From: Promethearchaeota archaeon
Lineage (GTDB): Archaea; Asgardarchaeota; Lokiarchaeia; Sigyniarchaeales; SOKP01
NCBI GenBank assembly: GCA_048941285.1
Contig: JBHLNS010000001.1
Coordinates: 96,001-160,000 of the forward strand
Length of the DNA: 64,000 nucleotides
Direction of reading: 5' to 3'
The translations under genes and the position numbers were made by a program. How positions within the stretch are numbered: position 1 is the stretch's first letter; every line of letters begins with the position of its first letter. The notes below the pieces were generated by a model. The model was not told the origin of the DNA and searched no databases. It worked only from the letters and a program-made list of their open reading frames with translations. Positions 1 to 64,000 of this stretch are shown here, piece by piece.

Positions 1-371
1 GTGTAGGATTTTTTGAAATCATTATAAATAAATATGGGAATTAGCGAAACCGAGATCCATATAATATATATAAAAATTAACTTAGGTAATATATCAAATA
101 AAGTGTAGTTTGCAAAAAATTGAACTATAACTTTTTGCTCAAAAGTTGTGTCGATATTAAAACTAAGATTAAATTGATAACCATAAAAATATATAATTAA
201 ATTTAATATCAGAGTTTGAATTAAGAAAATGACAAGTTTTTTCCTAAAAACATCAATAATCTTCATATATAATTATCTAAATATTTTAAAAAATAAAACT
301 CTTCTAAATAGATGATGAAAATAGTTTCACAAAAAAAAAGAAAAAAAATATTATTTCTAAATTCAATTTTC

Positions 372-1865
372 TCAAGTATTTTTTTTAATTATCCTCTTTT
401 CTATTAATATGATGGTAATTCCGATTAACGAGGCTATAGTTAGAATCTCAATCTGATATCCTGGAATTCCGAGTTTTTCTATGACACTAAAATAAGCAGT
501 AAAAACTGGATCATGTTGTAATGCTCCACCTTGTCCTTCACCATAGTCTGGATAACTTGTAATAAAGAAAGCCGCTGTTTTATTAGGTTGTAAGTCATTC
601 CAAACTCGTTCAAAAGGAATTCCATTAACAAACCTATTAGTTTGATTAATTGCATAGCAACAGATTAAGCGTCCAAATTCACCAACTAAAGGAAGCATTC
701 CAGATACAAACTCTATAAATTCATTATCAGCATTTACATCTAAACACTCATAAAGCACGTCTTTCTCCCCCATATCTGTTCCATTACGATGAGTTAAATG
801 ATAGGTTGGTTTTTGACTAAATTTAAAATCAAACGCATGAGCTCCACCTAAGGTGGTTTCAACAGTAGTTAATCCAGTTTTGTGAACGGTAGCATTAATT
901 TCACCAACTGCATGATCAGTTAATGACCAATCTTGTTCTGCCCATATAAATGACCAAGTACCTAAACACATTGCCCAATACTCTGGCATATACCCTTCTT
1001 CGCCAGGAAAGACTTCAACCCACGGATCTGTCTGATTATCTCTATGCATTAGCGTATCAAGTTTTCCTGTTTCATAATTTTGACTTAGAGTAGCAACACC
1101 TAATGCAGTATCAATATCTAGAGAATATTCGTAATATACAAATGTTTGGTTTCCAATTACCTGTGATCCATCGATATAAGACCCTGGATCAGAGTAATTA
1201 AAACCCCATTCAAACCCAAAGCCTGTTGGAGTATGGTTTATTTTAGGAACATAAAAGACTATATCAGTATAATTATAACCCCATTTATAACTCACAATTG
1301 AACCACTTACTGTGCGGTGCATATGGGTTATTTTAGTTTCAGGATTCGACTTAATTCCTACAATCTCTCTCAATTCTGTATTATTTGAGCCCATATAAAA
1401 AAATGGAGTAATTTCTTCACCATCTTCATATGCATCTGTATTATTTTTATCAGCAAATCCGAACCAAGCGCAATGCATTGAAGCAATATAAATTTCTGAA
1501 CCGTTTAGATAAGCATGTTGCCACCACATTTGTGCAGGTGTAGTATAAATTACACGTTCACCACCTTCTTCCAGTTCTTTGTCAATAAAAGCTAGCATAC
1601 CCATCTCAAAATTCCCTTCTTTCATCCATTTCATATTCCAGGTATTATCCTGCCAAGATACTTCGGGTCTTACTTCTGGATGATCCCAATGAGAATTATT
1701 ATAAATGTCCTCATCCCAATAGTTTTCATCAAATGTACGGTCATTAAAAGCATCTTCAGGATTTGGGGGGCCTTCTTGTGCCTTTGCATTAAACGTTATT
1801 AATCCCAATATAAGAATAAATCCAAAAATTAAAGTTAAAATTCTACTCTTGTGATAGGATTTCAT
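372..1865 (-). CDS. Secreted/cell-surface protein with signal peptide and C-terminal IPGY + transmembrane + basic tail (Loki-CTERM-like sorting signal)
   Basis: N-terminal K/R + hydrophobic stretch ending AKA-Q; C-terminus GIPGYQIEILTIASLIGITIILIEKRIIKKNT. Confidence 0.7.
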   Translation of the reverse strand: MKSYHKSRILTLIFGFILILGLITFNAKAQEGPPNPEDAFNDRTFDENYWDEDIYNNSHWDHPEVRPEVSWQDNTWNMKWMKEGNFEMGMLAFIDKELEEGGERVIYTTPAQMWWQHAYLNGSEIYIASMHCAWFGFADKNNTDAYEDGEEITPFFYMGSNNTELREIVGIKSNPETKITHMHRTVSGSIVSYKWGYNYTDIVFYVPKINHTPTGFGFEWGFNYSDPGSYIDGSQVIGNQTFVYYEYSLDIDTALGVATLSQNYETGKLDTLMHRDNQTDPWVEVFPGEEGYMPEYWAMCLGTWSFIWAEQDWSLTDHAVGEINATVHKTGLTTVETTLGGAHAFDFKFSQKPTYHLTHRNGTDMGEKDVLYECLDVNADNEFIEFVSGMLPLVGEFGRLICCYAINQTNRFVNGIPFERVWNDLQPNKTAAFFITSYPDYGEGQGGALQHDPVFTAYFSVIEKLGIPGYQIEILTIASLIGITIILIEKRIIKKNT

Positions 1866-2130
1866 TTTTATAGTGTCCTTTTTTCAAATTAAAGTTTATT
1901 TAAAATAACAAAAACAAATTTGTCTATTTAAATCTAATTGAAATTTAAAAATGCCCAAAACAGTAAAATTTTTAATATTTGCTATCTTTTAATACGTACA
2001 GTGGAAGACTCGTATTCTTATTTTTTTAATATGGCATATTATAACCATTATAAAGGATGTTTTCTCCCATGAATTGTGTTTCTTTTTCAAATTCTATTTA
2101 TGAAAGTATTATTTTGGAGGTATTTAGTTT

Positions 2131-5124
2131 ATGAGTTATACGTTTTCAAGAACAAAAATGATTGAAAAGATCAAGTTTGGACTTCTAAGCCCTGATGAAA
2201 TCCGAAAAATGTCAGCAGCCCGTATTATAACTGCTGATACATATGATGAAGATGGATTACCTATACCATCTGGATTAATGGACCAACGATTAGGTACCAT
2301 CGAACCTGGGCAACGTTGTCAAACTTGTGGGAATTTAGTAAGTAACTGTATGGGCCATTTCGGGCATTGTTAGAAACAATTAGATTCTAACGCCTAAATC
2401 GAATTAGCCCGTCCAGTTATTCATGTAGGTTATGCTAAAAAAGTCTTAAAAGTTTTACGTAGTATTTGTCCAGAATGTTCACGTTTGATGCTTACAGAGG
2501 AGGAAAAAGAGAAATTTAGAGTAGAACAAGTTAAACACCGAAAAATCTTTTTTGAAGGAGATGAAGACGCGGCAAAAATTGTCTTTAAACGAGCAAGAAA
2601 AGCAAAAAATTGCCCTTATTGCGAGGCAAAAAAGAAAAAAATAATTATTGAAAAGCCGACAACTTTTTATGAGGAAGAAGAAGGGAAAGGTTCACGGAGA
2701 ATAACTCCTATTGAAATATTAGAACGATTAAAAAAGATGAGTGATGTGGATCTTAGGATCCTTGGAATTTCTCCTGAAAATGCTCGTCTTGAATGGGTTG
2801 TTTTTACAGTTTTACCAATTCCCCCCGTATGTGCTAGACCCTCTATTACATTAGATAGTGGTATTCGATCTGAAGATGATTTAACACATAAATTAGTTGA
2901 CGTTATTAGAATTAACCAACGATTAAGAGAAAATATCGATGCTGGAGCACCTCATTTAATAGTCGAAGACCTGTGGGAGTTATTACAATATCATATTACA
3001 ACTTATTTTGATAATCAAGTATCTGGTATACCTCCTGCTAGACATCGATCCGGTAGAGCACTTAGAACCTTAACTCAGAGATTAAAAGGTAAGGAGGGAA
3101 GATTTAGAAGTAACTTGAGTGGAAAACGAGTCGATTTCTCTGCCCGTAGTGTAATATCCCCAAATCCTTATATTAGTATTAATGAGGTTGGTGTTCCAAT
3201 TGAAATCGCAAAAATTTTAACTATACCTACCAATGTTAATGATTGGAATATTGAAGAAATGAAACAGATGGTTTTGAATGGGCCTTTTAAACACCCTGGA
3301 GCAAATTATATTATAAGAAATGATCGTAGAAGAATTGACCTGCGATATGTCAAAAATCGGAAGATTATAGCTGACATGCTTGCTCCAGGTTTTACAATTG
3401 AGCGCCATTTAAATAATGGAGATTTAGTATTATTTAATCGCCAACCATCTCTTCATAGAATGTCGATAATGGCTCATGAAGTAAAAATAATGAAAGGAAG
3501 AACATTCCGGTTAAACCTAACAGTATGCCCGCCATATAATGCTGATTTTGACGGAGATGAAATGAACCTTCACGTACCTCAAAGCGAGGAAGCCCGTACA
3601 GAAGCAGAGCTATTGCTAAAAGTTCAAGAACATATACTGTCTCCAAGATTTGGTGGGCCAATATTAGGTGGTATTCAAGATTTTATTTCAAGCGTATTCC
3701 AATTTACAAGTAAAGAGTCTGTATACACTAAAAAGGATACTTTAAAATTGTTATATACTGGAGATGTATTTAAAAACAATCCTAAATTTAGCTTGGATCA
3801 ACTAACTCCTGTGTTATTTGACCCAGAACCAATGTATTCTGGAAAAGATATCTTCAGTACTTTATTTCCAGATGATCTAAATATTAAAGTTAAATCAAAA
3901 TTTTGTAAAAAATGTAAGGTATGTGAAAAAGAAGATTGCCCCTATGATGCTTATGTTGTAATAAAAAATGGAAATTTAATTACTGGAACTATTGATGAGA
4001 ATTCTTTTGGAGCTATGCAATCAAACAGTATTTTACAACGTATTATTAAGGATCATGGTAACGCACGAGGAAGAATATTCTTAGACAGTGCAACCAAGAT
4101 GCTATTATATGTTATTCGACAGAATGGAATGACAATGGGATTGGATGAAGTATATGTCCATGGTCATGCTTATGAAGCAATCCAAAAAATATTAGAAGAA
4201 GCAAATAAAGAATCTGAAAAATTAATTAACGCATTTTATGAAAATGATACAAAAATTCTTAGAAGAGCTCCTGGTCGTTCAATGAGGGAAACTTTAGAGT
4301 TAAGAATCCGCCAAGTATTGGCAGAAGCTAGAAAAAAAGCAGAAGAAACAGCAGCAGAATTCATTGGAGATGAAGCTCATTCTGTCATTATGACTAAATC
4401 TGGAGCTAGAGGTAATATATTAAATCTTGGACAGATGTCTGCTGTAGTAGGACAACAAGCAATTAGAGGAGAAAGAATTAATAGAGGATATAGTATGAGA
4501 ACGCTCCCTCATTTTAAAATTAATGATTTATCCCCTAAATCGCGAGGTTTTGTTTCTTCATCTTATAGAAATGGATTAAAACCAGAAGAATTCTTTTTTC
4601 ATGCTATGGGAGGAAGAGAAGGATTAGTAGATACAGCTGTAAGAACATCCACATCTGGATATATGCAACGTAGATTGGTAAATGCATTACAGGATATGGT
4701 TGTTGAAAATGATGGCACTGTTCGAAATTCTGATAAAAATATAATCCAGTTCTGTTTTGGAGATGACGGCATTGATGCAATGCACACTGATCATGGTGCT
4801 GCGGTGAACTTGGACGTTTTGTTATTAAAAGCAAAAGCTCTAAATGTTAATGAAGTGCGTGAAGAGATTAAAAAGGGCACTTCAACAAAAAAACTTGAAC
4901 CTAAGAAAAAAGATGAATCTAAGAAAAAAGATGAATCTAAGAAAAAAGATGAATCTAAGAAAAAAATAGCAGAAGAACCTAAATCTGAAGCAGAACCTGA
5001 AAAAGAAGAATTAGATGAAGATTTTTTAAAACAACAATTTGAACAAGAAACTGGGAAAAATGCAGTTTGGCGTGGTAAAGAAACCAATGCATACCTAGAA
5101 TGGAAAGAAAAAAGAATAAAATAA
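2131..5124 (+). CDS. rpoA1: DNA-directed RNA polymerase subunit A' (Rpo1N), join(2131..2367,2398..5124), about 987 aa after removal of a 30-nt intron
   Basis: [35 protein letters not shown]|[34 protein letters not shown]; the ORFs at 2131 and 2485 are in the same frame, separated only by stops inside the insert. Confidence 0.97.
2368..2397 (+). other. Putative BHB/BHL (tRNA-type) mRNA intron in rpoA'
   Basis: Helix GGGC(2362-65)/GCCT(2392-95), bulges AT^T(2366-68) and AA^A(2396-98), inner stem GTTAGAA/TTCTAAC with 9-nt loop; contains in-frame TAG and TAA; removal gives GGG CAT ATC GAA (G-H-I-E). Confidence 0.88.
4903..4965 (+). repeat. 18-bp coding tandem repeat (AAGAAAAAAGATGAATCT x3.5; KKKDES) in the rpoA' C-terminal tail
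   Basis: Identical units start at 4903, 4921 and 4939, with a partial unit at 4957. Confidence 0.95.
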
Positions 5125-5153
5125 AAAATTTTTAAAATAAAAGGAAGATGTAA

Positions 5154-6359
5154 ATGGCAAAAGTAACCCCAAAGTTTTTAGATGACCAGTTAAAAATCCT
5201 AAAAGAAGATGGTATTCCTGAAGATCTGATAGATAGAATAAGAGAAAAAGTAAAAGAAGAAGATTTAGAGGTAGAACAATTAGAATATCTCTTAAATAAA
5301 ATCTATATTAACTTTAATAATGCCATTGTAGAAACTTCAGAACCTGTTGGTACTGTAGCCGCACAATCAATAGGTGAACCCGGAACACAAATGACTCTGC
5401 GAACCTTTCACTATGCGGGAGTAGAAGAGTTCTCTGTCACACAAGGATTACCTCGGTTAATAGAAATCGTAGATGCGCGGCGCTTTCCAAGTACACCACA
5501 AATGTCTGTATATCTTGAAAAACCATATTCAGAATCTGAAGACAAGGCAATCGATGTGCATAATCGAATCGAACAAATTCGTATAGAACAAATTATTCAT
5601 GATATCGATTTAGATTTTGTAAATTGGAATATAGTAATTAACTTAATCCCTGAAATTTGTGAAAAAAAGGGGATTGACATTAATGAAATACCAGAAATTC
5701 TAAAACGTTATAAGAAGAAAGGAACAATAAGACGTGAAGGCAATTCTATTATTATCGATCCTGGTATAGAAGATCTACAAAGTCTCCAAAAATTAAGAGA
5801 AAAGATTCTAAAAAAGGTTGTAAAAGGAATAAGAGGTGTAAAAAGGGGTTTATTAACTCCTTCAGATGATGGAGAAGAATGGATAATTAAGACAGAAGGT
5901 ACTAATATGCAAAGTGTTATCCAAATTGAAGGAGTTGATGTAACGAAAACTGTATCAAATCATATCCATGAGATAGAAAAACTATATGGAATCGAAGCAG
6001 CACGCCAGATGATAATATTAGAATCTCAAAAAGTGCTTGAACAACAAGGATTAGATGTAGATTTAAGACATCTCTTGATTTTAGCTGATCTAATGTGTTA
6101 TTCCGGATCAATACAATCTATTGGGAGGCATGGAATCTCAGGTTCAAAATCAAGTGTATTTGCGAGAGCTGCTTTTGAAGTCACAGTTAATCAACTGCTT
6201 GATGCAGGTCTCTATGGAGAGGAAGAACGCCTTTTGGGTATTCCCGAGAATGTAATTGTAGGCCAAATTAGCCCTATCGGATCAGGCCGTGTTAATGTAA
6301 TGTTTGACCTAGACGCTAATTTAGAATTATTAAAAAAGAAAAAAAAAAGAGAAAGTTAA
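5154..6359 (+). CDS. rpoA2: DNA-directed RNA polymerase subunit A'' (Rpo1C)
   Basis: [52 protein letters not shown]. Confidence 0.97.
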
Positions 6360-6461
6360 CCAAAAACTTTTAATTTAGATGAATTAACTTAAACGTGCCA
6401 AAAAAAAATTAAAAAAGTATCCTTCTTATTACTTATTATATAGAAACTGTTTGAATATACC

Positions 6462-6836
6462 ATGGCAAAGAGAAAAACTAAAAATTCCGTCGAGAAAGTT
6501 GATCTTAGTCGGAAAAAAACAAAGGAATTTGATGTAGACACCAATATTAAGGTAGCATATAAAACTGGTAAAATTATTTTTGGTAAGAGTCAAGTTCTTA
6601 AAAGTTTACATAGAGAAAATCCCTATAAAATGCTTATTGTAAGCGATAATTGCCCAAATGAATTGATGGATGAATTAGATAATTTTAATTATCTCCATAA
6701 AGACAAAATTTTTATTTATAAATATAAAGGTTCAAGTTGGGACTTAGGCTTAGCATGTGCTAAACCTTACATGATCTCTATTATAGGTGTAATTGATTTT
6801 GGAGATTCAGACTTAATTTCTTTAAAAACTAAATGA
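6462..6836 (+). CDS. rpl30e: 50S ribosomal protein L30e
   Basis: KTGKIIFG, YKGSSWDLGLACAKPY; canonical position after rpoA''. Confidence 0.9.
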   Translation: MAKRKTKNSVEKVDLSRKKTKEFDVDTNIKVAYKTGKIIFGKSQVLKSLHRENPYKMLIVSDNCPNELMDELDNFNYLHKDKIFIYKYKGSSWDLGLACAKPYMISIIGVIDFGDSDLISLKTK

Positions 6837-6867
6837 TATTAATAATCACTAGAGTTTTGATTTTTTC

Positions 6868-7344
6868 ATGTTAAAAAAAAATATAAAAATTGATCGGGAA
6901 GCAATGGAACTGATTTCACTATTTAATAATATCTCTGGTGCCATTATTAAAGATTGTCTTACCTTTAAATCTCCTGAAAATGGCTCTGAAATCATTATAT
7001 TTTTAGTAAAAGAAGAAGATGTTGGAAAAGCTATTGGTAAATCTGGTGAACACGTTAAAGATTTAAAGTCTAAACTCCAAAAAAAGATTGATGTAATTGC
7101 TTTCTCAGAAAACTTAAATAAATTTATTCAAAATATCTTACAGACTACAAAAAATACCATAATGGTTCAAAATATTGAAATAAAAGAAAATAGAAATCAA
7201 AAGAAAACGGTTGTAATAACTGTAAGGCCTCAAGATCGTGGAAAAGCTATTGGAAAGGATGGTTCCATGATAAGAAAAATTAAAGAATTAGTTTTAAGAT
7301 ATTTCGAAGTTGATAATGTAATCATTAATACTAAAAATATCTAA
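6868..7344 (+). CDS. nusA: Archaeal NusA (two KH domains)
   Basis: GKAIGKSG and GKAIGKDG KH motifs; operon position. Confidence 0.93.
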   Translation: MLKKNIKIDREAMELISLFNNISGAIIKDCLTFKSPENGSEIIIFLVKEEDVGKAIGKSGEHVKDLKSKLQKKIDVIAFSENLNKFIQNILQTTKNTIMVQNIEIKENRNQKKTVVITVRPQDRGKAIGKDGSMIRKIKELVLRYFEVDNVIINTKNI

Positions 7345-7416
7345 AACCTACCTCCAACTATACATAAATTTTAAGTTTAAAGAAACATTTTTTTTCCTAC
7401 TAAAGTTAAAAAGTAG

Positions 7417-7857
7417 GTGTTATTAATAGCTCCTAAAGGGTTATATGCTGCAAGAAAACTTAAAATAGTCCGAAAAAAATACCGATGGTCTAAAACAAAA
7501 TACAAAAGAAGAAAGCTTCAATTAAAGAAGAAGGTAGACCCATTGGAGGGGTCATGCCAAGCTCTTGGGATTGTCCTACAAAAAGTTGGCAGAGAGAGTA
7601 AACAACCCAACTCAGCAATTAGAAAGTGCGTAAGAGTTCAATTAAAAAAAAATGGAAAAGGAGTAACAGCCTTCCTACCGGGAGACGGAGCTCTCAATTT
7701 TATAGAAGAACACGACAGAGTAATTGTTGAGGGAATTGGAGGAGCAAAAGGACGTTCCATAGGAGATCTCCCTGGGGTTCGCTATAAAGTGGTAAAAGTT
7801 AATGGAGTAAGTCTTGATGCACTTTTAGCTGGAAAGAAAGAGAAGCCACTCCGATAA
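7417..7857 (+). CDS. rps12: 30S ribosomal protein S12 (uS12); true start may be ATA at 7426
   Basis: [34 protein letters not shown]. Confidence 0.97.
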
Positions 7858-7870
7858 GAGGTTATAAGAT

Positions 7871-8488
7871 ATGAGTAAGGATAAGAGCGAAATAAAATTA
7901 TTTAATAAATGGTCTTTTAAAGACATTACAGTTGATGATATTACACTTGAAAATTATATAAATTTAAAACCTATTATTGTTCCACATTCAGCTGGAAGAC
8001 ATGAACATAAAAGATTCTGGAAATCATCTAAAGTTTCAATAATTGAGAGATTTAATAATAGATTGCTTTCTCCTGGATTTATTAGTGGAAAAATTAGGGG
8101 TCATAAAAGTTCATATAATTCTGGTAAAAAATTCAAATTATTAAGAAGTCTCGAGGATGCATTCACTTTAATCGAGTTACTTACTGGCCAAAATCCAATA
8201 CAAGTCTTAGTAGATGCTATAATTAATACCGCACCTAGAGAAGAAACCACCAAAATTGCGATGGGAGGAATTAGTTATGCATCAGCAGTGGATATCGCGC
8301 CCCAGCGTCGAATTGATTTAGCAATCAAGTATCTTGTTCAAGCAATTGGTGCAAGATCTCATGGTAATGTTAAACAGTTTGAAGAAAATCTCGCTCAAGA
8401 ATTAATGTTAGCAGCAAATAATAGTCAAGAATCTCGAGCTGTGAAGAGAAAAGATGAAATAGAAAGAATTGCTGTTTCTGCGAGATAA
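7871..8488 (+). CDS. rps7: 30S ribosomal protein S7 (uS7)
   Basis: KLFNKWS, NPIQVLVDAIIN.APREE, AVDIAPQRR, ERIAVSAR. Confidence 0.97.
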   Translation: MSKDKSEIKLFNKWSFKDITVDDITLENYINLKPIIVPHSAGRHEHKRFWKSSKVSIIERFNNRLLSPGFISGKIRGHKSSYNSGKKFKLLRSLEDAFTLIELLTGQNPIQVLVDAIINTAPREETTKIAMGGISYASAVDIAPQRRIDLAIKYLVQAIGARSHGNVKQFEENLAQELMLAANNSQESRAVKRKDEIERIAVSAR

Positions 8489-8553
8489 GATTTTTTCTTA
8501 TAATACTAATTTTGAAATAAATTGTACAAAAATAATAAAAAAAATTTAATTAT

Positions 8554-8700
8554 TTAGTTTTGGGAAGCCCCACAAATACCACAAAATTTAGCTTCTGGAT
8601 TTGAAACACTACCACATTCATGACAGAAATTAACTTGACTATTAGATTTTGAAATTTTTGAAATCGAAATAAGGCAAAAATAACTTATATTGGTGAGATT
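8554..8700 (-). pseudogene. Orphan zinc-ribbon coding fragment without a clear start
   Basis: Minus strand reads ..SQVNFCHECGSVSNPEAKFCGICGASQN*; the upstream frame is closed by TAA near 8735 with no ATG. Confidence 0.45.
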
Positions 8701-8891
8701 TAGAACCAGAATTTATTATATATAAATAAAATTTTAGTTTGGAATTATTTCTTTTATAATTTTGTTTAGTATCACCCTCATATTATCTTTATTGATTGGT
8801 AAGCTAGAAAATTTCTAAATTTTTAAATAGTTAAAAAGAATATTATTTAGTTAAGCAGAATTAAAGAATCAGAACAGGGTCAATAAATAAA

Positions 8892-10865
8892 GTGGAAGCC
8901 GACAAAAACCATAAAATTTTAGAGAAGCAACTGAAAACTTTAGGCCAAAAGGTAAGGATTGACATTCTAAAAAAGTTAAAAAACACACAAACCCCCTTAT
9001 CATTCTCAAGGATACAAAAAGAAATTTTAGGAAATGAACTCACGTCAGTTAACTTGTCTTTTCATTTAAATAACTTAAAAAAATGTAAATTGGTTGATTC
9101 TTCTGAAGAAGGATATTCAATTACATTTTTAGGAGAACAAATTATAGATAAAATTCTATCTATTGAGCAAATTTTAAATGAGCAAAATCAAACAAGAATG
9201 ATCAGAACTTCAAAATATTCAAAAGAACTTTTTGATGCCAGTAAGATTGAAGAATATTTAGTTAATGAAGGTGAATTGGAACGTTATTTAGCTAGACAAA
9301 TTGCTCGCGAAGTAAAGGAACGTCTATCTAAAACTAATATAGAGTATTTAACTGCTCCTTTAATGAGGGAATATATTAATGCAATTCTGTTAGAAAACGG
9401 TTTAGAAGAAGTAAGACATAAGTTAACTCGATTAGGAACTCCTCCTTTTGAGGTAGCAAAATTATTTGATTCCCGTGAAAATGAGATCAACCCTAAGAAT
9501 TTTATTGAAAAATTGGGTTCTGATGTTTCAGAGCAATTTTTACTTCTAAATCTATTACCAAAAAAGTTAGCCGATTTATATCTATCTGGCGAAATTGCTC
9601 TTTTGCATTTAAATTATTGGGCGTTAAGGCCCTTAAGTCTCTATGTAGATACAAAAACCTTAATCAATTATGTTTTCAAGAAAGAAAAAATAGTTAAACA
9701 AAAAATTGAAAAAGATAATAATCATTCGGAATTTACTATTCAATTCTTAGATCTCTTATATTTATTAAAACAATTCTGCTCTGAAGATCTAGTCCTAGGT
9801 AATTTTAACAATCAATTCCTCTCTTCATTTCCACTCACCAAAGCAATTTCTTCTGACTTTTTTTTATTAACTTCTCAAATACTTAGATTTAATAATTTCT
9901 TTAATAAGAAAAAGCCCTCTCTAACACTTGAGTTCAATTATAAAGGGAGTTCTTTAAATCAGATTGTTATTGATGAAGCTTTTCTTAAATTATTAGATAA
10001 GAAATGTAAGGATCTTATCAAACCTTTATTTTTATTCGATTACTCATCTTTATTTCCTTCAAAGTTAAGAAGTAATAACATTTCTGATTTAATTCTTAAT
10101 AATTTCAAAGATAATGTAATATTATATAATAATATTTATTCAAATTTATTTAATTCAACCATAATCCAGATCCCGAATCCACAAATAAATCAAGTTATTT
10201 TAGATAAGATCTTAATTAATTTGCCTCTCATTTCAGTTCAAGCTAAGCAAAACGATGAAAAATTCTTTGAATTATTAATTGAAAAATTAAACGCTGTTTT
10301 TGAATTGTTTGACTATAAAGAGAAATTAGTACAGAAGAAATTAAGTTCGCTTGCGCAATGGGATTTGATTATATCAAATATTTTCAATAGTACTAAAAAA
10401 CTTGTATTTAAAAATGCTCTAAAATCTATTAGTTTTTTTGGTTTTAATGAAGCGGTTTTAAATCACTGTGGAATCGAACTTGATAGAACAAAGAGTAGTG
10501 AATCTTTTGCTCTAAAGATTTTAGCTTTAATGAAAAACACTATAAAGGAAAAAAACAATATCAGCGGAGATAATTTTGTTTTAAGTCAACCACATTATGA
10601 TTCCTATTTACAAGAATCTTGGCATAATGGTATAACACAATACAACCAAAAATTAAGGGGTTATTCCTCAAAGCTGATAAGAAATAATTCGAATCTATCT
10701 CTTAATAGAAAAATCAAGATATTTAAAAAATTTCAAAGAATTATAGACGAAGGCGCTTTATTTACGATTAAACTTAACAATGAAGAGAATAACGTAGATG
10801 AGTTTATAAAAATGATAATGGAATCAAAAATAAGTGCTGTCTCTTTACGAGATTGTATATGGTGA
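8892..10865 (+). CDS. ArsR-type wHTH + ATP-cone + degenerate class III ribonucleotide reductase (NrdD-like) domain
   Basis: RIDILKKL..LSFSRI..LSFHLNNL..GYSIT..G (wHTH); IRTS..FDASKI..LTAPLMREYINAILLE.GLEE.R..LTRLG.P (archaeal NrdD ATP cone); LADLYLSGEIALLHL; lacks the C-terminal CxxC/RxxGY region. Confidence 0.75.
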   Translation: MEADKNHKILEKQLKTLGQKVRIDILKKLKNTQTPLSFSRIQKEILGNELTSVNLSFHLNNLKKCKLVDSSEEGYSITFLGEQIIDKILSIEQILNEQNQTRMIRTSKYSKELFDASKIEEYLVNEGELERYLARQIAREVKERLSKTNIEYLTAPLMREYINAILLENGLEEVRHKLTRLGTPPFEVAKLFDSRENEINPKNFIEKLGSDVSEQFLLLNLLPKKLADLYLSGEIALLHLNYWALRPLSLYVDTKTLINYVFKKEKIVKQKIEKDNNHSEFTIQFLDLLYLLKQFCSEDLVLGNFNNQFLSSFPLTKAISSDFFLLTSQILRFNNFFNKKKPSLTLEFNYKGSSLNQIVIDEAFLKLLDKKCKDLIKPLFLFDYSSLFPSKLRSNNISDLILNNFKDNVILYNNIYSNLFNSTIIQIPNPQINQVILDKILINLPLISVQAKQNDEKFFELLIEKLNAVFELFDYKEKLVQKKLSSLAQWDLIISNIFNSTKKLVFKNALKSISFFGFNEAVLNHCGIELDRTKSSESFALKILALMKNTIKEKNNISGDNFVLSQPHYDSYLQESWHNGITQYNQKLRGYSSKLIRNNSNLSLNRKIKIFKKFQRIIDEGALFTIKLNNEENNVDEFIKMIMESKISAVSLRDCIW

Positions 10866-10905
10866 GAATTTGATATGAAAATAAAGAGATTTTATGAAAA
10901 AATTA

Positions 10906-11820
10906 TTATCCCATCAATTCGGCTAAAAGTGCTTTTCTCATGGGTATTCCATAATAAGTTTGCTTAAAGTAAATAGCTTTTTCTGAACTATCAACATCAG
11001 GAGAAATTTCTGTAATTCTTGGAAGTGGATGCAATAATCTAAAGTTATCTTTTGTATCCTCAAGATCCTCTTTTCTAAAGACATAAAATCCTTTAATTCT
11101 TTCATATTCTTCTAAATCCCCAAATCTTTCTTTTTGGATACGTGTCATATAAAGTACATCCAAAATATTTAATATTTTCCTGTAATTTGTAATTTCTTTA
11201 TACTTGACCTCGCGTTGTTGTAAAAAATCTTTATCTCGATTTCTCATTCTCAATTCCTTAGGACTTATGAAATAAATATTTATATTGAAATTTGATAAAA
11301 GAATTGAAAGTGAATGAACTGTTCTTCCATACTTAAGATCTCCCATCAATCCTATATTTAATCCATCTAAAGTACCAATCTCTTCCGTAATTGTTAATAA
11401 ATCCAATAATGCTTGAGTTGGATGTTCTCCACTTCCAGATCCCGCATTAATTATTGGGACTTTTGCAAATTTTGATGCCATTCTTGCGGCGCCTTCAAGT
11501 GAATGCCTTATAACTATACAATCACTATAATTTTCAACAGTCCTTATTGTATCAGCAATGCTTTCACCTTTTTTTATAGAAGAAACATCTCCTGAATGAA
11601 ATCCAATAACACTTCCACCTAGTCTATACATAGCAGATTCGAAACTAAGACGAGTACGAGTAGAGGGCTCAAAAAATAATGTAGCTAAAATTTTTCCATG
11701 AAGAAGATTTGAATTCTTAATCTCAATCATTTCTTTACCTTTCTTTAATATATATTCAATATCTTCTCTATCAAATTGCTTAGCACTTATAATTCCTTCC
11801 CTAAATTTCTCCTTAAACAT
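10906..11820 (-). CDS. pyrB: Aspartate carbamoyltransferase catalytic subunit
   Basis: FFEPSTRTRLSFESA, HPTQALLD, GDLKYGRTVHSL, HPLPR. Confidence 0.97.
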   Translation of the reverse strand: MFKEKFREGIISAKQFDREDIEYILKKGKEMIEIKNSNLLHGKILATLFFEPSTRTRLSFESAMYRLGGSVIGFHSGDVSSIKKGESIADTIRTVENYSDCIVIRHSLEGAARMASKFAKVPIINAGSGSGEHPTQALLDLLTITEEIGTLDGLNIGLMGDLKYGRTVHSLSILLSNFNINIYFISPKELRMRNRDKDFLQQREVKYKEITNYRKILNILDVLYMTRIQKERFGDLEEYERIKGFYVFRKEDLEDTKDNFRLLHPLPRITEISPDVDSSEKAIYFKQTYYGIPMRKALLAELMG

Positions 11821-11972
11821 TTATATTCTCAATCAATATGTTTTTATTAACATTATGTAAATAAGATTTAAATTATTTTTTATTTAAATGATGGCATTCA
11901 AAAAGAACCACCCAGAACTAATAAAATTTAAAATTTATAAATAATTATTTTAGTTAATTAGATAAAAACGGT

Positions 11973-12263
11973 TTGTTAAATTTGAAATATCCTCGAACAA
12001 TACGAAGATACTGTCCTACTTGCCATTCACATCAAACGCATACCGTAGCTATATATAAGAAAGGCAAAGAACGTATGTTAAATCATGGACGTAGAAGAGT
12101 CGAACGGAAAAAACGAGGTTATGGGTCTTTTCCGAAAGAAATCTTTCACAAGAATGCAAAAATAAACAAGAGAACAACACCACTATTGGAATGTACTGAA
12201 TGTGGAAAAAAACAATATGCTAAATCATACCGAGTAAAACGTCTTGAATTGCAGGAAGCATAA
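11973..12263 (+). CDS. rpl44e: 50S ribosomal protein L44e
   Basis: RYCPTC..H..H, RGYG, ECTECGK; followed by S27e. Confidence 0.93.
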   Translation: MLNLKYPRTIRRYCPTCHSHQTHTVAIYKKGKERMLNHGRRRVERKKRGYGSFPKEIFHKNAKINKRTTPLLECTECGKKQYAKSYRVKRLELQEA

Positions 12264-12277
12264 AAAAGTGAAAAATT

Positions 12278-12484
12278 ATGGTACATAAAAGAAAAGAAAA
12301 GGAACTTATCCCCCAACCAAAAAGTAGATTTTTACGTGTAAAATGTTTAAATTGTGGAAATCAACAAATTATATTTGGGTGTTCTGCTACTGATGTTGAA
12401 TGCTTAGTCTGCGGAAAAATTTTACTACAGTCTACTGGCGGCAAAGCTCGTATTCTCACAAAAATTTTAGAAGTACTTTCTTAA
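12278..12484 (+). CDS. rps27e: 30S ribosomal protein S27e
   Basis: [30 protein letters not shown]. Confidence 0.95.
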
Positions 12485-12495
12485 AATTCCGAAAT

Positions 12496-12851
12496 CTAAT
12501 TAAACTTAGTACTCCTAACCATATTCGCTTCATTACTTGTTAAAATATTTTGTATTTTAAATTTAGGATTTATGTACTTCACTCCTAAGTCGTTAAGTTT
12601 TTTAAAACTATATTAAAAGCTAATTGAACATCACTCTCTGTTTTTAAGCCGGTAAGAACCATTTTACCCGTAGAAAAAATCAAAATGGTTGATTTAGGGT
12701 TTTCTAATTTAATTACTAAGGGTGGAAATTTGTTGGGATCAAACTTGGCATTATCAAATTTATCAGCGAGTTTATTCAAAATAAGTTTTTCATTTAATTC
12801 AATACTGCCTGTTCCGACGATGTTTTCTATTTTATCAGTCAAGATCTTCAT
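12496..12851 (-). pseudogene. Single-repeat/truncated TATA-binding-protein homolog with a -1 frameshift near 12600
   Basis: IENIVGT, FDPNKFPPLVIKLENPKSTILIFSTGKMVLTG; the TBP-like linker continues in the -1 frame as KLNDLGVKYINPKFKIQNILTS and stops at 12496. Confidence 0.75.
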
Positions 12852-12978
12852 TTTCTCCTTATGATAATCTAAAATTTAATTGATAAGTAGGTATTGTAGC
12901 ATAATAGAACTAATCAAGAAAAAGAAAAATATATAAAATTTAGATATTGTGCTCTCTTGTGATTTTTTCTACAATTTA

Positions 12979-13440
12979 TTAAGATGATTTTTTACTCAAT
13001 ATTTCTTGAGCCGGAAGAGCTAGACCAATTACAAGAAGAGTAATTCCGACTACAAAGGTAACCATACTTGCTCCAATATATCCAATATAGATTTTATATA
13101 TGATAAATGTACTCCAAGAGATCCCACCACCTATAAGAATTGTGTACCACGACCATTTCTCAGCTTTACGATAAACATTTTGGTTTATTAAAACGATCAT
13201 AACTCCATTTGCTAAGAGAATGCAACCAACTAACTTTTTTGTTATAATATAAATCTCTGCAAATCTAGGATCACTAACTAAGTAATTTGGGTAAGTTGTG
13301 CCAGTATAATATGCAAAATCACTTACAAACATTATATCAGTTACAAATATCCAAAGTATTGCTATTATTATTGTATACATTCCCATAAATAGTATTAGAA
13401 ATGAACCAATCTCTAATTTCGATTTTTCCATCATTCTCAC
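12979..13440 (-). CDS. Hypothetical 4-TM membrane protein
   Basis: Four hydrophobic segments; RKAEKWSW motif. Confidence 0.75.
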   Translation of the reverse strand: MRMMEKSKLEIGSFLILFMGMYTIIIAILWIFVTDIMFVSDFAYYTGTTYPNYLVSDPRFAEIYIITKKLVGCILLANGVMIVLINQNVYRKAEKWSWYTILIGGGISWSTFIIYKIYIGYIGASMVTFVVGITLLVIGLALPAQEILSKKSS

Positions 13441-13580
13441 TCTTATTTTTTATATAATCATTTAGTTATATTTTGATTATATTATTGGTTTTTTTTATAT
13501 TAATAATTAATCGTGAAACGAATCTTTCACGTAATATCTTTAATATCCAAGTAATACCTCTAATTAAAATAAGTGAGAAA

Positions 13581-13916
13581 TTATTCACGCCAAGTGAATT
13601 TACATTTAGTGCATTTAAAAAAGTGAGTACTTGGCTCATCAGAACTTCTTATTTGTACTTGCCAAGTTTCTGCTTCTAAATTTCTACATTTAGGACAATC
13701 TTTTTTAGTGATCGGATGAACAGTAATTTTATCATCCTCTGAGACTATCACCAAATTTTTTTCTAAAGCTTTTTTCTTCTTTGTGATGTTTTTTTCTATA
13801 TTAAGATTATTATTTTTTAGCTCTTGCTGATATCCACACTTACATATTAATAATAATTTTTCATCTAATTTTCTTTTGCGTAGAAGATTCGAACATTCTG
13901 GACAAAATTCAACCAT
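13581..13916 (-). CDS. tfs: Transcription factor S / RpoM family
   Basis: FCPECSNLL; CPKC..QIRSSDEPSTHFFKCTKCKFTWRE. Confidence 0.92.
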   Translation of the reverse strand: MVEFCPECSNLLRKRKLDEKLLLICKCGYQQELKNNNLNIEKNITKKKKALEKNLVIVSEDDKITVHPITKKDCPKCRNLEAETWQVQIRSSDEPSTHFFKCTKCKFTWRE

Positions 13917-14069
13917 ATTGATTCTTATACCATAATTCAGTAATTCTTAACTTTAAAAAAGATTAAAGTTTAAAAAATTTTGTCCTAATTATAAAATTAT
14001 ATAAAAATTTTATATAAATGTAAAAAAGTTGTATAAATTCACTTTAATTAAAAAATCAATAATTTAAAA

Positions 14070-14435
14070 TTGAGCTTTATGGAGTTCAAGGAATTAATCA
14101 CTTTTTTAGGAACTAAAGATCTCAAAAAAACATCTAATTTTTACCAAAATATTGTAGGATTAACCCTTTATAAAGATCAAGGAGTTTGCTTAATATTTGA
14201 CATTAACAAACAAAGCAAGATAGGTTTTTGTGAACATATGCCAGTAATTTATGAAGGTAAAAGCCCAATTATTACTTTGATTACAGATGATGTAGATGGA
14301 ATATATGCTAAATTAAAGAATGCTGGAGTAATTATAACACAAAAACCTGAAATAAGTGAAAAATTCAAAATCTATCATTTCTTCTTAAAAGACCCGAATG
14401 GATACACAATTGAAATACAAAAATTCTTAGATTAA
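14070..14435 (+). CDS. VOC/glyoxalase family protein
   Basis: DLKKTSNFY..GL, DDVDGIY..L, FFLKDPNGYTIEI. Confidence 0.88.
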   Translation: MSFMEFKELITFLGTKDLKKTSNFYQNIVGLTLYKDQGVCLIFDINKQSKIGFCEHMPVIYEGKSPIITLITDDVDGIYAKLKNAGVIITQKPEISEKFKIYHFFLKDPNGYTIEIQKFLD

Positions 14436-14752
14436 TCCAGTTCTTTCTTGATATGATATAATTTTTGATAGTATTCAAAATTTAATTTATTCATGTCTTG
14501 AACAATATCCGCATTGAGTATTTTCTCTCCAGAGGATTGGAATTCTAGATCACCGATTACATTAATCAAATCATTTTCCTTAAATTTAAAATCATCAATA
14601 CTTATAGGATTAACAATTAAATCACCAGTTTCATCATTTAATATGATTTGAGCGTTACTTTTTATACTTTTGATATAACCAGTGACTTGGATTCGTTCAT
14701 CATCGATAGAAATATCCTTAATCATTCTTTGCCTAGCGTATTGAAAAGACAT
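14432..14752 (-). CDS. Small OB-fold protein, RPA small subunit (RPA14/RPA3)-like
   Basis: IQVTGYI, ILNDETG, LINVIG, ADIVQDMNKLNFEYY; lies next to PCNA. Confidence 0.65.
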   Translation of the reverse strand: MSFQYARQRMIKDISIDDERIQVTGYIKSIKSNAQIILNDETGDLIVNPISIDDFKFKENDLINVIGDLEFQSSGEKILNADIVQDMNKLNFEYYQKLYHIKKELD

Positions 14753-14932
14753 TTTTTTTTTAAATATGGTTAATTTTAATATTTAATTCAAGGTTGAAAA
14801 TTTAAGATAAGTATAAATAATTAATTTAATACCTAAAATTGATATTATTAAAAGACTAATATCAAACATTATTAATAATGTGAATAAAACATATTTATCT
14901 TAATTATGATTCAATAAATATACTGAAAGATT

Positions 14933-15736
14933 ATGAGTTTTACATTAAAATTGGAAAATAGTCGCATATTGAAAGGAATAGTTGAAACTCTCGCGAGTAT
15001 TATTGATGAAACAGAGTTTCGAGTCACTCCTAAAAAGTTTACCATCTCAGCTATGGATCCAAGTAGAATTTGTTTATTAAAACTCTCAATTAATAAAGAG
15101 AATTTTGATGACTATCAATGCGATAAAGAATCAAAAGTTGGGTTAAACTTAGATGATTTAGATAAGATCTTAAAAAGAAGCGCTGCTAATGATTCTGTTG
15201 AAATTGATTTTAATGCAGCGGATCAGAAAATAAAAATAAAAATGCAGCGTGAAGGTACATCTCGTACAAGAACTTTTAGTTTAGCATTGTTAGATATTGA
15301 GATTGAAGAAATACCAATGGATAATCTTTTGAAGATAGAATATCCCTCAAAATGGGTAATTGAACCAGATTTCTTAGTCGAGGCAATAAAAGATGCTGAA
15401 ATCTATTCTGAGATCCTGAATATAATAGCAACAGAAGGACAAGGTTTAGTATTTAGCTCAACAGGGCAAATTGGTGAAATGGAATATCAACTTAATGAGG
15501 ATGATTTAATTGAGACAAATTTTAGTGGAACCAGTAGTGGTGCTTATTCTTTAACCTTTTTGAAGGCAATATTAAAAATAGCTTCCATCACTGAAAAGTT
15601 AGAAATATCTTTAAAAACTGATCACCCCTTGAAAATGATATTTAATCTTCTAGAAGGAGGAGAATTGAGCTACTTTTTAGCACCTCGAGTAGAAGAAGCA
15701 GAATTTGAAGATGATGATGATATGGATGAATTTTAA
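14933..15736 (+). CDS. pcn: DNA polymerase sliding clamp PCNA
   Basis: AMDPSRICL, GLNLDDLDKILKR, YSLTFL, YFLAPRVE plus acidic tail. Confidence 0.96.
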   Translation: MSFTLKLENSRILKGIVETLASIIDETEFRVTPKKFTISAMDPSRICLLKLSINKENFDDYQCDKESKVGLNLDDLDKILKRSAANDSVEIDFNAADQKIKIKMQREGTSRTRTFSLALLDIEIEEIPMDNLLKIEYPSKWVIEPDFLVEAIKDAEIYSEILNIIATEGQGLVFSSTGQIGEMEYQLNEDDLIETNFSGTSSGAYSLTFLKAILKIASITEKLEISLKTDHPLKMIFNLLEGGELSYFLAPRVEEAEFEDDDDMDEF

Positions 15737-15889
15737 TTAAGTCCTCGTTTTATTACTTTTTAAAATAATTTGGATAGTTATAACTCATGAATCCTATTCT
15801 CTGAAATTTAAGATTCTTCTTATTAGGCGTTAAGAAAAGATTGAGAGCCTTTGATAATATTTTTTAGATAAAGGAGTTATATCTTATAT

Positions 15890-16864
15890 ATGGGGATACG
15901 ACAACGTCTTAAGGAAGCTACTCTAGTAAAAATTGGTCGATCACGGTACATGAAAATAATAGAAAAAGAAGAATTCATCGTAAATAATTATGAATGCATT
16001 TTATCCATTCCAGAATCACCTATACGATTTGAAATTCCTCTGGAAGTAATTAAACGTATTGAAGAAGGGAAAAATACCAAATTTTTCAGATTCAGGATTT
16101 TACCTGTTTTAATTGGGAGTATAAGGGGAATTCTAAAAGGATTTAAGGGAATAGTGAAAAATCCTTCTAATCCAAAAACAAAAATATCCGATAATAAGCT
16201 CCAAGAATTACAGGAATTCATTCTGTCATTAGGAATTGGGATGATTGGTTATTGCAAACTGCTTCCACAATATATTTTTCAAAATAAGGGAATTTTATAT
16301 AAAAATTGCATTGTTTTAATAATGGAAATGAATAAGGAGAAAATAGATAAAGCACCTAGTTACGATACTTTTCATGAAGTTCATCGCACATATAGGGATC
16401 TTGGAATAGCGACAAATAAGATCGCGAACTATTTGAGAAAAAATGAATTCGGAGCACATCCAGTACATCCTTTAAGTGGGGCAGTACTTACTCCCCCGCT
16501 TGCAAAAATCGCTGGTTTGGGGTGGCAGGGGCGTCATGGAATGATAATTACTCCTAAATATGGTCCAAGGATGCGGATCGCTACGGTATTTACCTCTATT
16601 GAGAATTTACCCTCCCCGATTGTTAATAACCATAGTTGGATAGAAGACTGGTGTAAAAAATGTGGAGTATGTATCAGTAAATGTCCTACATCCGCAATAA
16701 AAACTGTTTCAATTGAACAAGATAAAGGATTAATTAATCATATAGAAACTGAAAAATGTTTTCCTTATTTTGTAGAGAATCATGGCTGTTCGATTTGCAT
16801 AAAAGAGTGCCAATTCAACAAATTTGGATATAACGCAATCAAGATAAAACATCAATTAAAATGA
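15890..16864 (+). CDS. QueG/reductive-dehalogenase-like cobalamin 2x[4Fe-4S] protein
   Basis: AGLGWQGRHGMIITPKYGPRMRIATVFT, CKKCGVCISKCP, CSICIKEC. Confidence 0.8.
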   Translation: MGIRQRLKEATLVKIGRSRYMKIIEKEEFIVNNYECILSIPESPIRFEIPLEVIKRIEEGKNTKFFRFRILPVLIGSIRGILKGFKGIVKNPSNPKTKISDNKLQELQEFILSLGIGMIGYCKLLPQYIFQNKGILYKNCIVLIMEMNKEKIDKAPSYDTFHEVHRTYRDLGIATNKIANYLRKNEFGAHPVHPLSGAVLTPPLAKIAGLGWQGRHGMIITPKYGPRMRIATVFTSIENLPSPIVNNHSWIEDWCKKCGVCISKCPTSAIKTVSIEQDKGLINHIETEKCFPYFVENHGCSICIKECQFNKFGYNAIKIKHQLK

Positions 16865-17028
16865 GATTGATTATTATTAGAACTTTCCCTATTTATTATT
16901 TATTAGTTTGTTAATAGATTGATTAAAAATATCAGTAAACTAATTTACTCTTAATCTATTAAAGTTTAGTCCCATCATGTTTTTTAGATTATAATTATTT
17001 AATTTTAATAAAAGAGTATTTTAGGGCA

Positions 17029-18219
17029 ATGAGCGACATTTATGACTTAATAAAACGGTATCCTTGGCTCCCTTCGTTAAAAAAATATTATTCTGATACA
17101 GCCTCAAAAAATCCTTTAGATTTCCTAAATGATATCTTTTCATCTGATAAATCTACAGGCCTAAGAGAATGTATCTTAAATTTATTTACTGATGCTTTTA
17201 ATAATACTGAACTAATTTCTGATTATAATTTTGATGAAACAAATATTTATATTTATTTAATTCTAAGAATATTACTTTATGTTTTAAACGATAAAATTTT
17301 ATCAAATAGAGTCGCTAATATATACTCTAAAACTACTTACAATGAACTAAATAAAGAAAACGAATATAATTTATATTACATCTACAAAGACTTGGATTTA
17401 AATATATTATATGAAGAAAAACCTATTGTATATAAAAAAATTGTACTAAAAAACCAAGAACAAATTTATAGAACAAATTTTAAGATTTTTTTTATTGATT
17501 ATTTAAAATTGGCCTCTAACTTAAAAGACGAATACAGGAAATTAGTAAATAATGCCCTCCAAGGAGGTTATGTATATATTAAATCTGAAAGTCTTAATAG
17601 ATTACTACAGGAATATGTAAGAGCGAAAATATTGGCTCAAAATAATATAGATTCTAATAATATAGATGTTTTTAAAGAGAAATTGTTTGAAATACAAGAT
17701 TTTAAAGAATTATTTAACACAATTGTCGCGATTTGGGAATTAAAGAAAGATGAATTTGAATATTCGGTAGATATCACGTTTAAAGAGGGTCAAGACATGT
17801 CAGAAATCTTCCCTCCTTGTATAAAAGAAATAATATCTAAAGCACAAGAGGGACAGAATTTAATTCACACTGAGAGATTATTTATATTATGGGTTTTAAA
17901 TGCACTTAAATATCCAGAAGATAAAATTATTGATGTATTTTCAACACTACCTGATTTTGATCGAGAGAAAACTACATATCAAGTAAAATATGCAATTAAA
18001 AAGGGATATACTCCCTATTCGTGCAAATCTTTAAAATCGTATACTTTATGTATGGCAAATAAATATAAAGATAAATTATGCTTGGAAGGCTATTTATCAA
18101 AAAAGCTACAAGAGCAGAGGCAAATCTCTCATCCTTTGTTTTATATTCAATATAAGCAATTTAGTGCGTCATTTAAGACAAAATCTGAAAATAATATTAA
18201 TAATGATAAGGATGCCTGA
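17029..18219 (+). CDS. priL: DNA primase large subunit
   Basis: RYPWL, KLVNNALQGGYVY, FPPCI, H.ER, PDFDREKT.YQ, YTPYSC, HPL. Confidence 0.9.
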   Translation: MSDIYDLIKRYPWLPSLKKYYSDTASKNPLDFLNDIFSSDKSTGLRECILNLFTDAFNNTELISDYNFDETNIYIYLILRILLYVLNDKILSNRVANIYSKTTYNELNKENEYNLYYIYKDLDLNILYEEKPIVYKKIVLKNQEQIYRTNFKIFFIDYLKLASNLKDEYRKLVNNALQGGYVYIKSESLNRLLQEYVRAKILAQNNIDSNNIDVFKEKLFEIQDFKELFNTIVAIWELKKDEFEYSVDITFKEGQDMSEIFPPCIKEIISKAQEGQNLIHTERLFILWVLNALKYPEDKIIDVFSTLPDFDREKTTYQVKYAIKKGYTPYSCKSLKSYTLCMANKYKDKLCLEGYLSKKLQEQRQISHPLFYIQYKQFSASFKTKSENNINNDKDA

Positions 18220-19492
18220 TAACAAATACTTAAAAAGACTTTTTCAAGCTTACTATAGAGAAAACCAATCTAAAATTCCAATACTTAGTCTTTTTGAAAA
18301 AAGAGAATTTGGATTTATTCCATGGGAGAAGCAAATAATGAATAGGCATATTGGTTTTACTTCCTCTGTCAATTTGAAAAAATACTTTATAAATAATACT
18401 CCAAAACATGCATATTCAAGTGGTTCACTCTTTCTTACACCAGAACATCAAGATATGCAAGAGAAAGGTTATCAAGGGTGTGATTTAATATTTGATATTG
18501 ATGTAGATCACTTTTATACTTCTTGCAAGGAACATCATGATATCTGGTATTGTAAAGAATGTGGCGAAAAGGGAAAGGGCATGGTAGAAAAGTGCCCGAA
18601 ATGCGGAAAATTAAAATTAAAAAGATTGAATTGGATTTGTGCAGATTGTTTAAATATTGCAAAAAGTGAGATTATTAAGTTAATTTATAACTTTCTAATT
18701 CCCGATTTTGACATTCCTATTGAAAAAATGAATATTGCTTTTTCAGGGCACCGAGGATATCATCTAAAAGTTGAAGATGAAAATATTAGAACATTATCTA
18801 GTGACGAGCGGAGAGAAATTATTGATTATATTACGGGGGAAAATATCTCACTCGAAATTTTAGGATTACAGGAAAAAGGAGGCAATATATTTGGATTTTC
18901 AAAAAATTCAATTGGTTGGCCTCAAAAAATTATCAAAGAAATTAATGGATTATTAAGTAAATCAAATATTGAAATCGAAACAATATTATCAGATAAAAGA
19001 AAGTTTAATTTAAGTCAAGGTCTTATAGAAAACTTTATAAATTTTAAAGATAACTTCCATCAGATAATTAGTAATAACCATAATAATAATTGGACATTAG
19101 TAGGCTTTAGTATGAATGCTTGGAATAAATTTTTAAAAACATTAATTGCTGAAATTGGAGTTGAAATTGACATACCGGTTTCAATTGATATTCATAGATT
19201 AATTCGATATCCTGGATCTTTGCATGGTACAACTGGATTTAGAGTTCAAGAATTATATCCAGATGATCTTGACGATTTTGATCCTTTAAATGAGTGGAAT
19301 GAAAAATTAGATCCAATAGTATTCAAAAGTAAAAAAGAAATTACTCAAAAAATAGAAATTGTTGAACCTGAAGTACCAATTACGAAAATAAAAGGGGAAA
19401 CTTATGGTCCCTATGTACAAGGAGAAAAAGTTGAAGTTCCTCACTATTTTGCTATATTTTTATTATGTAAAGGCGTAGCAAGAACTATTTAA
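18212..19492 (+). CDS. priS: DNA primase small (catalytic) subunit; start placed at in-frame ATG 18212, overlapping the priL stop
   Basis: KREFGF, DLIFDIDVDH, FSGHRGYH, IDIPVSIDIHRLIRYPGSLHG. Confidence 0.93.
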   Translation: MPDNKYLKRLFQAYYRENQSKIPILSLFEKREFGFIPWEKQIMNRHIGFTSSVNLKKYFINNTPKHAYSSGSLFLTPEHQDMQEKGYQGCDLIFDIDVDHFYTSCKEHHDIWYCKECGEKGKGMVEKCPKCGKLKLKRLNWICADCLNIAKSEIIKLIYNFLIPDFDIPIEKMNIAFSGHRGYHLKVEDENIRTLSSDERREIIDYITGENISLEILGLQEKGGNIFGFSKNSIGWPQKIIKEINGLLSKSNIEIETILSDKRKFNLSQGLIENFINFKDNFHQIISNNHNNNWTLVGFSMNAWNKFLKTLIAEIGVEIDIPVSIDIHRLIRYPGSLHGTTGFRVQELYPDDLDDFDPLNEWNEKLDPIVFKSKKEITQKIEIVEPEVPITKIKGETYGPYVQGEKVEVPHYFAIFLLCKGVARTI

Positions 19493-19552
19493 GTTAAAAA
19501 ATTTAAACTCAGAACACTTTCTTATTATATTAAACTGCATTATTCGATATTT

Positions 19553-20218
19553 ATGGATTTACAAAAAGAATATGAAAAACTGTATGAGCATTGGCAGAAA
19601 GAGTTTGAGAATCCTGAATTAACTGTGATAAATCAAGGAGATTTCACTAAATATAAAAAATTAGTAGATTTTATAAAGAATTATCAGGAAGAAGAAAAGG
19701 ATGATTTAAGGGATCAGATTTTAGCATCATACAAAAATAATATAAATTATCTATTTAAAGATTTATTTAAGATAAGAGAACTCAAAATAATAAATTCAGC
19801 ATTAACTCTTAAGCAAATTAATCTAAATAATCTAATTGAAGCAGAGAAATTACTTTATGAAAATTTAGTAAGTTCTATTAAAGGTTATAAAAAAGTAAAA
19901 GCAATTTCACTATATGATAAAGATGAAGTTCAGTACGATAATTTAATTGAATCAGAAGCGAAAGTAAAATCTACCATTGAAGATGCCCCTGTCTCTAAAG
20001 AAGAAAAAGCTTCTAACATTCTCGATTCCACTAAAAGGGATGATCGAGAAAAAATCAATTACACTCTTGTAAGATTTTTAAAGAAGACACCCCCTTTAGT
20101 AGGTATTGATCTTATTAATTATGGCCCTTTTGAAGAGGAAGATATCGCAAATCTCCCACAAAAAAATGCAAAAATCCTTATAATTGAAAAATTTGCTGAA
20201 AAAATAGAAATTGAATAA
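19553..20218 (+). CDS. GINS complex subunit (Gins15/Gins51-like)
   Basis: Helical A domain with R..KI, then B domain VRFLK..P.LVG.DL..YGPF...D.A.LP..NA..L; follows priS. Confidence 0.8.
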   Translation: MDLQKEYEKLYEHWQKEFENPELTVINQGDFTKYKKLVDFIKNYQEEEKDDLRDQILASYKNNINYLFKDLFKIRELKIINSALTLKQINLNNLIEAEKLLYENLVSSIKGYKKVKAISLYDKDEVQYDNLIESEAKVKSTIEDAPVSKEEKASNILDSTKRDDREKINYTLVRFLKKTPPLVGIDLINYGPFEEEDIANLPQKNAKILIIEKFAEKIEIE

Positions 20219-20223
20219 AGCAG

Positions 20224-20409
20224 CTATTTAAACTTTTTATCAAACTCTTCTTTAAAATAGTCTAAGCGATATTTTGCATATTTATCGATTAATGAAAACT
20301 TTGGAGGTCTAGGGGTTATTAATTGACCTCCACAATAACGACATTTAGATTTAGGGTTGTGTAATCCATATCTATTACATTCTTTACATTTTTGGAGGTA
20401 TTTAGTCAT
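20224..20409 (-). CDS. nop10: H/ACA RNP protein Nop10
   Basis: CKEC..Y..CRYCGG..PPKFSLIDKYAKYR; downstream of aIF2-alpha. Confidence 0.88.
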   Translation of the reverse strand: MTKYLQKCKECNRYGLHNPKSKCRYCGGQLITPRPPKFSLIDKYAKYRLDYFKEEFDKKFK

Positions 20410-20434
20410 AATTATAACCCTATGAGTAAATCAA

Positions 20435-21256
20435 TTAATCTCTAATAAATTCAAAAGTACCATTATATTTCACTACATTTTTCTCAATCGTCTCTAAAGC
20501 ATCGGATAAAATATTTTCAGCGTCTAAATAATCTTTTGAAACTACTTCTAAACGATAGAACGGGGCAGCAATATAATTAATATTAATATTCCTTGTCTTT
20601 TTTTGCTTTATCACTTTTAAAGCGTTTAAAAGAGATTCCTTAATATGATCAATTCCATTATCTGAAGTAAATGAAAGCTTAACCTTGCCAGATATGCTCA
20701 CTGTTGAAATACTTACATTTTCATCAATAATTTTCAATAGTGATGTTTTAAATCCCTCTGTTACCCCTTCTAAGCTGGATAATATTTCCTCACCATTTTC
20801 TTTTAGACCATCAACAGCTTCTTGATATGAATCAAATAAATCCAGTACTGGAAATCCTATTAATTCATAGGCTTCATCAAGAGTCATGTTAATTCCTTCT
20901 GTTTCTGTAAGAAATTGTAATAAATTCTCAAATTTTACTGCATATTTCCATTCTTTCATTCGGTTCTCTCTTTGGGCAGAATTTACCCTTCTTAATGATA
21001 AATCTACATGCCCCTTTTCTGCGTCAACCCTTAATACACGTAAAACTACTCTTTGACCAATTCGCACATAATTACGGATATTTTTGATCCATCGCGAACT
21101 TATTTCTGATATATGAATCATCCCTCGAGCATAATCTTCATGATCTAAACCATCAAAATCAATTAAATCAACATAAACATATTGATTTTGCACCTCTGTC
21201 ACCTTGGCAACTACAAATTCACCTTCACGAGGAAAGTTTGTTCTACTTTTTACCAT
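20435..21256 (-). CDS. eif2a: Translation initiation factor aIF2 alpha
   Basis: FPREGEFVVA, IHISEISSRWIKNIR, VLRVD..KGHVDLSLRRV, APFYR. Confidence 0.95.
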   Translation of the reverse strand: MVKSRTNFPREGEFVVAKVTEVQNQYVYVDLIDFDGLDHEDYARGMIHISEISSRWIKNIRNYVRIGQRVVLRVLRVDAEKGHVDLSLRRVNSAQRENRMKEWKYAVKFENLLQFLTETEGINMTLDEAYELIGFPVLDLFDSYQEAVDGLKENGEEILSSLEGVTEGFKTSLLKIIDENVSISTVSISGKVKLSFTSDNGIDHIKESLLNALKVIKQKKTRNININYIAAPFYRLEVVSKDYLDAENILSDALETIEKNVVKYNGTFEFIRD

Positions 21257-21376
21257 TGTTGTGATAAGAATATTGGTTACTATTTATTTTTTTAAATTAA
21301 TTATTTGTATTAACGATGTATAATTTTTTACTTTTTTTATCTTTCATATAAAAAAGCAAATGAACAGTGATTAAAA

Positions 21377-21826
21377 ATTCCAAATTGGTTTATTCATAAT
21401 AAATGGGCTGAAAAAGCAGGTATTGACAAAAATGTAGCAGATCTAGTTAATAGAGCTTTAGACTATGGTTTCAATTGGGCGTTATATGAACAGAATAATA
21501 AGGAATTTGAAGATGAAGATAATGAGATTATTATTTCCCAACAACTAAAGCATTTCTGTGAAAAAGATAAAAATAAGAAAGGTTACATTAAAGCTGTGTA
21601 CTTGCATCATCTTTTAGATTTTTTTAAAGAAACACATGTTAACATTTATGATATTGACTTAGTATTCAATAGATTTTTACAAAATAAAGCTATTATTGAA
21701 ATTACTGACTCTGAGGGAAATAAAATGAATTTTCAAAGAGATCTGGAACAAATATTTAAATTACTAAAAGATAACAAAAAAGAATTATATGAAGATATAA
21801 AAGGTAAATATATCGAAGAAAAATAA
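21377..21826 (+). CDS. Hypothetical protein (MPNWFIHNKWAEKAGI..YLHHLLD), probable ATT start
   Basis: Open frame extends 73 codons upstream of the track's GTG (21596) to ATT at 21377, 6 nt after a GTGA SD-like motif; in-frame TGA at 21368. Confidence 0.65.
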   Translation: MPNWFIHNKWAEKAGIDKNVADLVNRALDYGFNWALYEQNNKEFEDEDNEIIISQQLKHFCEKDKNKKGYIKAVYLHHLLDFFKETHVNIYDIDLVFNRFLQNKAIIEITDSEGNKMNFQRDLEQIFKLLKDNKKELYEDIKGKYIEEK

Positions 21827-21875
21827 AAAAAGAAAGCAGAGTGGAAAAAAACTTGATTTATAGTAAAAAATGATT

Positions 21876-23741
21876 TTAAAAATACTGAGAAATCCATTCT
21901 AACTCTAATTCTGCTAATTTTGAACTTGTTGGTATCCCATTATTGTTCCAACCCATCATTTTATAATAGGTGTTAATGGCAGTCTCAAGTTCATCTGGAT
22001 TAATAGAAGTTTCTGAAAGTGATCCCGAGGTATGAGGTTTGAAAAATCTTTCTGGTAACCAATCATCCTTTTTTTCTAAACCCTCCCTAATGTTGAAAGC
22101 TCTTGCCATAGTGGTAATCCTCTCTCCTGCTTTCATTAATTCCCAGGTCGTAGTATACCAACCTGTAACAGCCCTTAAAATCTCAGGCACATCAACATAA
22201 TCCCAAGGTAAGAAATAACATATTAATAAAGCATTATATAAATTACGCCAATTAGTAATATAAACTAATGCTCGAATCTTCTTTACTCCTAAATCATTAA
22301 TCTCGAGTGGCTCTAAAATTCCAATAGCACTATGAGCACCAATTGATCTTTCACTTGCAATTGAAGTATCATGCAAATTAGCCATATGTTCCGCACCAGT
22401 AGGTGAAATTGCATAGCCAACTCCTAATCCCTGTTTCAAACGAGGTTCATGCATGGGTATCTCTTGTCCTTTCACATGCATTGCGAACTTATCTGTCCCG
22501 TTTTTTATTTTTTCAGAAGCTCTTTTTACACCCTCAGCTAAAATATCACCCAAACCTTCACGTTTGCCAATCATTTCAACCATCTTCACCATGGTTTCAG
22601 CATTTCCAAAATTAAGTTTTAAACCATTTGTATCTTTATCAGATAAGATTCCATTCTCATAACATTCCATAGCAAATCCAATAGATACTCCTGCTGAAAT
22701 AGTATCTAATGAATACTTATTACACAATTCATTTGCTTTGCAAACTGCTTTTATATCCTCAACCCCACAATTAGAACCAAATGCTCCAATTGATTCATAT
22801 TCAGGACCACCATAAATTGGATTTACATTCCATGGTTCACCAATTTCAACGATTTTCTTGCACCGGACTGAACATGCATAACATGCTTCCATTTTTAAGC
22901 CAATTTCATCTTTCATTATACTAGGATCTAATGACTTTGCAGCAGAAAAATTGCCATCTCTAAAATTTCGCGTTGGAAGATTCCCAGACGTAGCAAATTG
23001 TTCCATTATAGCGCCCCCAGTTCCATATTGAAAATAACCCCTCATTGGCTTATATGCTAATTCATTAAACTCCTTTATTTTTGCTCTTAATTTTTCTTTA
23101 TCCTTAACTTCAAGTCGTTTATGACCTCTAACAGCAATAGCTTTCAAATTTTTAGATCCCATTACGGCACCCATCCCTGTACGACCTGCAGCATTTCTCA
23201 GATCGTTTATGACACAAGCGTAGCGTACTAATCGCTCTCCGCCTGGCCCTATTTGAGCTACTCGAATTAATTTGTCATTTAACTCTTTTTGTATAATTTC
23301 TTGTGCTTCTCCTGTTAGTTTTCCCCATAGATGACTTGCATCCCTTAATTCTGCCTCTCCTTCCTTTATCCATAAATAAACAGGCTTCTTTGCTTTTCCT
23401 TCTATGATTATTGCATCAAATCCCGCCTGTTTTAATTCAGCACCCCAATGACCTCCAACTTCAGCCTCACCAAAACCTCCTGTTAAAGGAGATTTGGCTC
23501 CAACACTGTTTCGACCTGTTCCAGGAATTGCAAATCCAGTTAAAGGCCCTGTAGCAAAAATTAACTTATTTTGAGGACCTAAAGGATCAGTACCTTTTGG
23601 AACTTCCTTTAAAAGATAATAAGCTACGAATCCTTCACCACCAATATATCGGCGGTAGAAATTCTCATCCGGATTTTCAATCGAGATCGCTCTATTTGTT
23701 AAATTAACGCGAAGAAAATTTCCAGTATATCCATTAACCAT
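21876..23741 (-). CDS. aor: Tungsten aldehyde:ferredoxin oxidoreductase family protein
   Basis: KSPLTGG, AAGRTGMGAVMGSKNLKAI, CYACSVRC, GPEYE, DTISAG. Confidence 0.92.
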   Translation of the reverse strand: MVNGYTGNFLRVNLTNRAISIENPDENFYRRYIGGEGFVAYYLLKEVPKGTDPLGPQNKLIFATGPLTGFAIPGTGRNSVGAKSPLTGGFGEAEVGGHWGAELKQAGFDAIIIEGKAKKPVYLWIKEGEAELRDASHLWGKLTGEAQEIIQKELNDKLIRVAQIGPGGERLVRYACVINDLRNAAGRTGMGAVMGSKNLKAIAVRGHKRLEVKDKEKLRAKIKEFNELAYKPMRGYFQYGTGGAIMEQFATSGNLPTRNFRDGNFSAAKSLDPSIMKDEIGLKMEACYACSVRCKKIVEIGEPWNVNPIYGGPEYESIGAFGSNCGVEDIKAVCKANELCNKYSLDTISAGVSIGFAMECYENGILSDKDTNGLKLNFGNAETMVKMVEMIGKREGLGDILAEGVKRASEKIKNGTDKFAMHVKGQEIPMHEPRLKQGLGVGYAISPTGAEHMANLHDTSIASERSIGAHSAIGILEPLEINDLGVKKIRALVYITNWRNLYNALLICYFLPWDYVDVPEILRAVTGWYTTTWELMKAGERITTMARAFNIREGLEKKDDWLPERFFKPHTSGSLSETSINPDELETAINTYYKMMGWNNNGIPTSSKLAELELEWISQYF

Positions 23742-23921
23742 AATATATCCTTATTTTTCAAATAATTTTAATTATATTTAGTTAAATTTCATCTTATTTA
23801 TATTTCTTATTTCTTGTAATCCTTTTTCTAAACATGTGAATATTTCATTTAGACTCTTCTAAAGTTTCATACTTAAGTCTTGAGAAAAAGTCAAATTAAA
23901 TCAATTTCAATGTATTTTTAA

Positions 23922-25013
23922 TTAATCAAATGGATATATACCAAGTTTAGCCCTTGGATCATTTTTTATTCTTTCTTTATAAAATGCGTAATCTTCACCC
24001 ATATAACCATTTTGGATCCATTCAAATGGTCTATTATCTAAGATCTCATCAATTTTCCTTAGAATATCCTTTGTTAATCTTACTTCTAAAGATTGAAGGT
24101 TTTCTTCAACCCTATCAGGGTGTCTAGTACCCATTAATGCACTACTTACGAAATGATTACTTAAAACCCACGCATATGCTAGTTGAGCCAAGGTAACCTC
24201 TATTTCAACGGCGATCTCTGACAATTTTAAGAATTTTTCAAATTTCGAAGCTTGTGGTTTTTGATTCTCATCTCCAATATACCTTAAAATTGATTTAATT
24301 TCTTGATCGCTTAGATCCTCCATTTTTTTTCCCTTATACTTTGAAGTGAACAATCCATCTGCTAATACCTTATAAGCAACTAAGCCTATTCCAGTATATT
24401 CAGCAGTGTATGGTAGTTCATATTCACCACTAAACCGCATCACTAGATTATATTTTACTTGATCACAGACTGGTCCACGTAATCCCAAATTTTTCGCTAT
24501 TCCCCAAGCCCTTTCCAGTTGAGAAGCAAACCAATTTGATGTCCCCCAATAAAGGATCTTACCTTCATCGATTAAATCGTTCATTGCCCTCACGGTCTCT
24601 TCTAGAGGGGTACTATAGTCATACCTATGGCAATAATATAAATCTAGATAATCTATATCCATCCGTTCTAACGTTTTATCAATAGCCTCTGAAATGTGTT
24701 TTTTACCTAAACCTCGGTCATTGGAATTCGAACTCATCGGAAAGAAAACCTTACTTGCTAAGACAAAATTTGTTCGATCATAATCCTTTATGAATTCTCC
24801 AATTATTTTTTCTGCTGGCCCAAATCCTCCATATATATCTGCACAATCAATATGATTAATACCTCCCTCCCATGCTTTCTTAAGGCAAATAAGAGCTTCT
24901 TCTCTTGAAACTGGATTATCAGTTGCATTCCATTGAGCCCCCCCATAAAATAATGACCCAAAACCAATTTCAGACACATACATCCCGGAATTTCCCAATT
25001 TTCTATACTTCAT
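23922..25013 (-). CDS. Aldo/keto reductase
   Basis: YRKLGNSGMYVSEIGFG, DCADIYG, DYLDLYYCHR, GKILYWGTSN. Confidence 0.93.
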   Translation of the reverse strand: MKYRKLGNSGMYVSEIGFGSLFYGGAQWNATDNPVSREEALICLKKAWEGGINHIDCADIYGGFGPAEKIIGEFIKDYDRTNFVLASKVFFPMSSNSNDRGLGKKHISEAIDKTLERMDIDYLDLYYCHRYDYSTPLEETVRAMNDLIDEGKILYWGTSNWFASQLERAWGIAKNLGLRGPVCDQVKYNLVMRFSGEYELPYTAEYTGIGLVAYKVLADGLFTSKYKGKKMEDLSDQEIKSILRYIGDENQKPQASKFEKFLKLSEIAVEIEVTLAQLAYAWVLSNHFVSSALMGTRHPDRVEENLQSLEVRLTKDILRKIDEILDNRPFEWIQNGYMGEDYAFYKERIKNDPRAKLGIYPFD

Positions 25014-25336
25014 AAAGGCTCATTATTCCTTCTTATTCAATAATCTAACTATTCTTTTCTTCCAAATTATTATAAATTTTTTTGTTAATTTATAGTTTGA
25101 ATTATTGAACTTCATCCGAAGTCCAAATTCAAGTTTTGAGTATTTATCTATATTCTAAATTGTTAATTTGTCGTTTGAAATTATTGCATTACAATCTTTC
25201 TTAAGACTCGATAATTTCGCTTAAATATAGTAAAAAATATAAATTCAACAACATTTACAATTAACATCTAATAAAAATAATTTAATATTAAATATTATAT
25301 TCAGAACAAATAAATCATAAAAAATTAAGGAAATTG

Positions 25337-26635
25337 ATGAAAATGGCTGATAAAGAACATTTAAATCTCGTAATAATAGGGCATATAGATCACGGGAAGA
25401 GTACGATGATGGGAGCTATGCTTATTGAAACTGGAGCAGTTACTGATAGAGAAGCTCGTGAATTGGAAAAATTGGCAAAAGAATACGACAGGGATTCTTG
25501 GTCATACGCTTTTGTCTTTGACAGACTTAAAGAGGAACGACAAAGGGGAATTACTATTGATTTAGCGTTTCGAAAATTTGAAACTAAAACCAAATACTTT
25601 ACAATTATTGATGCCCCAGGACATGCTGACTTCGTCAAAAATATGATAACTGGAGCGTCTCAAGCTGATGCTGCTATCCTTGTTGTATCTGGTAAAAAAG
25701 GAGAAATGGAAGTTGGGATCGCAGCTAATGGGCAGACTCGAGAACACGCTTATTTAGCACAAACCTTAGGTATAAAGCAACTTGTAGTTGCTGTTAATAA
25801 AGCAGATGTTTATGATTATTCCGAAGACAGATTTAACGAGTGCAAACAATCTGTTGGTGACCTTCTCAAAAGCATTGGATTTAAGGACGTAAAATTTATT
25901 CCAACAAGTGGGATGCAAATGCAAAATCTTTCAAGGAAAAGCGACAAAATGCCATGGTATGATGGTCCAACTTTGATTGATGCGATAGATCAATTTGTTC
26001 TTCCTGAAAAGCCAACTAACAAGCCTTTAAGAGTACCAATTCAAGATTGTTATAGAATTAAGGGAACAGGTGTTGTTCCTGTTGGCAGAGTAGAAACGGG
26101 AATTTTAAAGAAAGGAGATAAAATAGTTATCATGCCTACTGGGTTTCAAGGAGAAATTCGTTCTATTGAAATGCATCATGAAGAGATTCCACAAGCCATA
26201 CCTGGAGACAATATTGGATTTAGTATTAGAGGTATTACAATGGCAGATGCCAGTAGAGGAGATTGTTTAGGACATCCTTCTAACCCACCAACAGTAATTA
26301 CTCCAAATGGGAAATGGACGGGACAAATTATCGTAATCTGGCACCCTACTGCAGTTGCTCAAGGTTACACCCCAGTAATTCATGCTCACACTGCTCAAGT
26401 AGCAGCACGATTTTCTGCTTTAGTTAAGAAATTAGACCAGAAGACCGGTAGTGTAATAGAAGACTCACCTAAATTTTTGAAAAAGAATGAATCTGCTATT
26501 GTAGAGTTGACTCCGATTAAAAAAATGTGTCTTGAAAAATACGAAGATATTCCTGAAATGGGTCGATTTGCAGTACGTGACATGGGAAGAACTGTTGCAG
26601 TTGGTATAGTAAAGGATATTGTCACAGGAGCATAA
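25337..26635 (+). CDS. tuf: Elongation factor 1-alpha
   Basis: GHIDHGKST, RGITID, DAPGH, NKAD, GRFAVRDMG. Confidence 0.97.
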   Translation: MKMADKEHLNLVIIGHIDHGKSTMMGAMLIETGAVTDREARELEKLAKEYDRDSWSYAFVFDRLKEERQRGITIDLAFRKFETKTKYFTIIDAPGHADFVKNMITGASQADAAILVVSGKKGEMEVGIAANGQTREHAYLAQTLGIKQLVVAVNKADVYDYSEDRFNECKQSVGDLLKSIGFKDVKFIPTSGMQMQNLSRKSDKMPWYDGPTLIDAIDQFVLPEKPTNKPLRVPIQDCYRIKGTGVVPVGRVETGILKKGDKIVIMPTGFQGEIRSIEMHHEEIPQAIPGDNIGFSIRGITMADASRGDCLGHPSNPPTVITPNGKWTGQIIVIWHPTAVAQGYTPVIHAHTAQVAARFSALVKKLDQKTGSVIEDSPKFLKKNESAIVELTPIKKMCLEKYEDIPEMGRFAVRDMGRTVAVGIVKDIVTGA

Positions 26636-26888
26636 ATAACCCAATATTTGAAATTTTTTCTTATATTCTTATTTTTAATTGAAAATTTTTTATTTTAAAT
26701 CATTTACTTCAAATAATTTTTATTTCTTCATTTTTGGGAGACTTTAAGTTGACAAATTAAGTCAAAACGGTATATATATTTAAATTCTATCGGAATATTC
26801 CCATGATATAAGAATAATATTTTCATTTTTGAAGCTTTATTTGCCTTTTCTACATAAAAGGATATTATTTAGAAAAGGTTGATTTAAG

Positions 26889-27362
26889 GTTCTTTCGACA
26901 AAAACAAAAATTTGTCTTTTAGGGTTGAATAATGTTGGAAAGTCGTCATTATTAAGTTTACTTCAAGGTCGCGAAGTATCGAATGAGAGAAATCCAACTG
27001 TTGGTTTAGAAATAGAAGATTCGGTTCTAAACGGAAAGAAAGTCAATATATGGGATTTTGGTGGCCAAGAAAGGTTTAGGTTCATGTGGGAGGACTTTTT
27101 AAGAGGAGCGGGATTAGCAGTTTTAGTCTGTGATTCTACAGAAGATAATATTAAGAAAACAAAAGATATTTACAAAAGAGTCTCACGTTATTTAGATACT
27201 AAAATCATTGCTATTGCTAATAAACAAGATCTTCCAAATGCTTTAAGTGCGAAAAAGGTTCAGAAAAAACTTGGAATTCCAACTTATGGAATGTCTGCAT
27301 TACGGTTGGAATTACGAGATAGAATGCGTGATATTCTTGAATACGAGATAGAAACAAGTTAA
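26889..27362 (+). CDS. Arf/Sar-like small GTPase; start upstream of the track's TTG, probably non-canonical
   Basis: KICLLGLNNVGKSS, PTVG, WDFGGQERFR, NKQD; frame open from 26883 with TGA at 26880. Confidence 0.85.
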   Translation, partial: VLSTKTKICLLGLNNVGKSSLLSLLQGREVSNERNPTVGLEIEDSVLNGKKVNIWDFGGQERFRFMWEDFLRGAGLAVLVCDSTEDNIKKTKDIYKRVSRYLDTKIIAIANKQDLPNALSAKKVQKKLGIPTYGMSALRLELRDRMRDILEYEIETS

Positions 27363-27380
27363 ATAAACATGTATTATCTT

Positions 27381-27941
27381 TTAAATAATCTTTCCAATTA
27401 AGTGTGCCAACCTGATACATTCAGGGGTTTTAGAGTCAATACATGTTTTTTTTAAGAGTAATTCTGCTTGATTAATTTCAATGCCTTTTATATGGAAATA
27501 AATATCTGATAATCCTCCGGCTGTCTCAATTTGAGTATGAAATAAGCTTCCAGCATCAATTATATTTTGAATCTTAAATTTATAAGTATCTGGGAATTTT
27601 AGTTTAATTGCTTTTATCACCGAATCAATATCAACCTTCCTTTCATTAACAGCAATTATAGGTTTTTCTAATTCATAATAAATTTGATTTAGATTAATGA
27701 GGTTGAATCCTCCGAATGTAATACTGTGTGTTAATATATATTGAACATGTTTTTCATTTTCTTTTACCATTTCTATTAATTTTTCACTTGCATCGTTTCC
27801 ATCTATTTGGATTTCTGTTTTAATAATATTAACTGTTCGAACTCCTTGACATATAACTCCAATTAATTGAGTTGTTTTAGCTTTTGTCTTTAATTCAAAG
27901 GGTGCATCATCAATTCCAATTATTATAGGATTATCTTTCAT
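27381..27941 (-). CDS. DUF99 family (endonuclease V-like/endonuclease dU) protein
   Basis: IIGIDDAPF, IDGNDA, ITFGGFN, PECIRLAHLI. Confidence 0.85.
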   Translation of the reverse strand: MKDNPIIIGIDDAPFELKTKAKTTQLIGVICQGVRTVNIIKTEIQIDGNDASEKLIEMVKENEKHVQYILTHSITFGGFNLINLNQIYYELEKPIIAVNERKVDIDSVIKAIKLKFPDTYKFKIQNIIDAGSLFHTQIETAGGLSDIYFHIKGIEINQAELLLKKTCIDSKTPECIRLAHLIGKII

Positions 27942-27948
27942 ATTTTTA

Positions 27949-28401
27949 TTATTTGTTGGGTAGGAATTTTTTAATATGATTTAACAGATTAGTAAATGCT
28001 ATAGTAGCATTTCTAATCTCTTCAGTCCTATTATAGAGATCTCCCGAAAGATGGTCAACTAAAAAGTCTATAAATTCTTTTAAGTTCATTTTATTATTAA
28101 GATATACGTAAGCTACTAAAGATTCAACGGTATCAGCAAGATCATGAGCATTTGCTCTTGTTTTTGCGAAATTCTTCATATTGGCATTTTTTAATGCTGT
28201 TTCTAAAATTATTTTACTAACTTTTTTTCCCGTTCTAATAGGTTTTTTGTTTGGACTATTTTTCGTTAAATAAATAGATTTTGCTAAGGAATAAGCTAAA
28301 TTGACTATACCATCTCCAATTTTAGCTAGGCCTTTATCGGTACCAATAGCCTTTTGTGACTTGTTCAGATTTAAATCGGAAATTAAAAACTCATAATCCA
28401 T
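27949..28401 (-). CDS. Archaeal RNase III-like (mini-III type) protein
   Basis: DKGLAKIGDGIVNLAYSLA, ADTVESL. Confidence 0.75.
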   Translation of the reverse strand: MDYEFLISDLNLNKSQKAIGTDKGLAKIGDGIVNLAYSLAKSIYLTKNSPNKKPIRTGKKVSKIILETALKNANMKNFAKTRANAHDLADTVESLVAYVYLNNKMNLKEFIDFLVDHLSGDLYNRTEEIRNATIAFTNLLNHIKKFLPNK

Positions 28402-28458
28402 TAAGATAAGTTGAATTAAGGCATCTTATAAAGTTTTCATAAAAAAGAGAATAATGTC

Positions 28459-28968
28459 TTATGTAAGTTTTTTGAATACTTTTTGAACATCGAGAACTTC
28501 TTGTCTTAATGACTCAATTCCTTTATTTAAAATATCTTTAATCTTATAATTTTTTGAATTTTCAAGTCGTATGAAGATCTGAGCTGGGCTTATATTAGTT
28601 GCTTTATATGCGGCTATATTTACACCTTCAATATTTAATAAATGCTTCACAAGAATATTACAAAATCCATGAGATTGGCCTTCAACGATTAACTCATAAT
28701 CGTTTTCAGCTTTCCCTTTATTTAACTTTAAATTAAGATACTTATAATCAGGAAATCTAGGTTCTTCTTCTAATTCAAATTCTTCCTCTTCAATAATTTC
28801 GTCAGATGAGGGTGGAACAGCTTCTACTTCCTTTTTTTTTTCCACCTTGGGATAAACACTTTCAATCTCTTCATCATCTAATAATTCATCCCCAAATTCA
28901 TCAATTTCATCTTCATCTTTATCTTCTAATTTGACTGCTTTTTTTTTTGCCATTATTATAACTCCCAA
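28459..28968 (-). CDS. rpoL: RNA polymerase subunit L (Rpo11) with acidic N-terminal extension
   Basis: ELIVEGQSHGFCNILVKHLL..GVNIAAY; csl4-DUF2067-rpoL synteny. Confidence 0.8.
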   Translation of the reverse strand: MGVIIMAKKKAVKLEDKDEDEIDEFGDELLDDEEIESVYPKVEKKKEVEAVPPSSDEIIEEEEFELEEEPRFPDYKYLNLKLNKGKAENDYELIVEGQSHGFCNILVKHLLNIEGVNIAAYKATNISPAQIFIRLENSKNYKIKDILNKGIESLRQEVLDVQKVFKKLT

Positions 28969-29039
28969 TGATAAGAATTTGATAACTTTAATAAATAGTA
29001 TTTAGAATAAAATAAATTTTTTATGGTTTTATATAAATC

Positions 29040-29258
29040 TCACAAATAACGATTTGCCAAATCTTTTAATCTTTCAGTTGCTAAATGTTGAAGATCTCTT
29101 GACCCAAAAAGAGTGATTTTTATACTTTTACCTTCAACAGAGACATTTAGATTTAAATAATTCACCTTTTTCTGCACATTTTCAAGAAATTTAATAACAT
29201 TATCCAAAGAACCACTATTATTATAGAAATGAATTACTTTTTTTCCTAACTTTCTCAC
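29040..29258 (-). CDS. Small hypothetical protein (DUF2067-like) between csl4 and rpoL
   Basis: Position in the conserved cluster; KITLFGSRD. Confidence 0.6.
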   Translation of the reverse strand: MRKLGKKVIHFYNNSGSLDNVIKFLENVQKKVNYLNLNVSVEGKSIKITLFGSRDLQHLATERLKDLANRYL

Positions 29259-29293
29259 TTGATGAACACTCGTATCTTTTTAGTAATAAAAAA

Positions 29294-29905
29294 TTAGAAT
29301 CTTAAATTATCAGTAACATTTCCATAATCACTACTGATTTTCCTGCTTTCCACATTACCACATCGGTCACACTTTAGCTTGTTGTGCCCTATTTTTTTAA
29401 GTGGATCACCACAAATCACACAATCCGCATAAATAACTCCTAGATTTTTACCAGTTGTACTTAATTTATATTCATTATAATCTTGTTCTATAACACGAGC
29501 ACGTATTATATCAGTTATCTGAAATGCATCGCTAATTTTCTCTACATACCTGTCTGAAATCTGTGAGACATGTATATTGCCAAAATAACTTGAATTAAAA
29601 TGTATTTTTTCATTGATCGTATAAAAATTAATACCAACTGAGTATTGTCTCAAAAAAAGAATTGAACCAATAACAATATCTCCAATTTTTACAACTTTTC
29701 GATCTTCTTCTTGGTGTGTACTTATTTCTATTTTTCTTTCTTTGTTATTGATATTTATCATGCCTGATTTACTAGCAAAAATTTTTCCGTCTTTAGTAAA
29801 TGTAGATTGCTTATCAGGTAGGAATTCTTCAACTACTCCAAGTTTTTCACCCGTTAAGACGATATCTCCATCCTTTAGAGATTTCTTACTCAATAATATC
29901 AACAA
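29294..29905 (-). CDS. csl4: Exosome RNA-binding subunit Csl4
   Basis: VLTGEKLGVVEEFLP, IHVSQ, DIIRARV, LGVIYADCVICG..CDRCGNVESRKIS. Confidence 0.92.
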   Translation of the reverse strand: MLILLSKKSLKDGDIVLTGEKLGVVEEFLPDKQSTFTKDGKIFASKSGMININNKERKIEISTHQEEDRKVVKIGDIVIGSILFLRQYSVGINFYTINEKIHFNSSYFGNIHVSQISDRYVEKISDAFQITDIIRARVIEQDYNEYKLSTTGKNLGVIYADCVICGDPLKKIGHNKLKCDRCGNVESRKISSDYGNVTDNLRF

Positions 29906-30007
29906 TAGTTTTTTAATTTCTCAAACTCTTTCTACTTTAAGTAAATATTATTAAATAATATAAATAAATTTAATGTATTAATTCTAAAAGAGTAAACATT
30001 TTTTTGG

Positions 30008-30655
30008 ATGAAACTTAGCAAAAAAGAGCTTATCTCTATCATACAGAACACTGAATCGTTCAGCAGTCCTAAAATTGAATTAGAGCAATATTGTATCGAC
30101 GCAATTTGCGCGGTAGATATCATTTACTATGCAGGTTTTGAATATGACGATATTAATAAAGCGTTTATAATTGATTTAGGTGCTGGAACTGGAAGATTAT
30201 CTATTGCAAGTGCATTTTTTAAAGCTAGTTATGTTTTAAGCATCGATATAGATATTCCTGCTTTAGAGATATTAAAAAAAAATATTTTATATCTTGATTT
30301 AAACCATATAATCTTTCCAATATGTGCTGATATTGAATATTTTGAAATTTCTAGAAAATTTTTACCCAAAAATATGAAAATAACTACAATTATGAATCCC
30401 CCTTTTGGAGTTCAAACAAGATTTGCAGATAGACCCTTTTTAGGTAGAGCATTTAATTTTTCAGATGTGGTGTATTCTATTCATCTTAAAAATCCAAAGG
30501 TCCACAAATTTATTTCAAAATATGTAGATAAATTTAATTGGAAAATTGATAACATACTTCCTTTTAATATGGTTCTGGAAAGGACGTTTGCATTTCACAC
30601 ACAAAAAACAAAAGATATCGATGTGCTTGTATACCGATTTATTAAAAAACAATAA
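30008..30655 (+). CDS. METTL5-like SAM-dependent methyltransferase
   Basis: PKIELEQY, DLGAGTGRL, MNPPFG, VVYSIH. Confidence 0.9.
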   Translation: MKLSKKELISIIQNTESFSSPKIELEQYCIDAICAVDIIYYAGFEYDDINKAFIIDLGAGTGRLSIASAFFKASYVLSIDIDIPALEILKKNILYLDLNHIIFPICADIEYFEISRKFLPKNMKITTIMNPPFGVQTRFADRPFLGRAFNFSDVVYSIHLKNPKVHKFISKYVDKFNWKIDNILPFNMVLERTFAFHTQKTKDIDVLVYRFIKKQ

Positions 30656-30688
30656 AAAGTTAAAGTTAAGAATAAAAAATAGTATTTA

Positions 30689-31993
30689 TTAATGGAAACC
30701 TTTCCACGAGTCTAACTTACTGGGATATTTTGCATTTTCTCCTAAAATCTCTTCTATTCTGAGTAATTGATTAAACTTACTTGTTCGTTCTGATCTACTA
30801 GTAGCACCTGTCTTCAGTTGTCCAGTACAAAGTCCAACCGCTAAATCTGCAATAAAGGTATCTTCTGTTTCACCGGAGCGATGGGAAACCATTACATTAA
30901 ATCCATTATCAAAAGACATTTTTGCAGCCTTTATAGCTTCAGTTAAAGTACCAATTTGGTTTACTTTAAGTAATAATGCATTCCCTGCTTTCTCTTTTAT
31001 CGCTTTCTCTAAAATATTAATATTTGTAACAGTTAAATCATCATCAACAATTTGAAGAGATTTATCAATTTTAGCAGTCATATTTGAGAAATTTCTGAAA
31101 TCTTTTTCATTAAATGGGTCTTCAATAGATTTGAATGGATATTCATGGATTAAATCCATATAGTATTCCAATAATTCCTCTTCAGATAGCTTCCGACCAT
31201 CAATATTGTAGGAACCTTCTTCATAGAATTCACTAGCAGCAGCATCCATCCCTAGTACAAAATCAATTCCCATGAGAAATCCTGCTTTTTCAATCGCTTC
31301 AATTATTATTTCCACAGCCTCAGAAGTTAAATTTAAGTTTGGAGCAAATCCTCCTTCATCGCCAACATTTATAGAAGAAGGGCCATATTTCTTTACCAAC
31401 AACTTCTTTAATGTTTGATATACCTCCGCAACATTTTGAATAGCATGTGAAAAAGATGTAGCGCCTATGGGCAAAACCATAAATTCTTGAATTGACAAGT
31501 TATTGCCTGCGTGTTCACCTCCATTTATAATGTTACAACAAGGAACTGGAAGTAAATAGTCGCTTCTACTTTTATTATATGCTAAATTATAAAGATATTC
31601 AAATAAAGGAATTTCAGACAATTCAGAAGCTAATCTAGCTATCGCTAATGAAACTGATAATATTGCGTTAGCACCCAAATTGCTTTTATTTTCCGTCCCA
31701 TCTATTAAGATCATTTCTTCATCTATTTTTTCTTGTTCTCTAACATCAAAACCTATCAATTTTTTCCCTAGAATTTCATTTACGTTTTTAACAGCCTTTA
31801 GTACATGTTTCCCCAAAAATGGTTTTCCCCCATCTCGTAATTCCAGCGCCTCTAAAACTCCTGTCGATGCTCCTGAGGGGACAGCTGCTCTTGAAAAGCA
31901 TTTCCCAGCAAAAACATCAGATTCAATTGTTGGATTTCCTCGAGAATCTAAGATCCATCTAGATTTAATTTTACTAATTTTAAAATCTGTCAT
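30689..31993 (-). CDS. eno: Enolase
   Basis: ILDSRGNPT, VPSGASTG, GDEGGFAP, LLKVNQIGT, SHRSGETED. Confidence 0.97.
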   Translation of the reverse strand: MTDFKISKIKSRWILDSRGNPTIESDVFAGKCFSRAAVPSGASTGVLEALELRDGGKPFLGKHVLKAVKNVNEILGKKLIGFDVREQEKIDEEMILIDGTENKSNLGANAILSVSLAIARLASELSEIPLFEYLYNLAYNKSRSDYLLPVPCCNIINGGEHAGNNLSIQEFMVLPIGATSFSHAIQNVAEVYQTLKKLLVKKYGPSSINVGDEGGFAPNLNLTSEAVEIIIEAIEKAGFLMGIDFVLGMDAAASEFYEEGSYNIDGRKLSEEELLEYYMDLIHEYPFKSIEDPFNEKDFRNFSNMTAKIDKSLQIVDDDLTVTNINILEKAIKEKAGNALLLKVNQIGTLTEAIKAAKMSFDNGFNVMVSHRSGETEDTFIADLAVGLCTGQLKTGATSRSERTSKFNQLLRIEEILGENAKYPSKLDSWKGFH

Positions 31994-32092
31994 ACATATC
32001 TTATTGTTTTTTTATGGATATGAATATTAATAAAGAATTAAGAAAATTTAATTCTTAATATATTAATAAAAAAAAAATAATACCTAAATAGC

Positions 32093-33064
32093 ATGTCTTT
32101 AGAGAATAGACCTTGGGTTGAGAAGTATCGACCAAGAGTACTGGATGAAATTGTAAATCAGAAGGGAATAATACGGCGTTTAAAGCAATTTGTAATAGAT
32201 AAATCAATGCCCCATCTTATTTTTGCAGGACCTGCAGGAACAGGAAAAACAACCTCTGCTTTGGCAATGGTGAGAGAACTATATGGAAGAAAAATGGTTG
32301 TTAATAAAACTTATTTAGAATTAAACGCTAGCGATGCTCGCGGTATTGATGTTATTAGAACTTTTATTAAAGATTTTGCACGAGCGAAACCTCCCGTTGA
32401 TATATCCTTTAAGGTACTAATTCTTGATGAAGCTGATAATATGACGTCTCCTGCTCAACAAGCTTTAAGAAGAACAATGGAGAAGTATACAAAAAATTGT
32501 AGAATGATTTTGATATGCAATTATTCTAATAAAATAATCCCTCCAATTCAATCGAGATGCGTAGTATTTAGGTTTGCCTCTCTAAATAATGAAGACATTA
32601 AACAAAGAGTAAAGTATGTTGCAGAACAAGAAAACATCACTTTTGCTTCTGGGGGTTTAAACGCAATCGTGGAAGTATCTCGAGGTGATTGTCGAAGAGC
32701 AATTAATTATTTACAATCCTGTGGAACAATTTCTAAAAAGATTGATCAAGAGATTGTATTTCGTGTTGCTGGAGAAGTTCCTCCTGAAAAAATAAAAGAG
32801 ATTTTAAATACTGCGCTAGAAGGTCAATTACAGTTATCAATAAAACTTTTGAATGATTTAATCAATGAATATGGGCTCTCTGGGCAAAATATAATAAAAA
32901 ATATATATAGAGAAATTTATGATTTGAGCATTCAAGAACATACAAAAATTGAATTATTAAAATTATTAGCTGAATTTGAATATCGATTAAGTCAAGGCGG
33001 AACTGAAGAAATTCAACTTCAGGCATTGTTAGCTAAAATAGTCTTGTTGCAAAGCTCTAAATAA
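32093..33064 (+). CDS. rfcS: Replication factor C small subunit
   Basis: PWVEKYRP, GPAGTGKTT, ELNASDARGID, LDEAD, IQSRC. Confidence 0.96.
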   Translation: MSLENRPWVEKYRPRVLDEIVNQKGIIRRLKQFVIDKSMPHLIFAGPAGTGKTTSALAMVRELYGRKMVVNKTYLELNASDARGIDVIRTFIKDFARAKPPVDISFKVLILDEADNMTSPAQQALRRTMEKYTKNCRMILICNYSNKIIPPIQSRCVVFRFASLNNEDIKQRVKYVAEQENITFASGGLNAIVEVSRGDCRRAINYLQSCGTISKKIDQEIVFRVAGEVPPEKIKEILNTALEGQLQLSIKLLNDLINEYGLSGQNIIKNIYREIYDLSIQEHTKIELLKLLAEFEYRLSQGGTEEIQLQALLAKIVLLQSSK

Positions 33065-33874
33065 GTGATATTTAAGATTATAATCTAATTTTTTTGTAAT
33101 GAAAAGACTATTCATTCTTTCTTCTGATTTAGGGTCATAAATAAAACTTACATTTTCATTGAATTTTATATCCCAGAGAATTAGGCCTTTAGGATCTGCT
33201 GGTTGATAAGAAATTTCCTTTGAAGTATCAAACAATGCCAAGAAGTCCTCATACCTTAACTTGCCTATTCCTAATTCTAAAACTTTTTTAACCATTCTTC
33301 TGACTTGCTGTCTTAAAAATGATCTACTCTTAAATTGAAAAAATAAATAATCCTCCTGTATCGACAAATGTACTGAATCTAGATCTCGTACGGTATTTAT
33401 TTCATCGGTTCCTTTTTTGGAAAAATTAGAGAAGTCATGGCGGCCTTCTAATTCTCTACAAGCTTTCTTCATTAATTTTATATTTATTCCAGAAATCTTC
33501 TTAAAATAAGAGATCGGTAGAGGTACTATATAAACATAATGGCGTAAAACTGCATCATATCTAGCAGAAAAATCTATTGGTACTTCTGAATAAGCCCAAA
33601 CACCAATTTCTGTTGGCAATGCACTATTAATTTCCATTAGAATTGGTTCTTTTTCTGTGATACACATAAAGCAAGCTCCTCGAGCAGACACATACCTATC
33701 CGTTCTACTTGCGAATTCGAAATTTGAATTCTCAATCTCATGAATGTACCCTCGCTTTTTTAAAGCATTTATTACTCCTTGTTCGATTGTTAAAAAGTAA
33801 GGTTGTCTTTGAGATCCATAATATTTATCTCTTCCAATATAATAGATTTTAAAAATAAATTTGGAGTGCGTCAT
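33029..33874 (-). CDS. truA: tRNA pseudouridine(38-40) synthase TruA
   Basis: GSQRQP, SRTDRYVSA, FSARY, GRHDFSNF, FLRQQVRRMV. Confidence 0.9.
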   Translation of the reverse strand: MTHSKFIFKIYYIGRDKYYGSQRQPYFLTIEQGVINALKKRGYIHEIENSNFEFASRTDRYVSARGACFMCITEKEPILMEINSALPTEIGVWAYSEVPIDFSARYDAVLRHYVYIVPLPISYFKKISGINIKLMKKACRELEGRHDFSNFSKKGTDEINTVRDLDSVHLSIQEDYLFFQFKSRSFLRQQVRRMVKKVLELGIGKLRYEDFLALFDTSKEISYQPADPKGLILWDIKFNENVSFIYDPKSEERMNSLFITKKLDYNLKYHLFRALQQDYFS

Positions 33875-34051
33875 ATCTAATCATATATTTTTTTTCCTAG
33901 TTAAATCCAAATTTAATGATCTATTTTTATATTATTTATGAATTTTACAAAGTGTTGGATTAAAGAAAAACATTTTAATCTTAAGCATTTTTTTTATATT
34001 CAAAATTTAATTATGGTTAATAATTAGTTATATTCTGTTCTATGGTAAATT

Positions 34052-37000
34052 ATGGTTAAAATTGCTGCTTCACTGAGGAATTTCCGTGATCGTATCAAAA
34101 CCTCAGTATCATTAAAAACGCGTAATGTATTGTTCTTTTTGGCAATATTTTTGATCGTAGTTTTAGCCATCGTTATTAGATTAAGTCCCCTTATAAGAGA
34201 TATAACTTTAATTAAAGCATTTGACCCTTGGATCCAGTGGTATAATGCGGAGTATTTAGATTCTCATACATTATATGAATATTTTTCTTGGCGAGATTAT
34301 AAAAGCTGGTATCCCGAAGGGTTTTTTAGAGGTGGTTTGCGACCTGGTTTGACATTTACTGTGGTCATCTTTCATAAGATTTTAAACTTTTTTGGATTTC
34401 CAATATCGTTGTATGATGTGTGTTTCTACTTCCCCGCGTTTATGGGAGGGTTGACTGTATTAGTAATATATTTCTTAGGTAAAGAAGTGCTTAATCGAGC
34501 AACTGGCTTATTTGCAGCATTTTTCCTAGCTTTTAATCCAGGATACTTACAAAGGACTACAGCAGGATTTTTTGATAATGAGACAATTGGAGTATTTGCA
34601 ACCCTAATGATATTTTTATTCTTTCTGAAAGCTTTACGAACAGGTAAATTTTTGCATGCCGTTATTGGTGGTGTCTTTTTAGGTTATTTGTCCCTTAGTT
34701 GGGGGGGATATCAGTTTGTATATCTAGTAATTCCTTTAATTAGTATCATCTTAATTTTTTCAAATAAATATAGTGAAAATGTCTTAATGTCGTATGCCGG
34801 AGTTCAAGGAACTGGTTTACTGATTTTTTCACTCTACTCAAAATTTAATCCTGCCAATTTATTCTCAAATTTGGACGTTGGAGGTATTTTCTTATTTACG
34901 ATTATTTTAATATTTTTTCATATTATACATACCAAAAAGAATGAGCATCCCAAATTTTATGATCGCTTAGTTAATACAATAAAATGGGGTGCGATACCTG
35001 TTATTCTTGTTATTGCAGTAATAATATGGGTAGCTCCTGATATTTTACCTTTTGGATTTGGTTCACGATTTTGGACAATTCTTAATCCTCTTTTACGAGA
35101 AGACGTAAGCTTAGTTGCTTCAGTAGCAGAACAAATGCCAAGTACTTGGAGTGTATTTTATTATAACACATTAATTCCATTGGTTCTTGTCCCATTAGGT
35201 ATATATTTCTGCTTTAAAAGGTTAAATCATGCAGATATTTTTGTTATCATATTTATTATTTTAATGTATTATTTCACGGGTAGTATGATTCGGATAATTT
35301 TAATATTTGCTCCAGCTGCTGCATTGGCGGGAGCCTATGGTTTAGCAAGTGTGCTGAACATTTTTGGCAGTTTCATTGGAGAAAGAAAAGTAGGTGTTAG
35401 TAGAAAAAGGAGAAAACAATTAAAAGGAACTTTGGGGAGTTCTGAAGTACTAGTAGTTTATCTCCTTGTAGGAATTTTATTGTATGCTCAAGTTGCTCAT
35501 ACTACTGATATTGCTGTTAGACAAATGTCATATGCTCAAATTGTCCCTGGAGGATATTTTCACGATTGGGAAGAATCTTTAACGTGGATGAAAACTAATT
35601 TAAAAGGGACAGATGTAGTAGTTTCTTGGTGGGATTATGGTTATTGGCTTACTCCAATAGGAAATGTGACCACTGTAAATGATAATGCTACAAAAAACTC
35701 GACTAGAATCGGCTTAACAGGAATGTCGTTTATGCAAACAAATGAACTTTATAGCGCTAAAGCATTAAGGCGATTGGGAGCGGATTATGTCTTAGTATAT
35801 TGGGGTTTTTTACTATCAGGATTAGGTGGTGATGAGGGTAAATGGACTTGGATGGTAGAAATATGTAATGATAATTACAATAAGTATAAAAGATTAGGGT
35901 GGGAAGAAGATAATTGGGCTGATAACGATGTGTTTGATATGGAGAATTACGTAAATACAAGTACAGGACTTATGGAGGATGATTGGTTTGATAGTCAACT
36001 TGCTAAACTTTTGTTTTTCCTAGAACCTACTACCGCAGCGGCTGCTCAAGGAAATGAAATTCAAGAACACTATGTCGACCAAATAACTCGTCGACGCGAT
36101 GATGATGGTGATCCATGGATATCTCATATCCCTGATAATGGTTATTATGATTCTATGGTTTTTATTCCAAAATATTTTTCACGATCCCATCTAGTGAAGT
36201 TATATCAAGTTGATTATACAATATTAGATTCCAGTTTTGTTATTAAAAATCCAAGAGTTACTGATAGTGGATATGCTACATTTAAAATAAAGAATACCGG
36301 GACAAAAAAATTGTTCATAAGAGACGTACAAATTAATGGTTCGAATTTTGATTTTTTCATGGCAAATAAAAATATACAAAAAGGTTCTGAAGGGTTAGTG
36401 TGGGTTAACACCACAGATGCTAATTTCCGAATAGACGATGTAGTTAACGTAGAAGTAAGCGCTCAATCAGAAGCATTATCCAACAGACAATATATTTTTT
36501 CCAACCATACTAGTAATTTCTTTGTGAGAGAAGCACAAGCAGGAGAGATAAAGATTAACAAGCAAAATAGTATAGTCATTCAAAACGGGCTTTCTACTGT
36601 TGATTTATACCTTGAAGTAGAAAATACAGGGGATTCAATAGTTGTTTTAGATAGGTTTTATGCCAATAGTGATGTTGTGCAAAATAGGATTGACCCAGAA
36701 ATAATCACTTATTTAAGTGGCTCATCGGTTCTTGAACCCTCAGATAAAGCGTATGTTCTGATAGAGAATGCGAATATCGACTTCTTCCCTATCAAAGAAT
36801 ATAATAAAATCGGTGTAGCGACCCCTAATAACATTTATGACGAATTATTATTCACTTCGAATATTGAAAATTATTCACTTTCAATATTAAGTGAAGATCG
36901 AATTGCCTCTTCAGAAGAACTAGCAATTCTTAATTCAAATTATAGAAAACATATACCAATTGATTTTGATAAATCTTTTGTATATACATATGATAATGGA

Positions 37001-37936
37001 AGTGTAATTTTCAATATATACATAAAAAATACTGGGGATGTCATATTTGGCTTAGATTCAATTTATCTAAAAGAGTCTTTAATAGAAGTTGATAGTGATG
37101 ATTACTATACAAAAAGTGGGTATCTTAATTTGAATAGCAATAAAGAAGACATAATTATTATAGAAATTGACACAAATGATCCAGCTGATAAAAAATATAA
37201 ACTTAGTGGAGAAATTAATGAGGAAATTTTGATATGTATTACTGGAGGTTTTGGAGAGTTAGGAACAGTAGCTTCGGATATTGGATACATACATACTATT
37301 AAGGATGCAGCAAATATTAAAATAATAAAAGAAGTTCAGGGTATTAAGTCATCAATTATTTATGCAAATGAAACGGGAAAAGTTTTAATTAAAAATACAG
37401 GAGATGAACCGATAACTCTCGATGAAATCTATGTGAATAATACTTTAGTAAGTAATATGGAATATACTTACGGTGATTCTTCATTAGCGATGCAAGAATG
37501 CGCAATTATAACATTTGACATTCCCGGGTTAACAATTAATAAGTCAGATGAATGTTTAGTAAGAGTAACTACAACCTCTATGGTAGAAACAATCGAAACA
37601 TTTAATGCATTTGTAGATTCAGCCTATTATGATATCAATATTAATGATGCTGGAACATCGGCATTTGATTCAGGAAGTTTGACAATTTTAGTGAAAAATG
37701 ATGGAGTGTTTAATGTTACACTTGATTCCGTTTATATTAATAATACATACTTTTCTATAAACGCGTTCTCCTCTGACAATGGTTATGAAATTACTGGTGG
37801 TGATTCCGTAGAATTAACAATCAGTATAGCCATAATCGAATCCAAATTTGGAAGTATTAATGTTGATGATATTTTGGAAATTTTGGTCCGCACTCTTGAG
37901 GGTGCTGAAGATATTCACGAAGAAACTGTGAAATAA
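34052..37936 (+). CDS. aglB: Oligosaccharyltransferase AglB/STT3 with long C-terminal beta-rich extension
   Basis: AFDPW, GFFDNE, SVAEQ, SWWDYGYW, DEGK..WM; many TM segments. Confidence 0.93.
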   Translation: MVKIAASLRNFRDRIKTSVSLKTRNVLFFLAIFLIVVLAIVIRLSPLIRDITLIKAFDPWIQWYNAEYLDSHTLYEYFSWRDYKSWYPEGFFRGGLRPGLTFTVVIFHKILNFFGFPISLYDVCFYFPAFMGGLTVLVIYFLGKEVLNRATGLFAAFFLAFNPGYLQRTTAGFFDNETIGVFATLMIFLFFLKALRTGKFLHAVIGGVFLGYLSLSWGGYQFVYLVIPLISIILIFSNKYSENVLMSYAGVQGTGLLIFSLYSKFNPANLFSNLDVGGIFLFTIILIFFHIIHTKKNEHPKFYDRLVNTIKWGAIPVILVIAVIIWVAPDILPFGFGSRFWTILNPLLREDVSLVASVAEQMPSTWSVFYYNTLIPLVLVPLGIYFCFKRLNHADIFVIIFIILMYYFTGSMIRIILIFAPAAALAGAYGLASVLNIFGSFIGERKVGVSRKRRKQLKGTLGSSEVLVVYLLVGILLYAQVAHTTDIAVRQMSYAQIVPGGYFHDWEESLTWMKTNLKGTDVVVSWWDYGYWLTPIGNVTTVNDNATKNSTRIGLTGMSFMQTNELYSAKALRRLGADYVLVYWGFLLSGLGGDEGKWTWMVEICNDNYNKYKRLGWEEDNWADNDVFDMENYVNTSTGLMEDDWFDSQLAKLLFFLEPTTAAAAQGNEIQEHYVDQITRRRDDDGDPWISHIPDNGYYDSMVFIPKYFSRSHLVKLYQVDYTILDSSFVIKNPRVTDSGYATFKIKNTGTKKLFIRDVQINGSNFDFFMANKNIQKGSEGLVWVNTTDANFRIDDVVNVEVSAQSEALSNRQYIFSNHTSNFFVREAQAGEIKINKQNSIVIQNGLSTVDLYLEVENTGDSIVVLDRFYANSDVVQNRIDPEIITYLSGSSVLEPSDKAYVLIENANIDFFPIKEYNKIGVATPNNIYDELLFTSNIENYSLSILSEDRIASSEELAILNSNYRKHIPIDFDKSFVYTYDNGSVIFNIYIKNTGDVIFGLDSIYLKESLIEVDSDDYYTKSGYLNLNSNKEDIIIIEIDTNDPADKKYKLSGEINEEILICITGGFGELGTVASDIGYIHTIKDAANIKIIKEVQGIKSSIIYANETGKVLIKNTGDEPITLDEIYVNNTLVSNMEYTYGDSSLAMQECAIITFDIPGLTINKSDECLVRVTTTSMVETIETFNAFVDSAYYDININDAGTSAFDSGSLTILVKNDGVFNVTLDSVYINNTYFSINAFSSDNGYEITGGDSVELTISIAIIESKFGSINVDDILEILVRTLEGAEDIHEETVK

Positions 37937-38082
37937 ACAATAATTAATACCATTATTTTTTTCTTATCTATTTTTCGTAAAAATCATAAGATAATGGTTC
38001 ATTAGAATATCTATAGACTTATCTTATATATAATGATCTAATTTTATTTATAATTTATATAAAAATAACTTATTTAAGATAA

Positions 38083-40089
38083 ATGAGCGTCGGTTTTAAA
38101 TTACAAACGAGTTTTAAACCTTCCGGGGATCAACCTTCAGCGATCTCCACACTTGCTAATAATATAAAAAATGAAAAACGATTTCAAACTTTGTTAGGAG
38201 CAACTGGAACAGGTAAGACTTTTTCAATTGCAAATATTATTCAAGAAATTCAAAAACCGACTTTAATTATGGCTCCTAATAAAACATTAGCAGCTCAATT
38301 ATATAATGAACTAAAAGAGTTATTTCCTGATAATGCCGTTCATTATTTTGTGTCATATTATGATTATTACCAACCAGAGGCATATATGCCAATTACTGGA
38401 TTGTATATAGAAAAAGATTTTAGCGTTAATGAAGAAATTGAACGATTACGATTAGCAGCTGCTCATGCTGTGAGGACTCGCAGAGATGTTATCGTTGTTG
38501 CAACTGTATCATGTATTTATGGCCTAGGTAATCCAGATCTCTGGGAAAAAATTGCCCTTTATTTAGAAGTGGGTATTAAAATTACAAGATCTGAAATTTT
38601 GAAAAAACTCGTTAAAATGAATTATGAACGCAATGAGTTTGAATTTAAACCTGGAAATGTACGAGTAAAAGGAGATATTATCGATATTTACCCGGCTTAT
38701 TTAAATAATGGTGTAAGAGTTTCCTTATTTGGAGATGAAGTCGAATCTATAACAGAAATTAACCCAATATCCAATAATCCTATAAATAAAGTCCCAAATT
38801 ATCGAATTTTCCCGGCTACACATTTTATTATACCGGATGAAAACAAAATTAGAGCTTTAGAGCTTATAGAGGAGGAATTGGAAGAACGGATAAAATTTTT
38901 TAAAAATAAAAAAAGGTACGCTGAAGCAGAATGGATAGAGAGAAGAGTTAAATTTGATTTGGAAATGATGAAAGAGATGGGGTGGTGTAAAGGTATAGAA
39001 AATTATTCTAGACCATTGGATGGTAGGCCACCAGGGACACCACCTATGACTTTAGTAGATTATTTTCCAGAGGATTATTTAATAGTGGTTGATGAATCTC
39101 ATATAACTATACCACAAATCCATGGGATGATAGGTGGCGATCGTTCTCGTAAGAAAAATCTTATAGATTATGGATGGCGTTTACCTAGTGCCTATGATAA
39201 TAGGCCTCTTACATTTGAAGAATGGGAAAGTAAAATTAAATATATAATATTTATGAGTGCTACTCCGGGAGACTATGAAATAAAAAAAAGTGAGGGAATT
39301 TCAGCTGAACAAATAATTCGGCCAACAGGTTTAGTAGATCCTATGGTCGAAATCAGACCTGCTAAGAACCAAATTGACGATTTGTTAGGTGAAATTAGAA
39401 AAGTTATTGAAAAAAATGGTAGAACGCTTATAACAACTCTAACTAAAAGAATGTCTGAAGATATTGCAGAGTATTATAATGAATTAGGATTGAAAATAAC
39501 ATATTTACATTCGGAAGTTGATACCGTAGAGCGGTTTGAAATTTTACGTCAGCTAAGAGATGGAACATATGATGTTTTAGTGGGAATTAATCTCTTACGA
39601 GAAGGATTAGATCTGCCTGAAGTTCAACTAGTAGCAATTTTAGACGCAGATAAACTTGGATTTTTAAGAGATAATCGTTCACTAATTCAAACAATTGGTA
39701 GAGCATCTAGAAATGTAGATGGAAAAGCAATTTTGTATGCAGATAAGATTTCACCATCAATGAAAGCTGCAATAGATGAAACAAATAGAAGAAGAGATAA
39801 GCAAATTAAATATAACGAAGAAAATGACATTACTCCTCAAACGATTAAAAAAAATATATTACAATCTCTTTCAGAGGAGCAAGAATTTAAAGATAAGGAA
39901 ATTAAAAAATTAAAGCAAGTTGTTAAAGATAAGATAAAACAATTAGAAAGAGAGGGAGATTTTGATATAGTTATTCAATTTTTAGAAAACAAAATGTTCA
40001 TGGCAGCGAAAGAACTTAGATTTGAAGATGCTGCTTATTTAAGGGACAAAATAAAAGAAATAAAGGAAACTAACAAAATAAAAGCGTGA
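38083..40089 (+). CDS. uvrB: Excinuclease ABC subunit B
   Basis: GATGTGKT, YYDYYQPEAY, DESH, GINLLREGLD, QTIGRASRN, UVR domain. Confidence 0.97.
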   Translation: MSVGFKLQTSFKPSGDQPSAISTLANNIKNEKRFQTLLGATGTGKTFSIANIIQEIQKPTLIMAPNKTLAAQLYNELKELFPDNAVHYFVSYYDYYQPEAYMPITGLYIEKDFSVNEEIERLRLAAAHAVRTRRDVIVVATVSCIYGLGNPDLWEKIALYLEVGIKITRSEILKKLVKMNYERNEFEFKPGNVRVKGDIIDIYPAYLNNGVRVSLFGDEVESITEINPISNNPINKVPNYRIFPATHFIIPDENKIRALELIEEELEERIKFFKNKKRYAEAEWIERRVKFDLEMMKEMGWCKGIENYSRPLDGRPPGTPPMTLVDYFPEDYLIVVDESHITIPQIHGMIGGDRSRKKNLIDYGWRLPSAYDNRPLTFEEWESKIKYIIFMSATPGDYEIKKSEGISAEQIIRPTGLVDPMVEIRPAKNQIDDLLGEIRKVIEKNGRTLITTLTKRMSEDIAEYYNELGLKITYLHSEVDTVERFEILRQLRDGTYDVLVGINLLREGLDLPEVQLVAILDADKLGFLRDNRSLIQTIGRASRNVDGKAILYADKISPSMKAAIDETNRRRDKQIKYNEENDITPQTIKKNILQSLSEEQEFKDKEIKKLKQVVKDKIKQLEREGDFDIVIQFLENKMFMAAKELRFEDAAYLRDKIKEIKETNKIKA

Positions 40090-40130
40090 AATTTTTCTGA
40101 TATCTTTAATTTAAAAATGTAGAATATAGA

Positions 40131-43004
40131 ATGACGGAAAACTCAATAATAATAAAAGGAGCAAGGCAGAACAATTTAAAAAATATTGACGTTATAATCC
40201 CACGAAATAAATTAGTTGTTATCACAGGGATTAGTGGAAGCGGAAAAAGCAGTTTGGCAATGGATACTCTATATGCTGAAGGTCAACGAAGATTTCTTGA
40301 ATCCCTCTCAAGTTATGCTAGACAATTTCTAGGTGAAATGGATAAACCTGATGTTGATTCAATAGAAGGATTATCCCCTGCGATTGCAATTGAGCAAAAG
40401 CCACTCTCAAAAAATCCAAGAAGTACAGTTGGTACTGTAACCGAAATATATGATTATTATCGACTACTATTTGCTAATGTTGGTACCCCACATTGCCCAA
40501 ATTGTGGAAAAGAGATAAAACCTCAAACACCTCAACAAATAATTCAACAAATATTAAATTCTGTAGATGATGACCAAAAATTTTTAATTAAAGCTCCAAT
40601 CATAAGAGGGAGAAAGGGAGAATATAAAGAACTTTTACAGGATTTAAAGAAACAAGGATATCTAAGAGTAGAAGTTGATGGAATTCAATATACACTAGAT
40701 GAAGACATTTCAATGGAGAAAAACATCAAACATAATATAAACGTAATAATTGATAGGTTAGTTATGCGAAATGATATTAAGACAAGACTCGCAGATTCAA
40801 TTGAAACAGCATTAGAACTAACAGATGGTTTAGTCACTATTGAAATTGTTGACAAAGGGGAACAGATTTATTCTGAACATCTCGCTTGTATTGATTGCGG
40901 GATATCATTTCCACCAATAGATCACAAAATGTTTTCATTTAACATTCCTCATGGAAGTTGTAAATATTGTAGTGGTTTAGGCAATGTCATGGAATTTGAT
41001 TATGCTTTACTATTAGGAAATGATTTAGAGAATACTTTAGAAGAAACTCCCATTAGAGATATCCCAGGATTTGGATCTGAGAATGGTTATTCATGGCAAA
41101 CAATAGTTCAGGTTGCTAAACATTATGGATTTGACACTAATATCACCCCAATTAAAGATATTGATCCTAAGAAGCTTCACAAAATACTATTTGGATCAGA
41201 AGATGAAGCAATAAATTTTCATTTTGAAAATGATAATAATGAATATAGAAATCATAACGGCGAATATAAATCTTCTTGGCAAGTTACACGACCTTTTGAG
41301 GGAATAATTTCAATTCTTCATAGGAGATATATGGAAACGCGTTCAGAATGGGCTCGGGATGTTTATGAGGGTTTTATGAATAGAATAGATTGCCCACAGT
41401 GTAAAGGTCAAAGATTGAAACCAGAAAGTTTAGCAGTAACAGTTAATAGTCTTAATATTGCTGAATTATCTGCCTTATCAGTAAAGGATTCCTTAAAATT
41501 CTTTAAAGATTTAAAATTAAGTGAAATTGAAAAGAAAATTGTTAAAGAAGTATTAAAAGAGATTTTTGATAGACTATCTTTCCTCGAAAACGTAGGTTTA
41601 GATTATATTTCATTAAACCGAAGATCAGATACTTTATCTGTTGGAGAAGCTGAAAGAATTCGATTAGCGACTCAATTAGGTTCTAGCTTAGTAGGTGTTT
41701 TATACGTTTTAGATGAGCCTAGTATAGGACTTCATCAAAGAGATATTAATCGCCTTATCAATATGCTAAAAAAATTAAGAGACTTGGGAAATACTGTTAT
41801 TGTGGTGGAACATGATGAGGCGATTATGCGGAATGCCGATCACATTATTGATTTAGGTCCTTTAGCGGGTGAAAAAGGAGGGGAAATAGTCGCTCAAGGG
41901 GCTATAGAAATTATAACCAATTCAAAAACTTTAACTGGAGAATACTTATCAGGAAAAAGAAAAATTCTAATCCCAAAAAAAAGACGAAGTTTGGGCAAGG
42001 AATATATTGAAATAACAGGAGCGAAAGAAAACAATTTAAAAGATATTGACGTTAAAATTCCCCTAGGTTTATTCACATGTATAACAGGAGTTTCAGGGGC
42101 GGGAAAAACTAGTTTGATTATAGATTGTTTATATAATGGGCTTCATAACTTAATAAATACTCGTAGTTCAAAAGTCAGTGAGGGTAATTTTGATAAAATA
42201 ATTGGATATGAAAATATTGATAAAATTATAAATATTGACCAATCCCCAATAGGAAGAACTCCAAGATCAGTCCCTGCTACTTATACAAAAGCATTAGATT
42301 ATATTAGAGAAATATTTGCTGGATTACCAGAATCAAGGGAAAGGGGCTATCAGAAAGGTCGATTTAGTTTTAACACAAAATCTGGGCATTGCAAAAAATG
42401 TAAAGGTACAGGTTATATTCTAAAAGAAATGTATTTTTTACCAGATGTCTACATAAAGTGTGATTTATGTAAAGGAAAAAGATATAATGCTGAAACATTA
42501 GACATTAAGTATCATGAGAAATCGATATATGATGTATTGAAAATGACTTTCCATCAAGCATTAGAATTTTTTGAAAATATTCCAAATTTAAAAAGAACAA
42601 TTAAAACAGTAGTAGATGTTGGATTGGGTTATTTAGAATTGGGACAATCTTCTACTACTCTCAGTGGTGGAGAATCACAACGTCTAAAAATTGCTAGAGA
42701 ATTGAGAAAAACTAGCACAGGAAACACACTTTATATACTAGACGAGCCTACAACGGGTCTTAGCTCTTTTGATATTAACTATCTCCTGAAAGTCCTTCAA
42801 AAATTAGTAGATAAAGGTAATACAGTAATTATAATTGAACATAATATGGATATTATAAAATCAGTAGATTACATTATTGATCTTGGTCCTGAAGGGGGAG
42901 AAAAAGGAGGTGATATTGTGGCAATAGGAACTCCAGAAGAAATTATTAAAATTGATAGTTCTTTTACTGCTCAATATTTAAAAACATATCTCAATAGCAA
43001 TTGA
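40131..43004 (+). CDS. uvrA: Excinuclease ABC subunit A
   Basis: GISGSGKSS, two ABC modules, LDEPSIGLH, LSGGE, Zn fingers. Confidence 0.97.
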   Translation: MTENSIIIKGARQNNLKNIDVIIPRNKLVVITGISGSGKSSLAMDTLYAEGQRRFLESLSSYARQFLGEMDKPDVDSIEGLSPAIAIEQKPLSKNPRSTVGTVTEIYDYYRLLFANVGTPHCPNCGKEIKPQTPQQIIQQILNSVDDDQKFLIKAPIIRGRKGEYKELLQDLKKQGYLRVEVDGIQYTLDEDISMEKNIKHNINVIIDRLVMRNDIKTRLADSIETALELTDGLVTIEIVDKGEQIYSEHLACIDCGISFPPIDHKMFSFNIPHGSCKYCSGLGNVMEFDYALLLGNDLENTLEETPIRDIPGFGSENGYSWQTIVQVAKHYGFDTNITPIKDIDPKKLHKILFGSEDEAINFHFENDNNEYRNHNGEYKSSWQVTRPFEGIISILHRRYMETRSEWARDVYEGFMNRIDCPQCKGQRLKPESLAVTVNSLNIAELSALSVKDSLKFFKDLKLSEIEKKIVKEVLKEIFDRLSFLENVGLDYISLNRRSDTLSVGEAERIRLATQLGSSLVGVLYVLDEPSIGLHQRDINRLINMLKKLRDLGNTVIVVEHDEAIMRNADHIIDLGPLAGEKGGEIVAQGAIEIITNSKTLTGEYLSGKRKILIPKKRRSLGKEYIEITGAKENNLKDIDVKIPLGLFTCITGVSGAGKTSLIIDCLYNGLHNLINTRSSKVSEGNFDKIIGYENIDKIINIDQSPIGRTPRSVPATYTKALDYIREIFAGLPESRERGYQKGRFSFNTKSGHCKKCKGTGYILKEMYFLPDVYIKCDLCKGKRYNAETLDIKYHEKSIYDVLKMTFHQALEFFENIPNLKRTIKTVVDVGLGYLELGQSSTTLSGGESQRLKIARELRKTSTGNTLYILDEPTTGLSSFDINYLLKVLQKLVDKGNTVIIIEHNMDIIKSVDYIIDLGPEGGEKGGDIVAIGTPEEIIKIDSSFTAQYLKTYLNSN

Positions 43005-43123
43005 TCGTATTTTTTTCCATTATAACTTCTCAGGTTTTAAAATAAAATTCTAAACTTATAGAATATATTAATATATTATAATAAGATTTTTTTAAAAACA
43101 TAAAATGAGATTCGTGCTACGAA

Positions 43124-44929
43124 ATGACCGAAGATGAGAATAAGATAATCAGAGCGCCAATTGTTTGTATACTTGGCCATATAGACCATGGAAAAACCAC
43201 TATTCTAGATTATATTAGAGGTACAGTTGTCCAACAAAGAGAAGCTGCGGGAATTACCCAACATATTGGTGCTTCTTATTTTCCAACCCAAGATATAAAA
43301 GAATTTTTAAGAAAATCTAAACAAGAATTTGCTGAAAAAGAAATAAAGCTTCCAGGAATATTAGTTGTTGACACACCTGGTCATGCTGCTTTTTTAAACT
43401 TAAGAAGAAGGGGAGGAGCAGTAGCAGATATTGCAATTTTAGTTATTGATGTCACCGCTGGAACAATGCCCATAACTTGGGAATCAGTTCGGATTTTACG
43501 AGAGAGAAAAACTCCGTTTGTCATTGCTGCTAATAAAATAGATAGAATATCTGGATGGAAATCAAAAAAAGATGCGGATTTTCTTGATTCCTACAATTCT
43601 CAAAAACCACACGTTAAAGATTTTTTGGATGAAAAGATATTACAAATTATTGGAAATTTCTTAGAAGAAGGCTTTAAGGGAATTGATCGTTATGATAAAA
43701 TAAAAGATTTCACTAAAAAAATTGCTATAGTACCTACAAGTGGAAAAACGGGAGAGGGAATCTCAACACTTTTAATGATTTTAATGGGACTAGTTCAACA
43801 GTATTTAACTTCAAATCTTAGATTTTCTGAGGGCCCCGCGAAAGGAGTTGTTTTAGAGGTCAAAAAAGAAAAAGGTCAAGGAAAAACCATGGATGTTCTT
43901 ATATATGATGGCTTAATTAATAAAGGTGATGAGTTTATCGTTGGTGGATTAGAAAAACCTATCAAATCTAAAGCAAGAGCCTTATTAATTCCTAAACCAT
44001 TGGACGAGATTCGGGATCCAAGGCAAAAATTTGATTCTGTTGATGTTATAAATGCTGCAGCTGGCATTAAAATACTTGCACCTAATATTGATGATGTAGT
44101 GGCTGGATCTCCATTTAGAGGGATATCGGATCCTTCTGAAGAGAAATCTGTTTATGAAGAGATAGAAGCAGAAGTAGAAAGTATTAGGATAAAAACTGAT
44201 AAAGCTGGGGTAGTTTTGAAAGCAGACACATTAGGTTCACTTGAAGCACTTGAAAATCACTTTACAAAAAATGGGGTTAAAATTAGTGTTGCTGATGTCG
44301 GTCCGATTAAAAAGGAAGATATAATTAATGCAAATATTGTTAAACAATTAGATCCCTATTCTGCTGCAGTTTTAGGATTTAATGTTCAGCTTTTACCTGA
44401 AGCTAAAGAACAAGCAATTATTGATAATATAAGAATTTTCACGAATAATGTTATTTATCGATTATTGGAAGAATATATTGAGTATGCAGAAACTAGAAGA
44501 GCCGAAGACACTGCTAAAGGGTTAAGTGAACTTATATTGCCTGCAAAAATCAAAATGCTTCCTGATTTCATATTTCGAAATTCTGATCCTGCAGTTTTTG
44601 GTGTACATGTTGAGGCAGGGACTTTATATCCAAAAGTCCAATTAATAACTGACAAAGGTAAAAGAGTTAGAAGAGTTCATCAAATTCAAGATAAAGGTCA
44701 AACTCTCGATAAAGCGCCTAAAGATTCAGAAGTTGCAATCTCAATTCGCGGAATTGAAATTGGGCGAGATATGGGGAAAGATGAAATCTTATTTGTAAAT
44801 ATTCCCGAATCTCATGTTAGACAGCTAATGGGTCGATTTATCAACGAATTAACTAGTGATCAAAAACAGGCATTAAGAGAATTTGTCACTTTGATGCGAA
44901 AAACAAATCATCCTTGGTGGGGATTTTAG
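43124..44929 (+). CDS. infB: Translation initiation factor aIF5B (IF-2)
   Basis: RAPIVCILGHIDHGKTT, GITQHIGA, DTPGH, KADTLGSLEAL. Confidence 0.96.
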   Translation: MTEDENKIIRAPIVCILGHIDHGKTTILDYIRGTVVQQREAAGITQHIGASYFPTQDIKEFLRKSKQEFAEKEIKLPGILVVDTPGHAAFLNLRRRGGAVADIAILVIDVTAGTMPITWESVRILRERKTPFVIAANKIDRISGWKSKKDADFLDSYNSQKPHVKDFLDEKILQIIGNFLEEGFKGIDRYDKIKDFTKKIAIVPTSGKTGEGISTLLMILMGLVQQYLTSNLRFSEGPAKGVVLEVKKEKGQGKTMDVLIYDGLINKGDEFIVGGLEKPIKSKARALLIPKPLDEIRDPRQKFDSVDVINAAAGIKILAPNIDDVVAGSPFRGISDPSEEKSVYEEIEAEVESIRIKTDKAGVVLKADTLGSLEALENHFTKNGVKISVADVGPIKKEDIINANIVKQLDPYSAAVLGFNVQLLPEAKEQAIIDNIRIFTNNVIYRLLEEYIEYAETRRAEDTAKGLSELILPAKIKMLPDFIFRNSDPAVFGVHVEAGTLYPKVQLITDKGKRVRRVHQIQDKGQTLDKAPKDSEVAISIRGIEIGRDMGKDEILFVNIPESHVRQLMGRFINELTSDQKQALREFVTLMRKTNHPWWGF

Positions 44930-44999
44930 ACTCGATTTTAGTAGTTTAACCTATTATTAATACATATAAGATTGAAAAAAAATTATTTAAACCAACTTT

Positions 45000-46457
45000 A
45001 TGGCTACTATAAATGATATTTTAAGTGAAGTATTAAAAGAGATTACGCCAACAAGTCAAGAAATTGATCGAATCAATCAGATTTCTAAAAATCTTGAACA
45101 ATTACTAGATAAAAAAGCTAAAGAGTTGAAAATTAAATATAATAAAATTGAACCTCAAGGATCAACTGGAATTAAACAAACACAGGTAAAAAATGATTTT
45201 GATATCGATCTCTTTATAGGATTAGACTATAATCAATATAAACCAAAATATAAGGGTTTGAGTAAAAGCAAATTAAAAAAAAAATCAAAAAAAGATTTTT
45301 TGGCGTTATGCAATAAATGGATTCTCCAAAGTCTTACACTAAATGAATTCCATAATCCTCGCCTCTTATATGCAGAGCATCCGTATGTAACAGTAGATTA
45401 CATTTTAAAAAATATAAAAATTAAGGTCGATATTGTTTTATATTTTGATTTAGAGTTAGAATATATTAAGGAACATGGACCTATTACTGCAGTTGACAGA
45501 TCCCCTTGGCATGGCTACTTTGTCAGAGATAAATTAGATCCTAAACAAAAGAATGATGTAAGGCTTTTAAAGCAATTCTTTAAAGCTTGTTATAGTTATG
45601 GTGATAAAAGCGCCGTAGGCAGAGTTGGTTTTATTGGATATAGTGCTGAATTATTAATTTATTATTTTAACGATTTTATTACTTTATTTGAGAATTTTAC
45701 TGAATTAGACAAGAAACCACTAGATTATTATCACAGAAATAAGGATGAATTAAATAAAATTGTTCACTTTCAAAATGATTATCTTATTATTGTAGATCCA
45801 ATAGATAAGAATCGAAATGTTGCGTCTGCAATATCCGATAGAGCATTTAAATATTGTAATCAGAAAATAAATGAATTCTTAGAACATCCAAGCATAGAAT
45901 TTTTTGAACTTAAACCAATACCCGAAGTTGATTTATCTAATAAAGATGATCCTCTCCTTTCGAAAATTTATATTATTGAATTACAGAATATTGATTATGA
46001 TCTCCATTATACTATTAATAGAGATAAATTATATTCTCTGGGAGAAGGCATTAAAGCTAATGGAGAAAAAGAATTTTCTCATGTAGATCGCTTTGGAACA
46101 ATTATATTTGAAGTATACTTCGAAGATGATAAGAATCAGTATAATATAGCCATTTTTTGCGAAAAACCTCAAATAGATGAATCTTATATTCGCAAAGGAC
46201 CTCCCATGACAGAAGAAAGACACGTTGTTAATTTCCAAAAAAAAAATCCAAAATATTTTGAAAGGAACGGTCATTTATGGGTAGAAACTGTCAGAGATTT
46301 TAATAATTTCTCTGATTTTTTAAAAGAATTTGTTAAAGATAAAATTCCTGATAATTTTAATATTAAAAATATCTCGACTGCATTTCAAACCCGTAGTTCT
46401 TCGGGGAAAAAAACAATAAATATATTGAGAAATATTATTTTGCCTCTTTATATTTAA
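45000..46457 (+). CDS. cca: Archaeal (class I) CCA-adding enzyme
   Basis: GS...TQ...D.DIDLF, YAEHPY, TAVDRSPWH, VRLLKQF, DPIDKNRNVASA. Confidence 0.85.
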   Translation: MATINDILSEVLKEITPTSQEIDRINQISKNLEQLLDKKAKELKIKYNKIEPQGSTGIKQTQVKNDFDIDLFIGLDYNQYKPKYKGLSKSKLKKKSKKDFLALCNKWILQSLTLNEFHNPRLLYAEHPYVTVDYILKNIKIKVDIVLYFDLELEYIKEHGPITAVDRSPWHGYFVRDKLDPKQKNDVRLLKQFFKACYSYGDKSAVGRVGFIGYSAELLIYYFNDFITLFENFTELDKKPLDYYHRNKDELNKIVHFQNDYLIIVDPIDKNRNVASAISDRAFKYCNQKINEFLEHPSIEFFELKPIPEVDLSNKDDPLLSKIYIIELQNIDYDLHYTINRDKLYSLGEGIKANGEKEFSHVDRFGTIIFEVYFEDDKNQYNIAIFCEKPQIDESYIRKGPPMTEERHVVNFQKKNPKYFERNGHLWVETVRDFNNFSDFLKEFVKDKIPDNFNIKNISTAFQTRSSSGKKTINILRNIILPLYI

Positions 46458-46543
46458 ATTCATAAAATTTTTATGATTTCCCGAATTCTTTTCCATAATT
46501 ATAACATGAGAATTTAATTTAATACATACGACGTGAACTAAAT

Positions 46544-48826
46544 ATGGTTAAAGTGAAAAACCCAGAAGAAATCGCTAAACTAGTAACTTCTGGTTCATAT
46601 GAGAAGAAGAGAATATTTTCAATCACAGCTCATATAGATCATGGCAAAACAACTGCCACAGATTATCTTCTTCGAAGAGCAGGATTAATGAGACCTGAAG
46701 ACGCTGGCCAGCTCCAAATGACAGATTCAGATTTAGATTAAGGCTTACTTGATCTACTGAAAGATGAGGAGCAGGAACGAGGCATCACGATCTTCACAAG
46801 TGTAGTCTTACTTGCATTCAACGATCCAAGAAAACCAAAAGATGACGAACCTTATATTATACAACTGAATGACACTCCTGGTCACATAAGCTTTACCGGA
46901 GAGGTATCCCGAGCCCTTAGAGGTTCAGATGGTGCTATAGTATTAGTGGATGCTCTTGAGGGGGTCATGACTCAAACAGAAACTAATATAAGGTTATCTG
47001 TTGGTGAAGAATACTGTAAACCTGTCCTTTTTATAAATAAGGTCGATAGATTGATTAGCGAATTAAAACTCAGTCCTCAAGATACTTTTGCAAAAATCGA
47101 CAAAATTACTAGAGAAGTCAATGATTTGATAAAAAAAGTAAGACCAGAAGGGTCGGATTGGAGTATAGATTTTGCGAAAAATTCCGTTGCAGTTGGTTCA
47201 GCTAAACATGGGTGGGGTTTCACTTATGAAATTTTACTTGAAAAGGGTTTGAAACCTCAAGATGTTTTTGCTAAATACAATGAAGGGGATATTCAATGGT
47301 TAAGAGATAATTTACCCCTAGATGAACCAATGTTAAGAATGATCGTAGATCATCTCCCAGATCCTATTACCGCTGCGAAGTATAGAATACCACATATATG
47401 GGGTGGTGATTTAAACTCAGAGCTAGGGCAATCTCTTATAAGGAGTGACCCAAAAGGAAAATTGTATGGGATGATTACAAAAATTTTCCTAGATCCAAAA
47501 AGAAATTATCAAGCTACACTTATAGGCCGCGTTTTTTCGGGTACTTTTGATCAAAGCGATACACTGTATCTTATTAACAGTGATTCTCAAAGTCGAGTGA
47601 AGAGACTTGGAGTCATGGAAATTACAGATATTTTAGATATTCCAAAGATTCCCGCGGGTAATCTATTTGCATTATATGGATTCATTTCTCCATCTGGAGA
47701 AACTTTCATTAACGCAAATGATGTACCTAAAGATAAAGAGGAAAAGAAGAGAATTCCTTCTTTTGAAAAAATACATTACGCTTGTGAAGCTGTTGTTTCC
47801 AGAAGTATCAAACCAAAAGATCCACATGATATTGATAAATTAGATGAAGTTGTATCCAAATGGTTAAAAGCAGATCCGACAGCAGAATACAGAAGAGATG
47901 AAGAATCAGGAGAATTTATTTTATCGGGAATTGATCCATTACAAATAGAGATTTTAGTTAAGAGGATAAACAATCAAGTCCAAATTAATATTGGAGAACC
48001 AATTATCGTTTATAGAGAAAAAATTACTCAAAAAAGTCCTGATTTTTATACAAAATCTGCGAATACACATAATCGTATCTTATTATATATTGAACCCCTG
48101 GATGAAACTACTGAGCGGTTAATCGAAACTGGTAAAGTAAATGATTTACAAAATGAGAAAGAAAGAGCTCAAATTCTTAGAGAAGAAGCTGGATGGGATG
48201 CTAAAGAAGCAAGAAGAATTGTTGATTTATATCATGGAAGCGTTCTTGTAAATGGTACCTCTGGATTACAGAGATTCGATCGTGTTAAATCTTATTTAAG
48301 TGCTGCTTTTAGGGATTGGCTTGGTGATTGTATACTTGCAAAAGAGCCTGCTGCTGGAATTAAAGTCGTATTCACAGATATGACAATACATGAGGATACC
48401 AGACATACGTCTTATGGTCAGATTGCAGGAATGTTCTTCTCAGCCGTTTCTTTAGCTATGTTAGATGCAAAACCACATCTATTTGAGCCAATCCAGAGAA
48501 TAGATATAAAATCACCACAAGGAACAGAAGGAAGTGTAAGTACTATTATTACAAAACGCCGAGGTCGGATTACTAACGTTATTCCCGAAGGAGAATATGT
48601 GAGGATTCAAGGTCAGATTCCAGCAGCAGAGACAATAGGACTTGCTGACGATATTAGAGGCTCAACAGCCGGAAGGGCATTTTTTGGTTATGAATTCTTA
48701 GGATTTGAAAAAGTTCCTCCCAATCTTGAAGAAGATATCATTATGGAAATTCGCAGAAGGAAAGGTATGCCATTAGAATTACCTAATAGAAAGAGTTGGG
48801 AGAGATTTATTTACAAAAGAACCTAA
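46544..48826 (+). CDS. fusA: Elongation factor 2 (aEF-2 family), join(46544..46732,46763..48826), about 750 aa after intron removal
   Basis: AHIDHGKTT, TDSD|DEEQERGITI, NDTPGH, NKVDRL, EPIIVYRE, RGSTAGRA; both ORF pieces are in one frame. Confidence 0.95.
46733..46762 (+). other. Putative BHB (tRNA-type) mRNA intron in EF-2
   Basis: Helix TCAG(46727-30)/CTGA(46757-60), bulges AT^T(46731-33) and AA^G(46761-63), inner stem TAGATTAAG/CTTGATCTA with loop GCTTA; in-frame TAA; removal gives TCA GAT GAT GAG (S-D-D-E). Confidence 0.9.
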
Positions 48827-49104
48827 AATGTTTTTTTATTATTAACTTTTAATTAAAATATCTGAATTATATTAATTAGTTGTATTCAGATACACCTTTC
48901 ATTCTTAATCCTCTAGGATAACAGCCGTTCCACTGTAAAATTGAAATGTCTTGATAATCCTTTTTCTTGGAAGATCATTAGGGTAGATTCTGTATTCAAT
49001 AGTAATTTTGGAACTTAGAATTTTTGAATATTATTGTCAATAAAATTGGTATAAATAAAATATATGACAAAATTTCATATTCAAAACAAGTAATTCGATC
49101 AAAT

Positions 49105-49668
49105 CTAAGAGAAACTAGAGATTTTAGCAATCATATATAGTTTTTTAACAAGAGCTTTAAACGCATCAGAAACTCCTTGCCCTGTTAAAGCACTCGTTTT
49201 ATAATATCCAATAAATCTATTATCTTTAGCTAATTGTTCAACATTTGCATCAGAAGTAGTTTTATTTGGATCTGATGCTAATTGTCCATCATCAACTAAA
49301 TCTACTTTATTTCCAAAAAGTATTATTGGAATATTTCCACAATATATTTTAAGATCATTAAACCATCTATTAACATGAGTATAACTCTCAGTTTGATCTG
49401 GAGCGTGAGAAAAAACTATTATTGCACCACTACTTCCAATATAGAATCTTTGACGTAGTGCTTGAAATGAATCCTGCCCAGCAATATCCCAAAGAAACAA
49501 ACTAATCTTCTCTCCATCAATTTCCTCTTCGTATTTAGAGAATTGTGTTCCTAAGGTTGATATATATTCTTTTTGAAAGGATCCTTGAGTATATTTTTTA
49601 ATCAATGATGTTTTACCAACAGCTCCATCACCAATGACGCAAATTTTAAATCCGTATCCGTCGCTCAT
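49105..49668 (-). CDS. Rab/Ras-like small GTPase
   Basis: GDGAVGKTS, YISTLG, WDIAGQ, GNKVD, TSA. Confidence 0.93.
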   Translation of the reverse strand: MSDGYGFKICVIGDGAVGKTSLIKKYTQGSFQKEYISTLGTQFSKYEEEIDGEKISLFLWDIAGQDSFQALRQRFYIGSSGAIIVFSHAPDQTESYTHVNRWFNDLKIYCGNIPIILFGNKVDLVDDGQLASDPNKTTSDANVEQLAKDNRFIGYYKTSALTGQGVSDAFKALVKKLYMIAKISSFS

Positions 49669-49879
49669 TTTGCCTATGCAACTTTCTAAGTCTAATTTCC
49701 TTTCTTAAATAATAAAAATCAATTATTTTAAATTTTTAGAATCCATTAATTAAAACTAATCTAAAGAATCATACTGATATCTATATTTAAAACGAATGTA
49801 TTATCTCAATATTTAAACTAAATTGCTATTAATATTCATCGATAACGAGATAAAAAGATAATATAAAATGTATTTATAT

Positions 49880-50437
49880 CTATCTTGTAGCTCTATGGTA
49901 TAATTTTCTTACTAATGTTTGAAAACCTTCTTGAACTCCTTGACCTGTTAAAGCACTCGTCCTGAGATATTCATTAATATTATGATCTTGAGCAAATTTC
50001 TGAACATGAACATCTGAAGTTTCGTAATCTGGACTTGAAGCTATTGCATTTTGATCAACTAAATCAGCTTTATTACCAAATAAAATTATTGGTATCCTCC
50101 CACAAGCTTCTTTAATATGTGATAACCATTTATCAATATTACGATAAGTTTCAATTTCTTCAGGAGCAAGAGAAAAGACGATAATAGCACCACTACTTCC
50201 TTTGTAAAATCTCTCACGTAGCGTAGCAAATGACTCTTGACCTGCTAAATCCCATAAGAATAGCTCAACCATTATTCCACTTATTTTTTCCTCGTACCTG
50301 GAGAATTGCATTCCTAATGTAGAAATATAATCTTTTTGAAATGTGTTTGTTGTATATCTTTTAATTAATGATGTTTTGCCAACGGCAGCATCCCCTACTA
50401 CAACAATTTTAAACCCAAAGGCTTTGTTGCTCATCAT
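49880..50437 (-). CDS. Rab/Ras-like small GTPase (tandem paralog)
   Basis: GDAAVGKTS, YISTLG, WDLAGQ, GNKAD, TSA. Confidence 0.93.
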   Translation of the reverse strand: MMSNKAFGFKIVVVGDAAVGKTSLIKRYTTNTFQKDYISTLGMQFSRYEEKISGIMVELFLWDLAGQESFATLRERFYKGSSGAIIVFSLAPEEIETYRNIDKWLSHIKEACGRIPIILFGNKADLVDQNAIASSPDYETSDVHVQKFAQDHNINEYLRTSALTGQGVQEGFQTLVRKLYHRATR

Positions 50438-50569
50438 ATTTCAATGAAATTTTTTAATATTTCTTTTCTTTATAGTAAAAATAAGATCTTTTAAGCGTTG
50501 CTAAAAAATTATTCTTCAATACCTCTAAAATGGATTAAAAAGTGTCATTCAAAAATATAAGATTATAAT

Positions 50570-51283
50570 TTAGAGATTGAAAAGTTCAATTAAATTTTCA
50601 GTGTTATCTACCAATATATCAGGTTTATGTTCTATTAGTGTTTGCTTTTGAGCTAATCCACTGGCAACACAAATCATCTTAACCTTTGCAGCTTTACCTG
50701 CATCCACATCTGTAGTCATATCCCCTATAAAGATAGCATCTGAAGGTTTTAGATTCCATTTATCAAGAATTTTTAAAATCCCTTCAGGATTAGGTTTAAC
50801 TTCTGTCACATCATTAAATCCTATAACTAAATCGAAAAATTTTGAAAGATTAAATTTTTCTAGCACTTCTTCAGCATATTGGCTTTTATTGTTTGTTAAA
50901 ATAGCTAATTTTACATTTTTTGCTAATTTTGATATCAAATCCTCAACTCCTTTAAAAATTGTTGATTCTTCTTCCTTATATTTATTGAATTGGTTGAATA
51001 GGAATATTGCAATTCGTAATTTCTTGAAAAAACTTAAGCCTTCAAGAAATTTTACTTTTAATAACTCAAAGGAATTTAGAAGGATTTTAGGTACAGGATA
51101 ATTTTGAATTTCTTCAATTAGGTGAGCAATTTCCTCCATTACATCATCACGTTTTACATTTTCCAATTGATATTTCTCAATACCGTCATCTACCGATTTC
51201 CTAATTGCCTCAGTGATATCATATATAACACCGTCTAAATCAAAAATTATCCCTTTATATTTTTCCAAGTTAATTTTTTCCAT
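50570..51283 (-). CDS. HAD-superfamily phosphatase (phosphoglycolate phosphatase-like)
   Basis: FDLDGV, LTNN, KPNPEG, IGDMTTDV.AG. Confidence 0.9.
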   Translation of the reverse strand: MEKINLEKYKGIIFDLDGVIYDITEAIRKSVDDGIEKYQLENVKRDDVMEEIAHLIEEIQNYPVPKILLNSFELLKVKFLEGLSFFKKLRIAIFLFNQFNKYKEEESTIFKGVEDLISKLAKNVKLAILTNNKSQYAEEVLEKFNLSKFFDLVIGFNDVTEVKPNPEGILKILDKWNLKPSDAIFIGDMTTDVDAGKAAKVKMICVASGLAQKQTLIEHKPDILVDNTENLIELFNL

Positions 51284-51384
51284 ACTAAAGTCTATTAATA
51301 TTTAGGACAATTTTAATTATACGGATGTCAATAATTTAATTATAGAATTATTAAGATTTTTTTTCAAATCTTTTTTAAATCACA

Positions 51385-52275
51385 ATGAACGAACGCCAAG
51401 AAGAAGAAGACGAAGAACAATCTATTGAAGACAATAAATTGGAAGAAGATGATTTGGAAACATATTTAAGAGACATGAAAGCACTTGAGTCAGATTTTTC
51501 AGATATGGAGGATCTAGACTTAGATGAACTTCAAGAAATACAAAATGCGATTGAGAAAGTTAAGGAAGGTGAATTAACATATGAAGATCGCTTAGTACGT
51601 GAGCCACTCCCTTCTGAAGAACCATTTGTCGGTGAAATTAAAAATCAAGAAGAAGTTAAGGAAACGATGATCTCTGATTTTTCCGATATAGACGAAATCG
51701 ATTTTGATGAATTAAGAGAGATGCAGGAAGCTATAGAATCCGTTAAGAAAGAAGAAATAGAGGATTTAGCTGAACCAGATGGTGTATCTCTCTATACTCA
51801 AGAAGTTTCTAAGGAATTAGAAGAAAGAATTAAACAAGAGCTTCTAAAAAGAAAACAATTAGAAGTAAGAGAAACTATAACCCCTGAGAAACTTTTAGAT
51901 TACGTTAGAAGTCGACGTGATAAGATATGGTACCATGCACTTTATTATTTAGTATTTAACGTTGAGGATTATATTGCTTCAAAAACCCTACTATATGATG
52001 TTTTAAAAGAAGTTACGAGTAAATCCGCTATAGATCCAATTCCGGAACACCAATTTTATTTTGGATTGGGGTATCTTTTAAGGCTAAACTTAAATGATAA
52101 ACAAGTAGTAAGATTTCTTAGAGATGGAAAGTTTAAAATTAATGTTAATATTGATATTTTAAAAGAAATTTTAGAAAAAGCAGGAGAACCAATAAGTACT
52201 CGGCCTATCATAAAAGAAGAAGAAAAGAAGAAAATGTTTAAAGATTTTTTAAGGGATGATTTCCTTGATATCTAA
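51385..52275 (+). CDS. Hypothetical protein with duplicated acidic helical motif and a globular C-terminal domain
   Basis: SDFSDMEDLDLDELQEIQNAIEKVKE / SDFSDIDEIDFDELREMQEAIESVKK. Confidence 0.75.
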   Translation: MNERQEEEDEEQSIEDNKLEEDDLETYLRDMKALESDFSDMEDLDLDELQEIQNAIEKVKEGELTYEDRLVREPLPSEEPFVGEIKNQEEVKETMISDFSDIDEIDFDELREMQEAIESVKKEEIEDLAEPDGVSLYTQEVSKELEERIKQELLKRKQLEVRETITPEKLLDYVRSRRDKIWYHALYYLVFNVEDYIASKTLLYDVLKEVTSKSAIDPIPEHQFYFGLGYLLRLNLNDKQVVRFLRDGKFKINVNIDILKEILEKAGEPISTRPIIKEEEKKKMFKDFLRDDFLDI

Positions 52276-52300
52276 AGTTTGAAATTTATTAAATAATGCT

Positions 52301-52939
52301 ATGACTCAAAAGCCTTCATTATTAATTATAGGAAATTCAAATGTAGGTAAAAGTTCAATAACTAGATTAATAATTCCAAATCCTAGAAAATTCAAAGGTA
52401 AAATTGGTAAAACTCCAGGAAGTACATTATTGATAAAAACTATTAATCAGGAGAATTTATCCTATAAAATAGTTGATCTTCCAGGGTTTGGGTATATTAC
52501 TCAATCAAGTCGTAGACGAACAGAGCATATAAAAAAACAAATAGTAATTCACATTGAAAAACACTATAAAGATTATTTTCTAGGTTTAATTGTTATTAAT
52601 ATTTTAAGGATTGAAGATGAACTAGAGAAATATTTCATTCAGAATAAAAAAACTATTCCTCTAAGTTTTGAATTAGTTAACTTTCTTAGAGAATTTCAGA
52701 TTCCTCTCTTATTAATAATAAATAAAATCGATAAGACTTCAAGGATAGATAAAAGAAGAATTATCTCCTTTTTCATTAATTCTGCGAAAAATTTTGGATT
52801 GCATGTTGTTCAATTAAATGAATTTAATCCAAATAATAAAAGCTATATCCCGTTATTAGAACTTTCAGCATTAAAAAAGATTAATATTAGTAAATTAAAA
52901 GAAATTATTCAAATGTTTTTAAATAGATATGTTTTGTGA
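52301..52939 (+). CDS. engB: EngB/YihA-like GTP-binding protein
   Basis: GNSNVGKSS, GKTPGST, VDLPGFGY, NKIDK, SA. Confidence 0.85.
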   Translation: MTQKPSLLIIGNSNVGKSSITRLIIPNPRKFKGKIGKTPGSTLLIKTINQENLSYKIVDLPGFGYITQSSRRRTEHIKKQIVIHIEKHYKDYFLGLIVINILRIEDELEKYFIQNKKTIPLSFELVNFLREFQIPLLLIINKIDKTSRIDKRRIISFFINSAKNFGLHVVQLNEFNPNNKSYIPLLELSALKKINISKLKEIIQMFLNRYVL

Positions 52940-52979
52940 TATCTGTTGATTCTTCTTATTTCTATATAATTTTTTTTTA

Positions 52980-54272
52980 TTAAGGTTTAGTTATTTTAGG
53001 ATCTTTATCTTTGTCCCAATCTATGGCAAATAGGAAATCTCTACTTGCTTTATTTTTATAAATTAGGGGAAATCCACTCACTTTCTCAAATTTTAAAGCT
53101 AAATCTTCTAAATAATCATATTCAGGAAAAAATTCTTGAACTTCCTTTTCTGCTTTTAACCTATCTTTAATTAATAAGGCTTTAGCCTGTAAAGTAAAGC
53201 CTTTAATTTCAAAAAAATTAGGACTTGTTTTCTCAATTATTTTAGCATATTCATTAATAAAGTTTTCACTAAGATTAAGGTCTTTTATTGCTGTTAATCT
53301 TACAACTGTTCTACTGGATAATGATTTAGTTAAATCTAAACTATCCATTATATTACTCCAGCCATTTCTGATCATTGGACGGCACAATTTTTTATAGACT
53401 TTTTCGTTAGGCGCTGGTAAAGTAACATATAGTTGAGTAGGTAAGGGATCTAATTTTTCAATTCTTTCTGGCAATGTTCCATTAGTAACTATGAAAGTCG
53501 TCATATTACGATTCTTAAATTCTTGAACGAACTCAGAGATTCTTGGATATAAAAGAGGTTCTCCATCTAAAGAAATAGCAGCATGATTTGGCATCATCGC
53601 CTCAGTATGAGCTTGCATAATATCATCTGGAGATGTTAATTCTCTATTAATTAATATTTCTAATTCATCTCTCGAACTAATACAGCAATTTACATCATCA
53701 TCTAATCTAAAGTTATTTGACGAAGAATTAATGGGTCTAATGAATTCTTGATTCTTCAGAAGGGTAACTGCTCGTTCAACTTTATTTTTTGAAACGTGAA
53801 TATTATTACTGAGGGAATTAATACTATGGGTTTGCTCATTATTTAAAAGAATATAATAGAGAATATCAATCATTATTTCATAATTCTCAAGGTATCGTCT
53901 TAATGGTAAGTGATTTTCAATGATATCTTTATGATGTCGCAGCATCTCGTCAATAAGAATTTTAGGGTCATCGGCTTCAACAATAAATTCACTTCCTAGT
54001 GATCCAGATTCGATATCTCTCCAACAAAAGACACATTGATGATTACAAAAAGGTAATGATGGCGTATTTTGCAAGCATCGATGACTTTGTACTCCAAACA
54101 CGCCTTTATAACAATTACGATTATCTCTACCAGTTGCTAACCTCTGCTCAAGCCAATGACAAGGTTTTATAGATGAATGCCTGTTATCTCCAATTATTCT
54201 GTAAGTTGTTTTAGTATAAGATTCAACAAATTCATTTGTAATTTTATTGTCAACTATGAATCTATCATTCAT
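52980..54272 (-). CDS. taw1: Radical-SAM 4-demethylwyosine synthase Tyw1/Taw1 with internal insertion
   Basis: HSSIKPCHW, CYK..FG..SHRCLQ.TP, CNHQCVFCWR, HAAISLDGEP, TFIVTNGT, PTQLYV. Confidence 0.9.
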   Translation of the reverse strand: MNDRFIVDNKITNEFVESYTKTTYRIIGDNRHSSIKPCHWLEQRLATGRDNRNCYKGVFGVQSHRCLQNTPSLPFCNHQCVFCWRDIESGSLGSEFIVEADDPKILIDEMLRHHKDIIENHLPLRRYLENYEIMIDILYYILLNNEQTHSINSLSNNIHVSKNKVERAVTLLKNQEFIRPINSSSNNFRLDDDVNCCISSRDELEILINRELTSPDDIMQAHTEAMMPNHAAISLDGEPLLYPRISEFVQEFKNRNMTTFIVTNGTLPERIEKLDPLPTQLYVTLPAPNEKVYKKLCRPMIRNGWSNIMDSLDLTKSLSSRTVVRLTAIKDLNLSENFINEYAKIIEKTSPNFFEIKGFTLQAKALLIKDRLKAEKEVQEFFPEYDYLEDLALKFEKVSGFPLIYKNKASRDFLFAIDWDKDKDPKITKP

Positions 54273-54443
54273 TAAGGAACCACGTTAAATCCAAAATTCT
54301 CACTAATTTATATAAATAAATTTATTTTATTAAGATATTAAATTATATTCTTTAAAATTATAAGTACGTAAATAATTAGTATAATACTTATAGATTATAA
54401 TCAAAATTTCATAATTGGTTTACTAAGATAAATAAAATGCTGA

Positions 54444-55328
54444 TTGAAAATGTTAAATAGAATTAAAAGCGAACTGTTAAATGTAGGTTTAAAATTTATA
54501 AGTGTAGATGAAAAAATTGTCCGCATGATTCTTGAAACAAGTCCTTCAAACGTAAATGAAATTGTTATCCTTCCAGCAATTAAAATATTGATGAAGAAAT
54601 TAACACAAAAATTACAAAACAAGCGTAATTATGGAAGAGTCTATAGTGGAGAGTTGAATAATGTTAAAGTTAGCATTATCAGTTCATTAATAGGAGCCCC
54701 AAATTGTGCAATGGTCGTAGAGGCTTTAAAACGTTGTAAAACGAAAATTATTATTAGAATTGATGTTTGTGGTGGTATAGAGAATGAAATTAAACCAATT
54801 AATATTGGAGATATATTAGTACCTAAGTTAGCTTTTTGCGATGATGGGACCTGCCCTCAATATTTTAGAGAGAATCCAGCCTTAATAAATGAATTAGAGT
54901 CAATTCCCAATCCAATTGGAAAATTTCAAAATATTTTCACAGGAAATCAAACTGTTTATATATCTAAACCAAATGAAACATTAAATCAAATATTGTTTAA
55001 TAATGGTTCAGCATTTTTAGGCAATAAAGTAAAATTAGTTGATTTATGGACAACAGATGCTCTATTCTGCGAAAGCTTAGATTTCGTAAAAGCTCTGAGT
55101 TCAATAAATATACAATGCATTGATATGGAGTCTTCCATATTATTCTTATTAGGAAAAATTTATAATTTAAAAACAAGTTCCATTCTTTCAGTTTCAGATC
55201 TCCCAGGGCATCCAAAATATGATTTACTTAATTCCAATGAAATACATCCCGAAATGGAGAATGGAATTGATAATACAATAAAAATTCTTATCAAATCATT
55301 ACCCCAAATAAAGAATCAATTGCTATAA
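54444..55328 (+). CDS. Purine/uridine nucleoside phosphorylase family protein
   Basis: IGAP, IIRI..CGGI, IGDILVP, WTTDALF.E, IDMESS, VSD. Confidence 0.8.
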   Translation: MKMLNRIKSELLNVGLKFISVDEKIVRMILETSPSNVNEIVILPAIKILMKKLTQKLQNKRNYGRVYSGELNNVKVSIISSLIGAPNCAMVVEALKRCKTKIIIRIDVCGGIENEIKPINIGDILVPKLAFCDDGTCPQYFRENPALINELESIPNPIGKFQNIFTGNQTVYISKPNETLNQILFNNGSAFLGNKVKLVDLWTTDALFCESLDFVKALSSINIQCIDMESSILFLLGKIYNLKTSSILSVSDLPGHPKYDLLNSNEIHPEMENGIDNTIKILIKSLPQIKNQLL

Positions 55329-55349
55329 TAAATCAATCTTCATTTTAGA

Positions 55350-56246
55350 TTAAAGTCCTTGAAGCAATTGACTAAAATCAGGTTCGTCAAAAAATGTGTT
55401 GTATTTTTTGAGAAGTTCAAAATTTACAAGGAAAATTTTTTTCTCCGCTTTGTTTTTTGTCGTCCTTACAAGATTAAACTGTTTTAATTTTTTAATATGA
55501 TAGAGAATAGTACCACTATAAGTATCAAGATTTTCTCCAATCTGAGAAACGGTTATCTCCTGATCCTTGAAAATTTCTTCTAATATTTTAGGGATTAGTG
55601 GATTTAAAAAAATTACTTTAAATTCTTCATAATCTTCAGGGACATCACTTAAAAAGTAATGAAGAGTTTTACCAATTTTAGTGGATCTTATTAATTCAAA
55701 TCTCTCAAGGGTCATTACATGTTTTAAAAAAGGGGTTCTGGTTATACCTAATTCTTCCTCAACTTTCTCATCCCGCGCATGAATTCCCGGGTAATTTTTA
55801 ATAAAATCTAATACTTTTACAAGTTTATCGTTGCTAAGTATTTCTAATTTAGTCCGTCTTTCATTTGTTACAATCCAATTCTTCTCTTCTAAACTTCGAA
55901 TCGCTAGGAAAATTTCTTCTTTACTATATCCTTTTTTATAAGAATACTTCGCAATACATTTAGCATATAATTTTTCGATTATTGGATATTTTTGGATTTG
56001 AGCTTCTGAAACAATTTCAAATTCAGTATCGTATCGTTTTAATTTTAATATATCTTCAGCAATTTCTAAAACATCTTTTTCTATTTCACTTAGCTCTTCA
56101 ACAATTTCTTCTTTGATTTCTGCTGTGTCTAATTTAATTTCTCTCTTCTCTCCTAAAGGGCTAAAATCAAGACGCCTAAATGAACTATCCTGTAACTTTT
56201 CCTTTTCTTTATTTCCTCTGGGCTCTCTTCTTTTTTCAAGGGACAT
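55350..56246 (-). CDS. Multi winged-HTH transcriptional regulator
   Basis: VLDFIKNYPGIH..HVMTLERFELI; ITVSQIGENLDTYSGTILYHIKKLKQFNLV. Confidence 0.75.
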   Translation of the reverse strand: MSLEKRREPRGNKEKEKLQDSSFRRLDFSPLGEKREIKLDTAEIKEEIVEELSEIEKDVLEIAEDILKLKRYDTEFEIVSEAQIQKYPIIEKLYAKCIAKYSYKKGYSKEEIFLAIRSLEEKNWIVTNERRTKLEILSNDKLVKVLDFIKNYPGIHARDEKVEEELGITRTPFLKHVMTLERFELIRSTKIGKTLHYFLSDVPEDYEEFKVIFLNPLIPKILEEIFKDQEITVSQIGENLDTYSGTILYHIKKLKQFNLVRTTKNKAEKKIFLVNFELLKKYNTFFDEPDFSQLLQGL

Positions 56247-56248
56247 CT

Positions 56249-57868
56249 TTAGGCGTTTTCCTCTAAGAATTGAACAAATTTAATTTGTTCATCATAATCC
56301 ATATATTTTAATTCCTCAACAATTTTATCATAATGTTTAGGTTTAACATTTGGAAGTTTACGAATTCGATTAATTAGCTTTTTTGGTATTTCTTTATATA
56401 AGTTAACTATGGCTTCGATATACTTTACTTGTTCCTCGTATGTTAAAAATGCAAGCTCTTCCAATAATTCTTTCCTTTCCTTTTTAGGAATTTTTAGATC
56501 TAATATTTGCTTTCTTAAATCTTTCGATAAAACAGCAAATATCTTTGAGAAATATTCTTTAACTAACTTCTTATCTTTTTCGTCTTTTACAGGTAGAAGA
56601 GAATCATGCAATCTTAATCTAAATTCTTCTTCTCTTCTCTCTTTTTCTTCTTCATCTATTTTGACGACTAGTTCTTCAGTTTCTTTTATTGGCACTACTT
56701 CAATTTCTTCTTTTTCAATTTTAACTTCTTCCTTCTCTGGAGTCTCACTTACTTGGGTTTCAAAAGTTTTTTCTGTAAATTTTGATTCCGTTTCTTTTTC
56801 CTCCAGAGTTACATCTAAGGGACGCTCCAATTTTCTATATGGCATAGGGGGTATTGGGGGGCTTGGTGGGAGTGGTGGTGATGGAGCATATATTACTGGT
56901 TTTTCAATTTTGGATATCTCTTGAATTTTTTTAGAGGGTTTACCATAACATAAGATAATTATTAATATACCTTTTAGCAGGATAAAAATGCCTGCCGCAA
57001 AAAACATCGTTCCGAAAATCCCCAGAATGATAAACTTAATGCCATCTTTTGAAACAAATTTTTGTTTTTCTTTGATTCTTTTTTTCATTCCACCGTCTAT
57101 AAGTAAAACCACTATTGCAATTAATAGAAAAATAAAATAGATTAGTATTCCTAAGGGGATTTTGATACCAAAGGGTAAACTTATTAGGGTACTGCCACCA
57201 TTTGGGAGATATATCCCTTCTGAAAATGCTCTATAAATGCCGTATAGTATGATTATAAATCCTGCTTTATTAGAAAAGTAATTCAATGAATTTTTTGCTA
57301 GTAAACCATAGTCGTAGATTTTAAACTCTTTATTTTGGGAGTTTGTTAACACAAATATTATGATAAAAATACCTTTGATTAGAATAATCACACCTAAACC
57401 ATACATAATACAGCCTAATATTCCCCAAGAGAATGAATCTAGAAATATTTCATTGTATCTTTTATCCTTTACTTTTTGACTAATATGAATCCTATCATAG
57501 GTTATCAGAAATAAGCAAATTAGGATTTTTAAAATATTGTCTATAAGGCTTCCAAGGATACAATACGGAAATAAATTAAAAAATATTGATACTACTAAAT
57601 AAAAGAAAAAAATGAATAAAGGTATAGCAGATATTTTATTTAAAATTTGAATAAACTTATCTAAACTAGATGACTTTTTTTCAGGTAAGGTATGATACTG
57701 TTTTTTCTCCCTTCTATAAGGAGTTGGAGCAGGCTTGAACTCCACTCCTTCCAAAATAAACGGAGAACCACATCTTTCACAATAAACTTGAATATTACTT
57801 TCGATTAAATGAGAAAGATCTTGAGGGAATACATATCCGCATTCTCTACAGACAAAAATTTTACTCAT
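56249..57868 (-). CDS. Zn-ribbon + multi-TM + Pro-rich/acidic linker + helical C-terminal domain protein
   Basis: CRECG..CERCG; repeated LG..G.I..G.G.IILIKGI TM module; PSPPLPPSPPIPP. Confidence 0.75.
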   Translation of the reverse strand: MSKIFVCRECGYVFPQDLSHLIESNIQVYCERCGSPFILEGVEFKPAPTPYRREKKQYHTLPEKKSSSLDKFIQILNKISAIPLFIFFFYLVVSIFFNLFPYCILGSLIDNILKILICLFLITYDRIHISQKVKDKRYNEIFLDSFSWGILGCIMYGLGVIILIKGIFIIIFVLTNSQNKEFKIYDYGLLAKNSLNYFSNKAGFIIILYGIYRAFSEGIYLPNGGSTLISLPFGIKIPLGILIYFIFLLIAIVVLLIDGGMKKRIKEKQKFVSKDGIKFIILGIFGTMFFAAGIFILLKGILIIILCYGKPSKKIQEISKIEKPVIYAPSPPLPPSPPIPPMPYRKLERPLDVTLEEKETESKFTEKTFETQVSETPEKEEVKIEKEEIEVVPIKETEELVVKIDEEEKERREEEFRLRLHDSLLPVKDEKDKKLVKEYFSKIFAVLSKDLRKQILDLKIPKKERKELLEELAFLTYEEQVKYIEAIVNLYKEIPKKLINRIRKLPNVKPKHYDKIVEELKYMDYDEQIKFVQFLEENA

Positions 57869-57943
57869 CCTTTACAATCACACCTTTGTTATAATCATTT
57901 ATATTTACTTTAATTATTTTCGAATAATATGGATAAAATGAGA

Positions 57944-58429
57944 TTAATGAGAGACAGTGACTGGTTGAATTGCTTGCTGTCTTCTTAATTTTGTACCACA
58001 ATTGACACAAAATACAATTTGACTTGCTTCTAAGTGATATTTCATTTTTTTAGTAATTTTCCTTCCACATTCACTGCAATATTCTAATAAAACCTGAGAT
58101 CCCTTAGTATAATTATTCTGATCATTAACTTTATGATTACTAATTGACTTAGATTTTGATTTACCTGAAATTAAAAGATAAAAACCTTCAAATAATCTAA
58201 AAATTCCATAACCAATATATTTAAGAAGGTAATAAATGCCTTTTATGGTATAGTAAATTAAATATGCGATTCCTTTAATGATGAAATACAGTAAAGTTAC
58301 CGCTAAAGCCAATAGCGCTATAATACCAATAATTGCTAACACTTGCCCATAAAGAGGTTGTTCTAAATACCATTCTATAAAAACTTTATACCAAATTCCA
58401 ATGTTTTCAAGAAAAGTTTCCCAATCCAT
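57944..58429 (-). CDS. Membrane-anchored Zn-ribbon protein
   Basis: N-terminal TM/amphipathic IKGI repeats; YCSECG..FCVNCG. Confidence 0.75.
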   Translation of the reverse strand: MDWETFLENIGIWYKVFIEWYLEQPLYGQVLAIIGIIALLALAVTLLYFIIKGIAYLIYYTIKGIYYLLKYIGYGIFRLFEGFYLLISGKSKSKSISNHKVNDQNNYTKGSQVLLEYCSECGRKITKKMKYHLEASQIVFCVNCGTKLRRQQAIQPVTVSH

Positions 58430-58535
58430 AATTATTTTTCTTATTTTTATTTACTTTTTCTTAATGAAGAAGTATTAAGAATTGATTTTAAAATTCTTGG
58501 AGTCCAATTTTTGAAATGTCAAAGGATGAATTTAA

Positions 58536-59039
58536 TTATATTTTTATTAGATTATTCCAATCTAGAGTTAAAACTGTATTATGAAGGGAATGATCGTCAT
58601 CAACTATGTTATATTTTAGATTAGTAAAAATGCTTTCAGCATAGATTCGAGAGTAGTTTAATGGAACTATTTTATCACGTTTACCATGATATATTATAAC
58701 AGGAATATCAACTTTAGAATAAACCTTAGGATTTAAATTATGATTAGATAAATATGGAGCAAGTAAAACCAATTTTGATATCTTTTCACGGTTTTGGTAT
58801 GTATAAATAGTCGCCATAAGGCCTCCAAAACTAGACCCTATAATAATCCAGGGCGTTTTTTTATTTAATATTGAATATAACTTTTCCATTCGGATTTCTA
58901 GTAATTTTTTAAGTGAAATTTTTGAATTAAATTTTTCAAAATCGGGAGTTAGACATGATGGCAACCATTTTTGAAGGAGTCGCCCTTTAAAACCATTTCC
59001 TGAACTTTCAAGCCCATGAATAAAAATAATATTTTGCAT
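58536..59039 (-). CDS. Alpha/beta hydrolase (YqiA-like esterase)
   Basis: FIHGLES, GSSFGG, HGKRD, DDDH. Confidence 0.85.
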   Translation of the reverse strand: MQNIIFIHGLESSGNGFKGRLLQKWLPSCLTPDFEKFNSKISLKKLLEIRMEKLYSILNKKTPWIIIGSSFGGLMATIYTYQNREKISKLVLLAPYLSNHNLNPKVYSKVDIPVIIYHGKRDKIVPLNYSRIYAESIFTNLKYNIVDDDHSLHNTVLTLDWNNLIKI

Positions 59040-59053
59040 TATTATAATAAGTT

Positions 59054-60112
59054 TTAAGATTCTCTCTCAATAGAAAGATTCTCCATTTCTTCTTTCAATA
59101 GTTTCATTTCTTTTTTATGACCAAAATAAACTAACAAACCAAATATCGAAAAATAAACCGTAAGAATAGTCAATGTATAAAAATAATATATGTAGGTATA
59201 ACTCATAAAATGTAAAGCTAAACCTATAATAAATCCGGTTAATAATCTAGATTCAGTAGAGCTTTTTCTTAATAGAAGTCTTTGAGTTCCCCAATCAATT
59301 AACCCTGGTATAGGAAGAATAATACATAGAATTAAAGCAATTTCAGCACTAAACTCAATTTGGTAAATTTTAAATACTAAATATGTAGTAAAAAGAGCTA
59401 TCAACCCGCCAAGTATTACACCTGAGCATCTTGAACAAAAATAAATTTTAGTCCTACCAAACTTAAGATAAAATGTATGATCACTTGCTGAGATAGGATG
59501 ATGAGTTAAAAACATATAATACAATTGTTTTTCTTCATTAGCAAGCGCTTTATCATAAAGAAATAATAAAACTGGAACTATAAGTAAAACTGATACAAGC
59601 ATCGTGAATAGGAACTTGACGCCAAAATTAACAAAAATTATATCAAGCGTAAATTGACCAGGATAAAAGATAATTTGAAAAACGATTATGAGAGAGGAAA
59701 CTATAAAAGATGTGATAATTAATGCTAAGAGTGTATAAAAAACATTTATATTTTTGTAATATTTTGAAGGCTGGTATTTATAAATTCCTACCAGAAAACC
59801 ATAAATTGCGATAATAACACACCATTCAAGGTAAATACTGTCATAAAATGCTAATTGAAAAATAAATTCTCCTAAAAAACCAGAAATTAAACCATTAATA
59901 GGACCTGCTAAAACAGTTAGAAATGTAAAAAGTAAGAGTGTTATTCCAAAATGAATAGAAAACTCTTGATTATTTATAAATACAGTGGAAATTGAGCCAA
60001 AAGGTTCAGAAATATATACATATGAGATTGTAATAAAAGCAATAATTAATAAATTTAAAAAAATACGTCTTAAAATACCATATTGCCCTTCATTATGAGC
60101 AGAGTCAGTCAA
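59054..60112 (-). CDS. Membrane protein: ECF S-component-like domain fused to a DUF2085-like domain
   Basis: LAGPINGLISGFLGE; THH..H..FCSRCSG, IDWGTQ, RLLTG. Confidence 0.65.
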   Translation of the reverse strand: MTDSAHNEGQYGILRRIFLNLLIIAFITISYVYISEPFGSISTVFINNQEFSIHFGITLLLFTFLTVLAGPINGLISGFLGEFIFQLAFYDSIYLEWCVIIAIYGFLVGIYKYQPSKYYKNINVFYTLLALIITSFIVSSLIIVFQIIFYPGQFTLDIIFVNFGVKFLFTMLVSVLLIVPVLLFLYDKALANEEKQLYYMFLTHHPISASDHTFYLKFGRTKIYFCSRCSGVILGGLIALFTTYLVFKIYQIEFSAEIALILCIILPIPGLIDWGTQRLLLRKSSTESRLLTGFIIGLALHFMSYTYIYYFYTLTILTVYFSIFGLLVYFGHKKEMKLLKEEMENLSIERES

Positions 60113-60160
60113 GATATCTTCTTAATTATTTTTATTTATTATAATTTGTTAGATTTAGTT

Positions 60161-60820
60161 TTAGTTAAAAATTGTATCCAGTTCTTCAATTAATTTCTCT
60201 TTCGTCATTTCAAAACCCATGCGTAATACTTTTAGAATTATGTTTCTTCCGAGAGGAACTTTTAAAATTGAATCATCTTGTTCTACAATAGAGATTCCTT
60301 CATCATTATAATCTAACTGACGCTTTAATGCTTGATATGCTTTTTCTTTTGATTTAAATGCTACCCTTGATAGTTCATTATAATCCTTAACATCATCTTT
60401 TACGTTAAAAATAATGATAGTTTCTTCTACTTGGGTGATAAAACATTTCTTAGTAACTTCTTCCAACTTTTTATAATTGCGATGCGTGTCTTTACACTGG
60501 ATATATGTCTGGTCATTTTTTAGGTAGATAGGAAAGTTTTTATTAATAATTCTATTCAACTGTTCTTTAGAGCCATTTCCATTTTGGATAAATTCCTTCG
60601 CAGAATCAAGAGTAACTTTTATTTGTTCTAATGTTCCCACTTTTGCATCTTTATCAGACCAATATTTATAAAAAGATTTAACAATTGGTTTAACAACCCA
60701 ATTGAGAGAACCCACATCTAATTCAGAGTCTAGAATATCTCGGCCGTAATTAAGGCTGGTTTCCATTTGTTCAATCATTCTTTTTTCTAAGATCTTGTAA
60801 TTTCTGTCTAAGTATTCCAT
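60161..60820 (-). CDS. Hypothetical helical protein (tandem paralog 1)
   Basis: Strong similarity to the 60931 ORF (YL.RNY....RMIEQME, VKP.VK.FY.YW, DQT..QC...H.NY). Confidence 0.8.
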   Translation of the reverse strand: MEYLDRNYKILEKRMIEQMETSLNYGRDILDSELDVGSLNWVVKPIVKSFYKYWSDKDAKVGTLEQIKVTLDSAKEFIQNGNGSKEQLNRIINKNFPIYLKNDQTYIQCKDTHRNYKKLEEVTKKCFITQVEETIIIFNVKDDVKDYNELSRVAFKSKEKAYQALKRQLDYNDEGISIVEQDDSILKVPLGRNIILKVLRMGFEMTKEKLIEELDTIFN

Positions 60821-60930
60821 TATTAATCTCCAATCTCTTTAATACTAGTAATTCTTGTTAGTTTAATCATTTGTTTATTGTTATTATTTGAACTTATTTG
60901 TTAAAATCTATTATGAAATTAATACTTTGG

Positions 60931-61593
60931 CTAAATAGAATCATATGTATCGTTGAGTGATGTAATAAAATCTTTTTTAGTTAAATTAAAGCCTTGTCTA
61001 AGAGCCTTAATTATTATTTTTCTACCTATCGGGATTTTCAAAATTGATAAATCTTCTTCTACTATTTTAATCCCTCTATCTGTAAAATTTAATTGATTCA
61101 TTAAATTTTGTTCGGCTACCTCTTTTGAAGGAAAAGCAACGCGACATAAATCACCATAATTGTCAATTTCCTCTTTTATTTCTAATAGTAAAACAACTTC
61201 TTTTAAATAATTTATAAACGTTTCTTTTGCTACTTGTTTTAATCTTTCATAATTCTTATGTGAATGCGAACATTGGCCATGTGTTTGATCTGCTTCAAGA
61301 TACTTTGGGAAATTTTCTTCTAAAACTTTGTTAAAATTCTCTTCAGTTTTGCCATTGAGTAATATTTGCTTACCAGCCTCTAATGTAATTTTTATTTGTC
61401 TTAATGTTCCGGACCTAGCTTCATTTTTTGCCCAATAATCATAGAAAGTTTTCACTAATGGTTTAACAATGAAGTTTAAGATACCTGTGTCCAATTCTGT
61501 GTCTATAAGTTTTCTTCCTAAGGCAATACTACTTTCCATTTGCTCAATCATTCGTTCTTTTATAATAAGGTAATTTCTCTCTAGGTAATCCAA
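60931..61593 (-). CDS. Hypothetical helical protein (tandem paralog 2), TTG start after GGAG
   Basis: Paralog of the 60161 ORF. Confidence 0.8.
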   Translation of the reverse strand: MDYLERNYLIIKERMIEQMESSIALGRKLIDTELDTGILNFIVKPLVKTFYDYWAKNEARSGTLRQIKITLEAGKQILLNGKTEENFNKVLEENFPKYLEADQTHGQCSHSHKNYERLKQVAKETFINYLKEVVLLLEIKEEIDNYGDLCRVAFPSKEVAEQNLMNQLNFTDRGIKIVEEDLSILKIPIGRKIIIKALRQGFNLTKKDFITSLNDTYDSI

Positions 61594-61778
61594 CGTTTAA
61601 TCTCCATATATTATACAAAACAAAAAATTAATTTCTCAAACTGAATTAATTATTAATAAAAGAATTCGGTTCTTTTAAAATGATTTCATAATCATTATAA
61701 TATTAATTTTATGTGTTGAAAAATCTTTATAATCGAGATAAAATTAAACAATCAAGAGAAATTTAAAAATACTTTAAT

Positions 61779-64000
61779 ATGTCAATATATTACTTTCGCA
61801 CTTTATTACTTGGTTCAGACCCAGATGCGATTCACTTTTACATATCAAGAGCTTTTGGTGAACCTGGTGAAGATAAGGAGTTTTACCTTTCATGGTATAA
61901 AGAATTAAATGTTCTAGATAATAAGTGTGATTTAGAAATTGATGCTCTTACAAATATTTCAGCGAATTTAGATGAAATAATTCCAACGGTTGATGGAATT
62001 ATATATTTTTTAAATCCTACAGTTCAGGAAGAATCCGAACTTTTTGAAATGATACTTCCGGATATTTTTTCTGTAAAGAGAGACATCCCAACGATTATAA
62101 TGTTTTATGATCAAGGTGGAATACTGCCTATCTCTGTTAATGACTTATTAACACATGTATGGGTTAATTTTCCTAGCCTTGAAGCGTTTGTGAATCTCCC
62201 TCCCAATGATTTTCATCAACCACTCCAATCTTTATGTTTAGCTATGATTAATGGAGATACTCCATTAAATATTGAAAATGCATGGATGAGATTTCCAATA
62301 TTTATTCAAATGGCAAATATCTATTTTAATAATAAAAATTATTTTTATGCCGCTCAAGCGATTAGAAAGGCAGCTCAAATTGCAGATATCTATAATAAAG
62401 AAGAATTTTTTATCATTAGTGAACAAGCAGCATACATATATTCTAAAATGAATTTATTTTTAGAAGCCAGTAGAATTTTAGAGAAAGTAGATAAACGGAA
62501 ATCAATAAATTTTAAACAATTGTATGCTGAAGAAATAATAAGAGAAGGTACTGTATCTTTTAAGGGAAACGAATATGAAAAGGCAGCTAAACTCTATGAA
62601 AGAGCAGCTCAATGGGCAAGTATAGAATTTTTAGATAAAGAATTTATTAATGAGGCATTTCGATTAGCAATAAATTCATGGATTTCTGCTTGTAGTGTTG
62701 GCGATGCTTTTAGAATTTTATATAGTCTGCCTCATGAGGGAATAATTATCATTTTAAAAGAAATTTCTGATAAAATTTGCGCTGGTGCTGATTATTTAGT
62801 AAGTATTAAAAATTTTGAATTAGCAAAAGACCAACTATATAGAGCAGTTAATAGATACCAATTGGAAGATCTTTTTGATGAATTAAAAGACTTGACAAAC
62901 AAACTTAGTGAAGTTTTAATTACGCTTTTTAAATACCAAGTAAATCAACGAAAAAAACATGCTGCTAGAAACACATATGAAGAGATCGAAAATATGTGGA
63001 GTTCCTATAAGGTAAAAAGAATAGATTTAGATTCAATATTAGAAGATTTAATTCTTCAATTTTTTGAAGTTAATAATTTTGAAATAGCCACCATTTTAAT
63101 AGATAAATTAAGTTCAAGAAAATCCAAACAACATTTAGCAAAAGTAAGAGATGAACTTGAAGATAAATATAGAGCTTTGAAAAAGAAAGAAGTGGAAGAT
63201 TATATTAATAAGGGGGTTCAAGAGATAAGAAATTTTGCCGAAAGAGAAAATGAAATACTTATCGAAATGAACTCCAAAAAAATGGCTGGAGCAAATAAAT
63301 TAATTAATCAAAATAATTATATAGCGGCATCAAATCTATTGGAAAAGCAAGCGGATTATCTTAAAAGTATTGGAAAAGATGAAGTAAGGGATCAAATTTT
63401 AACAAAATCTTTGGATATTTTATTAGATGGTTTAGAATTTGAAAATTTCTTCATAATTTATAATAAACTGTCAGTTGAAGTTAAAACACAATACTTAACA
63501 AGGATTTTTCCAAAATACCTTCAAAAATTAAAAGAACTTAGAGATACTTTGGATTATCATAAAATTGAGAAGATTTTTGAAAGCTCAATCAGAAAGTACC
63601 GAGATCAAGATCTTTATGATCAATCCAAGGAAATAAGCTTACTATTTAAAAAATTTATCAAAGCTGAAGCTCTAAGAATTTTGGAAACTGAGGATAGTTT
63701 AATCACAATTAATAAAGCTGAAGTATTAATCAAAAAAGTTTTAAACATAGCTTCGGCGTATCTAGACAAAGAGGAAAATATACAAATTACTTTTAATAAA
63801 ATCTATAAGAAAATTACTGAAATTTATATTGAATTAGACAATTTGCATTTAGCCCATGTTTATAATGATAAAATTGAAAAACAAGATTATAAAACAGAAC
63901 TTCATAAGAAAATAGAGAAGCTTGAAGCTAAAAAAAGTGAAATTAGAACTGAAAAAGCTAAGGAAATACGTAAAGGAGAAGAATTAAAGGAGAAAGATTC
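61779..64000 (+). CDS. Large protein, truncated by the window end: degenerate small-GTPase-like N-domain + TPR/SNAP-like alpha-solenoid
   Basis: ATG at 61779; MSIYYFRTLLLG.., VDGIIYFLNP, DIPTIIMF; then YFYAAQAIRKAA, YEKAAKLYERAA; no stop seen, and absent from the ORF track as expected for an ORF running off the end. Confidence 0.75.
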   Translation, partial: MSIYYFRTLLLGSDPDAIHFYISRAFGEPGEDKEFYLSWYKELNVLDNKCDLEIDALTNISANLDEIIPTVDGIIYFLNPTVQEESELFEMILPDIFSVKRDIPTIIMFYDQGGILPISVNDLLTHVWVNFPSLEAFVNLPPNDFHQPLQSLCLAMINGDTPLNIENAWMRFPIFIQMANIYFNNKNYFYAAQAIRKAAQIADIYNKEEFFIISEQAAYIYSKMNLFLEASRILEKVDKRKSINFKQLYAEEIIREGTVSFKGNEYEKAAKLYERAAQWASIEFLDKEFINEAFRLAINSWISACSVGDAFRILYSLPHEGIIIILKEISDKICAGADYLVSIKNFELAKDQLYRAVNRYQLEDLFDELKDLTNKLSEVLITLFKYQVNQRKKHAARNTYEEIENMWSSYKVKRIDLDSILEDLILQFFEVNNFEIATILIDKLSSRKSKQHLAKVRDELEDKYRALKKKEVEDYINKGVQEIRNFAERENEILIEMNSKKMAGANKLINQNNYIAASNLLEKQADYLKSIGKDEVRDQILTKSLDILLDGLEFENFFIIYNKLSVEVKTQYLTRIFPKYLQKLKELRDTLDYHKIEKIFESSIRKYRDQDLYDQSKEISLLFKKFIKAEALRILETEDSLITINKAEVLIKKVLNIASAYLDKEENIQITFNKIYKKITEIYIELDNLHLAHVYNDKIEKQDYKTELHKKIEKLEAKKSEIRTEKAKEIRKGEELKEKD

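Follow-up and report, generated by a model that had tools for sequence, protein, structure and literature searches.

A putative 30-nucleotide splicing-endonuclease intron in the RNA polymerase gene rpoA' of an Asgard archaeon, and related inserts in its family

In an Asgard (Lokiarchaeia-type) archaeon, rpoA', which encodes the largest subunit of RNA polymerase, is interrupted by a 30-nt insert, TGTTAGAAACAATTAGATTCTAACGCCTAA, which occupies positions 2368–2397 of the window (the whole stretch of 64,000 nucleotides analysed here) and is flanked by ...GGGCAT and ATCGAA.... We interpret it, with a probability of about 0.85, as an intron of the bulge-helix-bulge (BHB) type that would be spliced by EndA and RtcB and that belongs to a population of mini-introns in this family. 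Since the insert is shaped like an intron of the transfer-RNA type, the essential mRNA for this subunit would probably have to be cut and rejoined before it is translated.

Without splicing, the region translates as GHFGHC(stop)KQLDSNA(stop)IELARP, the stops being TAG and TAA, and both letters and translation bear out the earlier note, which had placed an insert with two in-frame stops between the His and the Ile of GHFGH/IEL. In intron-less relatives the same site reads GHFGHIELARP. The Pfam profile PF04997 (RNA_pol_Rpb1_1) is matched over positions 2–73 in exon 1 and restarts at position 74 in exon 2, so that the two frames, which appear as two ORFs in the ORF list of the window, abut without a gap. 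The parts of the gene are as follows.

2131–2367, + strand: rpoA' exon 1, 79 codons, ending at the His of GHFGH; PF04997, E = 2.4e-20
2368–2397, + strand: putative BHB-type intron, 30 nt, with in-frame TAG and TAA; homologues share its site in 11 other genomes and on 9 metagenome contigs
2398–5124, + strand: rpoA' exon 2, 908 codons plus stop; PF04997 resumes, followed by Rpb1 domains 2–5

Judged by its sequence, the interrupted gene is functional and single-copy. A second, intact rpoA', which according to the earlier note would have made this copy a pseudogene, was searched for elsewhere in the genome and none was found, leaving the interrupted copy as the only one. Five intron-bearing genomes rated 100% complete likewise yield one rpoA' match each, and dN/dS of exon 2 is 0.010–0.026 against three intron-less relatives and 0.010–0.039 in six pairs that include intron-bearing alleles. 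It is highly improbable, then, that the gene is split into an 80-aa N-terminal piece and a C-terminal piece, or that it is a pseudogene in these assemblies, although splits are known elsewhere in archaeal polymerase subunits (A'/A'') and the window does list two ORFs. The single copy per genome and the dN/dS of 0.01–0.04 argue against this explanation, as does the position of the first ATG, GTG or TTG past the insert: it lies at 2485, and translation from there would omit 29 conserved residues, Zn-binding cysteines among them. In addition, the inserts at a second site in related genomes interrupt a codon, and covariation in RNA structure would not be expected of a split or dead gene.

Twenty inserts, distributed over three sites within the first 85 codons of rpoA', are present in 17 of the 127 family genomes (Promethearchaeota/Lokiarchaeia) that gave a match. 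Site 1, that of the window's insert, holds 12 of them, site 2 holds 5, and site 3 holds 3; site 2 lies 5 nt downstream of site 1, inside a codon, and site 3 is located at EDGL/PIP. Two genomes, G024 and G043, carry two introns each, with a 5-nt micro-exon between them. The sizes span a range similar to that of relaxed tRNA introns (30–85 nt), and for 8 of the 20 inserts the length is not divisible by three. Among the genomes of the genus that gave a match, the insert is missing in 42 of 51. Site-1 inserts are also found on 9 public metagenome contigs, one of which, L168, differs from the window's intron at two positions, both in the loop, and at flanking synonymous sites as well. The chance that the insert arose from faulty assembly, a possibility that the earlier note had raised, or from faulty binning is therefore practically negligible: the genome is a 101-contig assembly and the exact 50-mer around the intron has no match in the metagenome contig collection, but inserts that are diverged yet homologous interrupt the gene at this very nucleotide in 11 other species-level genomes and on the 9 metagenome contigs, including L168.

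For the rest of rpoA', a query with the 908-aa product of exon 2 matches 129 of 135 family genomes with no small interruptions, and the only splits within exon 2 are those at contig ends, at three large in-frame inserts, which are probable inteins, and at one TAA in G092. The 30-nt insert itself was rejected as an intein, as stops occur twice within its 10 codons and the frame is lost in 8 of the 20 related inserts; it was also rejected as a group I or II self-splicing intron, the core of which takes hundreds of nucleotides, and the window has no Rfam matches at gathering thresholds. Parts of rpoA' occur in the 20 sequencing runs listed, two of which are metatranscriptomes (share 0.11 in either case); we read nothing into these runs on expression, habitat or the insert.

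A single cut rule accounts for all of the inserts. It requires a 4-bp helix (H), in which the 5' exon pairs with the 3' end of the insert, and places one cut on each strand two nucleotides past that helix; applied to the 20 inserts, it recovers the conserved protein sequence in all of them. The proposal made earlier for the window, that the cut follows the second nucleotide of each bulge, thus extends to the whole set; in the window it joins Pfam profile position 73 to 74. All 12 site-1 inserts have the full four pairs of helix H. At site 2 four pairs are found in three inserts and three of four in the other two, while all three site-3 inserts have three of four, with one mismatch. The 5' bulge comprises 3 nt in all site-1 alleles, whereas the 3' bulge is of 3 nt only if the next nucleotides are unpaired. 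The nucleotide adjoining this bulge is unpaired in 10 of 10 alleles and the four adjacent outer pairs are only 55% paired, so that the consensus requires a 5-nt 3' bulge. Site-2 inserts have 2x1 internal loops in place of 3-nt bulges, the inner stem h' is very weak in G043, and the minimum-energy fold of the site-3 inserts is a different structure. The motif is accordingly relaxed, rather than a textbook hBHBh'.

The sequences of the inserts and their flanks also bear on translational recoding, in which the ribosome would bypass the insert in the manner of phage T4 gene 60 and the mitochondrial byp elements, or would read its stops. In favour of recoding, the insert is short, forms a hairpin and has a stop codon near its start, and at site 2 the codon ATA precedes the insert and recurs inside its end. 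The take-off codon at site 1, CAT or CAC, is however unmatched, with TAA, CAA or TAT preceding the resume point, and in the absence of matching take-off and landing codons a bypass element of the gene 60/byp type was rejected for this site. A hop at site 2 would yield I-K-L and not the invariant I-E-L. Read-through is unable to rescue the eight alleles whose insert lengths are not multiples of three, and recoding in either form leaves unexplained why, as described below, a wobble base of the exon covaries with the insert's 3' end. We consider recoding very unlikely.

The predicted fold of the window's insert and its surroundings consists of the following elements, in which a slash marks the proposed cut.

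2362–2365, + strand: central helix H, 5' strand (exon GGGC); pairs with 2392–2395; 4/4 pairs in 12/12 site-1 and 9/9 metagenome alleles
2366–2368, + strand: 5' bulge AU/U; cut after 2367; register matches three tRNA introns of the same genome
2369–2375, + strand: inner stem h', 5' strand; pairs with 2385–2391; stem predicted independently by RNAalifold
2376–2384, + strand: intron hairpin loop; both differences of metagenome allele L168 lie here
2385–2391, + strand: inner stem h', 3' strand; pairs with 2369–2375; covariation and RNAalifold
2392–2395, + strand: central helix H, 3' strand (intron GCCU); pairs with 2362–2365; one G-U
2396–2400, + strand: 3' bulge; cut after 2397; AA/A as 3 nt, AA/AUC in the 5-nt consensus
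2359–2361, + strand: proximal outer helix h, 5' strand (UUC); pairs with 2401–2403 (GAA); RNAalifold, 8 alleles
2334–2354, + strand: extended exon–exon helix, 5' strand; segments 2350–2354, 2341–2348, 2338–2339 and 2334–2336; pairs with 2408–2429
2401–2429, + strand: outer and extended exon–exon helices, 3' strand; includes the Ala-Arg codons GCC CGU

The local fold is more stable than expected by chance, with a minimum free energy of -20.8 kcal/mol (z = -2.78) that 3 of 200 shuffles match. Every element described in the earlier note was located in it, namely the 7-bp stem, the AUU bulge, the 4-bp GGGC/GCCU helix with one G-U pair, and the AAA bulge. The covariation that the note had proposed to check in related genomes is present in both helices, H and h'. 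In the ten site-1 introns of 30 nt, 84.1% of the cells are paired, versus at most 52% with slid partners, and their covariation score is reached by 0 of 500 shuffles, a significance that is overstated because the compared alleles are related. Helix H is 100% paired in all ten, and the synonymous wobble base of the Gly codon, which belongs to the exon, covaries with its partner in the intron (GU 4, AU 3, GC 2, UG 1). In stem h' of the site-1 introns, changes are found on both sides at 9 of 9 pairs, with 90% of cells paired. RNAalifold on its own recovers the same helix H, 3-nt bulge and h'.

The region outside the bulges departs in part from the earlier description of the structure as BHL-like with a weak outer helix. 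The weakness is real next to the bulge, where the outer pairs are only 55% paired, but it does not extend to the exon–exon helix as a whole, which in insert-bearing alleles is selected and extended, not simply weak. In the RNAalifold consensus of 8 alleles, the 5-nt 3' bulge is followed by the 3-bp helix 2359–2361/2401–2403 (pair types UA 7/UG 1, UA 8, and CG 6/UG 2) and then by a long, interrupted exon–exon helix. The mean energy of the exon–exon duplex is -17.9 kcal/mol in 15 insert-bearing alleles versus -9.3 in 46 alleles with no insert at sites 1 or 2 (Mann–Whitney p = 5e-7, overstated since the alleles are related). The choice of exon codons tracks the presence of an intron: GCCCG is found in 14 of 15 insert-bearing alleles versus 4 of 46 alleles lacking an insert, and the Ile codon ATA in 5 of 5 site-2 alleles versus 18 of 46.

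The genome encodes two EndA paralogues, on contigs C70 and C68, matching PF01974 and PF02778, and, on contig C69, an RtcB (E = 1.6e-170). The Tyr, His and Lys of paralogue 1 align with those of PDB chain 3p1z_B, and paralogue 2 lacks the His; by this alignment, one paralogue is predicted to be catalytic and the other not. The available part of PMC5829648 describes an (alpha-beta)2 EndA with an L1 loop in Asgard archaea and ties it to a broad substrate range. The organism appears to be rich in interrupted tRNA genes, with introns in 7 of the only 13 tRNA genes reported by ARAGORN, and three of these introns, at position 37/38, fit the rule (i-5..i-2 / j-5..j-2) at the exact intron length given by ARAGORN.

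From what the comparison demonstrates, namely the anatomy of the insert, a cut rule that holds throughout, covarying helices and the enzyme genes, we infer cleavage, ligation and the identity of the acting enzymes. In the transcript, the 5'-exon GGGC would pair with GCCU, the last-but-two four nucleotides of the intron, placing the inner hairpin on one side of this helix and the exon–exon helix on the other. The splicing endonuclease, presumably a heterotetramer of the catalytic and non-catalytic EndA paralogues, would cut each strand two nucleotides to the 3' side of the 4-bp helix, at 2367/2368 and at 2397/2398. The exons would next be ligated by RtcB into ...GGG CAU/AUC GAA... (G-H-I-E), and the same enzyme would probably circularise the excised 30-mer.

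Removal of the insert from the RNA by another nuclease/ligase pair, or by an unknown RNP that recognises the hairpin, is an unlikely alternative to EndA and RtcB. It is favoured by the departure of the motif from strict hBHBh' at all three sites. The features that are conserved are nevertheless those that EndA measures, a 4-bp helix with cuts 2 nt to its 3' side on both strands, and the same register is found in the genome's own tRNA introns. Moreover, relaxed motifs are reported for (alpha-beta)2 enzymes that carry the L1 loop and also in the case of the cbf5 mRNA intron, according to the accessible portions of PMC5829648 and PMC2738675, respectively. Cleavage by EndA and joining by RtcB remain the preferred reading.

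No further mRNA introns were demonstrated in this genome by geometry scans or by a structure-free screen. A scan for helix H and h' geometry combined with the merging of two open frames gave ~1,100 hits in the true register and about equal numbers at every off-register control. A stricter scan, in which h' had to reach 6 bp, the 3' bulge had to read AA, and flanks of 80 codons and a coding score were required, recovered rpoA' among 33 canonical and 37 alternative-register hits, versus 28–47 for the off-register controls. As there is no excess over these controls, mRNA splicing cannot be called general in the organism. The structure-free screen, for start-less coding sequence downstream of another ORF, yielded 22 places, of which the best BHB-like candidate, on contig C64, turned out to be an ordinary etfB/etfA gene boundary.

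Within the family the introns are polymorphic at the level of species, being present in some and missing from close relatives. On a tree built from 1,380 nt downstream of the introns (57 rows, none dropped; quick search with SH-aLRT support only), the intron states require 5 changes versus a shuffled mean of 5.4 and are thus not clustered. In three close sister pairs of intron-plus and intron-minus genomes, divergence is 5- to 10-fold higher over the 5' 200–330 nt that include the intron site, whereas little or no such jump is seen in six further pairs, of which three include the window's genome. Recombination stays only a lead, since a chimeric metagenome assembly would give the same jump. 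As for an origin from a repeat or mobile element, a blastn-short search of the whole genome with the intron plus helix H matched only itself. We can speculate, tentatively and as a reading rather less likely than its converse, that these are active mobile mini-introns and not relics, with plus and minus alleles exchanged by recombination, the exon structure kept by selection on synonymous codons, and nesting leading to ordered splicing. If so, splicing would have to be ordered in the twin introns, which are a 5-nt micro-exon apart: the central helix of intron 2 would become complete once intron 1 had been removed.

The closest precedent is the cbf5 pre-mRNA intron of Desulfurococcales and Sulfolobales, reportedly described by Watanabe (2002) and Yoshinari (2006). 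As far as the available text of Yokobori 2009 (PMC2738675) goes, that intron and the rpoA' insert have in common a small size and a location inside a protein-coding gene, a BHB-like and often relaxed motif, a link to a hetero-oligomeric splicing endonuclease, and lineage-wise presence and absence with both gain and loss. The rpoA' inserts differ in residing in a gene of the RNA polymerase catalytic core and in Asgard archaea (Promethearchaeota), at three sites within 85 codons, with the micro-exon twins of G024 and G043 and with species-level polymorphism. An orthologue of the cbf5-type intron was rejected, as the intron sits in rpoA' and the cbf5 of this genome is uninterrupted, a 337-codon open frame with a stop-free match. 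Splicing of cbf5 has been shown experimentally; that of the rpoA' inserts is predicted from sequence.

Relaxed tRNA introns (HBh'/hBH/BHL) cut by (alpha-beta)2 or epsilon2 EndA share with the rpoA' inserts the 4-bp central helix, the cuts in the bulges beside it and the presence of a strong helix on just one side, as described in the accessible parts of PMC5829648 and of the preprint 10.64898/2026.10.13.758758. The host RNA of the rpoA' insert is, in contrast, an mRNA. The BHB processing sites in archaeal rRNA precursors and in a Haloferax mRNA (Schwarz et al. 2020, PMC7714728) represent the same kind of motif outside tRNA, with the same enzyme expected. As far as is known, such sites release or circularise RNAs, or lie outside coding sequence. 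For the rpoA' insert, unlike these sites, excision is required to restore the open reading frame. In the openly searchable literature, no paper on BHB introns came up for rpoA' or for protein genes of Asgard archaea, though subscription journals or supplements may contain one.

The assignment of the rpoA' insert to the archaeal BHB mRNA introns, with crenarchaeal cbf5 as the precedent and the Asgard lineage and a core transcription gene as the new elements, is well supported by sequence comparison. In the openly searchable literature, BHB introns of archaeal protein-coding genes have so far been limited to a single gene, cbf5, in Crenarchaeota. Asgard archaea are the closest prokaryotic relatives of eukaryotes, and a second case would show enzyme-catalysed mRNA splicing as a living process in the lineage nearest to them. 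As a practical consequence, rpoA', which serves as a phylogenetic marker, comes out of gene calling split or truncated in roughly one of every seven family genomes. The intron-plus and intron-minus alleles of close relatives provide a natural system for following the gain and loss of introns in coding sequence, as well as the constraints that coding and RNA structure place on the same nucleotides. If the tentative reading of active mobile mini-introns were true, synthesis of RNA polymerase would need EndA and RtcB, and transcription capacity would be coupled to the tRNA-splicing machinery.

The gene rpoA' is followed in the window by those for rpoA'', L30e, a NusA-like KH protein, S12, and S7, as assigned from open reading frames and Pfam.

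Features in the window
372–1865, - strand: divergent 497-codon open reading frame upstream of rpoA', without a Pfam match
2131–5124, + strand: rpoA'
2368–2397, + strand: 30-nt insert within rpoA'
~4900–5020, + strand: low-complexity tail at the C terminus of RpoA', with KKKDES three times

Following the second His in the conserved motif GHFGH, the 30 nt break the rpoA' frame. In-frame translation of the insert gives C*KQLDSNA* (asterisks are stops), and the frame resumes as IELARP. Since the Pfam profile RNA_pol_Rpb1_1 passes from its position 73 to 74 across two frames (positions 2–73 in the first, 74 onward in the second), rpoA' has no missing or extra sequence apart from the insert. The structure that the earlier note had drawn for this insert, with its stem, its bulges, and its 4-bp helix between exon and intron, is present in the sequence, and the fold of the region beats 197 of 200 shuffles; Rfam has no match in the window. 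The concern that another rpoA' might exist elsewhere did not materialize in the genome (3.55 Mb in 101 contigs, rated 94% complete), where the C-terminal tail of RpoA' gives the sole additional match, to a low-complexity stretch of 51 residues. The gene rpoB is not upstream of rpoA', with a 1146-codon rpoB frame located on another contig (C69, around 51966–53087), near cbf5 and the gene of the RNA ligase RtcB. By the N terminus of rpoA', the closest named records are metagenome-assembled Promethearchaeota or Promethearchaeia (Lokiarchaeia-type Asgard archaea), some of them carrying other Asgard labels; Candidatus Lokiarchaeum ossiferum shows 71% identity over 79 residues.

In the genus of the window, rpoA' was matched in 51 of 54 genomes, 42 of which have no insert at any of three sites (in one of these, G014, the gene is cut by a contig end) and 9 of which are interrupted. 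At class level, 149 of 161 genomes gave a match, and every interrupted rpoA' belongs to the family of the window. Loci with short frames outside the genus supplied 8 more interrupted genomes, from six genera, while another two short frames were contig ends. The gene is thus interrupted in 17 of 127 family genomes, by 20 inserts. In all 22 matching genomes of the six other families, the frame stays open for at least 292 codons.

Small inserts in rpoA' among genomes of the family
Site 1, after the His codon: 12 inserts (ten of 30 nt, one of 31 nt, one of 40 nt)
Site 2, 5 nt downstream of site 1, within the Glu codon: 5 inserts (35, 35, 50, 85, and 85 nt)
Site 3, Leu codon of EDGL|PIP: 3 inserts (30, 30, and 31 nt)

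Sites 1 and 2 are both occupied in two genomes (G024 and G043), which leaves a 5-nt micro-exon between them, and sites 3 and 1 are occupied in a third (G103). A search of public metagenome contigs with a degenerate site-1 pattern yielded nine further inserts at this site, one of which differs from that of the window at two loop positions only, with two synonymous differences in the flanking exons. Natural populations therefore carry the insert as real DNA. An artefact of assembly, against which the earlier note had cautioned, is contradicted by the many independent, diverged alleles. Beyond codon 90, no small interruptions were found in the rpoA' of 129 matching genomes of 135. Large in-frame, stop-free inserts, probably inteins, are present at residue 376–387 (numbering of the exon-2 protein of the window) in the rpoA' of G151, G102, and G155, with open frames of 1429–1496 codons compared to the usual ~980, and a single in-frame TAA lies within the exon-2 match of another genome (G092:C173:2727–5324).

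A single geometric rule fits all 20 inserts. If the exon ends at nucleotide i and the insert at nucleotide j, a 4-bp helix (H) joins exon nucleotides i-5 to i-2 to insert nucleotides j-5 to j-2, and the cut on each strand falls two nucleotides 3' of H. At site 1, every allele, 12 of 12 from genomes and 9 of 9 from metagenomes, has all four H pairs, and the stem starts directly after the 3-nt 5' bulge. The helix at site 2 is UAUA/UAUA, complete in three alleles and with three of four pairs in the two twin-intron alleles, and 2x1 loops, symmetric on both strands, take the place of the bulges. After removal of intron 1, the U of the His codon would complete the helix in the twin-intron alleles, which suggests ordered splicing. 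At site 3, the helix consists of three pairs and one mismatch and adjoins a 9-bp stem, and the cuts yield GGA CUU/CUA CCN, that is, Gly-Leu-Pro. Removal by this rule restores the peptide of the uninterrupted relatives for every one of the 20 inserts. As a control of register, three tRNA introns at position 37/38 in the genome of the window obey the rule at the exact intron length called by ARAGORN, each with an outer helix of 6–7 bp (the anticodon stem).

The length of 8 of the 20 inserts is not a multiple of three, and on such frame-breaking lengths the proposal that ribosomes read through the insert stops fails; the proposal of an intein fails both on these lengths and on the in-frame stops. 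Ribosomal hopping over the insert fails as well, since the take-off and landing codons do not match at site 1 and the invariant Glu would change at site 2. With the next start codon at 2485, two polypeptides made from a split gene would lack 29 conserved residues.

Covariation was analyzed in the ten site-1 inserts of 30 nt, together with short flanks, in a gap-free alignment and for a specified structure. Pairing was found in 84.1% of cells, compared to 30.7–52.0% with the 3' partners slid by 1–3 columns. None of 500 column shuffles matched the observed pairing or covariation score, although such counts are not probabilities, since the ten sequences are related, and more weight rests on the slid controls and on how many distinct pair types occur. 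Each of the 9 pairs in the inner intron stem shows changes on both sides. Helix H is paired in all ten, with its third pair, formed by the wobble base of the Gly codon and an intron base, being G-U in four, A-U in three, G-C in two, and U-G in one. RNAalifold, given no structure, recovers the central helix, the 3-nt bulge, and the inner stem, and for eight alleles with 36-nt flanks it also places, beyond a 3' bulge of 5 nt, an outer helix of 3 bp and a long interrupted exon-exon helix. Pairing is poor (55%) in the four pairs drawn immediately beside the 3' bulge, so that on this side the motif is relaxed. Removal by some other enzyme is disfavored, since the conserved features are those that the archaeal splicing endonuclease, EndA, measures.

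The 27 nt before and the 24 nt after sites 1 and 2 are predicted to pair as an exon-exon duplex, which averages -17.9 kcal/mol in 15 insert-bearing alleles, compared to -9.3 kcal/mol in 46 alleles with no insert at either site. The Ala-Arg codons read GCCCG in 14 of the 15 versus 4 of the 46, the Gly codon is GGC in none versus 13, and the Ile codon is AUA in all five site-2 alleles versus 18 of the 46. Selection for a splicing substrate or co-transfer of the flanking exon with the intron would give this pattern, and both readings fall within intron biology. In the 450 codons downstream of the inserts, dN/dS is 0.010–0.039 across six pairs with intron-bearing alleles among them (dS 0.44–1.77), and each of five intron-bearing genomes rated 100% complete has a single rpoA' match. 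The single copy and the strong purifying selection contradict the reading of rpoA' as a pseudogene.

The genome encodes RtcB and two EndA paralogues of ~200 residues, each with N-terminal and catalytic domains (Pfam). The first paralogue, whose closest PDB chains are 3p1z_B and 3ajv_B (which we take to be catalytic subunits of a crenarchaeal heterotetramer), keeps Tyr, His, and Lys at the aligned positions; the second paralogue is without the His. Such a pair fits an (alpha-beta)2 enzyme. Published work describes Asgard archaea as having (alpha-beta)2 EndA with an L1 loop associated with relaxed motifs (PMC5829648). ARAGORN calls only 13 tRNA genes in the 3.55 Mb, 7 with introns, one of these certainly false (a 1953-nt "intron"); the calls Glu-ctc and Val-tac do not differ in their 3' half. 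The majority of the genome's tRNA genes are probably interrupted in ways invisible to ARAGORN, and the low count agrees with the heavily interrupted Asgard tRNA genes described in a recent preprint (10.64898/2026.10.13.758758).

On a tree built from 1,380 nt downstream of the inserts, intron-bearing alleles are scattered, and the four intron states take 5 changes versus a mean of 5.4 for shuffled labels. In three very close pairs with and without an intron (loci L035/L008, L038/L005, and L036/L020), divergence of the 5' 200–330 nt, which include the insert site, is 5- to 10-fold above that of the following 1.4 kb of rpoA'; other pairs, including the genome of the window and its nearest relatives, show little such jump. 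We treat it only as a lead, which either recombinational allele replacement or chimeric assembly would explain. No other copy of the intron sequence is present in the genome, and two whole-genome scans for further mRNA introns gave no excess over controls, the best extra candidate being an ordinary gene boundary. At locus L156 (C64:8600–10900), etfA (ferredoxin domain and ETF alpha) overlaps the etfB stop at about locus position 967 and has no ATG, GTG, or TTG for 89 codons, with an Fe-S motif nevertheless present from about codon 5; etfA probably uses an unusual start codon, and the BHB-like (bulge-helix-bulge) fold at this junction was dismissed as chance. In the genome of the window, both cbf5 and rpoB are uninterrupted, and as far as tested, the small introns of this family occur at the 5' end of rpoA' and nowhere else.

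The closest known system is the cbf5 pre-mRNA intron of Crenarchaeota, described as a small intron with a BHB-like and often relaxed motif, which depends on a hetero-oligomeric endonuclease and has been both gained and lost among relatives (PMC2738675). The rpoA' intron works like it, as far as sequence can tell, although the gene and the phylum are different and several sites are polymorphic between species. Our search of open-access articles found no report of a BHB intron in rpoA' or in Asgard protein genes. We estimate at about 0.85 the probability that the rpoA' insert is a true mRNA intron of the EndA/RtcB type, which would place an intron within the core transcription machinery of an Asgard archaeon.

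Follow-up and report, generated by a model that had tools for sequence, protein, structure and literature searches.

The window, a 64,000-nt stretch of a Promethearchaeota genome, carries the genes for RNA polymerase subunit A' (rpoA') and for the translation GTPase EF-2, each of which is interrupted by a 30-nt insert (Table 1). The insert follows codon 79 in rpoA' and codon 63 in EF-2. Excision in silico fuses GHFGH to IELARPV in the former and DSD to DEEQERGITI in the latter, and removal of exactly these 30 nt yields the motifs that are seen in unbroken orthologues of both genes. In a first draw, all 29 relatives with a match in rpoA' read GHFGHIELARPV without interruption, so the insert in this gene is extra sequence. 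The initial annotation placed the end of the EF-2 insert at 46765, 3 nt beyond the actual last position (46762).

Table 1. Exons, putative micro-introns and predicted motif elements of the two interrupted genes (positions in the window).
Feature	Position	Strand	Basis
rpoA' (Rpo1N) exon 1, codons 1-79, with GHFGH at its end	2131..2367	+	translation; relatives' uninterrupted N-termini (near-)identical
rpoA' putative micro-intron, phase-0 insert of 30 nt with TAG and TAA in frame	2368..2397	+	sequence, translation
rpoA' predicted bulge-helix-bulge motif	2362..2398	+	minimum-free-energy fold; pair counts, 9 homologous introns
rpoA' motif, central helix	2362-2365 with 2392-2395		
rpoA' motif, 5' bulge	2366-2368		
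rpoA' motif, 3' bulge	2396-2398		
rpoA' motif, inner stem	2369-2375 with 2385-2391		
rpoA' motif, loop	2376-2384		
rpoA' exon 2, IELARPV to stop codon	2398..5124	+	open frame, 908 aa
EF-2 exon 1, codons 1-63, containing the AHIDHGKTT P-loop and ending in DSD	46544..46732	+	translation; alignment with relatives' uninterrupted EF-2
EF-2 putative micro-intron ("site B"), phase-0 insert of 30 nt with TAA in frame	46733..46762	+	sequence, translation
EF-2 predicted bulge-helix-bulge motif	46727..46763	+	minimum-free-energy fold; pair counts, 19 introns
EF-2 motif, central helix	46727-46730 with 46757-46760		
EF-2 motif, 5' bulge	46731-46733		
EF-2 motif, 3' bulge	46761-46763		
EF-2 motif, inner stem	46734-46740 with 46750-46756		
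EF-2 motif, loop	46741-46749		
EF-2 exon 2, DEEQERGITI to stop codon	46763..48826	+	open frame

Both host genes are alive and under strong purifying selection, with a dN/dS of about 0.02-0.04. Exon 1 of rpoA' compared with relative G009 gives a dN of 0.027 and a dS of 1.59, the whole EF-2 gene compared with relative G014 a dN of 0.04 and a dS of 1.09, and the first 200 aa of rpoA' exon 2 are 93-98% identical to the same-genus orthologues. The rpoA' gene has a single match in this genome, and beside EF-2 there is just one similar gene, a paralogue with 45% identity. At the DNA level the rpoA' insert is also present in a second assembly, a Logan contig of run X1 that covers positions 2139-2444 with 0 differences and 0 gaps, although this run may represent the same or the source sample; runs X2, X5 and X7 gave no coverage of the insertion site.

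The two inserts share one architecture. Exon and intron pair in a helix of 4 bp, next to which come a bulge of 3 nt, a stem of 7 bp with a loop of 9 nt, and another bulge of 3 nt. Both genes have AT^T as the 5' bulge; as the 3' bulge, rpoA' has AA^A and EF-2 has AA^G. TTAGA lies close to the 5' end and TCTA close to the 3' end of each insert. All the common features listed in the initial annotation (phase 0, AT^T, AA^R, TTAGA, TCTA and an in-frame stop) are found in the sequence; the 7-bp inner stem and the 9-nt loop had been missed. The helix pairs the four intron bases preceding the final AA with the four exon bases preceding AT, and these intron bases differ between the genes yet complement the local exon, as had been noted: GCCT pairs with GGGC in rpoA' (with one G-U pair) and CTGA with TCAG in EF-2. 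Minimum-free-energy folds recover the motif with z scores of -2.0 to -3.2 (-3.2 for a 47-nt piece of EF-2). This is the geometry of an EndA substrate, with two 3-nt bulges on opposite strands, a 4-bp helix between them and a cut after the second base of each bulge. Exon-exon pairing in the outer helix is weak, being limited in the free-energy folds to 3-4 bp split by a 5-nt 3' bulge in rpoA' and to about 2 bp in EF-2, and the modelled motifs are for this reason classed as relaxed and not canonical.

Homologous inserts in relatives show covariation in this structure. Across 19 introns from four sites, 96.7% of the cells are paired, against 75.5% in shuffles (0 of 500 shuffles reach the observed value), and 10 of 11 pairs have changed on both sides. 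When the partners are slid the value drops to 28-46%, a comparison that is inflated by the use of the same sequences for deriving the structures and for counting the pairs. The nine introns at the rpoA' site give 94.9% against 74.7% in shuffles, with changes on both sides in 7 of 11 pairs, including all seven inner pairs. The exon-intron helix follows synonymous change in the exon, GGGC being accompanied by GCCT, GCCC or GTCT and GGAC by GTCT. Covariation is thus strong in both sets, contrary to the null case of the initial annotation, in which none would be seen. Only three of the four central pairs form in some related introns, namely those in the aIF5B gene of G045 and at site 3 of rpoA', and the aIF5B case folds no better than its shuffles (z +1.2). 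Inserts of 29, 31, 32, 35, 40, 50 and 85 nt, none of them divisible by three, occupy the same or adjacent sites; excision restores the reading frame for introns across this range of 29-85 nt, which excludes read-through. The EF-2 intron sequence also appears to be under constraint, since its divergence is 7-23%, against 45-68% at the four-fold sites of EF-2.

The enzymes for such a reaction are encoded elsewhere in the genome, in agreement with the earlier remark that they lie outside the window. There are two PF01974 genes. One encodes an EndA alpha subunit of 198 aa with aligned His and Lys motifs, which among solved structures matches 3p1z_B best (E 9e-35); the other encodes a paralogue of 201 aa that does not have the catalytic His. 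A single RtcB gene is present (family match E 1.6e-170). An (alpha-beta)2 EndA with a loop linked to broad specificity is reported for Asgard archaea (PMC5829648), and the combination of catalytic and non-catalytic subunits is the form reported to accept relaxed motifs outside tRNA (PMC2738675, PMC5829648).

The inserts are best explained as archaeal bulge-helix-bulge introns of the tRNA type that reside in mRNAs and would be spliced by EndA and RtcB, a reading derived from sequence to which we assign a probability of roughly 0.85. This core proposal of the initial annotation, made for an Asgard-like archaeon, is supported by the structure, the covariation and the exact restoration of the motifs, and also by exons that are under selection and a genome that encodes the enzymes. 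The host gene would be transcribed with the insert still inside. The four bases of exon 1 that precede its last two would then pair with four bases of the intron, those just ahead of its last two, generating a 4-bp central helix with a 3-nt bulge on each side, and the 7-bp intron hairpin would close the structure. A heteromeric EndA, with one catalytic and one structural subunit, would cleave two bases into each bulge, and RtcB would ligate the exons, so that RNA polymerase subunit A' regains GHFGH-IELARPV and EF-2 regains DSD-DEEQERGITI. The intron of 30 nt would be freed, probably as a circle.

The closest known counterpart is the cbf5 pre-mRNA intron of Crenarchaeota (Aeropyrum, Sulfolobus and Desulfurococcales), which is ascribed to a relaxed hetero-oligomeric splicing endonuclease and, like the present inserts, has been gained and lost among relatives (PMC2738675). 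The splicing of cbf5 was shown by experiment, whereas here it is deduced. In contrast to cbf5, the present introns belong to Asgard archaea (Promethearchaeota) and reside in rpoA', EF-2, EF-1alpha and aIF5B, with several sites per gene and the same positions in paralogous GTPases; most copies measure 30 nt, and two introns can flank an exon of 5 nt. Archaeal tRNA introns, including the many non-canonical ones of Asgard tRNA genes, share the motif geometry and the enzymes, and 30 nt falls within the range of 11-175 nt given for them (PMC2738675). Lineage-specific, repeated gains of introns are described for Asgard tRNA genes (preprint 10.64898/2026.10.13.758758), the main text of which does not contain the word "mRNA." Unlike tRNA introns, those in an mRNA must form their motif from coding sequence, and the ribosome competes with folding. 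In eukaryotes, HAC1/XBP1 splicing likewise removes a small mRNA intron independently of the spliceosome, through an endonuclease acting at paired stem-loops and a tRNA-type ligase, and a role for RtcB in HAC1 and XBP1 splicing is reported in the literature. However, the nuclease is Ire1 and not EndA, and that system is a dedicated stress switch, a role that would be hypothetical for the present introns. In the literature searched, introns of this kind are not described for Asgard archaea.

Presence of the introns is polymorphic among close relatives. The site B insert of EF-2 occurs in 5 of 18 same-genus genomes and in 13 of 80 loci from relatives' contigs. Across the family, 26 of 135 genomes carry EF-2 introns, distributed over five sites, and 109 carry none; none was found in 19 genomes of three sister families. 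Introns in rpoA' were confirmed by inspection in 16 genomes and occupy three sites, two of which can be separated by an exon of only 5 nt, and ten other genomes of the family contain homologous inserts of 30, 31 or 40 nt at the site seen here. EF-1alpha introns are present in 7 of the 74 genomes with a match and aIF5B introns in 2 of 75. Every site falls within the first 81 codons of its host gene; those of the GTPases EF-2, EF-1alpha and aIF5B are in the P-loop and switch region, and those of rpoA' in the GHFGH-IEL region. These four hosts fit the claimed confinement to information-processing genes, for which the negative control is a single gene, UvrA (0 of 76 genomes). They also contradict the second null case of the initial annotation, that of no further examples. 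The shared intron system that it proposed is, however, a property of the family, since this genome has only two members: whole-genome motif and reading-frame scans, which covered limited geometries and in which some candidates were examined, revealed no third intron, rpoA' and EF-2 being the only matches flanked by long frames of conserved genes. No copy of either 30-mer was found elsewhere in this genome within 7 substitutions.

Because the introns are polymorphic among close relatives and recur at a few ultra-conserved sites near the 5' end, they may have been gained repeatedly at such sites, possibly as mobile elements, and would persist because a broad-specificity endonuclease removes them. 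The EF-2 introns of sites A and B have an identical 9-nt loop, and the intron ends are alike in EF-2 (G034) and EF-1alpha (G041) at the paralogous HID/HGK position. Thermoproteales tRNA intron transposition (Fujishima et al., 2010, cited as a positive control in the same preprint) similarly places related cores at different sites; by contrast, no reuse of an intron was detected within the present genome. Descent from mobile introns that have lost a homing endonuclease, as suggested earlier, is unsupported: none of the inserts seen at these sites was a longer one with a reading frame. A tentative view, with the odds rather against it, treats the micro-introns as endonuclease-dependent and mobile, forming a population within the archaeal lineage that is closest to eukaryotes. 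The four intron bases ahead of the 3' bulge would then act as an exon-binding guide, and excised introns would re-insert by a reversed EndA/RtcB reaction on a motif formed in trans, targeting abundant mRNAs in which a purine-rich dinucleotide comes after a four-base word that matches the guide. Fixation in DNA could occur by reverse transcription and recombination, or the introns could spread between species by recombination through the ultra-conserved flanks. Mobility of this kind would account for the use of the same positions in three paralogous GTPases, the adjacent sites within one gene, the patchy distribution among species and the proximity of every site to the 5' end. If true, it would mean that protein-dependent introns are still being gained in protein-coding genes of Asgard archaea.

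That the introns are not a built-in regulator is the weakest part of the explanation. The initial annotation also considered a switch tying the output of RNA polymerase and the translation GTPase to EndA/RtcB activity, a functional variant of the main reading that is unlikely. An unspliced mRNA would yield only a peptide of 63-80 residues. All hosts found are growth-rate-linked transcription and translation genes, the sites are all 5'-proximal, and intron sequence varies less than synonymous sites do. This conservation, however, is equally explained by recent spread or by a requirement that the introns remain spliceable. Conservation would also be expected of a fixed regulatory device as such, whereas presence varies within one genus, most genomes of the family have no EF-2 intron, the first-draw relatives all have an intron-free rpoA', and sites and lengths vary.

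Removal at the RNA level by another route, either a different structure-specific nuclease with a ligase or a self-cleaving RNA, is considerably less probable. The role of EndA is here predicted from sequence, and in some archaea EndA acts less well on relaxed motifs whose outer helix is weak; against this, the motif geometry is that of EndA substrates and both kinds of EndA subunit are encoded. We know of no self-splicing intron as small as 30 nt. Group I and group II introns were rejected, as their ribozyme cores span hundreds of nucleotides and an Rfam search of the window at gathering thresholds gave no match.

Programmed translational bypass, in which the insert is kept in the mRNA and the ribosome hops across it with the aid of a hairpin and a stop, is marginally less probable again. 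In the known elements, phage T4 gene 60 and the mitochondrial byp elements, matching take-off and landing codons flank the gap. The present inserts have a stop within two codons of the 5' junction followed by a stable hairpin, bypass tolerates lengths not divisible by three, and in EF-2 a GAT codon stands on either side of the insert. Using these as take-off and landing codons, however, would drop one Asp relative to all orthologues, and in rpoA' the CAT that precedes the insert has no matching landing CAT at the 3' end, where the final CCTAA of the insert adjoins ATC. Moreover, bypass has no need of a covarying exon-intron helix, fixed 3-nt bulges and, at every site, predicted cuts two bases into them, which are the geometry of an endonuclease substrate, and two inserts flanking a 5-nt exon would demand two consecutive hops.

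The possibility that the loci are pseudogenes or artefacts of assembly or binning is negligible: standard gene calling would indeed give split genes with stops, and the rpoA' insert itself is known from one metagenome-assembled genome and the X1 contig, but both genes are essential, the single rpoA' match and the low dN/dS (exon 1 included) oppose decay, and same-site homologous inserts with compensatory changes occur in dozens of assemblies from several submitters, including L083, CP070805.1, whose record bears the title of a complete chromosome. A genuine artefact looks quite different, as seen in the EF-2 gene of G096, which has an N-gap with duplicated flanks. Inteins were rejected on account of the stops inside both inserts. 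Large in-frame inserts at a different site in rpoA' of four relatives do look like inteins.

The two inserts of the window, in rpoA' (RNA polymerase subunit A') and EF-2, share one architecture. The 5' exon ends in a four-base word (GGGC in rpoA', TCAG in EF-2) followed by a bulge common to both, AT^T, in which the caret marks the predicted cut and the insert starts with the final T. The inner part consists of a 7-bp stem and a 9-nt loop, the exon word is paired by intron bases (GCCT in rpoA', with one G-U pair, and CTGA in EF-2), and the 3' bulge reads AA^A or AA^G. The arrangement corresponds to the bulge-helix-bulge motif of archaea, whose central helix pairs the 5' exon with the 3' portion of the intron. 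The ViennaRNA minimum-free-energy fold gives the motif for both inserts (z -2.0 to -3.2); in rpoA' it includes two exon-exon helices beyond the motif, of 4 bp and 6 bp, and in EF-2 the outer helix is almost missing. The host genome (G000) comprises 3.55 Mb in 101 contigs, with 29.7% G+C.

Interrupted genes, their inserts and other genes of the window (window positions)
Feature	Position	Strand	Reading
rpoA'	start 2131, end 5124	+	reading frame; reads to GHFGH, resumes past the insert
rpoA' insert	2368-2397	+	30 nt, in-frame TAG and TAA
EF-2	start 46544, end 48826	+	reading frame; reads to DSD, resumes with DEEQERGITI
EF-2 insert	46733-46762	+	30 nt, in-frame TAA
EF-1alpha, aIF5B, UvrB, UvrA, STT3/AglB-type oligosaccharyl transferase, CCA-adding enzyme	25334-26635, 43124-44929, 38083-43004, 34052-37936, 45000-46457		all uninterrupted in G000
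Long open frame of 497 aa	372-1865	-	no Pfam family at E 1e-5
Long open frame of 740 aa	61779-63998	+	runs off the window; no Pfam family at E 1e-5

Both host genes are under purifying selection, and removal of the inserts restores the proteins exactly. The rpoA' gene reads as unbroken GHFGHIELARPV in all 29 relatives with a match (out of 30 first drawn, with 17 belonging to the same genus), in which the protein flanking the insert position is identical or nearly identical. EF-2 reads as unbroken DSDDEEQERGITI in 12 genomes of the same genus, and the 30-nt insert of the window is also present in five (G016, G007, G001, G013 and G017). Compared with orthologues that lack the insert, EF-2 has a dN/dS of 0.04/1.09 and rpoA' one of 0.028/1.23, and exon 1 gives values similar to those of the remainder of the gene. 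A single rpoA' match exists in G000, and its other EF-2-like gene (G000:C66:76070-76681, with a 730-aa open frame) is a paralogue, 45% identical over 200 aa, that most relatives also have. It agrees with the EF-2 paralogue reported for Asgard archaea (PMC6143161). At the DNA level, an assembled (Logan) contig of sequencing run X1 spans positions 2139-2444 with zero differences and zero gaps, and loose ends in this run show the uninterrupted form of rpoA', evidently from the DNA of relatives. Runs X2, X5 and X7 have no cover over 2308-2409 at 90% likeness, and thus give no independent DNA confirmation of the rpoA' insert. Among the sequencing runs listed for the EF-2 region, none is of RNA.

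The initial annotation expected further interrupted genes and structural covariation among homologous inserts, and both are found, the former at many loci of relatives. In-frame stops together with 27-39 extra bases, mostly 30, occur in EF-2 of 26 of the 154 genomes of the order (G000 included), the sequence having been inspected for 19 of these 26 and for G007, whose contig ends within the intron. All belong to the window's own family (26 of 135 genomes vs. 0 of 19 in three sister families); G017 has 30 extra bases twice, and at least one insert is present in 17 of the 80 named genome_contigs loci. Five EF-2 sites are used, namely AH/IDHGK, HID/HGK, DHG/KT, TD/SD and SD/DE (the slash marks the insertion point), the last of which, site B, is that of the window. 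In rpoA', inserts are confirmed by inspection in 16 of the 145 genomes with a match (G000 included), all of the same family. At site 1, GHFGH/IEL, nine genomes have 30 nt, G094 has 31 nt and G045 has 40 nt; site 2, five bases downstream and within a Glu codon, holds 35, 50 or 85 nt, with putative boundaries set by the protein and by TATA/TATA pairing; site 3, in the Leu codon of DEDGLP, holds 30 nt in G132 and G116. In two genomes (G137 and G069) sites 1 and 2 are both occupied, which leaves an exon of 5 nt between the introns. The free-energy folds of the two 85-nt site-2 introns place the central helix between an outer GGGC-GCCC helix and an inner one (z -3.3 and -2.5); the 50-nt intron has a like shape, yet one not better than shuffles (z -0.5).

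Two further GTPases of translation carry such inserts. They occur in EF-1alpha of 7 of the 74 genomes with a match, six at DHG/K (33 nt in three, 32 nt in three) and one at HID/HGK (29 nt), and in the P-loop of aIF5B, at DHG/KT, in 2 of 75 (30 or 32 nt). UvrA, a control gene of similar length from the same window, shows no insert among 76 genomes with a match. All ten sites lie inside the first 81 codons of the 601-778 residues that the searches spanned in each protein. Some matches lie at a contig end (rpoA' of G138 and G073, which begin there, and aIF5B of G057). Several apparent cases are rejected: internal stops of UvrA and its paralogue are natural stop codons in nine of nine loci inspected, the EF-2 split in G096 (G096:C111:23944-24041) is a scaffolding artefact mimicking a split gene, in which a run of N is flanked on either side by copies of the same 27 codons, and in G041 the break in aIF5B resembles a deletion or a frameshift rather than an intron. 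A separate kind of interruption is seen in rpoA' of G095, G075, G079 and G055 near residue 461, where matches are split into 1-461/466 and 455-778, about 1.5 kb apart, within one open frame of 1,485-1,524 aa (1,040 aa in G055, with the parts on different contigs). This insertion looks like an intein.

Pairing is maintained across the inserts. In a set of 19 distinct introns that represent four sites, pairs form in 96.7% of cells vs. 75.5% after column shuffling (96.7% is attained in 0 of 500 shuffles), a control that overstates the difference since the sequences are related, and vs. 28-46% with slid partners, over which the structure is favoured because it was read from the very sequences counted; both-side changes occur in 10 of the 11 pairs. 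With the same caveats, the nine rpoA' site-1 introns are 94.9% paired vs. 74.7% in shuffles, with both-side changes in all seven inner pairs. The exon-intron helix tracks the exon: with GGA rather than GGG as the Gly codon, the pairing intron bases are GTCT, and at paralogous P-loop positions of EF-2 and EF-1alpha exon ATGG is met by CCAT and exon ATTG by CAAT in both genes. Between species, divergence of the EF-2 site-B intron is 7-23% vs. 45-68% at four-fold sites of the same gene, and this intron is therefore either constrained or recently spread.

The splicing enzymes that the initial annotation sought are encoded in G000, which has two genes of the EndA (splicing endonuclease) family, on contigs C70 and C68, and one for RtcB (ligase), on C69. 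The catalytic triad of EndA is Tyr-His-Lys. The 198-aa EndA aligns end to end with 3p1z_B (E 9e-35), which we take to be the Aeropyrum enzyme, including the His- and Lys-bearing motifs, and the 201-aa EndA is without that His; on sequence, we read the former as the putative catalytic alpha subunit and the latter as the putative structural beta subunit. We infer a chemistry in which the pre-mRNA would fold into the bulge-helix-bulge motif, EndA would cut two bases into each bulge and RtcB would ligate the exons, the intron being released as a small linear or circular RNA. Ribosomal bypass, in which the insert would stay in the mRNA and be passed over in translation, is unlikely: rpoA' offers no codon to land on, the folded structure has the geometry of a nuclease substrate, and some introns lie in tandem. 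Read-through is excluded by the several stops, by lengths not divisible by three and by the ten extra residues it would place within catalytic motifs. A pseudogene or artefact is excluded by selection on the genes and by recurrence in many assemblies.

The introns, we think, are without function for the cell, that is, tolerated elements that are repeatedly gained and lost and are possibly mobile; a regulatory role is a less likely alternative. This reading of gain and loss is suggested by the minority of species that carry introns, most close relatives being without them, and by the variation in site and length. The identical 9-nt loop of the EF-2 site-A and site-B introns points the same way, as do the like ends that EF-2 and EF-1alpha introns show at their shared HID/HGK position, the use of one P-loop position in three paralogous GTPases, and the clustering in ultra-conserved sequence, where recombination could carry an insert between species. 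A purely speculative route of arrival would be reversed splicing into mRNAs of high abundance, with the four-base word as guide.

Endonuclease-type introns in archaeal mRNAs are of a kind already known (cbf5). To our knowledge, archaeal endonuclease-spliced introns in protein-coding genes have essentially involved this one gene, in Crenarchaeota. By contrast, the introns described here belong to an Asgard lineage and to other host genes, occupy many sites that are reused in paralogues, have a uniform micro size, can enclose a 5-nt exon and differ in presence or absence among related species. Full-text searches of openly accessible main texts reveal no description of endonuclease-type introns in Asgard protein-coding genes, and the word mRNA is absent from the main text of a preprint on Asgard tRNA introns (10.64898/2026.10.13.758758). 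The introns occupy the most conserved transcription and translation genes, at several sites per gene and with differences between species of a genus, and how such introns arrive becomes directly testable. If they are spliced as proposed, archaea without a nucleus remove protein-dependent introns from mRNA, which bears on the origin of mRNA splicing. Annotation pipelines will report these essential genes as split or broken, distorting completeness estimates, marker-gene phylogenies and pseudogene counts in this family; EF-2, RNA polymerase and EF-1alpha are standard phylogenetic markers.

Within G000 itself, these two introns are the only ones found, and no third emerges within the geometries scanned. 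A motif scan (4-bp helix, 3-nt bulge, stem of at least 5 bp, length 18-110) yields 178,592 hits and, with a reading-frame test, 553 passes vs. 478 on the opposite strand, and is thus powerless. A stricter scan (maximum length 60, minimum stem 6 bp) leaves 166 passes vs. 131, and requiring AT and A in the bulges leaves 35 vs. 25-33 in five control dinucleotide sets. Of the 33 other passes, the seven inspected all appear to be false hits that reflect natural starts or ends of genes or non-coding "exons", and the remaining 26 were assessed by their list entries alone. The covariance model of the introns (R1), with 150 of 8,485 first-look candidates scored, returns the two known introns and one weak hit (E 5.5) in G000. 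In 100 family genomes it gives one match each in 12, taken as EF-2 from the scores alone, and it is too EF-2-like for detecting other genes. Neither 30-mer has a second copy within 7 substitutions in G000, so they do not form a repeat family.

As for tRNA, ARAGORN reports 13 genes in G000 (94% complete), seven of them with introns, one of which is doubtful (1,953 nt, tRNA-Glu on contig C81); most tRNA genes of this genome are probably interrupted in ways that ARAGORN misses. Among the loci of relatives, one titled "Candidatus Nanopelagicaceae bacterium" (L103, DATKTW010000124.1) carries an EF-2 86% identical to the archaeal EF-2 of the window, and is probably a mislabelled or contaminated bin. 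The loci L064-L143 have EF-2 86-95% identical to that of the window, and their phylum names differ (Hermod-, Hod-, Thor-, Odinarchaeota and Promethearchaeota); naming in public records is inconsistent across what the genome data treat as one genus or family.

What the first reader, a model, noticed from the sequence alone, without database searches (positions are those of the whole stretch)
46725..46765. Second 30-nt BHB intron, in the switch-I region of EF-2
Seen: TTAGATTAAGGCTTACTTGATCTACTGAAA, with an in-frame TAA, sits in the D-x-D-x-E-E-Q-E-R-G-I-T-I motif. It forms a 9-bp stem with a GCTTA loop, an ATT bulge, a perfect TCAG/CTGA 4-bp helix, an AAG bulge and 2 outer pairs (AT/AT). Canonical EndA cuts remove 46733-46762 and give TDSDDEEQERGITI with the normal EF-2 spacing. 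The rest of the gene is intact, so it does not look like a decaying pseudogene. Inference: a spliced mRNA intron.
Basis: partly seen in the sequence, partly recalled or inferred. Interest (0 to 1): 0.95.

Follow-up and report, generated by a model that had tools for sequence, protein, structure and literature searches.

The report
Mini-intron inside archaeal EF-2 gene

Summary
Window 46733-46762 is a 30-nt insert with an in-frame TAA in the switch-I coding region of the genome's bona fide EF-2 gene (46544-48826). It folds as a bulge-helix-bulge (BHB): a 4-bp helix TCAG/CTGA, 3-nt bulges ATT and AAG, and a 9-bp inner stem.

Comparative evidence supports the intron reading.
- Of 54 genomes of the genus, 15 carry this insert. 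The others read exactly TCAGAT|GA..., the junction that cuts between the 2nd and 3rd bulge residues predict.
- Four genomes carry a second 30-nt insert in the P-loop of the same gene. There a different exon word (GCGC) pairs with a matching intron word (GCGT).
- Helices covary: 90.7% of cells are paired, and 0 of 500 shuffles reach this.
- Intron-bearing genes evolve at dN/dS 0.04-0.07, like intronless ones.
- Intron stems are far more conserved than third codon positions.
- The genome encodes two EndA paralogues and RtcB.

No RNA data covered the junction, so splicing itself is inferred. In the literature I searched, only Cbf5 of Crenarchaeota is a known archaeal mRNA BHB intron. I found no report for Asgard archaea, EF-2 or RpoA'.

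The parts
46544..46732 (+). EF-2 exon 1 (63 codons; P-loop AHIDHGKT and the start of switch I), ending ...TCA GAT
   Evidence: The boundary is set by intronless orthologues.
46733..46762 (+). 30-nt BHB intron, phase 0, with in-frame TAA at 46739-41. Layout: 1 bulge nt + 9-nt stem + 5-nt loop + 9-nt stem + 4-nt helix strand + 2 bulge nt.
   Evidence: It is absent, to the base, from 36 aligned orthologues.
46763..48826 (+). EF-2 exon 2 (switch I DEEQERGITI through domains II-V, ending in stop TAA)
46727..46730 (+). Central helix, 5' strand (exon, TCAG). It pairs with 46757-46760.
   Evidence: It pairs in 15 of 15 distinct rows, and 3 of its 4 pairs change on both sides between site A and site B.
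46731..46733 (+). 5' bulge ATT. The predicted cut is after T46732.
   Evidence: The cut rule comes from the PMC2738675 passage.
46734..46756 (+). Inner hairpin: 9-bp stem (46734-42 / 46748-56, one G.U pair) and loop GCTTA (46743-47)
   Evidence: 95.6% of cells paired; 3 pairs with changes on both sides; stems 87.6% identical, loop 65.9%.
46757..46760 (+). Central helix, 3' strand (intron, CTGA)
   Evidence: It is 100% identical among the 13 site-B carriers compared.
46761..46763 (+). 3' bulge AAG. The predicted cut is after A46762.
46711..46715 (+). Exon word GCTCC, the 5' strand of a distal closing helix that pairs with 46768-46772
   Evidence: 131-nt fold; present in 14 of 14 site-B carriers and in 3 of 36 others.
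46768..46772 (+). Exon word GGAGC, the 3' strand of the distal closing helix
   Evidence: Both words occur together in 12 of 14 carriers and in 0 of 36 others; 7 of 7 independent contrasts go the same way.
2368..2397 (+). Helix GGGC/GCCT.

Best explanation
Window 46733-46762 is a 30-nt bulge-helix-bulge intron in the pre-mRNA of the organism's bona fide EF-2.

Proposed mechanism:
1. After transcription, 46711-46772 folds into a 4-bp helix made of exon TCAG and intron CUGA. It is flanked by 3-nt bulges AUU and AAG, a 9-bp inner hairpin, and a weak outer closure (two A-U pairs plus the distal exon helix GCUCC/GGAGC).
2. The archaeal splicing endonuclease cuts between the 2nd and 3rd residue of each bulge, after U46732 and after A46762. 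It is probably an (alpha-beta)2 EndA built from the two paralogues in this genome.
3. RtcB joins the exons to read ...UCAGAU|GAUGAG... The stop codon is removed and the normal switch I (TDSDDEEQERGITI) is restored.
4. Unspliced transcripts would give only a 65-residue peptide.

Shown: the structure, its covariation, the exact boundaries, selection on the gene and on the intron helices, and the presence of the enzyme genes.

Inferred: the cleavage and ligation themselves, the enzyme's subunit make-up, and any role beyond being tolerated.

The intron belongs to a set of 30-nt inserts of one layout, found at four or more sites in EF-2 and RpoA' within one Asgard genus. Its patchy distribution, together with linked exon flanks, points to repeated gain or loss by recombination.
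For: (1) Boundaries. In an alignment of 51 orthologues, 15 carry the insert. The other 36 read TCAGAT (or a synonymous variant) followed directly by GA., with a gap of exactly these 30 columns. Shifting the gap by one base either way breaks the reading, as the sequence itself shows.

(2) A second site. Four genomes have a 30-nt insert between AH and IDHGKT of the same gene. There exon GCGC pairs with intron GCGT.

(3) Covariation on 19 introns (15 distinct rows). 90.7% of cells are paired, against 79.1% in shuffles (0 of 500 reach it) and 32-40% when partners are slid. Six pairs show changes on both sides. The central helix is 100% paired.

(4) A functional host gene.
- After in-silico removal of the inserts, none of the 46 full-length genes has an internal stop.
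- dN/dS is 0.037-0.068 between intron-bearing pairs, against 0.036-0.039 for pairs that include intronless genes.
- This copy keeps the diphthamide histidine; the only other EF-2-family copy (C66, 36% identical) lacks the motif.

(5) A constrained intron. Stems are 87.6% identical and the helix strand 100%, against 65.9% for the loop and 57.5% for third codon positions of the same genes.

(6) Enzymes. There are two PF01974 EndA genes of 198 and 201 aa, one of them without the catalytic-site histidine by eye, and one RtcB.

(7) Setting. ARAGORN finds only 13 tRNAs in a 94%-complete genome, 7 of them with introns. This fits an intron-rich Asgard lineage (preprint 10.64898/2026.10.13.758758: abstract and sections 2.2 and 2.6 read).

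(8) A sister case in RpoA'.

(9) TAA is the ordinary stop here: 36 of 48 long frames in the window end in TAA, including EF-2 itself.
Against: - There is no RNA evidence. No spliced junction, excised intron or peptide has been seen.
- The helix next to the 3' bulge is only 2 bp here and is broken in most relatives (50% of cells paired). The strict hBHBh' definition is therefore not met, and cleavage depends on an enzyme of broad specificity whose range is untested.
- The fold's z-score alone is modest: -2.26 for 61 nt and -1.65 for 131 nt.
- In archaea translation can begin on nascent RNA. An intron 189 nt into the frame must therefore be removed quickly or many transcripts are wasted, and how this is handled is unknown.
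- High intron conservation could partly reflect recent lateral spread rather than selection.
- The sequences are related, so shuffle controls overstate significance.
Confidence: 0.86

Rival explanations
1. Programmed translational bypassing, as in phage T4 gene 60. The ribosome would take off at GAT (46730-32), skip the hairpin and the stop, and land on the GAT that follows the insert.
For: A GAT codon lies just before the insert and another just after it. A stop follows within three codons, and a stable hairpin lies in the gap.
Against: - Landing on the downstream GAT would give a protein one Asp shorter than every intronless orthologue (TDSD-EEQ against TDSDDEEQ).
- At the P-loop site the take-off codon CAT has its next match 2 codons into the exon, so bypassing would delete I-D from AHIDHGKT.
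- At the RpoA' site no matching codon follows.
- Bypassing does not explain why the intron's 3' word is complementary to the exon word at each of the sites.
Confidence: 0.03
2. The insert is translated: TAA is read through or recoded, giving an EF-2 with 10 extra residues in switch I.
For: The insert is a multiple of three and in frame.
Against: - TAA is the main stop codon and ends this very gene.
- Site-A inserts carry up to three different stops (TAG, TGA, TAA), and RpoA' carries TAG plus TAA.
- Substitutions keep base pairs, not codons.
- Solved EF-2 structures have no room for the insert in the alignment.
Confidence: 0.02
3. The gene is a decaying pseudogene or a split gene, or the insert is an assembly artefact.
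For: Gene callers would see a 65-aa ORF and a 626-aa ORF. The NCBIfam aEF-2 score of 613 is below the 738 cut-off.
Against: - It is the only copy with the diphthamide loop.
- dN/dS is about 0.04.
- The same single lesion is kept in 15 species whose synonymous sites are saturated (dS of 1 or more), and no other stop occurs.
- The downstream ORF's first start codon (46946) lies after the DTPGH motif.
- The insert is present in contigs of two DNA runs and in a single-contig genome.
Confidence: 0.02
4. The insert is removed at the RNA level, but not by EndA and RtcB. Some other nuclease and ligase pair, or self-cleavage, would do it.
For: The outer helix required for the strict motif is weak. No enzyme assay exists.
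Against: - The layout of two 3-nt bulges around a 4-bp helix, with the junction between bulge residues 2 and 3, is the specific signature of EndA substrates (passage of PMC2738675).
- 30 nt is too small for a group I or II intron.
- Both EndA and RtcB are encoded.
Confidence: 0.05

Closest known systems
BHB intron in the cbf5 (pseudouridine synthase) pre-mRNA of Crenarchaeota (Desulfurococcales, Sulfolobales): Watanabe 2002 and Yoshinari 2006 (seen only as references in PMC5829648); Yokobori 2009, PMC2738675 (abstract and passages read)
   Same: - It is a short intron in an archaeal protein-coding gene, with a relaxed BHB-like motif.
- The predicted cuts lie between the 2nd and 3rd bulge residues.
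- It is linked to a hetero-oligomeric splicing endonuclease.
- Its distribution within a lineage is patchy, with gain and loss.
   Different: - The host genes differ (EF-2 and RpoA', not cbf5), and the lineage differs (Asgard, not Crenarchaeota).
- There are several sites per gene, at least two in each.
- The 30-nt layout is uniform across sites.
- The inserts sit in the most conserved catalytic motifs (P-loop, switch I).
- Presence or absence varies among species of one genus, with linked synonymous exon states.
- For cbf5, spliced cDNA was sequenced. Here no RNA evidence exists.
Archaeal pre-tRNA and pre-rRNA BHB introns cut by EndA (Marck and Grosjean 2003, recalled; PMC5829648 passages read)
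   Same: The motif geometry and the presumed enzymes (EndA, RtcB) are the same. Relaxed forms that lack one outer helix are known substrates of (alpha-beta)2 and epsilon2 enzymes. Asgard archaea are reported to have the (alpha-beta)2 type.
   Different: The substrate is an mRNA, and the exon strand of the central helix is constrained by codons. A failure to splice truncates a protein rather than disabling an RNA.
HAC1/XBP1 mRNA splicing by IRE1 and RtcB in eukaryotes (named in PMC13149111 passages; details recalled)
   Same: A spliceosome-independent, protein-enzyme cut-and-ligate removal of a short intron from an mRNA, which changes the reading of the frame.
   Different: The endonuclease family and recognition motif differ. 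That system is regulatory and stress-induced, and no regulation is shown here.

Membership tests
Archaeal BHB intron (EndA substrate) | Two 3-nt bulges on opposite strands, separated by a 4-bp helix | tested here: met
   One search gives TCAG/CTGA with bulges ATT and AAG. One search shows the helix paired in 15 of 15 distinct rows, with 3 of 4 pairs changed on both sides between sites.
Archaeal BHB intron (EndA substrate) | Helices on both sides of the bulges (strict hBHBh') | tested here: not met
   The inner helix is 9 bp with 95.6% of cells paired. The outer helix next to the bulge is 2 bp with only 50% of cells paired. A distal exon helix GCTCC/GGAGC may substitute for it. The motif fits the relaxed class rather than the strict one.
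Archaeal BHB intron (EndA substrate) | Cuts between the 2nd and 3rd residue of each bulge give the true exon junction | tested here: met
   The rule comes from a passage of PMC2738675. The predicted junction TCAGAT|GAT equals the sequence of intronless orthologues.
Archaeal BHB intron (EndA substrate) | Splicing endonuclease and RNA ligase are encoded by the organism | tested here: met
   Two PF01974 hits are over the cut-off (ORFs). One RtcB hit scores 567.7 bits. The (alpha-beta)2 make-up is inferred from the existence of two paralogues, one of which lacks the histidine by eye.
Archaeal BHB intron (EndA substrate) | Spliced RNA, or an excised (circular) intron, is observed | not testable with these tools
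   The one read-laying run found RNA-run contigs only from 46805 onward. The raw reads of those runs are not held.
Archaeal/eukaryotic EF-2 (TIGR00490 aEF-2) | Five-domain translocase GTPase that scores above the equivalog cut-off | tested here: inconclusive
   Pfam finds GTP_EFTU, EFG_III, EFG_IV and EFG_C; EF-G_D2 is found below its cut-off. TIGR00490 is the best model at 613 bits, but the cut-off is 738.45 and the query still held the 10-residue insert. Solved aEF-2 matches at 3.5e-154 over residues 18-750.
Archaeal/eukaryotic EF-2 (TIGR00490 aEF-2) | Diphthamide histidine loop in domain IV | tested here: met
   The histidine in HEDTRHTSYGQ aligns with the histidine in HEDNVHRGPAQ of 5h7j. 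The neighbouring residues are altered. The C66 paralogue has no such loop.
Programmed translational bypass (T4 gene 60 type) | Matched take-off and landing codons that give the correct protein | tested here: not met
   Site B would lose one Asp, site A would lose Ile-Asp of the P-loop, and RpoA' has no matching landing codon. The features of the gene 60 system are recalled, not taken from a call.

The most novel reading that the evidence does not exclude
The EF-2 insert is one member of a mobile family of 30-nt BHB mini-introns of fixed layout. These colonise the most conserved motifs of essential information-processing genes in Asgard archaea: EF-2 P-loop and switch I, and two sites in RpoA'. 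They move between species by homologous recombination together with a short exon tract.

The grounds are:
- an identical intron in distant gene lineages (G043 and G001/G050);
- at least 9 presence/absence changes on the gene tree;
- exon flanks that switch with the intron in 7 of 7 independent contrasts.

If true, the closest archaeal relatives of eukaryotes have a living population of protein-spliced introns in protein-coding genes. That may tie the output of the translation and transcription machinery to the capacity of the tRNA-splicing enzymes.
Probability: 0.45. Interest if true: 0.9.

Novelty: new member of a known kind. Interest (0 to 1): 0.8.

Why it matters
In the passages I read, the only references given for archaeal pre-mRNA BHB splicing are the three cbf5 papers (PMC5829648). 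Eight full-text searches (and 22 for EF-2 paralogues) returned no report for Asgard archaea, EF-2 or RNA polymerase. Supplements could not be seen, and subscription papers are not in the library.

If the reading is right, it matters in four ways.
- **More cases.** Introns in EF-2 and RpoA' of Asgard archaea would multiply the known cases and place them in the lineage closest to eukaryotes.
- **Annotation.** Gene callers split or truncate these essential marker genes. EF-2 and RpoA' are both used in phylogenomics.
- **A natural experiment.** The set offers carriers and non-carriers within one genus, two sites per gene, and short and long variants. This lets one study how BHB introns arrive and are lost, which the 2026 tRNA-intron preprint calls an open question.
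- **A direct test.** It allows a check of whether archaeal EndA acts on mRNAs co-transcriptionally.

Tried and rejected
**Motif scans**
- Loose BHB scans were too noisy to use. They gave 576 motifs on one strand of the window, 1058 'ORF-repairing' candidates genome-wide (filtered) and 177 without the outer-helix rule. Most fuse neighbouring genes across intergenic DNA.
- The strict scan missed the RpoA' insert because that insert has no outer helix.
- The 30-nt candidate at C3:1849-1878 was rejected. Three of its four helix pairs are G.U, and it holds a Shine-Dalgarno-like AGGGAG plus an ATG, so it is an intergenic junction.

**Covariance model R1**
- In the own genome it found only the EF-2 intron convincingly. 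The hits on C98, C32, C33 and C10 are not in interrupted frames.
- In the genus it found the EF-2 sites plus one intergenic AT-rich hit in G054.

**Other checks that led nowhere**
- The TAA reported in the EF-2 paralogue of G024 lies upstream of its start codon.
- I tried the genome's own 30-nt tRNA-Glu intron as an internal control for the cut rule. ARAGORN's placement at 35/36 was ambiguous and the layout differs, so I took the rule from PMC2738675 instead.
- The protein-atlas search only confirmed EF-2 family membership.

**RNA evidence**
- Runs X19 and X20 (metatranscriptomes, Logan contigs) gave 4 contigs each on the gene at 95-99% likeness, but nothing on 46400-46804. They neither show nor exclude splicing.
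- No joint was listed in any of the four runs.
- X1 record 2 and X2 record 13 hold the whole insert but have only 20 nt to its left, short of the tool's 31-nt rule for bridging.

**Limits**
- I did not run structure prediction, complex prediction, the search for homologous proteins or the search of protein representatives.
- The gene G061 (L056) has about 176 extra bases that I did not resolve, and I left it out of the tree and the dN/dS analysis.
- The group tested by the AU test was named after the tree had been seen.
Full report
**What is there.** The window is AT-rich (27-32% G+C). It is G000:C1:96001-160000 of a 3.55-Mb, 101-contig genome that is 94% complete.

At 46544 a frame opens that encodes the N-terminus of an EF-2-type GTPase. 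It stops at a TAA (46739-41) and continues in the same frame to 48826. Read through with X, the 760 residues show these matches:
- GTP_EFTU, EFG_III, EFG_IV and EFG_C, plus EF-G_D2 below its cut-off.
- TIGR00490 aEF-2 as the best NCBIfam model: 613 bits against a cut-off of 738.
- Solved archaeal EF-2 at E = 3.5e-154. The alignment has a 10-residue gap exactly over LDxGLLDLLK, between ...AGQLQMTDSD and DEEQERGITI.

The genome has one other EF-2-family gene, on C66 and 36% identical. It lacks the diphthamide loop, whereas the window gene keeps the histidine in HEDTRHTSYGQ. The interrupted gene is therefore the organism's bona fide EF-2. This fits the pattern of one true EF-2 plus a paralogue described for Asgard archaea (PMC6143161, passages read).

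**The structure.** The parts are:
- exon TCAG (46727-30) paired with intron CTGA (46757-60);
- bulges ATT (46731-33) and AAG (46761-63);
- a 9-bp inner stem with one G.U pair;
- loop GCTTA.

The two outer A-T pairs exist here. In a 131-nt fold a distal exon helix, GCUCC (46711-15) with GGAGC (46768-72), also closes the motif.

**Is it chance?**
- Of 753 strict compact BHB motifs in the genome, two restore a long frame when removed. This one restores 70+687 codons; the other is a weak 31-nt hit on C32.
- Of 450 in-frame stop clusters flanked by long open frames, 61 allow some BHB-like deletion. Only two of these are clean 30-nt cases with a compact 9-bp hairpin: this one and one in RpoA'.

**Comparative evidence.** I searched the orthologue in 54 genomes of the same genus, and 53 have it.
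- 18 carry internal stops and are 27-57 nt longer than the rest.
- An alignment of 51 N-terminal regions shows two insert positions.
  - Site B is this one. 15 genomes carry it, and the other 36 sequences have a gap of exactly these 30 columns and read TCAGAT (or a synonymous variant) followed by GA..
  - Site A lies between AH and IDHGKT of the P-loop. Four genomes carry it, and one of them (G017) has both sites.
- A covariance model built on 19 of these introns recovered the same 15 plus 4.
- None of the orthologues in 16 genomes of other families of the order has a stop.

The gap position is unambiguous. It coincides with cuts between the 2nd and 3rd residue of each bulge, the rule stated for the cbf5 mRNA introns (PMC2738675, passage).

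At site A the exon word is GCGC and the intron word that pairs with it is GCGT. At site B the pair is TCAG and CTGA. The intron's 3' segment is thus complementary to whatever exon precedes it.

Counting pairs on the 19 introns (15 distinct rows) gives these figures:
- 90.7% of cells are paired, against 79.1% in shuffles (0 of 500 reach the observed value) and 32-40% when partners are slid by 1-3 columns.
- Six pairs change on both sides.
- The central helix is paired in every row.
- The inner stem is 95.6% paired.
- The outer two pairs are only 50% paired.

The motif is therefore a relaxed BHB, not the strict hBHBh' form.

**The gene is alive and the intron is constrained.**
- After in-silico removal of the inserts, none of the 46 full-length genes has an internal stop.
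- dN/dS between intron-bearing genes is 0.037-0.068, the same as for pairs that include intronless genes (0.036-0.039). dS is at or above 1.
- Among 13 site-B carriers the intron stems are 87.6% identical and the helix strand 100%. The loop is 65.9% identical, and third codon positions of the same genes are 57.5% identical.
- TAA is the usual stop here: 36 of 48 long frames in the window end in it, including EF-2 itself.
- Site-A and RpoA' inserts carry two or three different stop codons.

These results exclude a pseudogene, read-through, and a reassigned TAA.

Translational bypassing is also excluded. It would delete one Asp at site B and Ile-Asp of the P-loop at site A, and RpoA' has no landing codon at all.

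**Machinery and setting.**
- The genome encodes two EndA-family proteins of 198 and 201 aa. One shows the Tyr/His/Lys pattern and the other lacks the histidine, as read by eye.
- It encodes one RtcB.
- PMC5829648 (passages) reports (alpha-beta)2 EndA with the broad-specificity loop in Asgard archaea.
- ARAGORN finds only 13 tRNAs, 7 of them with introns. This fits the heavy and often unannotated tRNA interruption described for Asgard lineages (preprint 10.64898/2026.10.13.758758, abstract and sections 2.2 and 2.6; PMC11291895 passages).
- Record titles of the 80 nearest EF-2 loci name Promethearchaeota or Promethearchaeia in 53 and some Asgard taxon in 68. Eleven are labelled 'uncultured archaeon' and one carries a bacterial label.

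**The 'first' intron and the family.** RNA polymerase subunit A' (2131-5124) is interrupted at 2368-2397, between GHFGH and IELARPV. The insert is 30 nt and carries TAG and TAA. Its layout is the same 1+9+5+9+4+2, with helix GGGC/GCCT.

In the genus, 52 of 54 genomes have an RpoA' match. Their inserts are as follows:
- G069 and G045 have a 30-nt insert at the same site as G000, with a compensatory helix change to GGAC/GTCT.
- Four genomes have inserts of about 65 or about 85 nt at the same site.
- G048 and G049 have a 30-nt insert of the same layout at another site, after nt 127 and in phase 1.

All four sites lie within the first 240 nt of their genes and inside highly conserved motifs.

**Dynamics.** I built a gene tree of 45 sequences, with the insert regions dropped and one row (G061) left out.
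- Site B needs at least 9 changes on this tree.
- Holding the carriers together costs 1346 log-likelihood units (AU p = 2e-60). The group was named after the tree had been seen.
- G043's intron is identical to that of G001 and G050, although their genes sit in distant clades. G043 differs from its intronless sister G012 by four synonymous changes in the 12 nt just after the intron, and is otherwise identical to it over the following 70 nt or so.
- The exon words GCTCC and GGAGC occur together in 12 of 14 carriers and in 0 of 36 non-carriers.
- These words switch with the intron in 7 of 7 phylogenetically independent contrasts (sign test p about 0.016).

There are two readings of this. Either the intron moves with a short co-converted exon tract, or selection keeps an outer helix wherever the intron is present. 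Both imply a functional RNA structure, and I cannot tell them apart.

**What is not shown.**
- The two metatranscriptome runs that hold parts of this gene have no contig over the intron.
- The DNA runs hold the insert and loop variants of it, and show no intronless form at 90% likeness or more.
- Splicing, the enzyme's make-up and any regulatory role are inferences.

**Novelty.** The literature I could search names only cbf5 for archaeal mRNA BHB introns, and only tRNA introns for Asgard archaea.

**Verdict.** This is a real feature and very probably a spliced BHB intron in EF-2 mRNA. It is a new member of a known but nearly unique kind. The wider reading, a mobile mini-intron family in Asgard core genes, remains open.

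Noticed in passing
window 2368-2397 (gene 2131-5124, +): RNA polymerase subunit A' carries a 30-nt insert with in-frame TAG and TAA between GHFGH and IELARPV. It has the same 1+9+5+9+4+2 BHB layout, with helix GGGC/GCCT. G069 and G045 have it with a compensatory GGAC/GTCT helix.
   Followed up: yes
L097-L100 (G059, G024, G021, G043), at the RpoA' GHFGH|IEL site: Four relatives have longer inserts, of about 65 and about 85 nt, at exactly the same RpoA' site. I did not analyse their structure. G063's contig ends there.
   Followed up: partly
L095, L096 (G048, G049), RpoA' after nt 127: A third kind of 30-nt insert lies at another RpoA' site. It is in phase 1, has a perfect 9-bp stem CTGAATTTT/AAAATTCAG and a TGA inside, and only 3 of 4 pairs in its central helix.
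   Followed up: partly
L021, L052, L053, L055 (G017, G041, G069, G042), EF-2 P-loop: A second EF-2 intron site lies between AH and IDHGKT. It is 30 nt, has helix GCGC/GCGT and carries up to three different stop codons. G017 has both EF-2 introns.
   Followed up: yes
window 46711-46715 and 46768-46772: Synonymous exon states (CTC; GAG GAG) that form GCUCC/GGAGC go with the presence of the intron across the genus: 12 of 14 carriers against 0 of 36 others. The cause could be co-conversion or selection for an outer helix; this is undecided.
   Followed up: partly
whole genome G000: ARAGORN finds only 13 tRNA genes in a 94%-complete genome, 7 of them with introns and two of those 30 nt long. None lies in the window. 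Most tRNA genes are probably hidden by multiple or non-canonical introns.
   Followed up: no
G000:C66:75947-78067 (L002): A second EF-2-family gene (729 aa, 36% identical) has no diphthamide loop. It is an EF-2 paralogue of unknown role.
   Followed up: partly
window 49105-49668 and 49880-50437 (-): Two neighbouring genes of about 186 aa have small-GTPase motifs (GDGAVGKT / WDIAGQ), read by eye just downstream of EF-2. I ran no family search on them.
   Followed up: no
L056 (G061:C111): This relative's EF-2 locus is about 176 nt longer than the others, and the protein match is split in two overlapping parts. It may be a duplication or an assembly problem, and I did not resolve it.
   Followed up: no
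G000:C98:5582-5625: This is the best non-EF-2 hit of the intron model in the own genome (E = 0.008). It is a hairpin with BHB-like flanks at the 3' end of an open frame. It does not interrupt a frame.
   Followed up: partly
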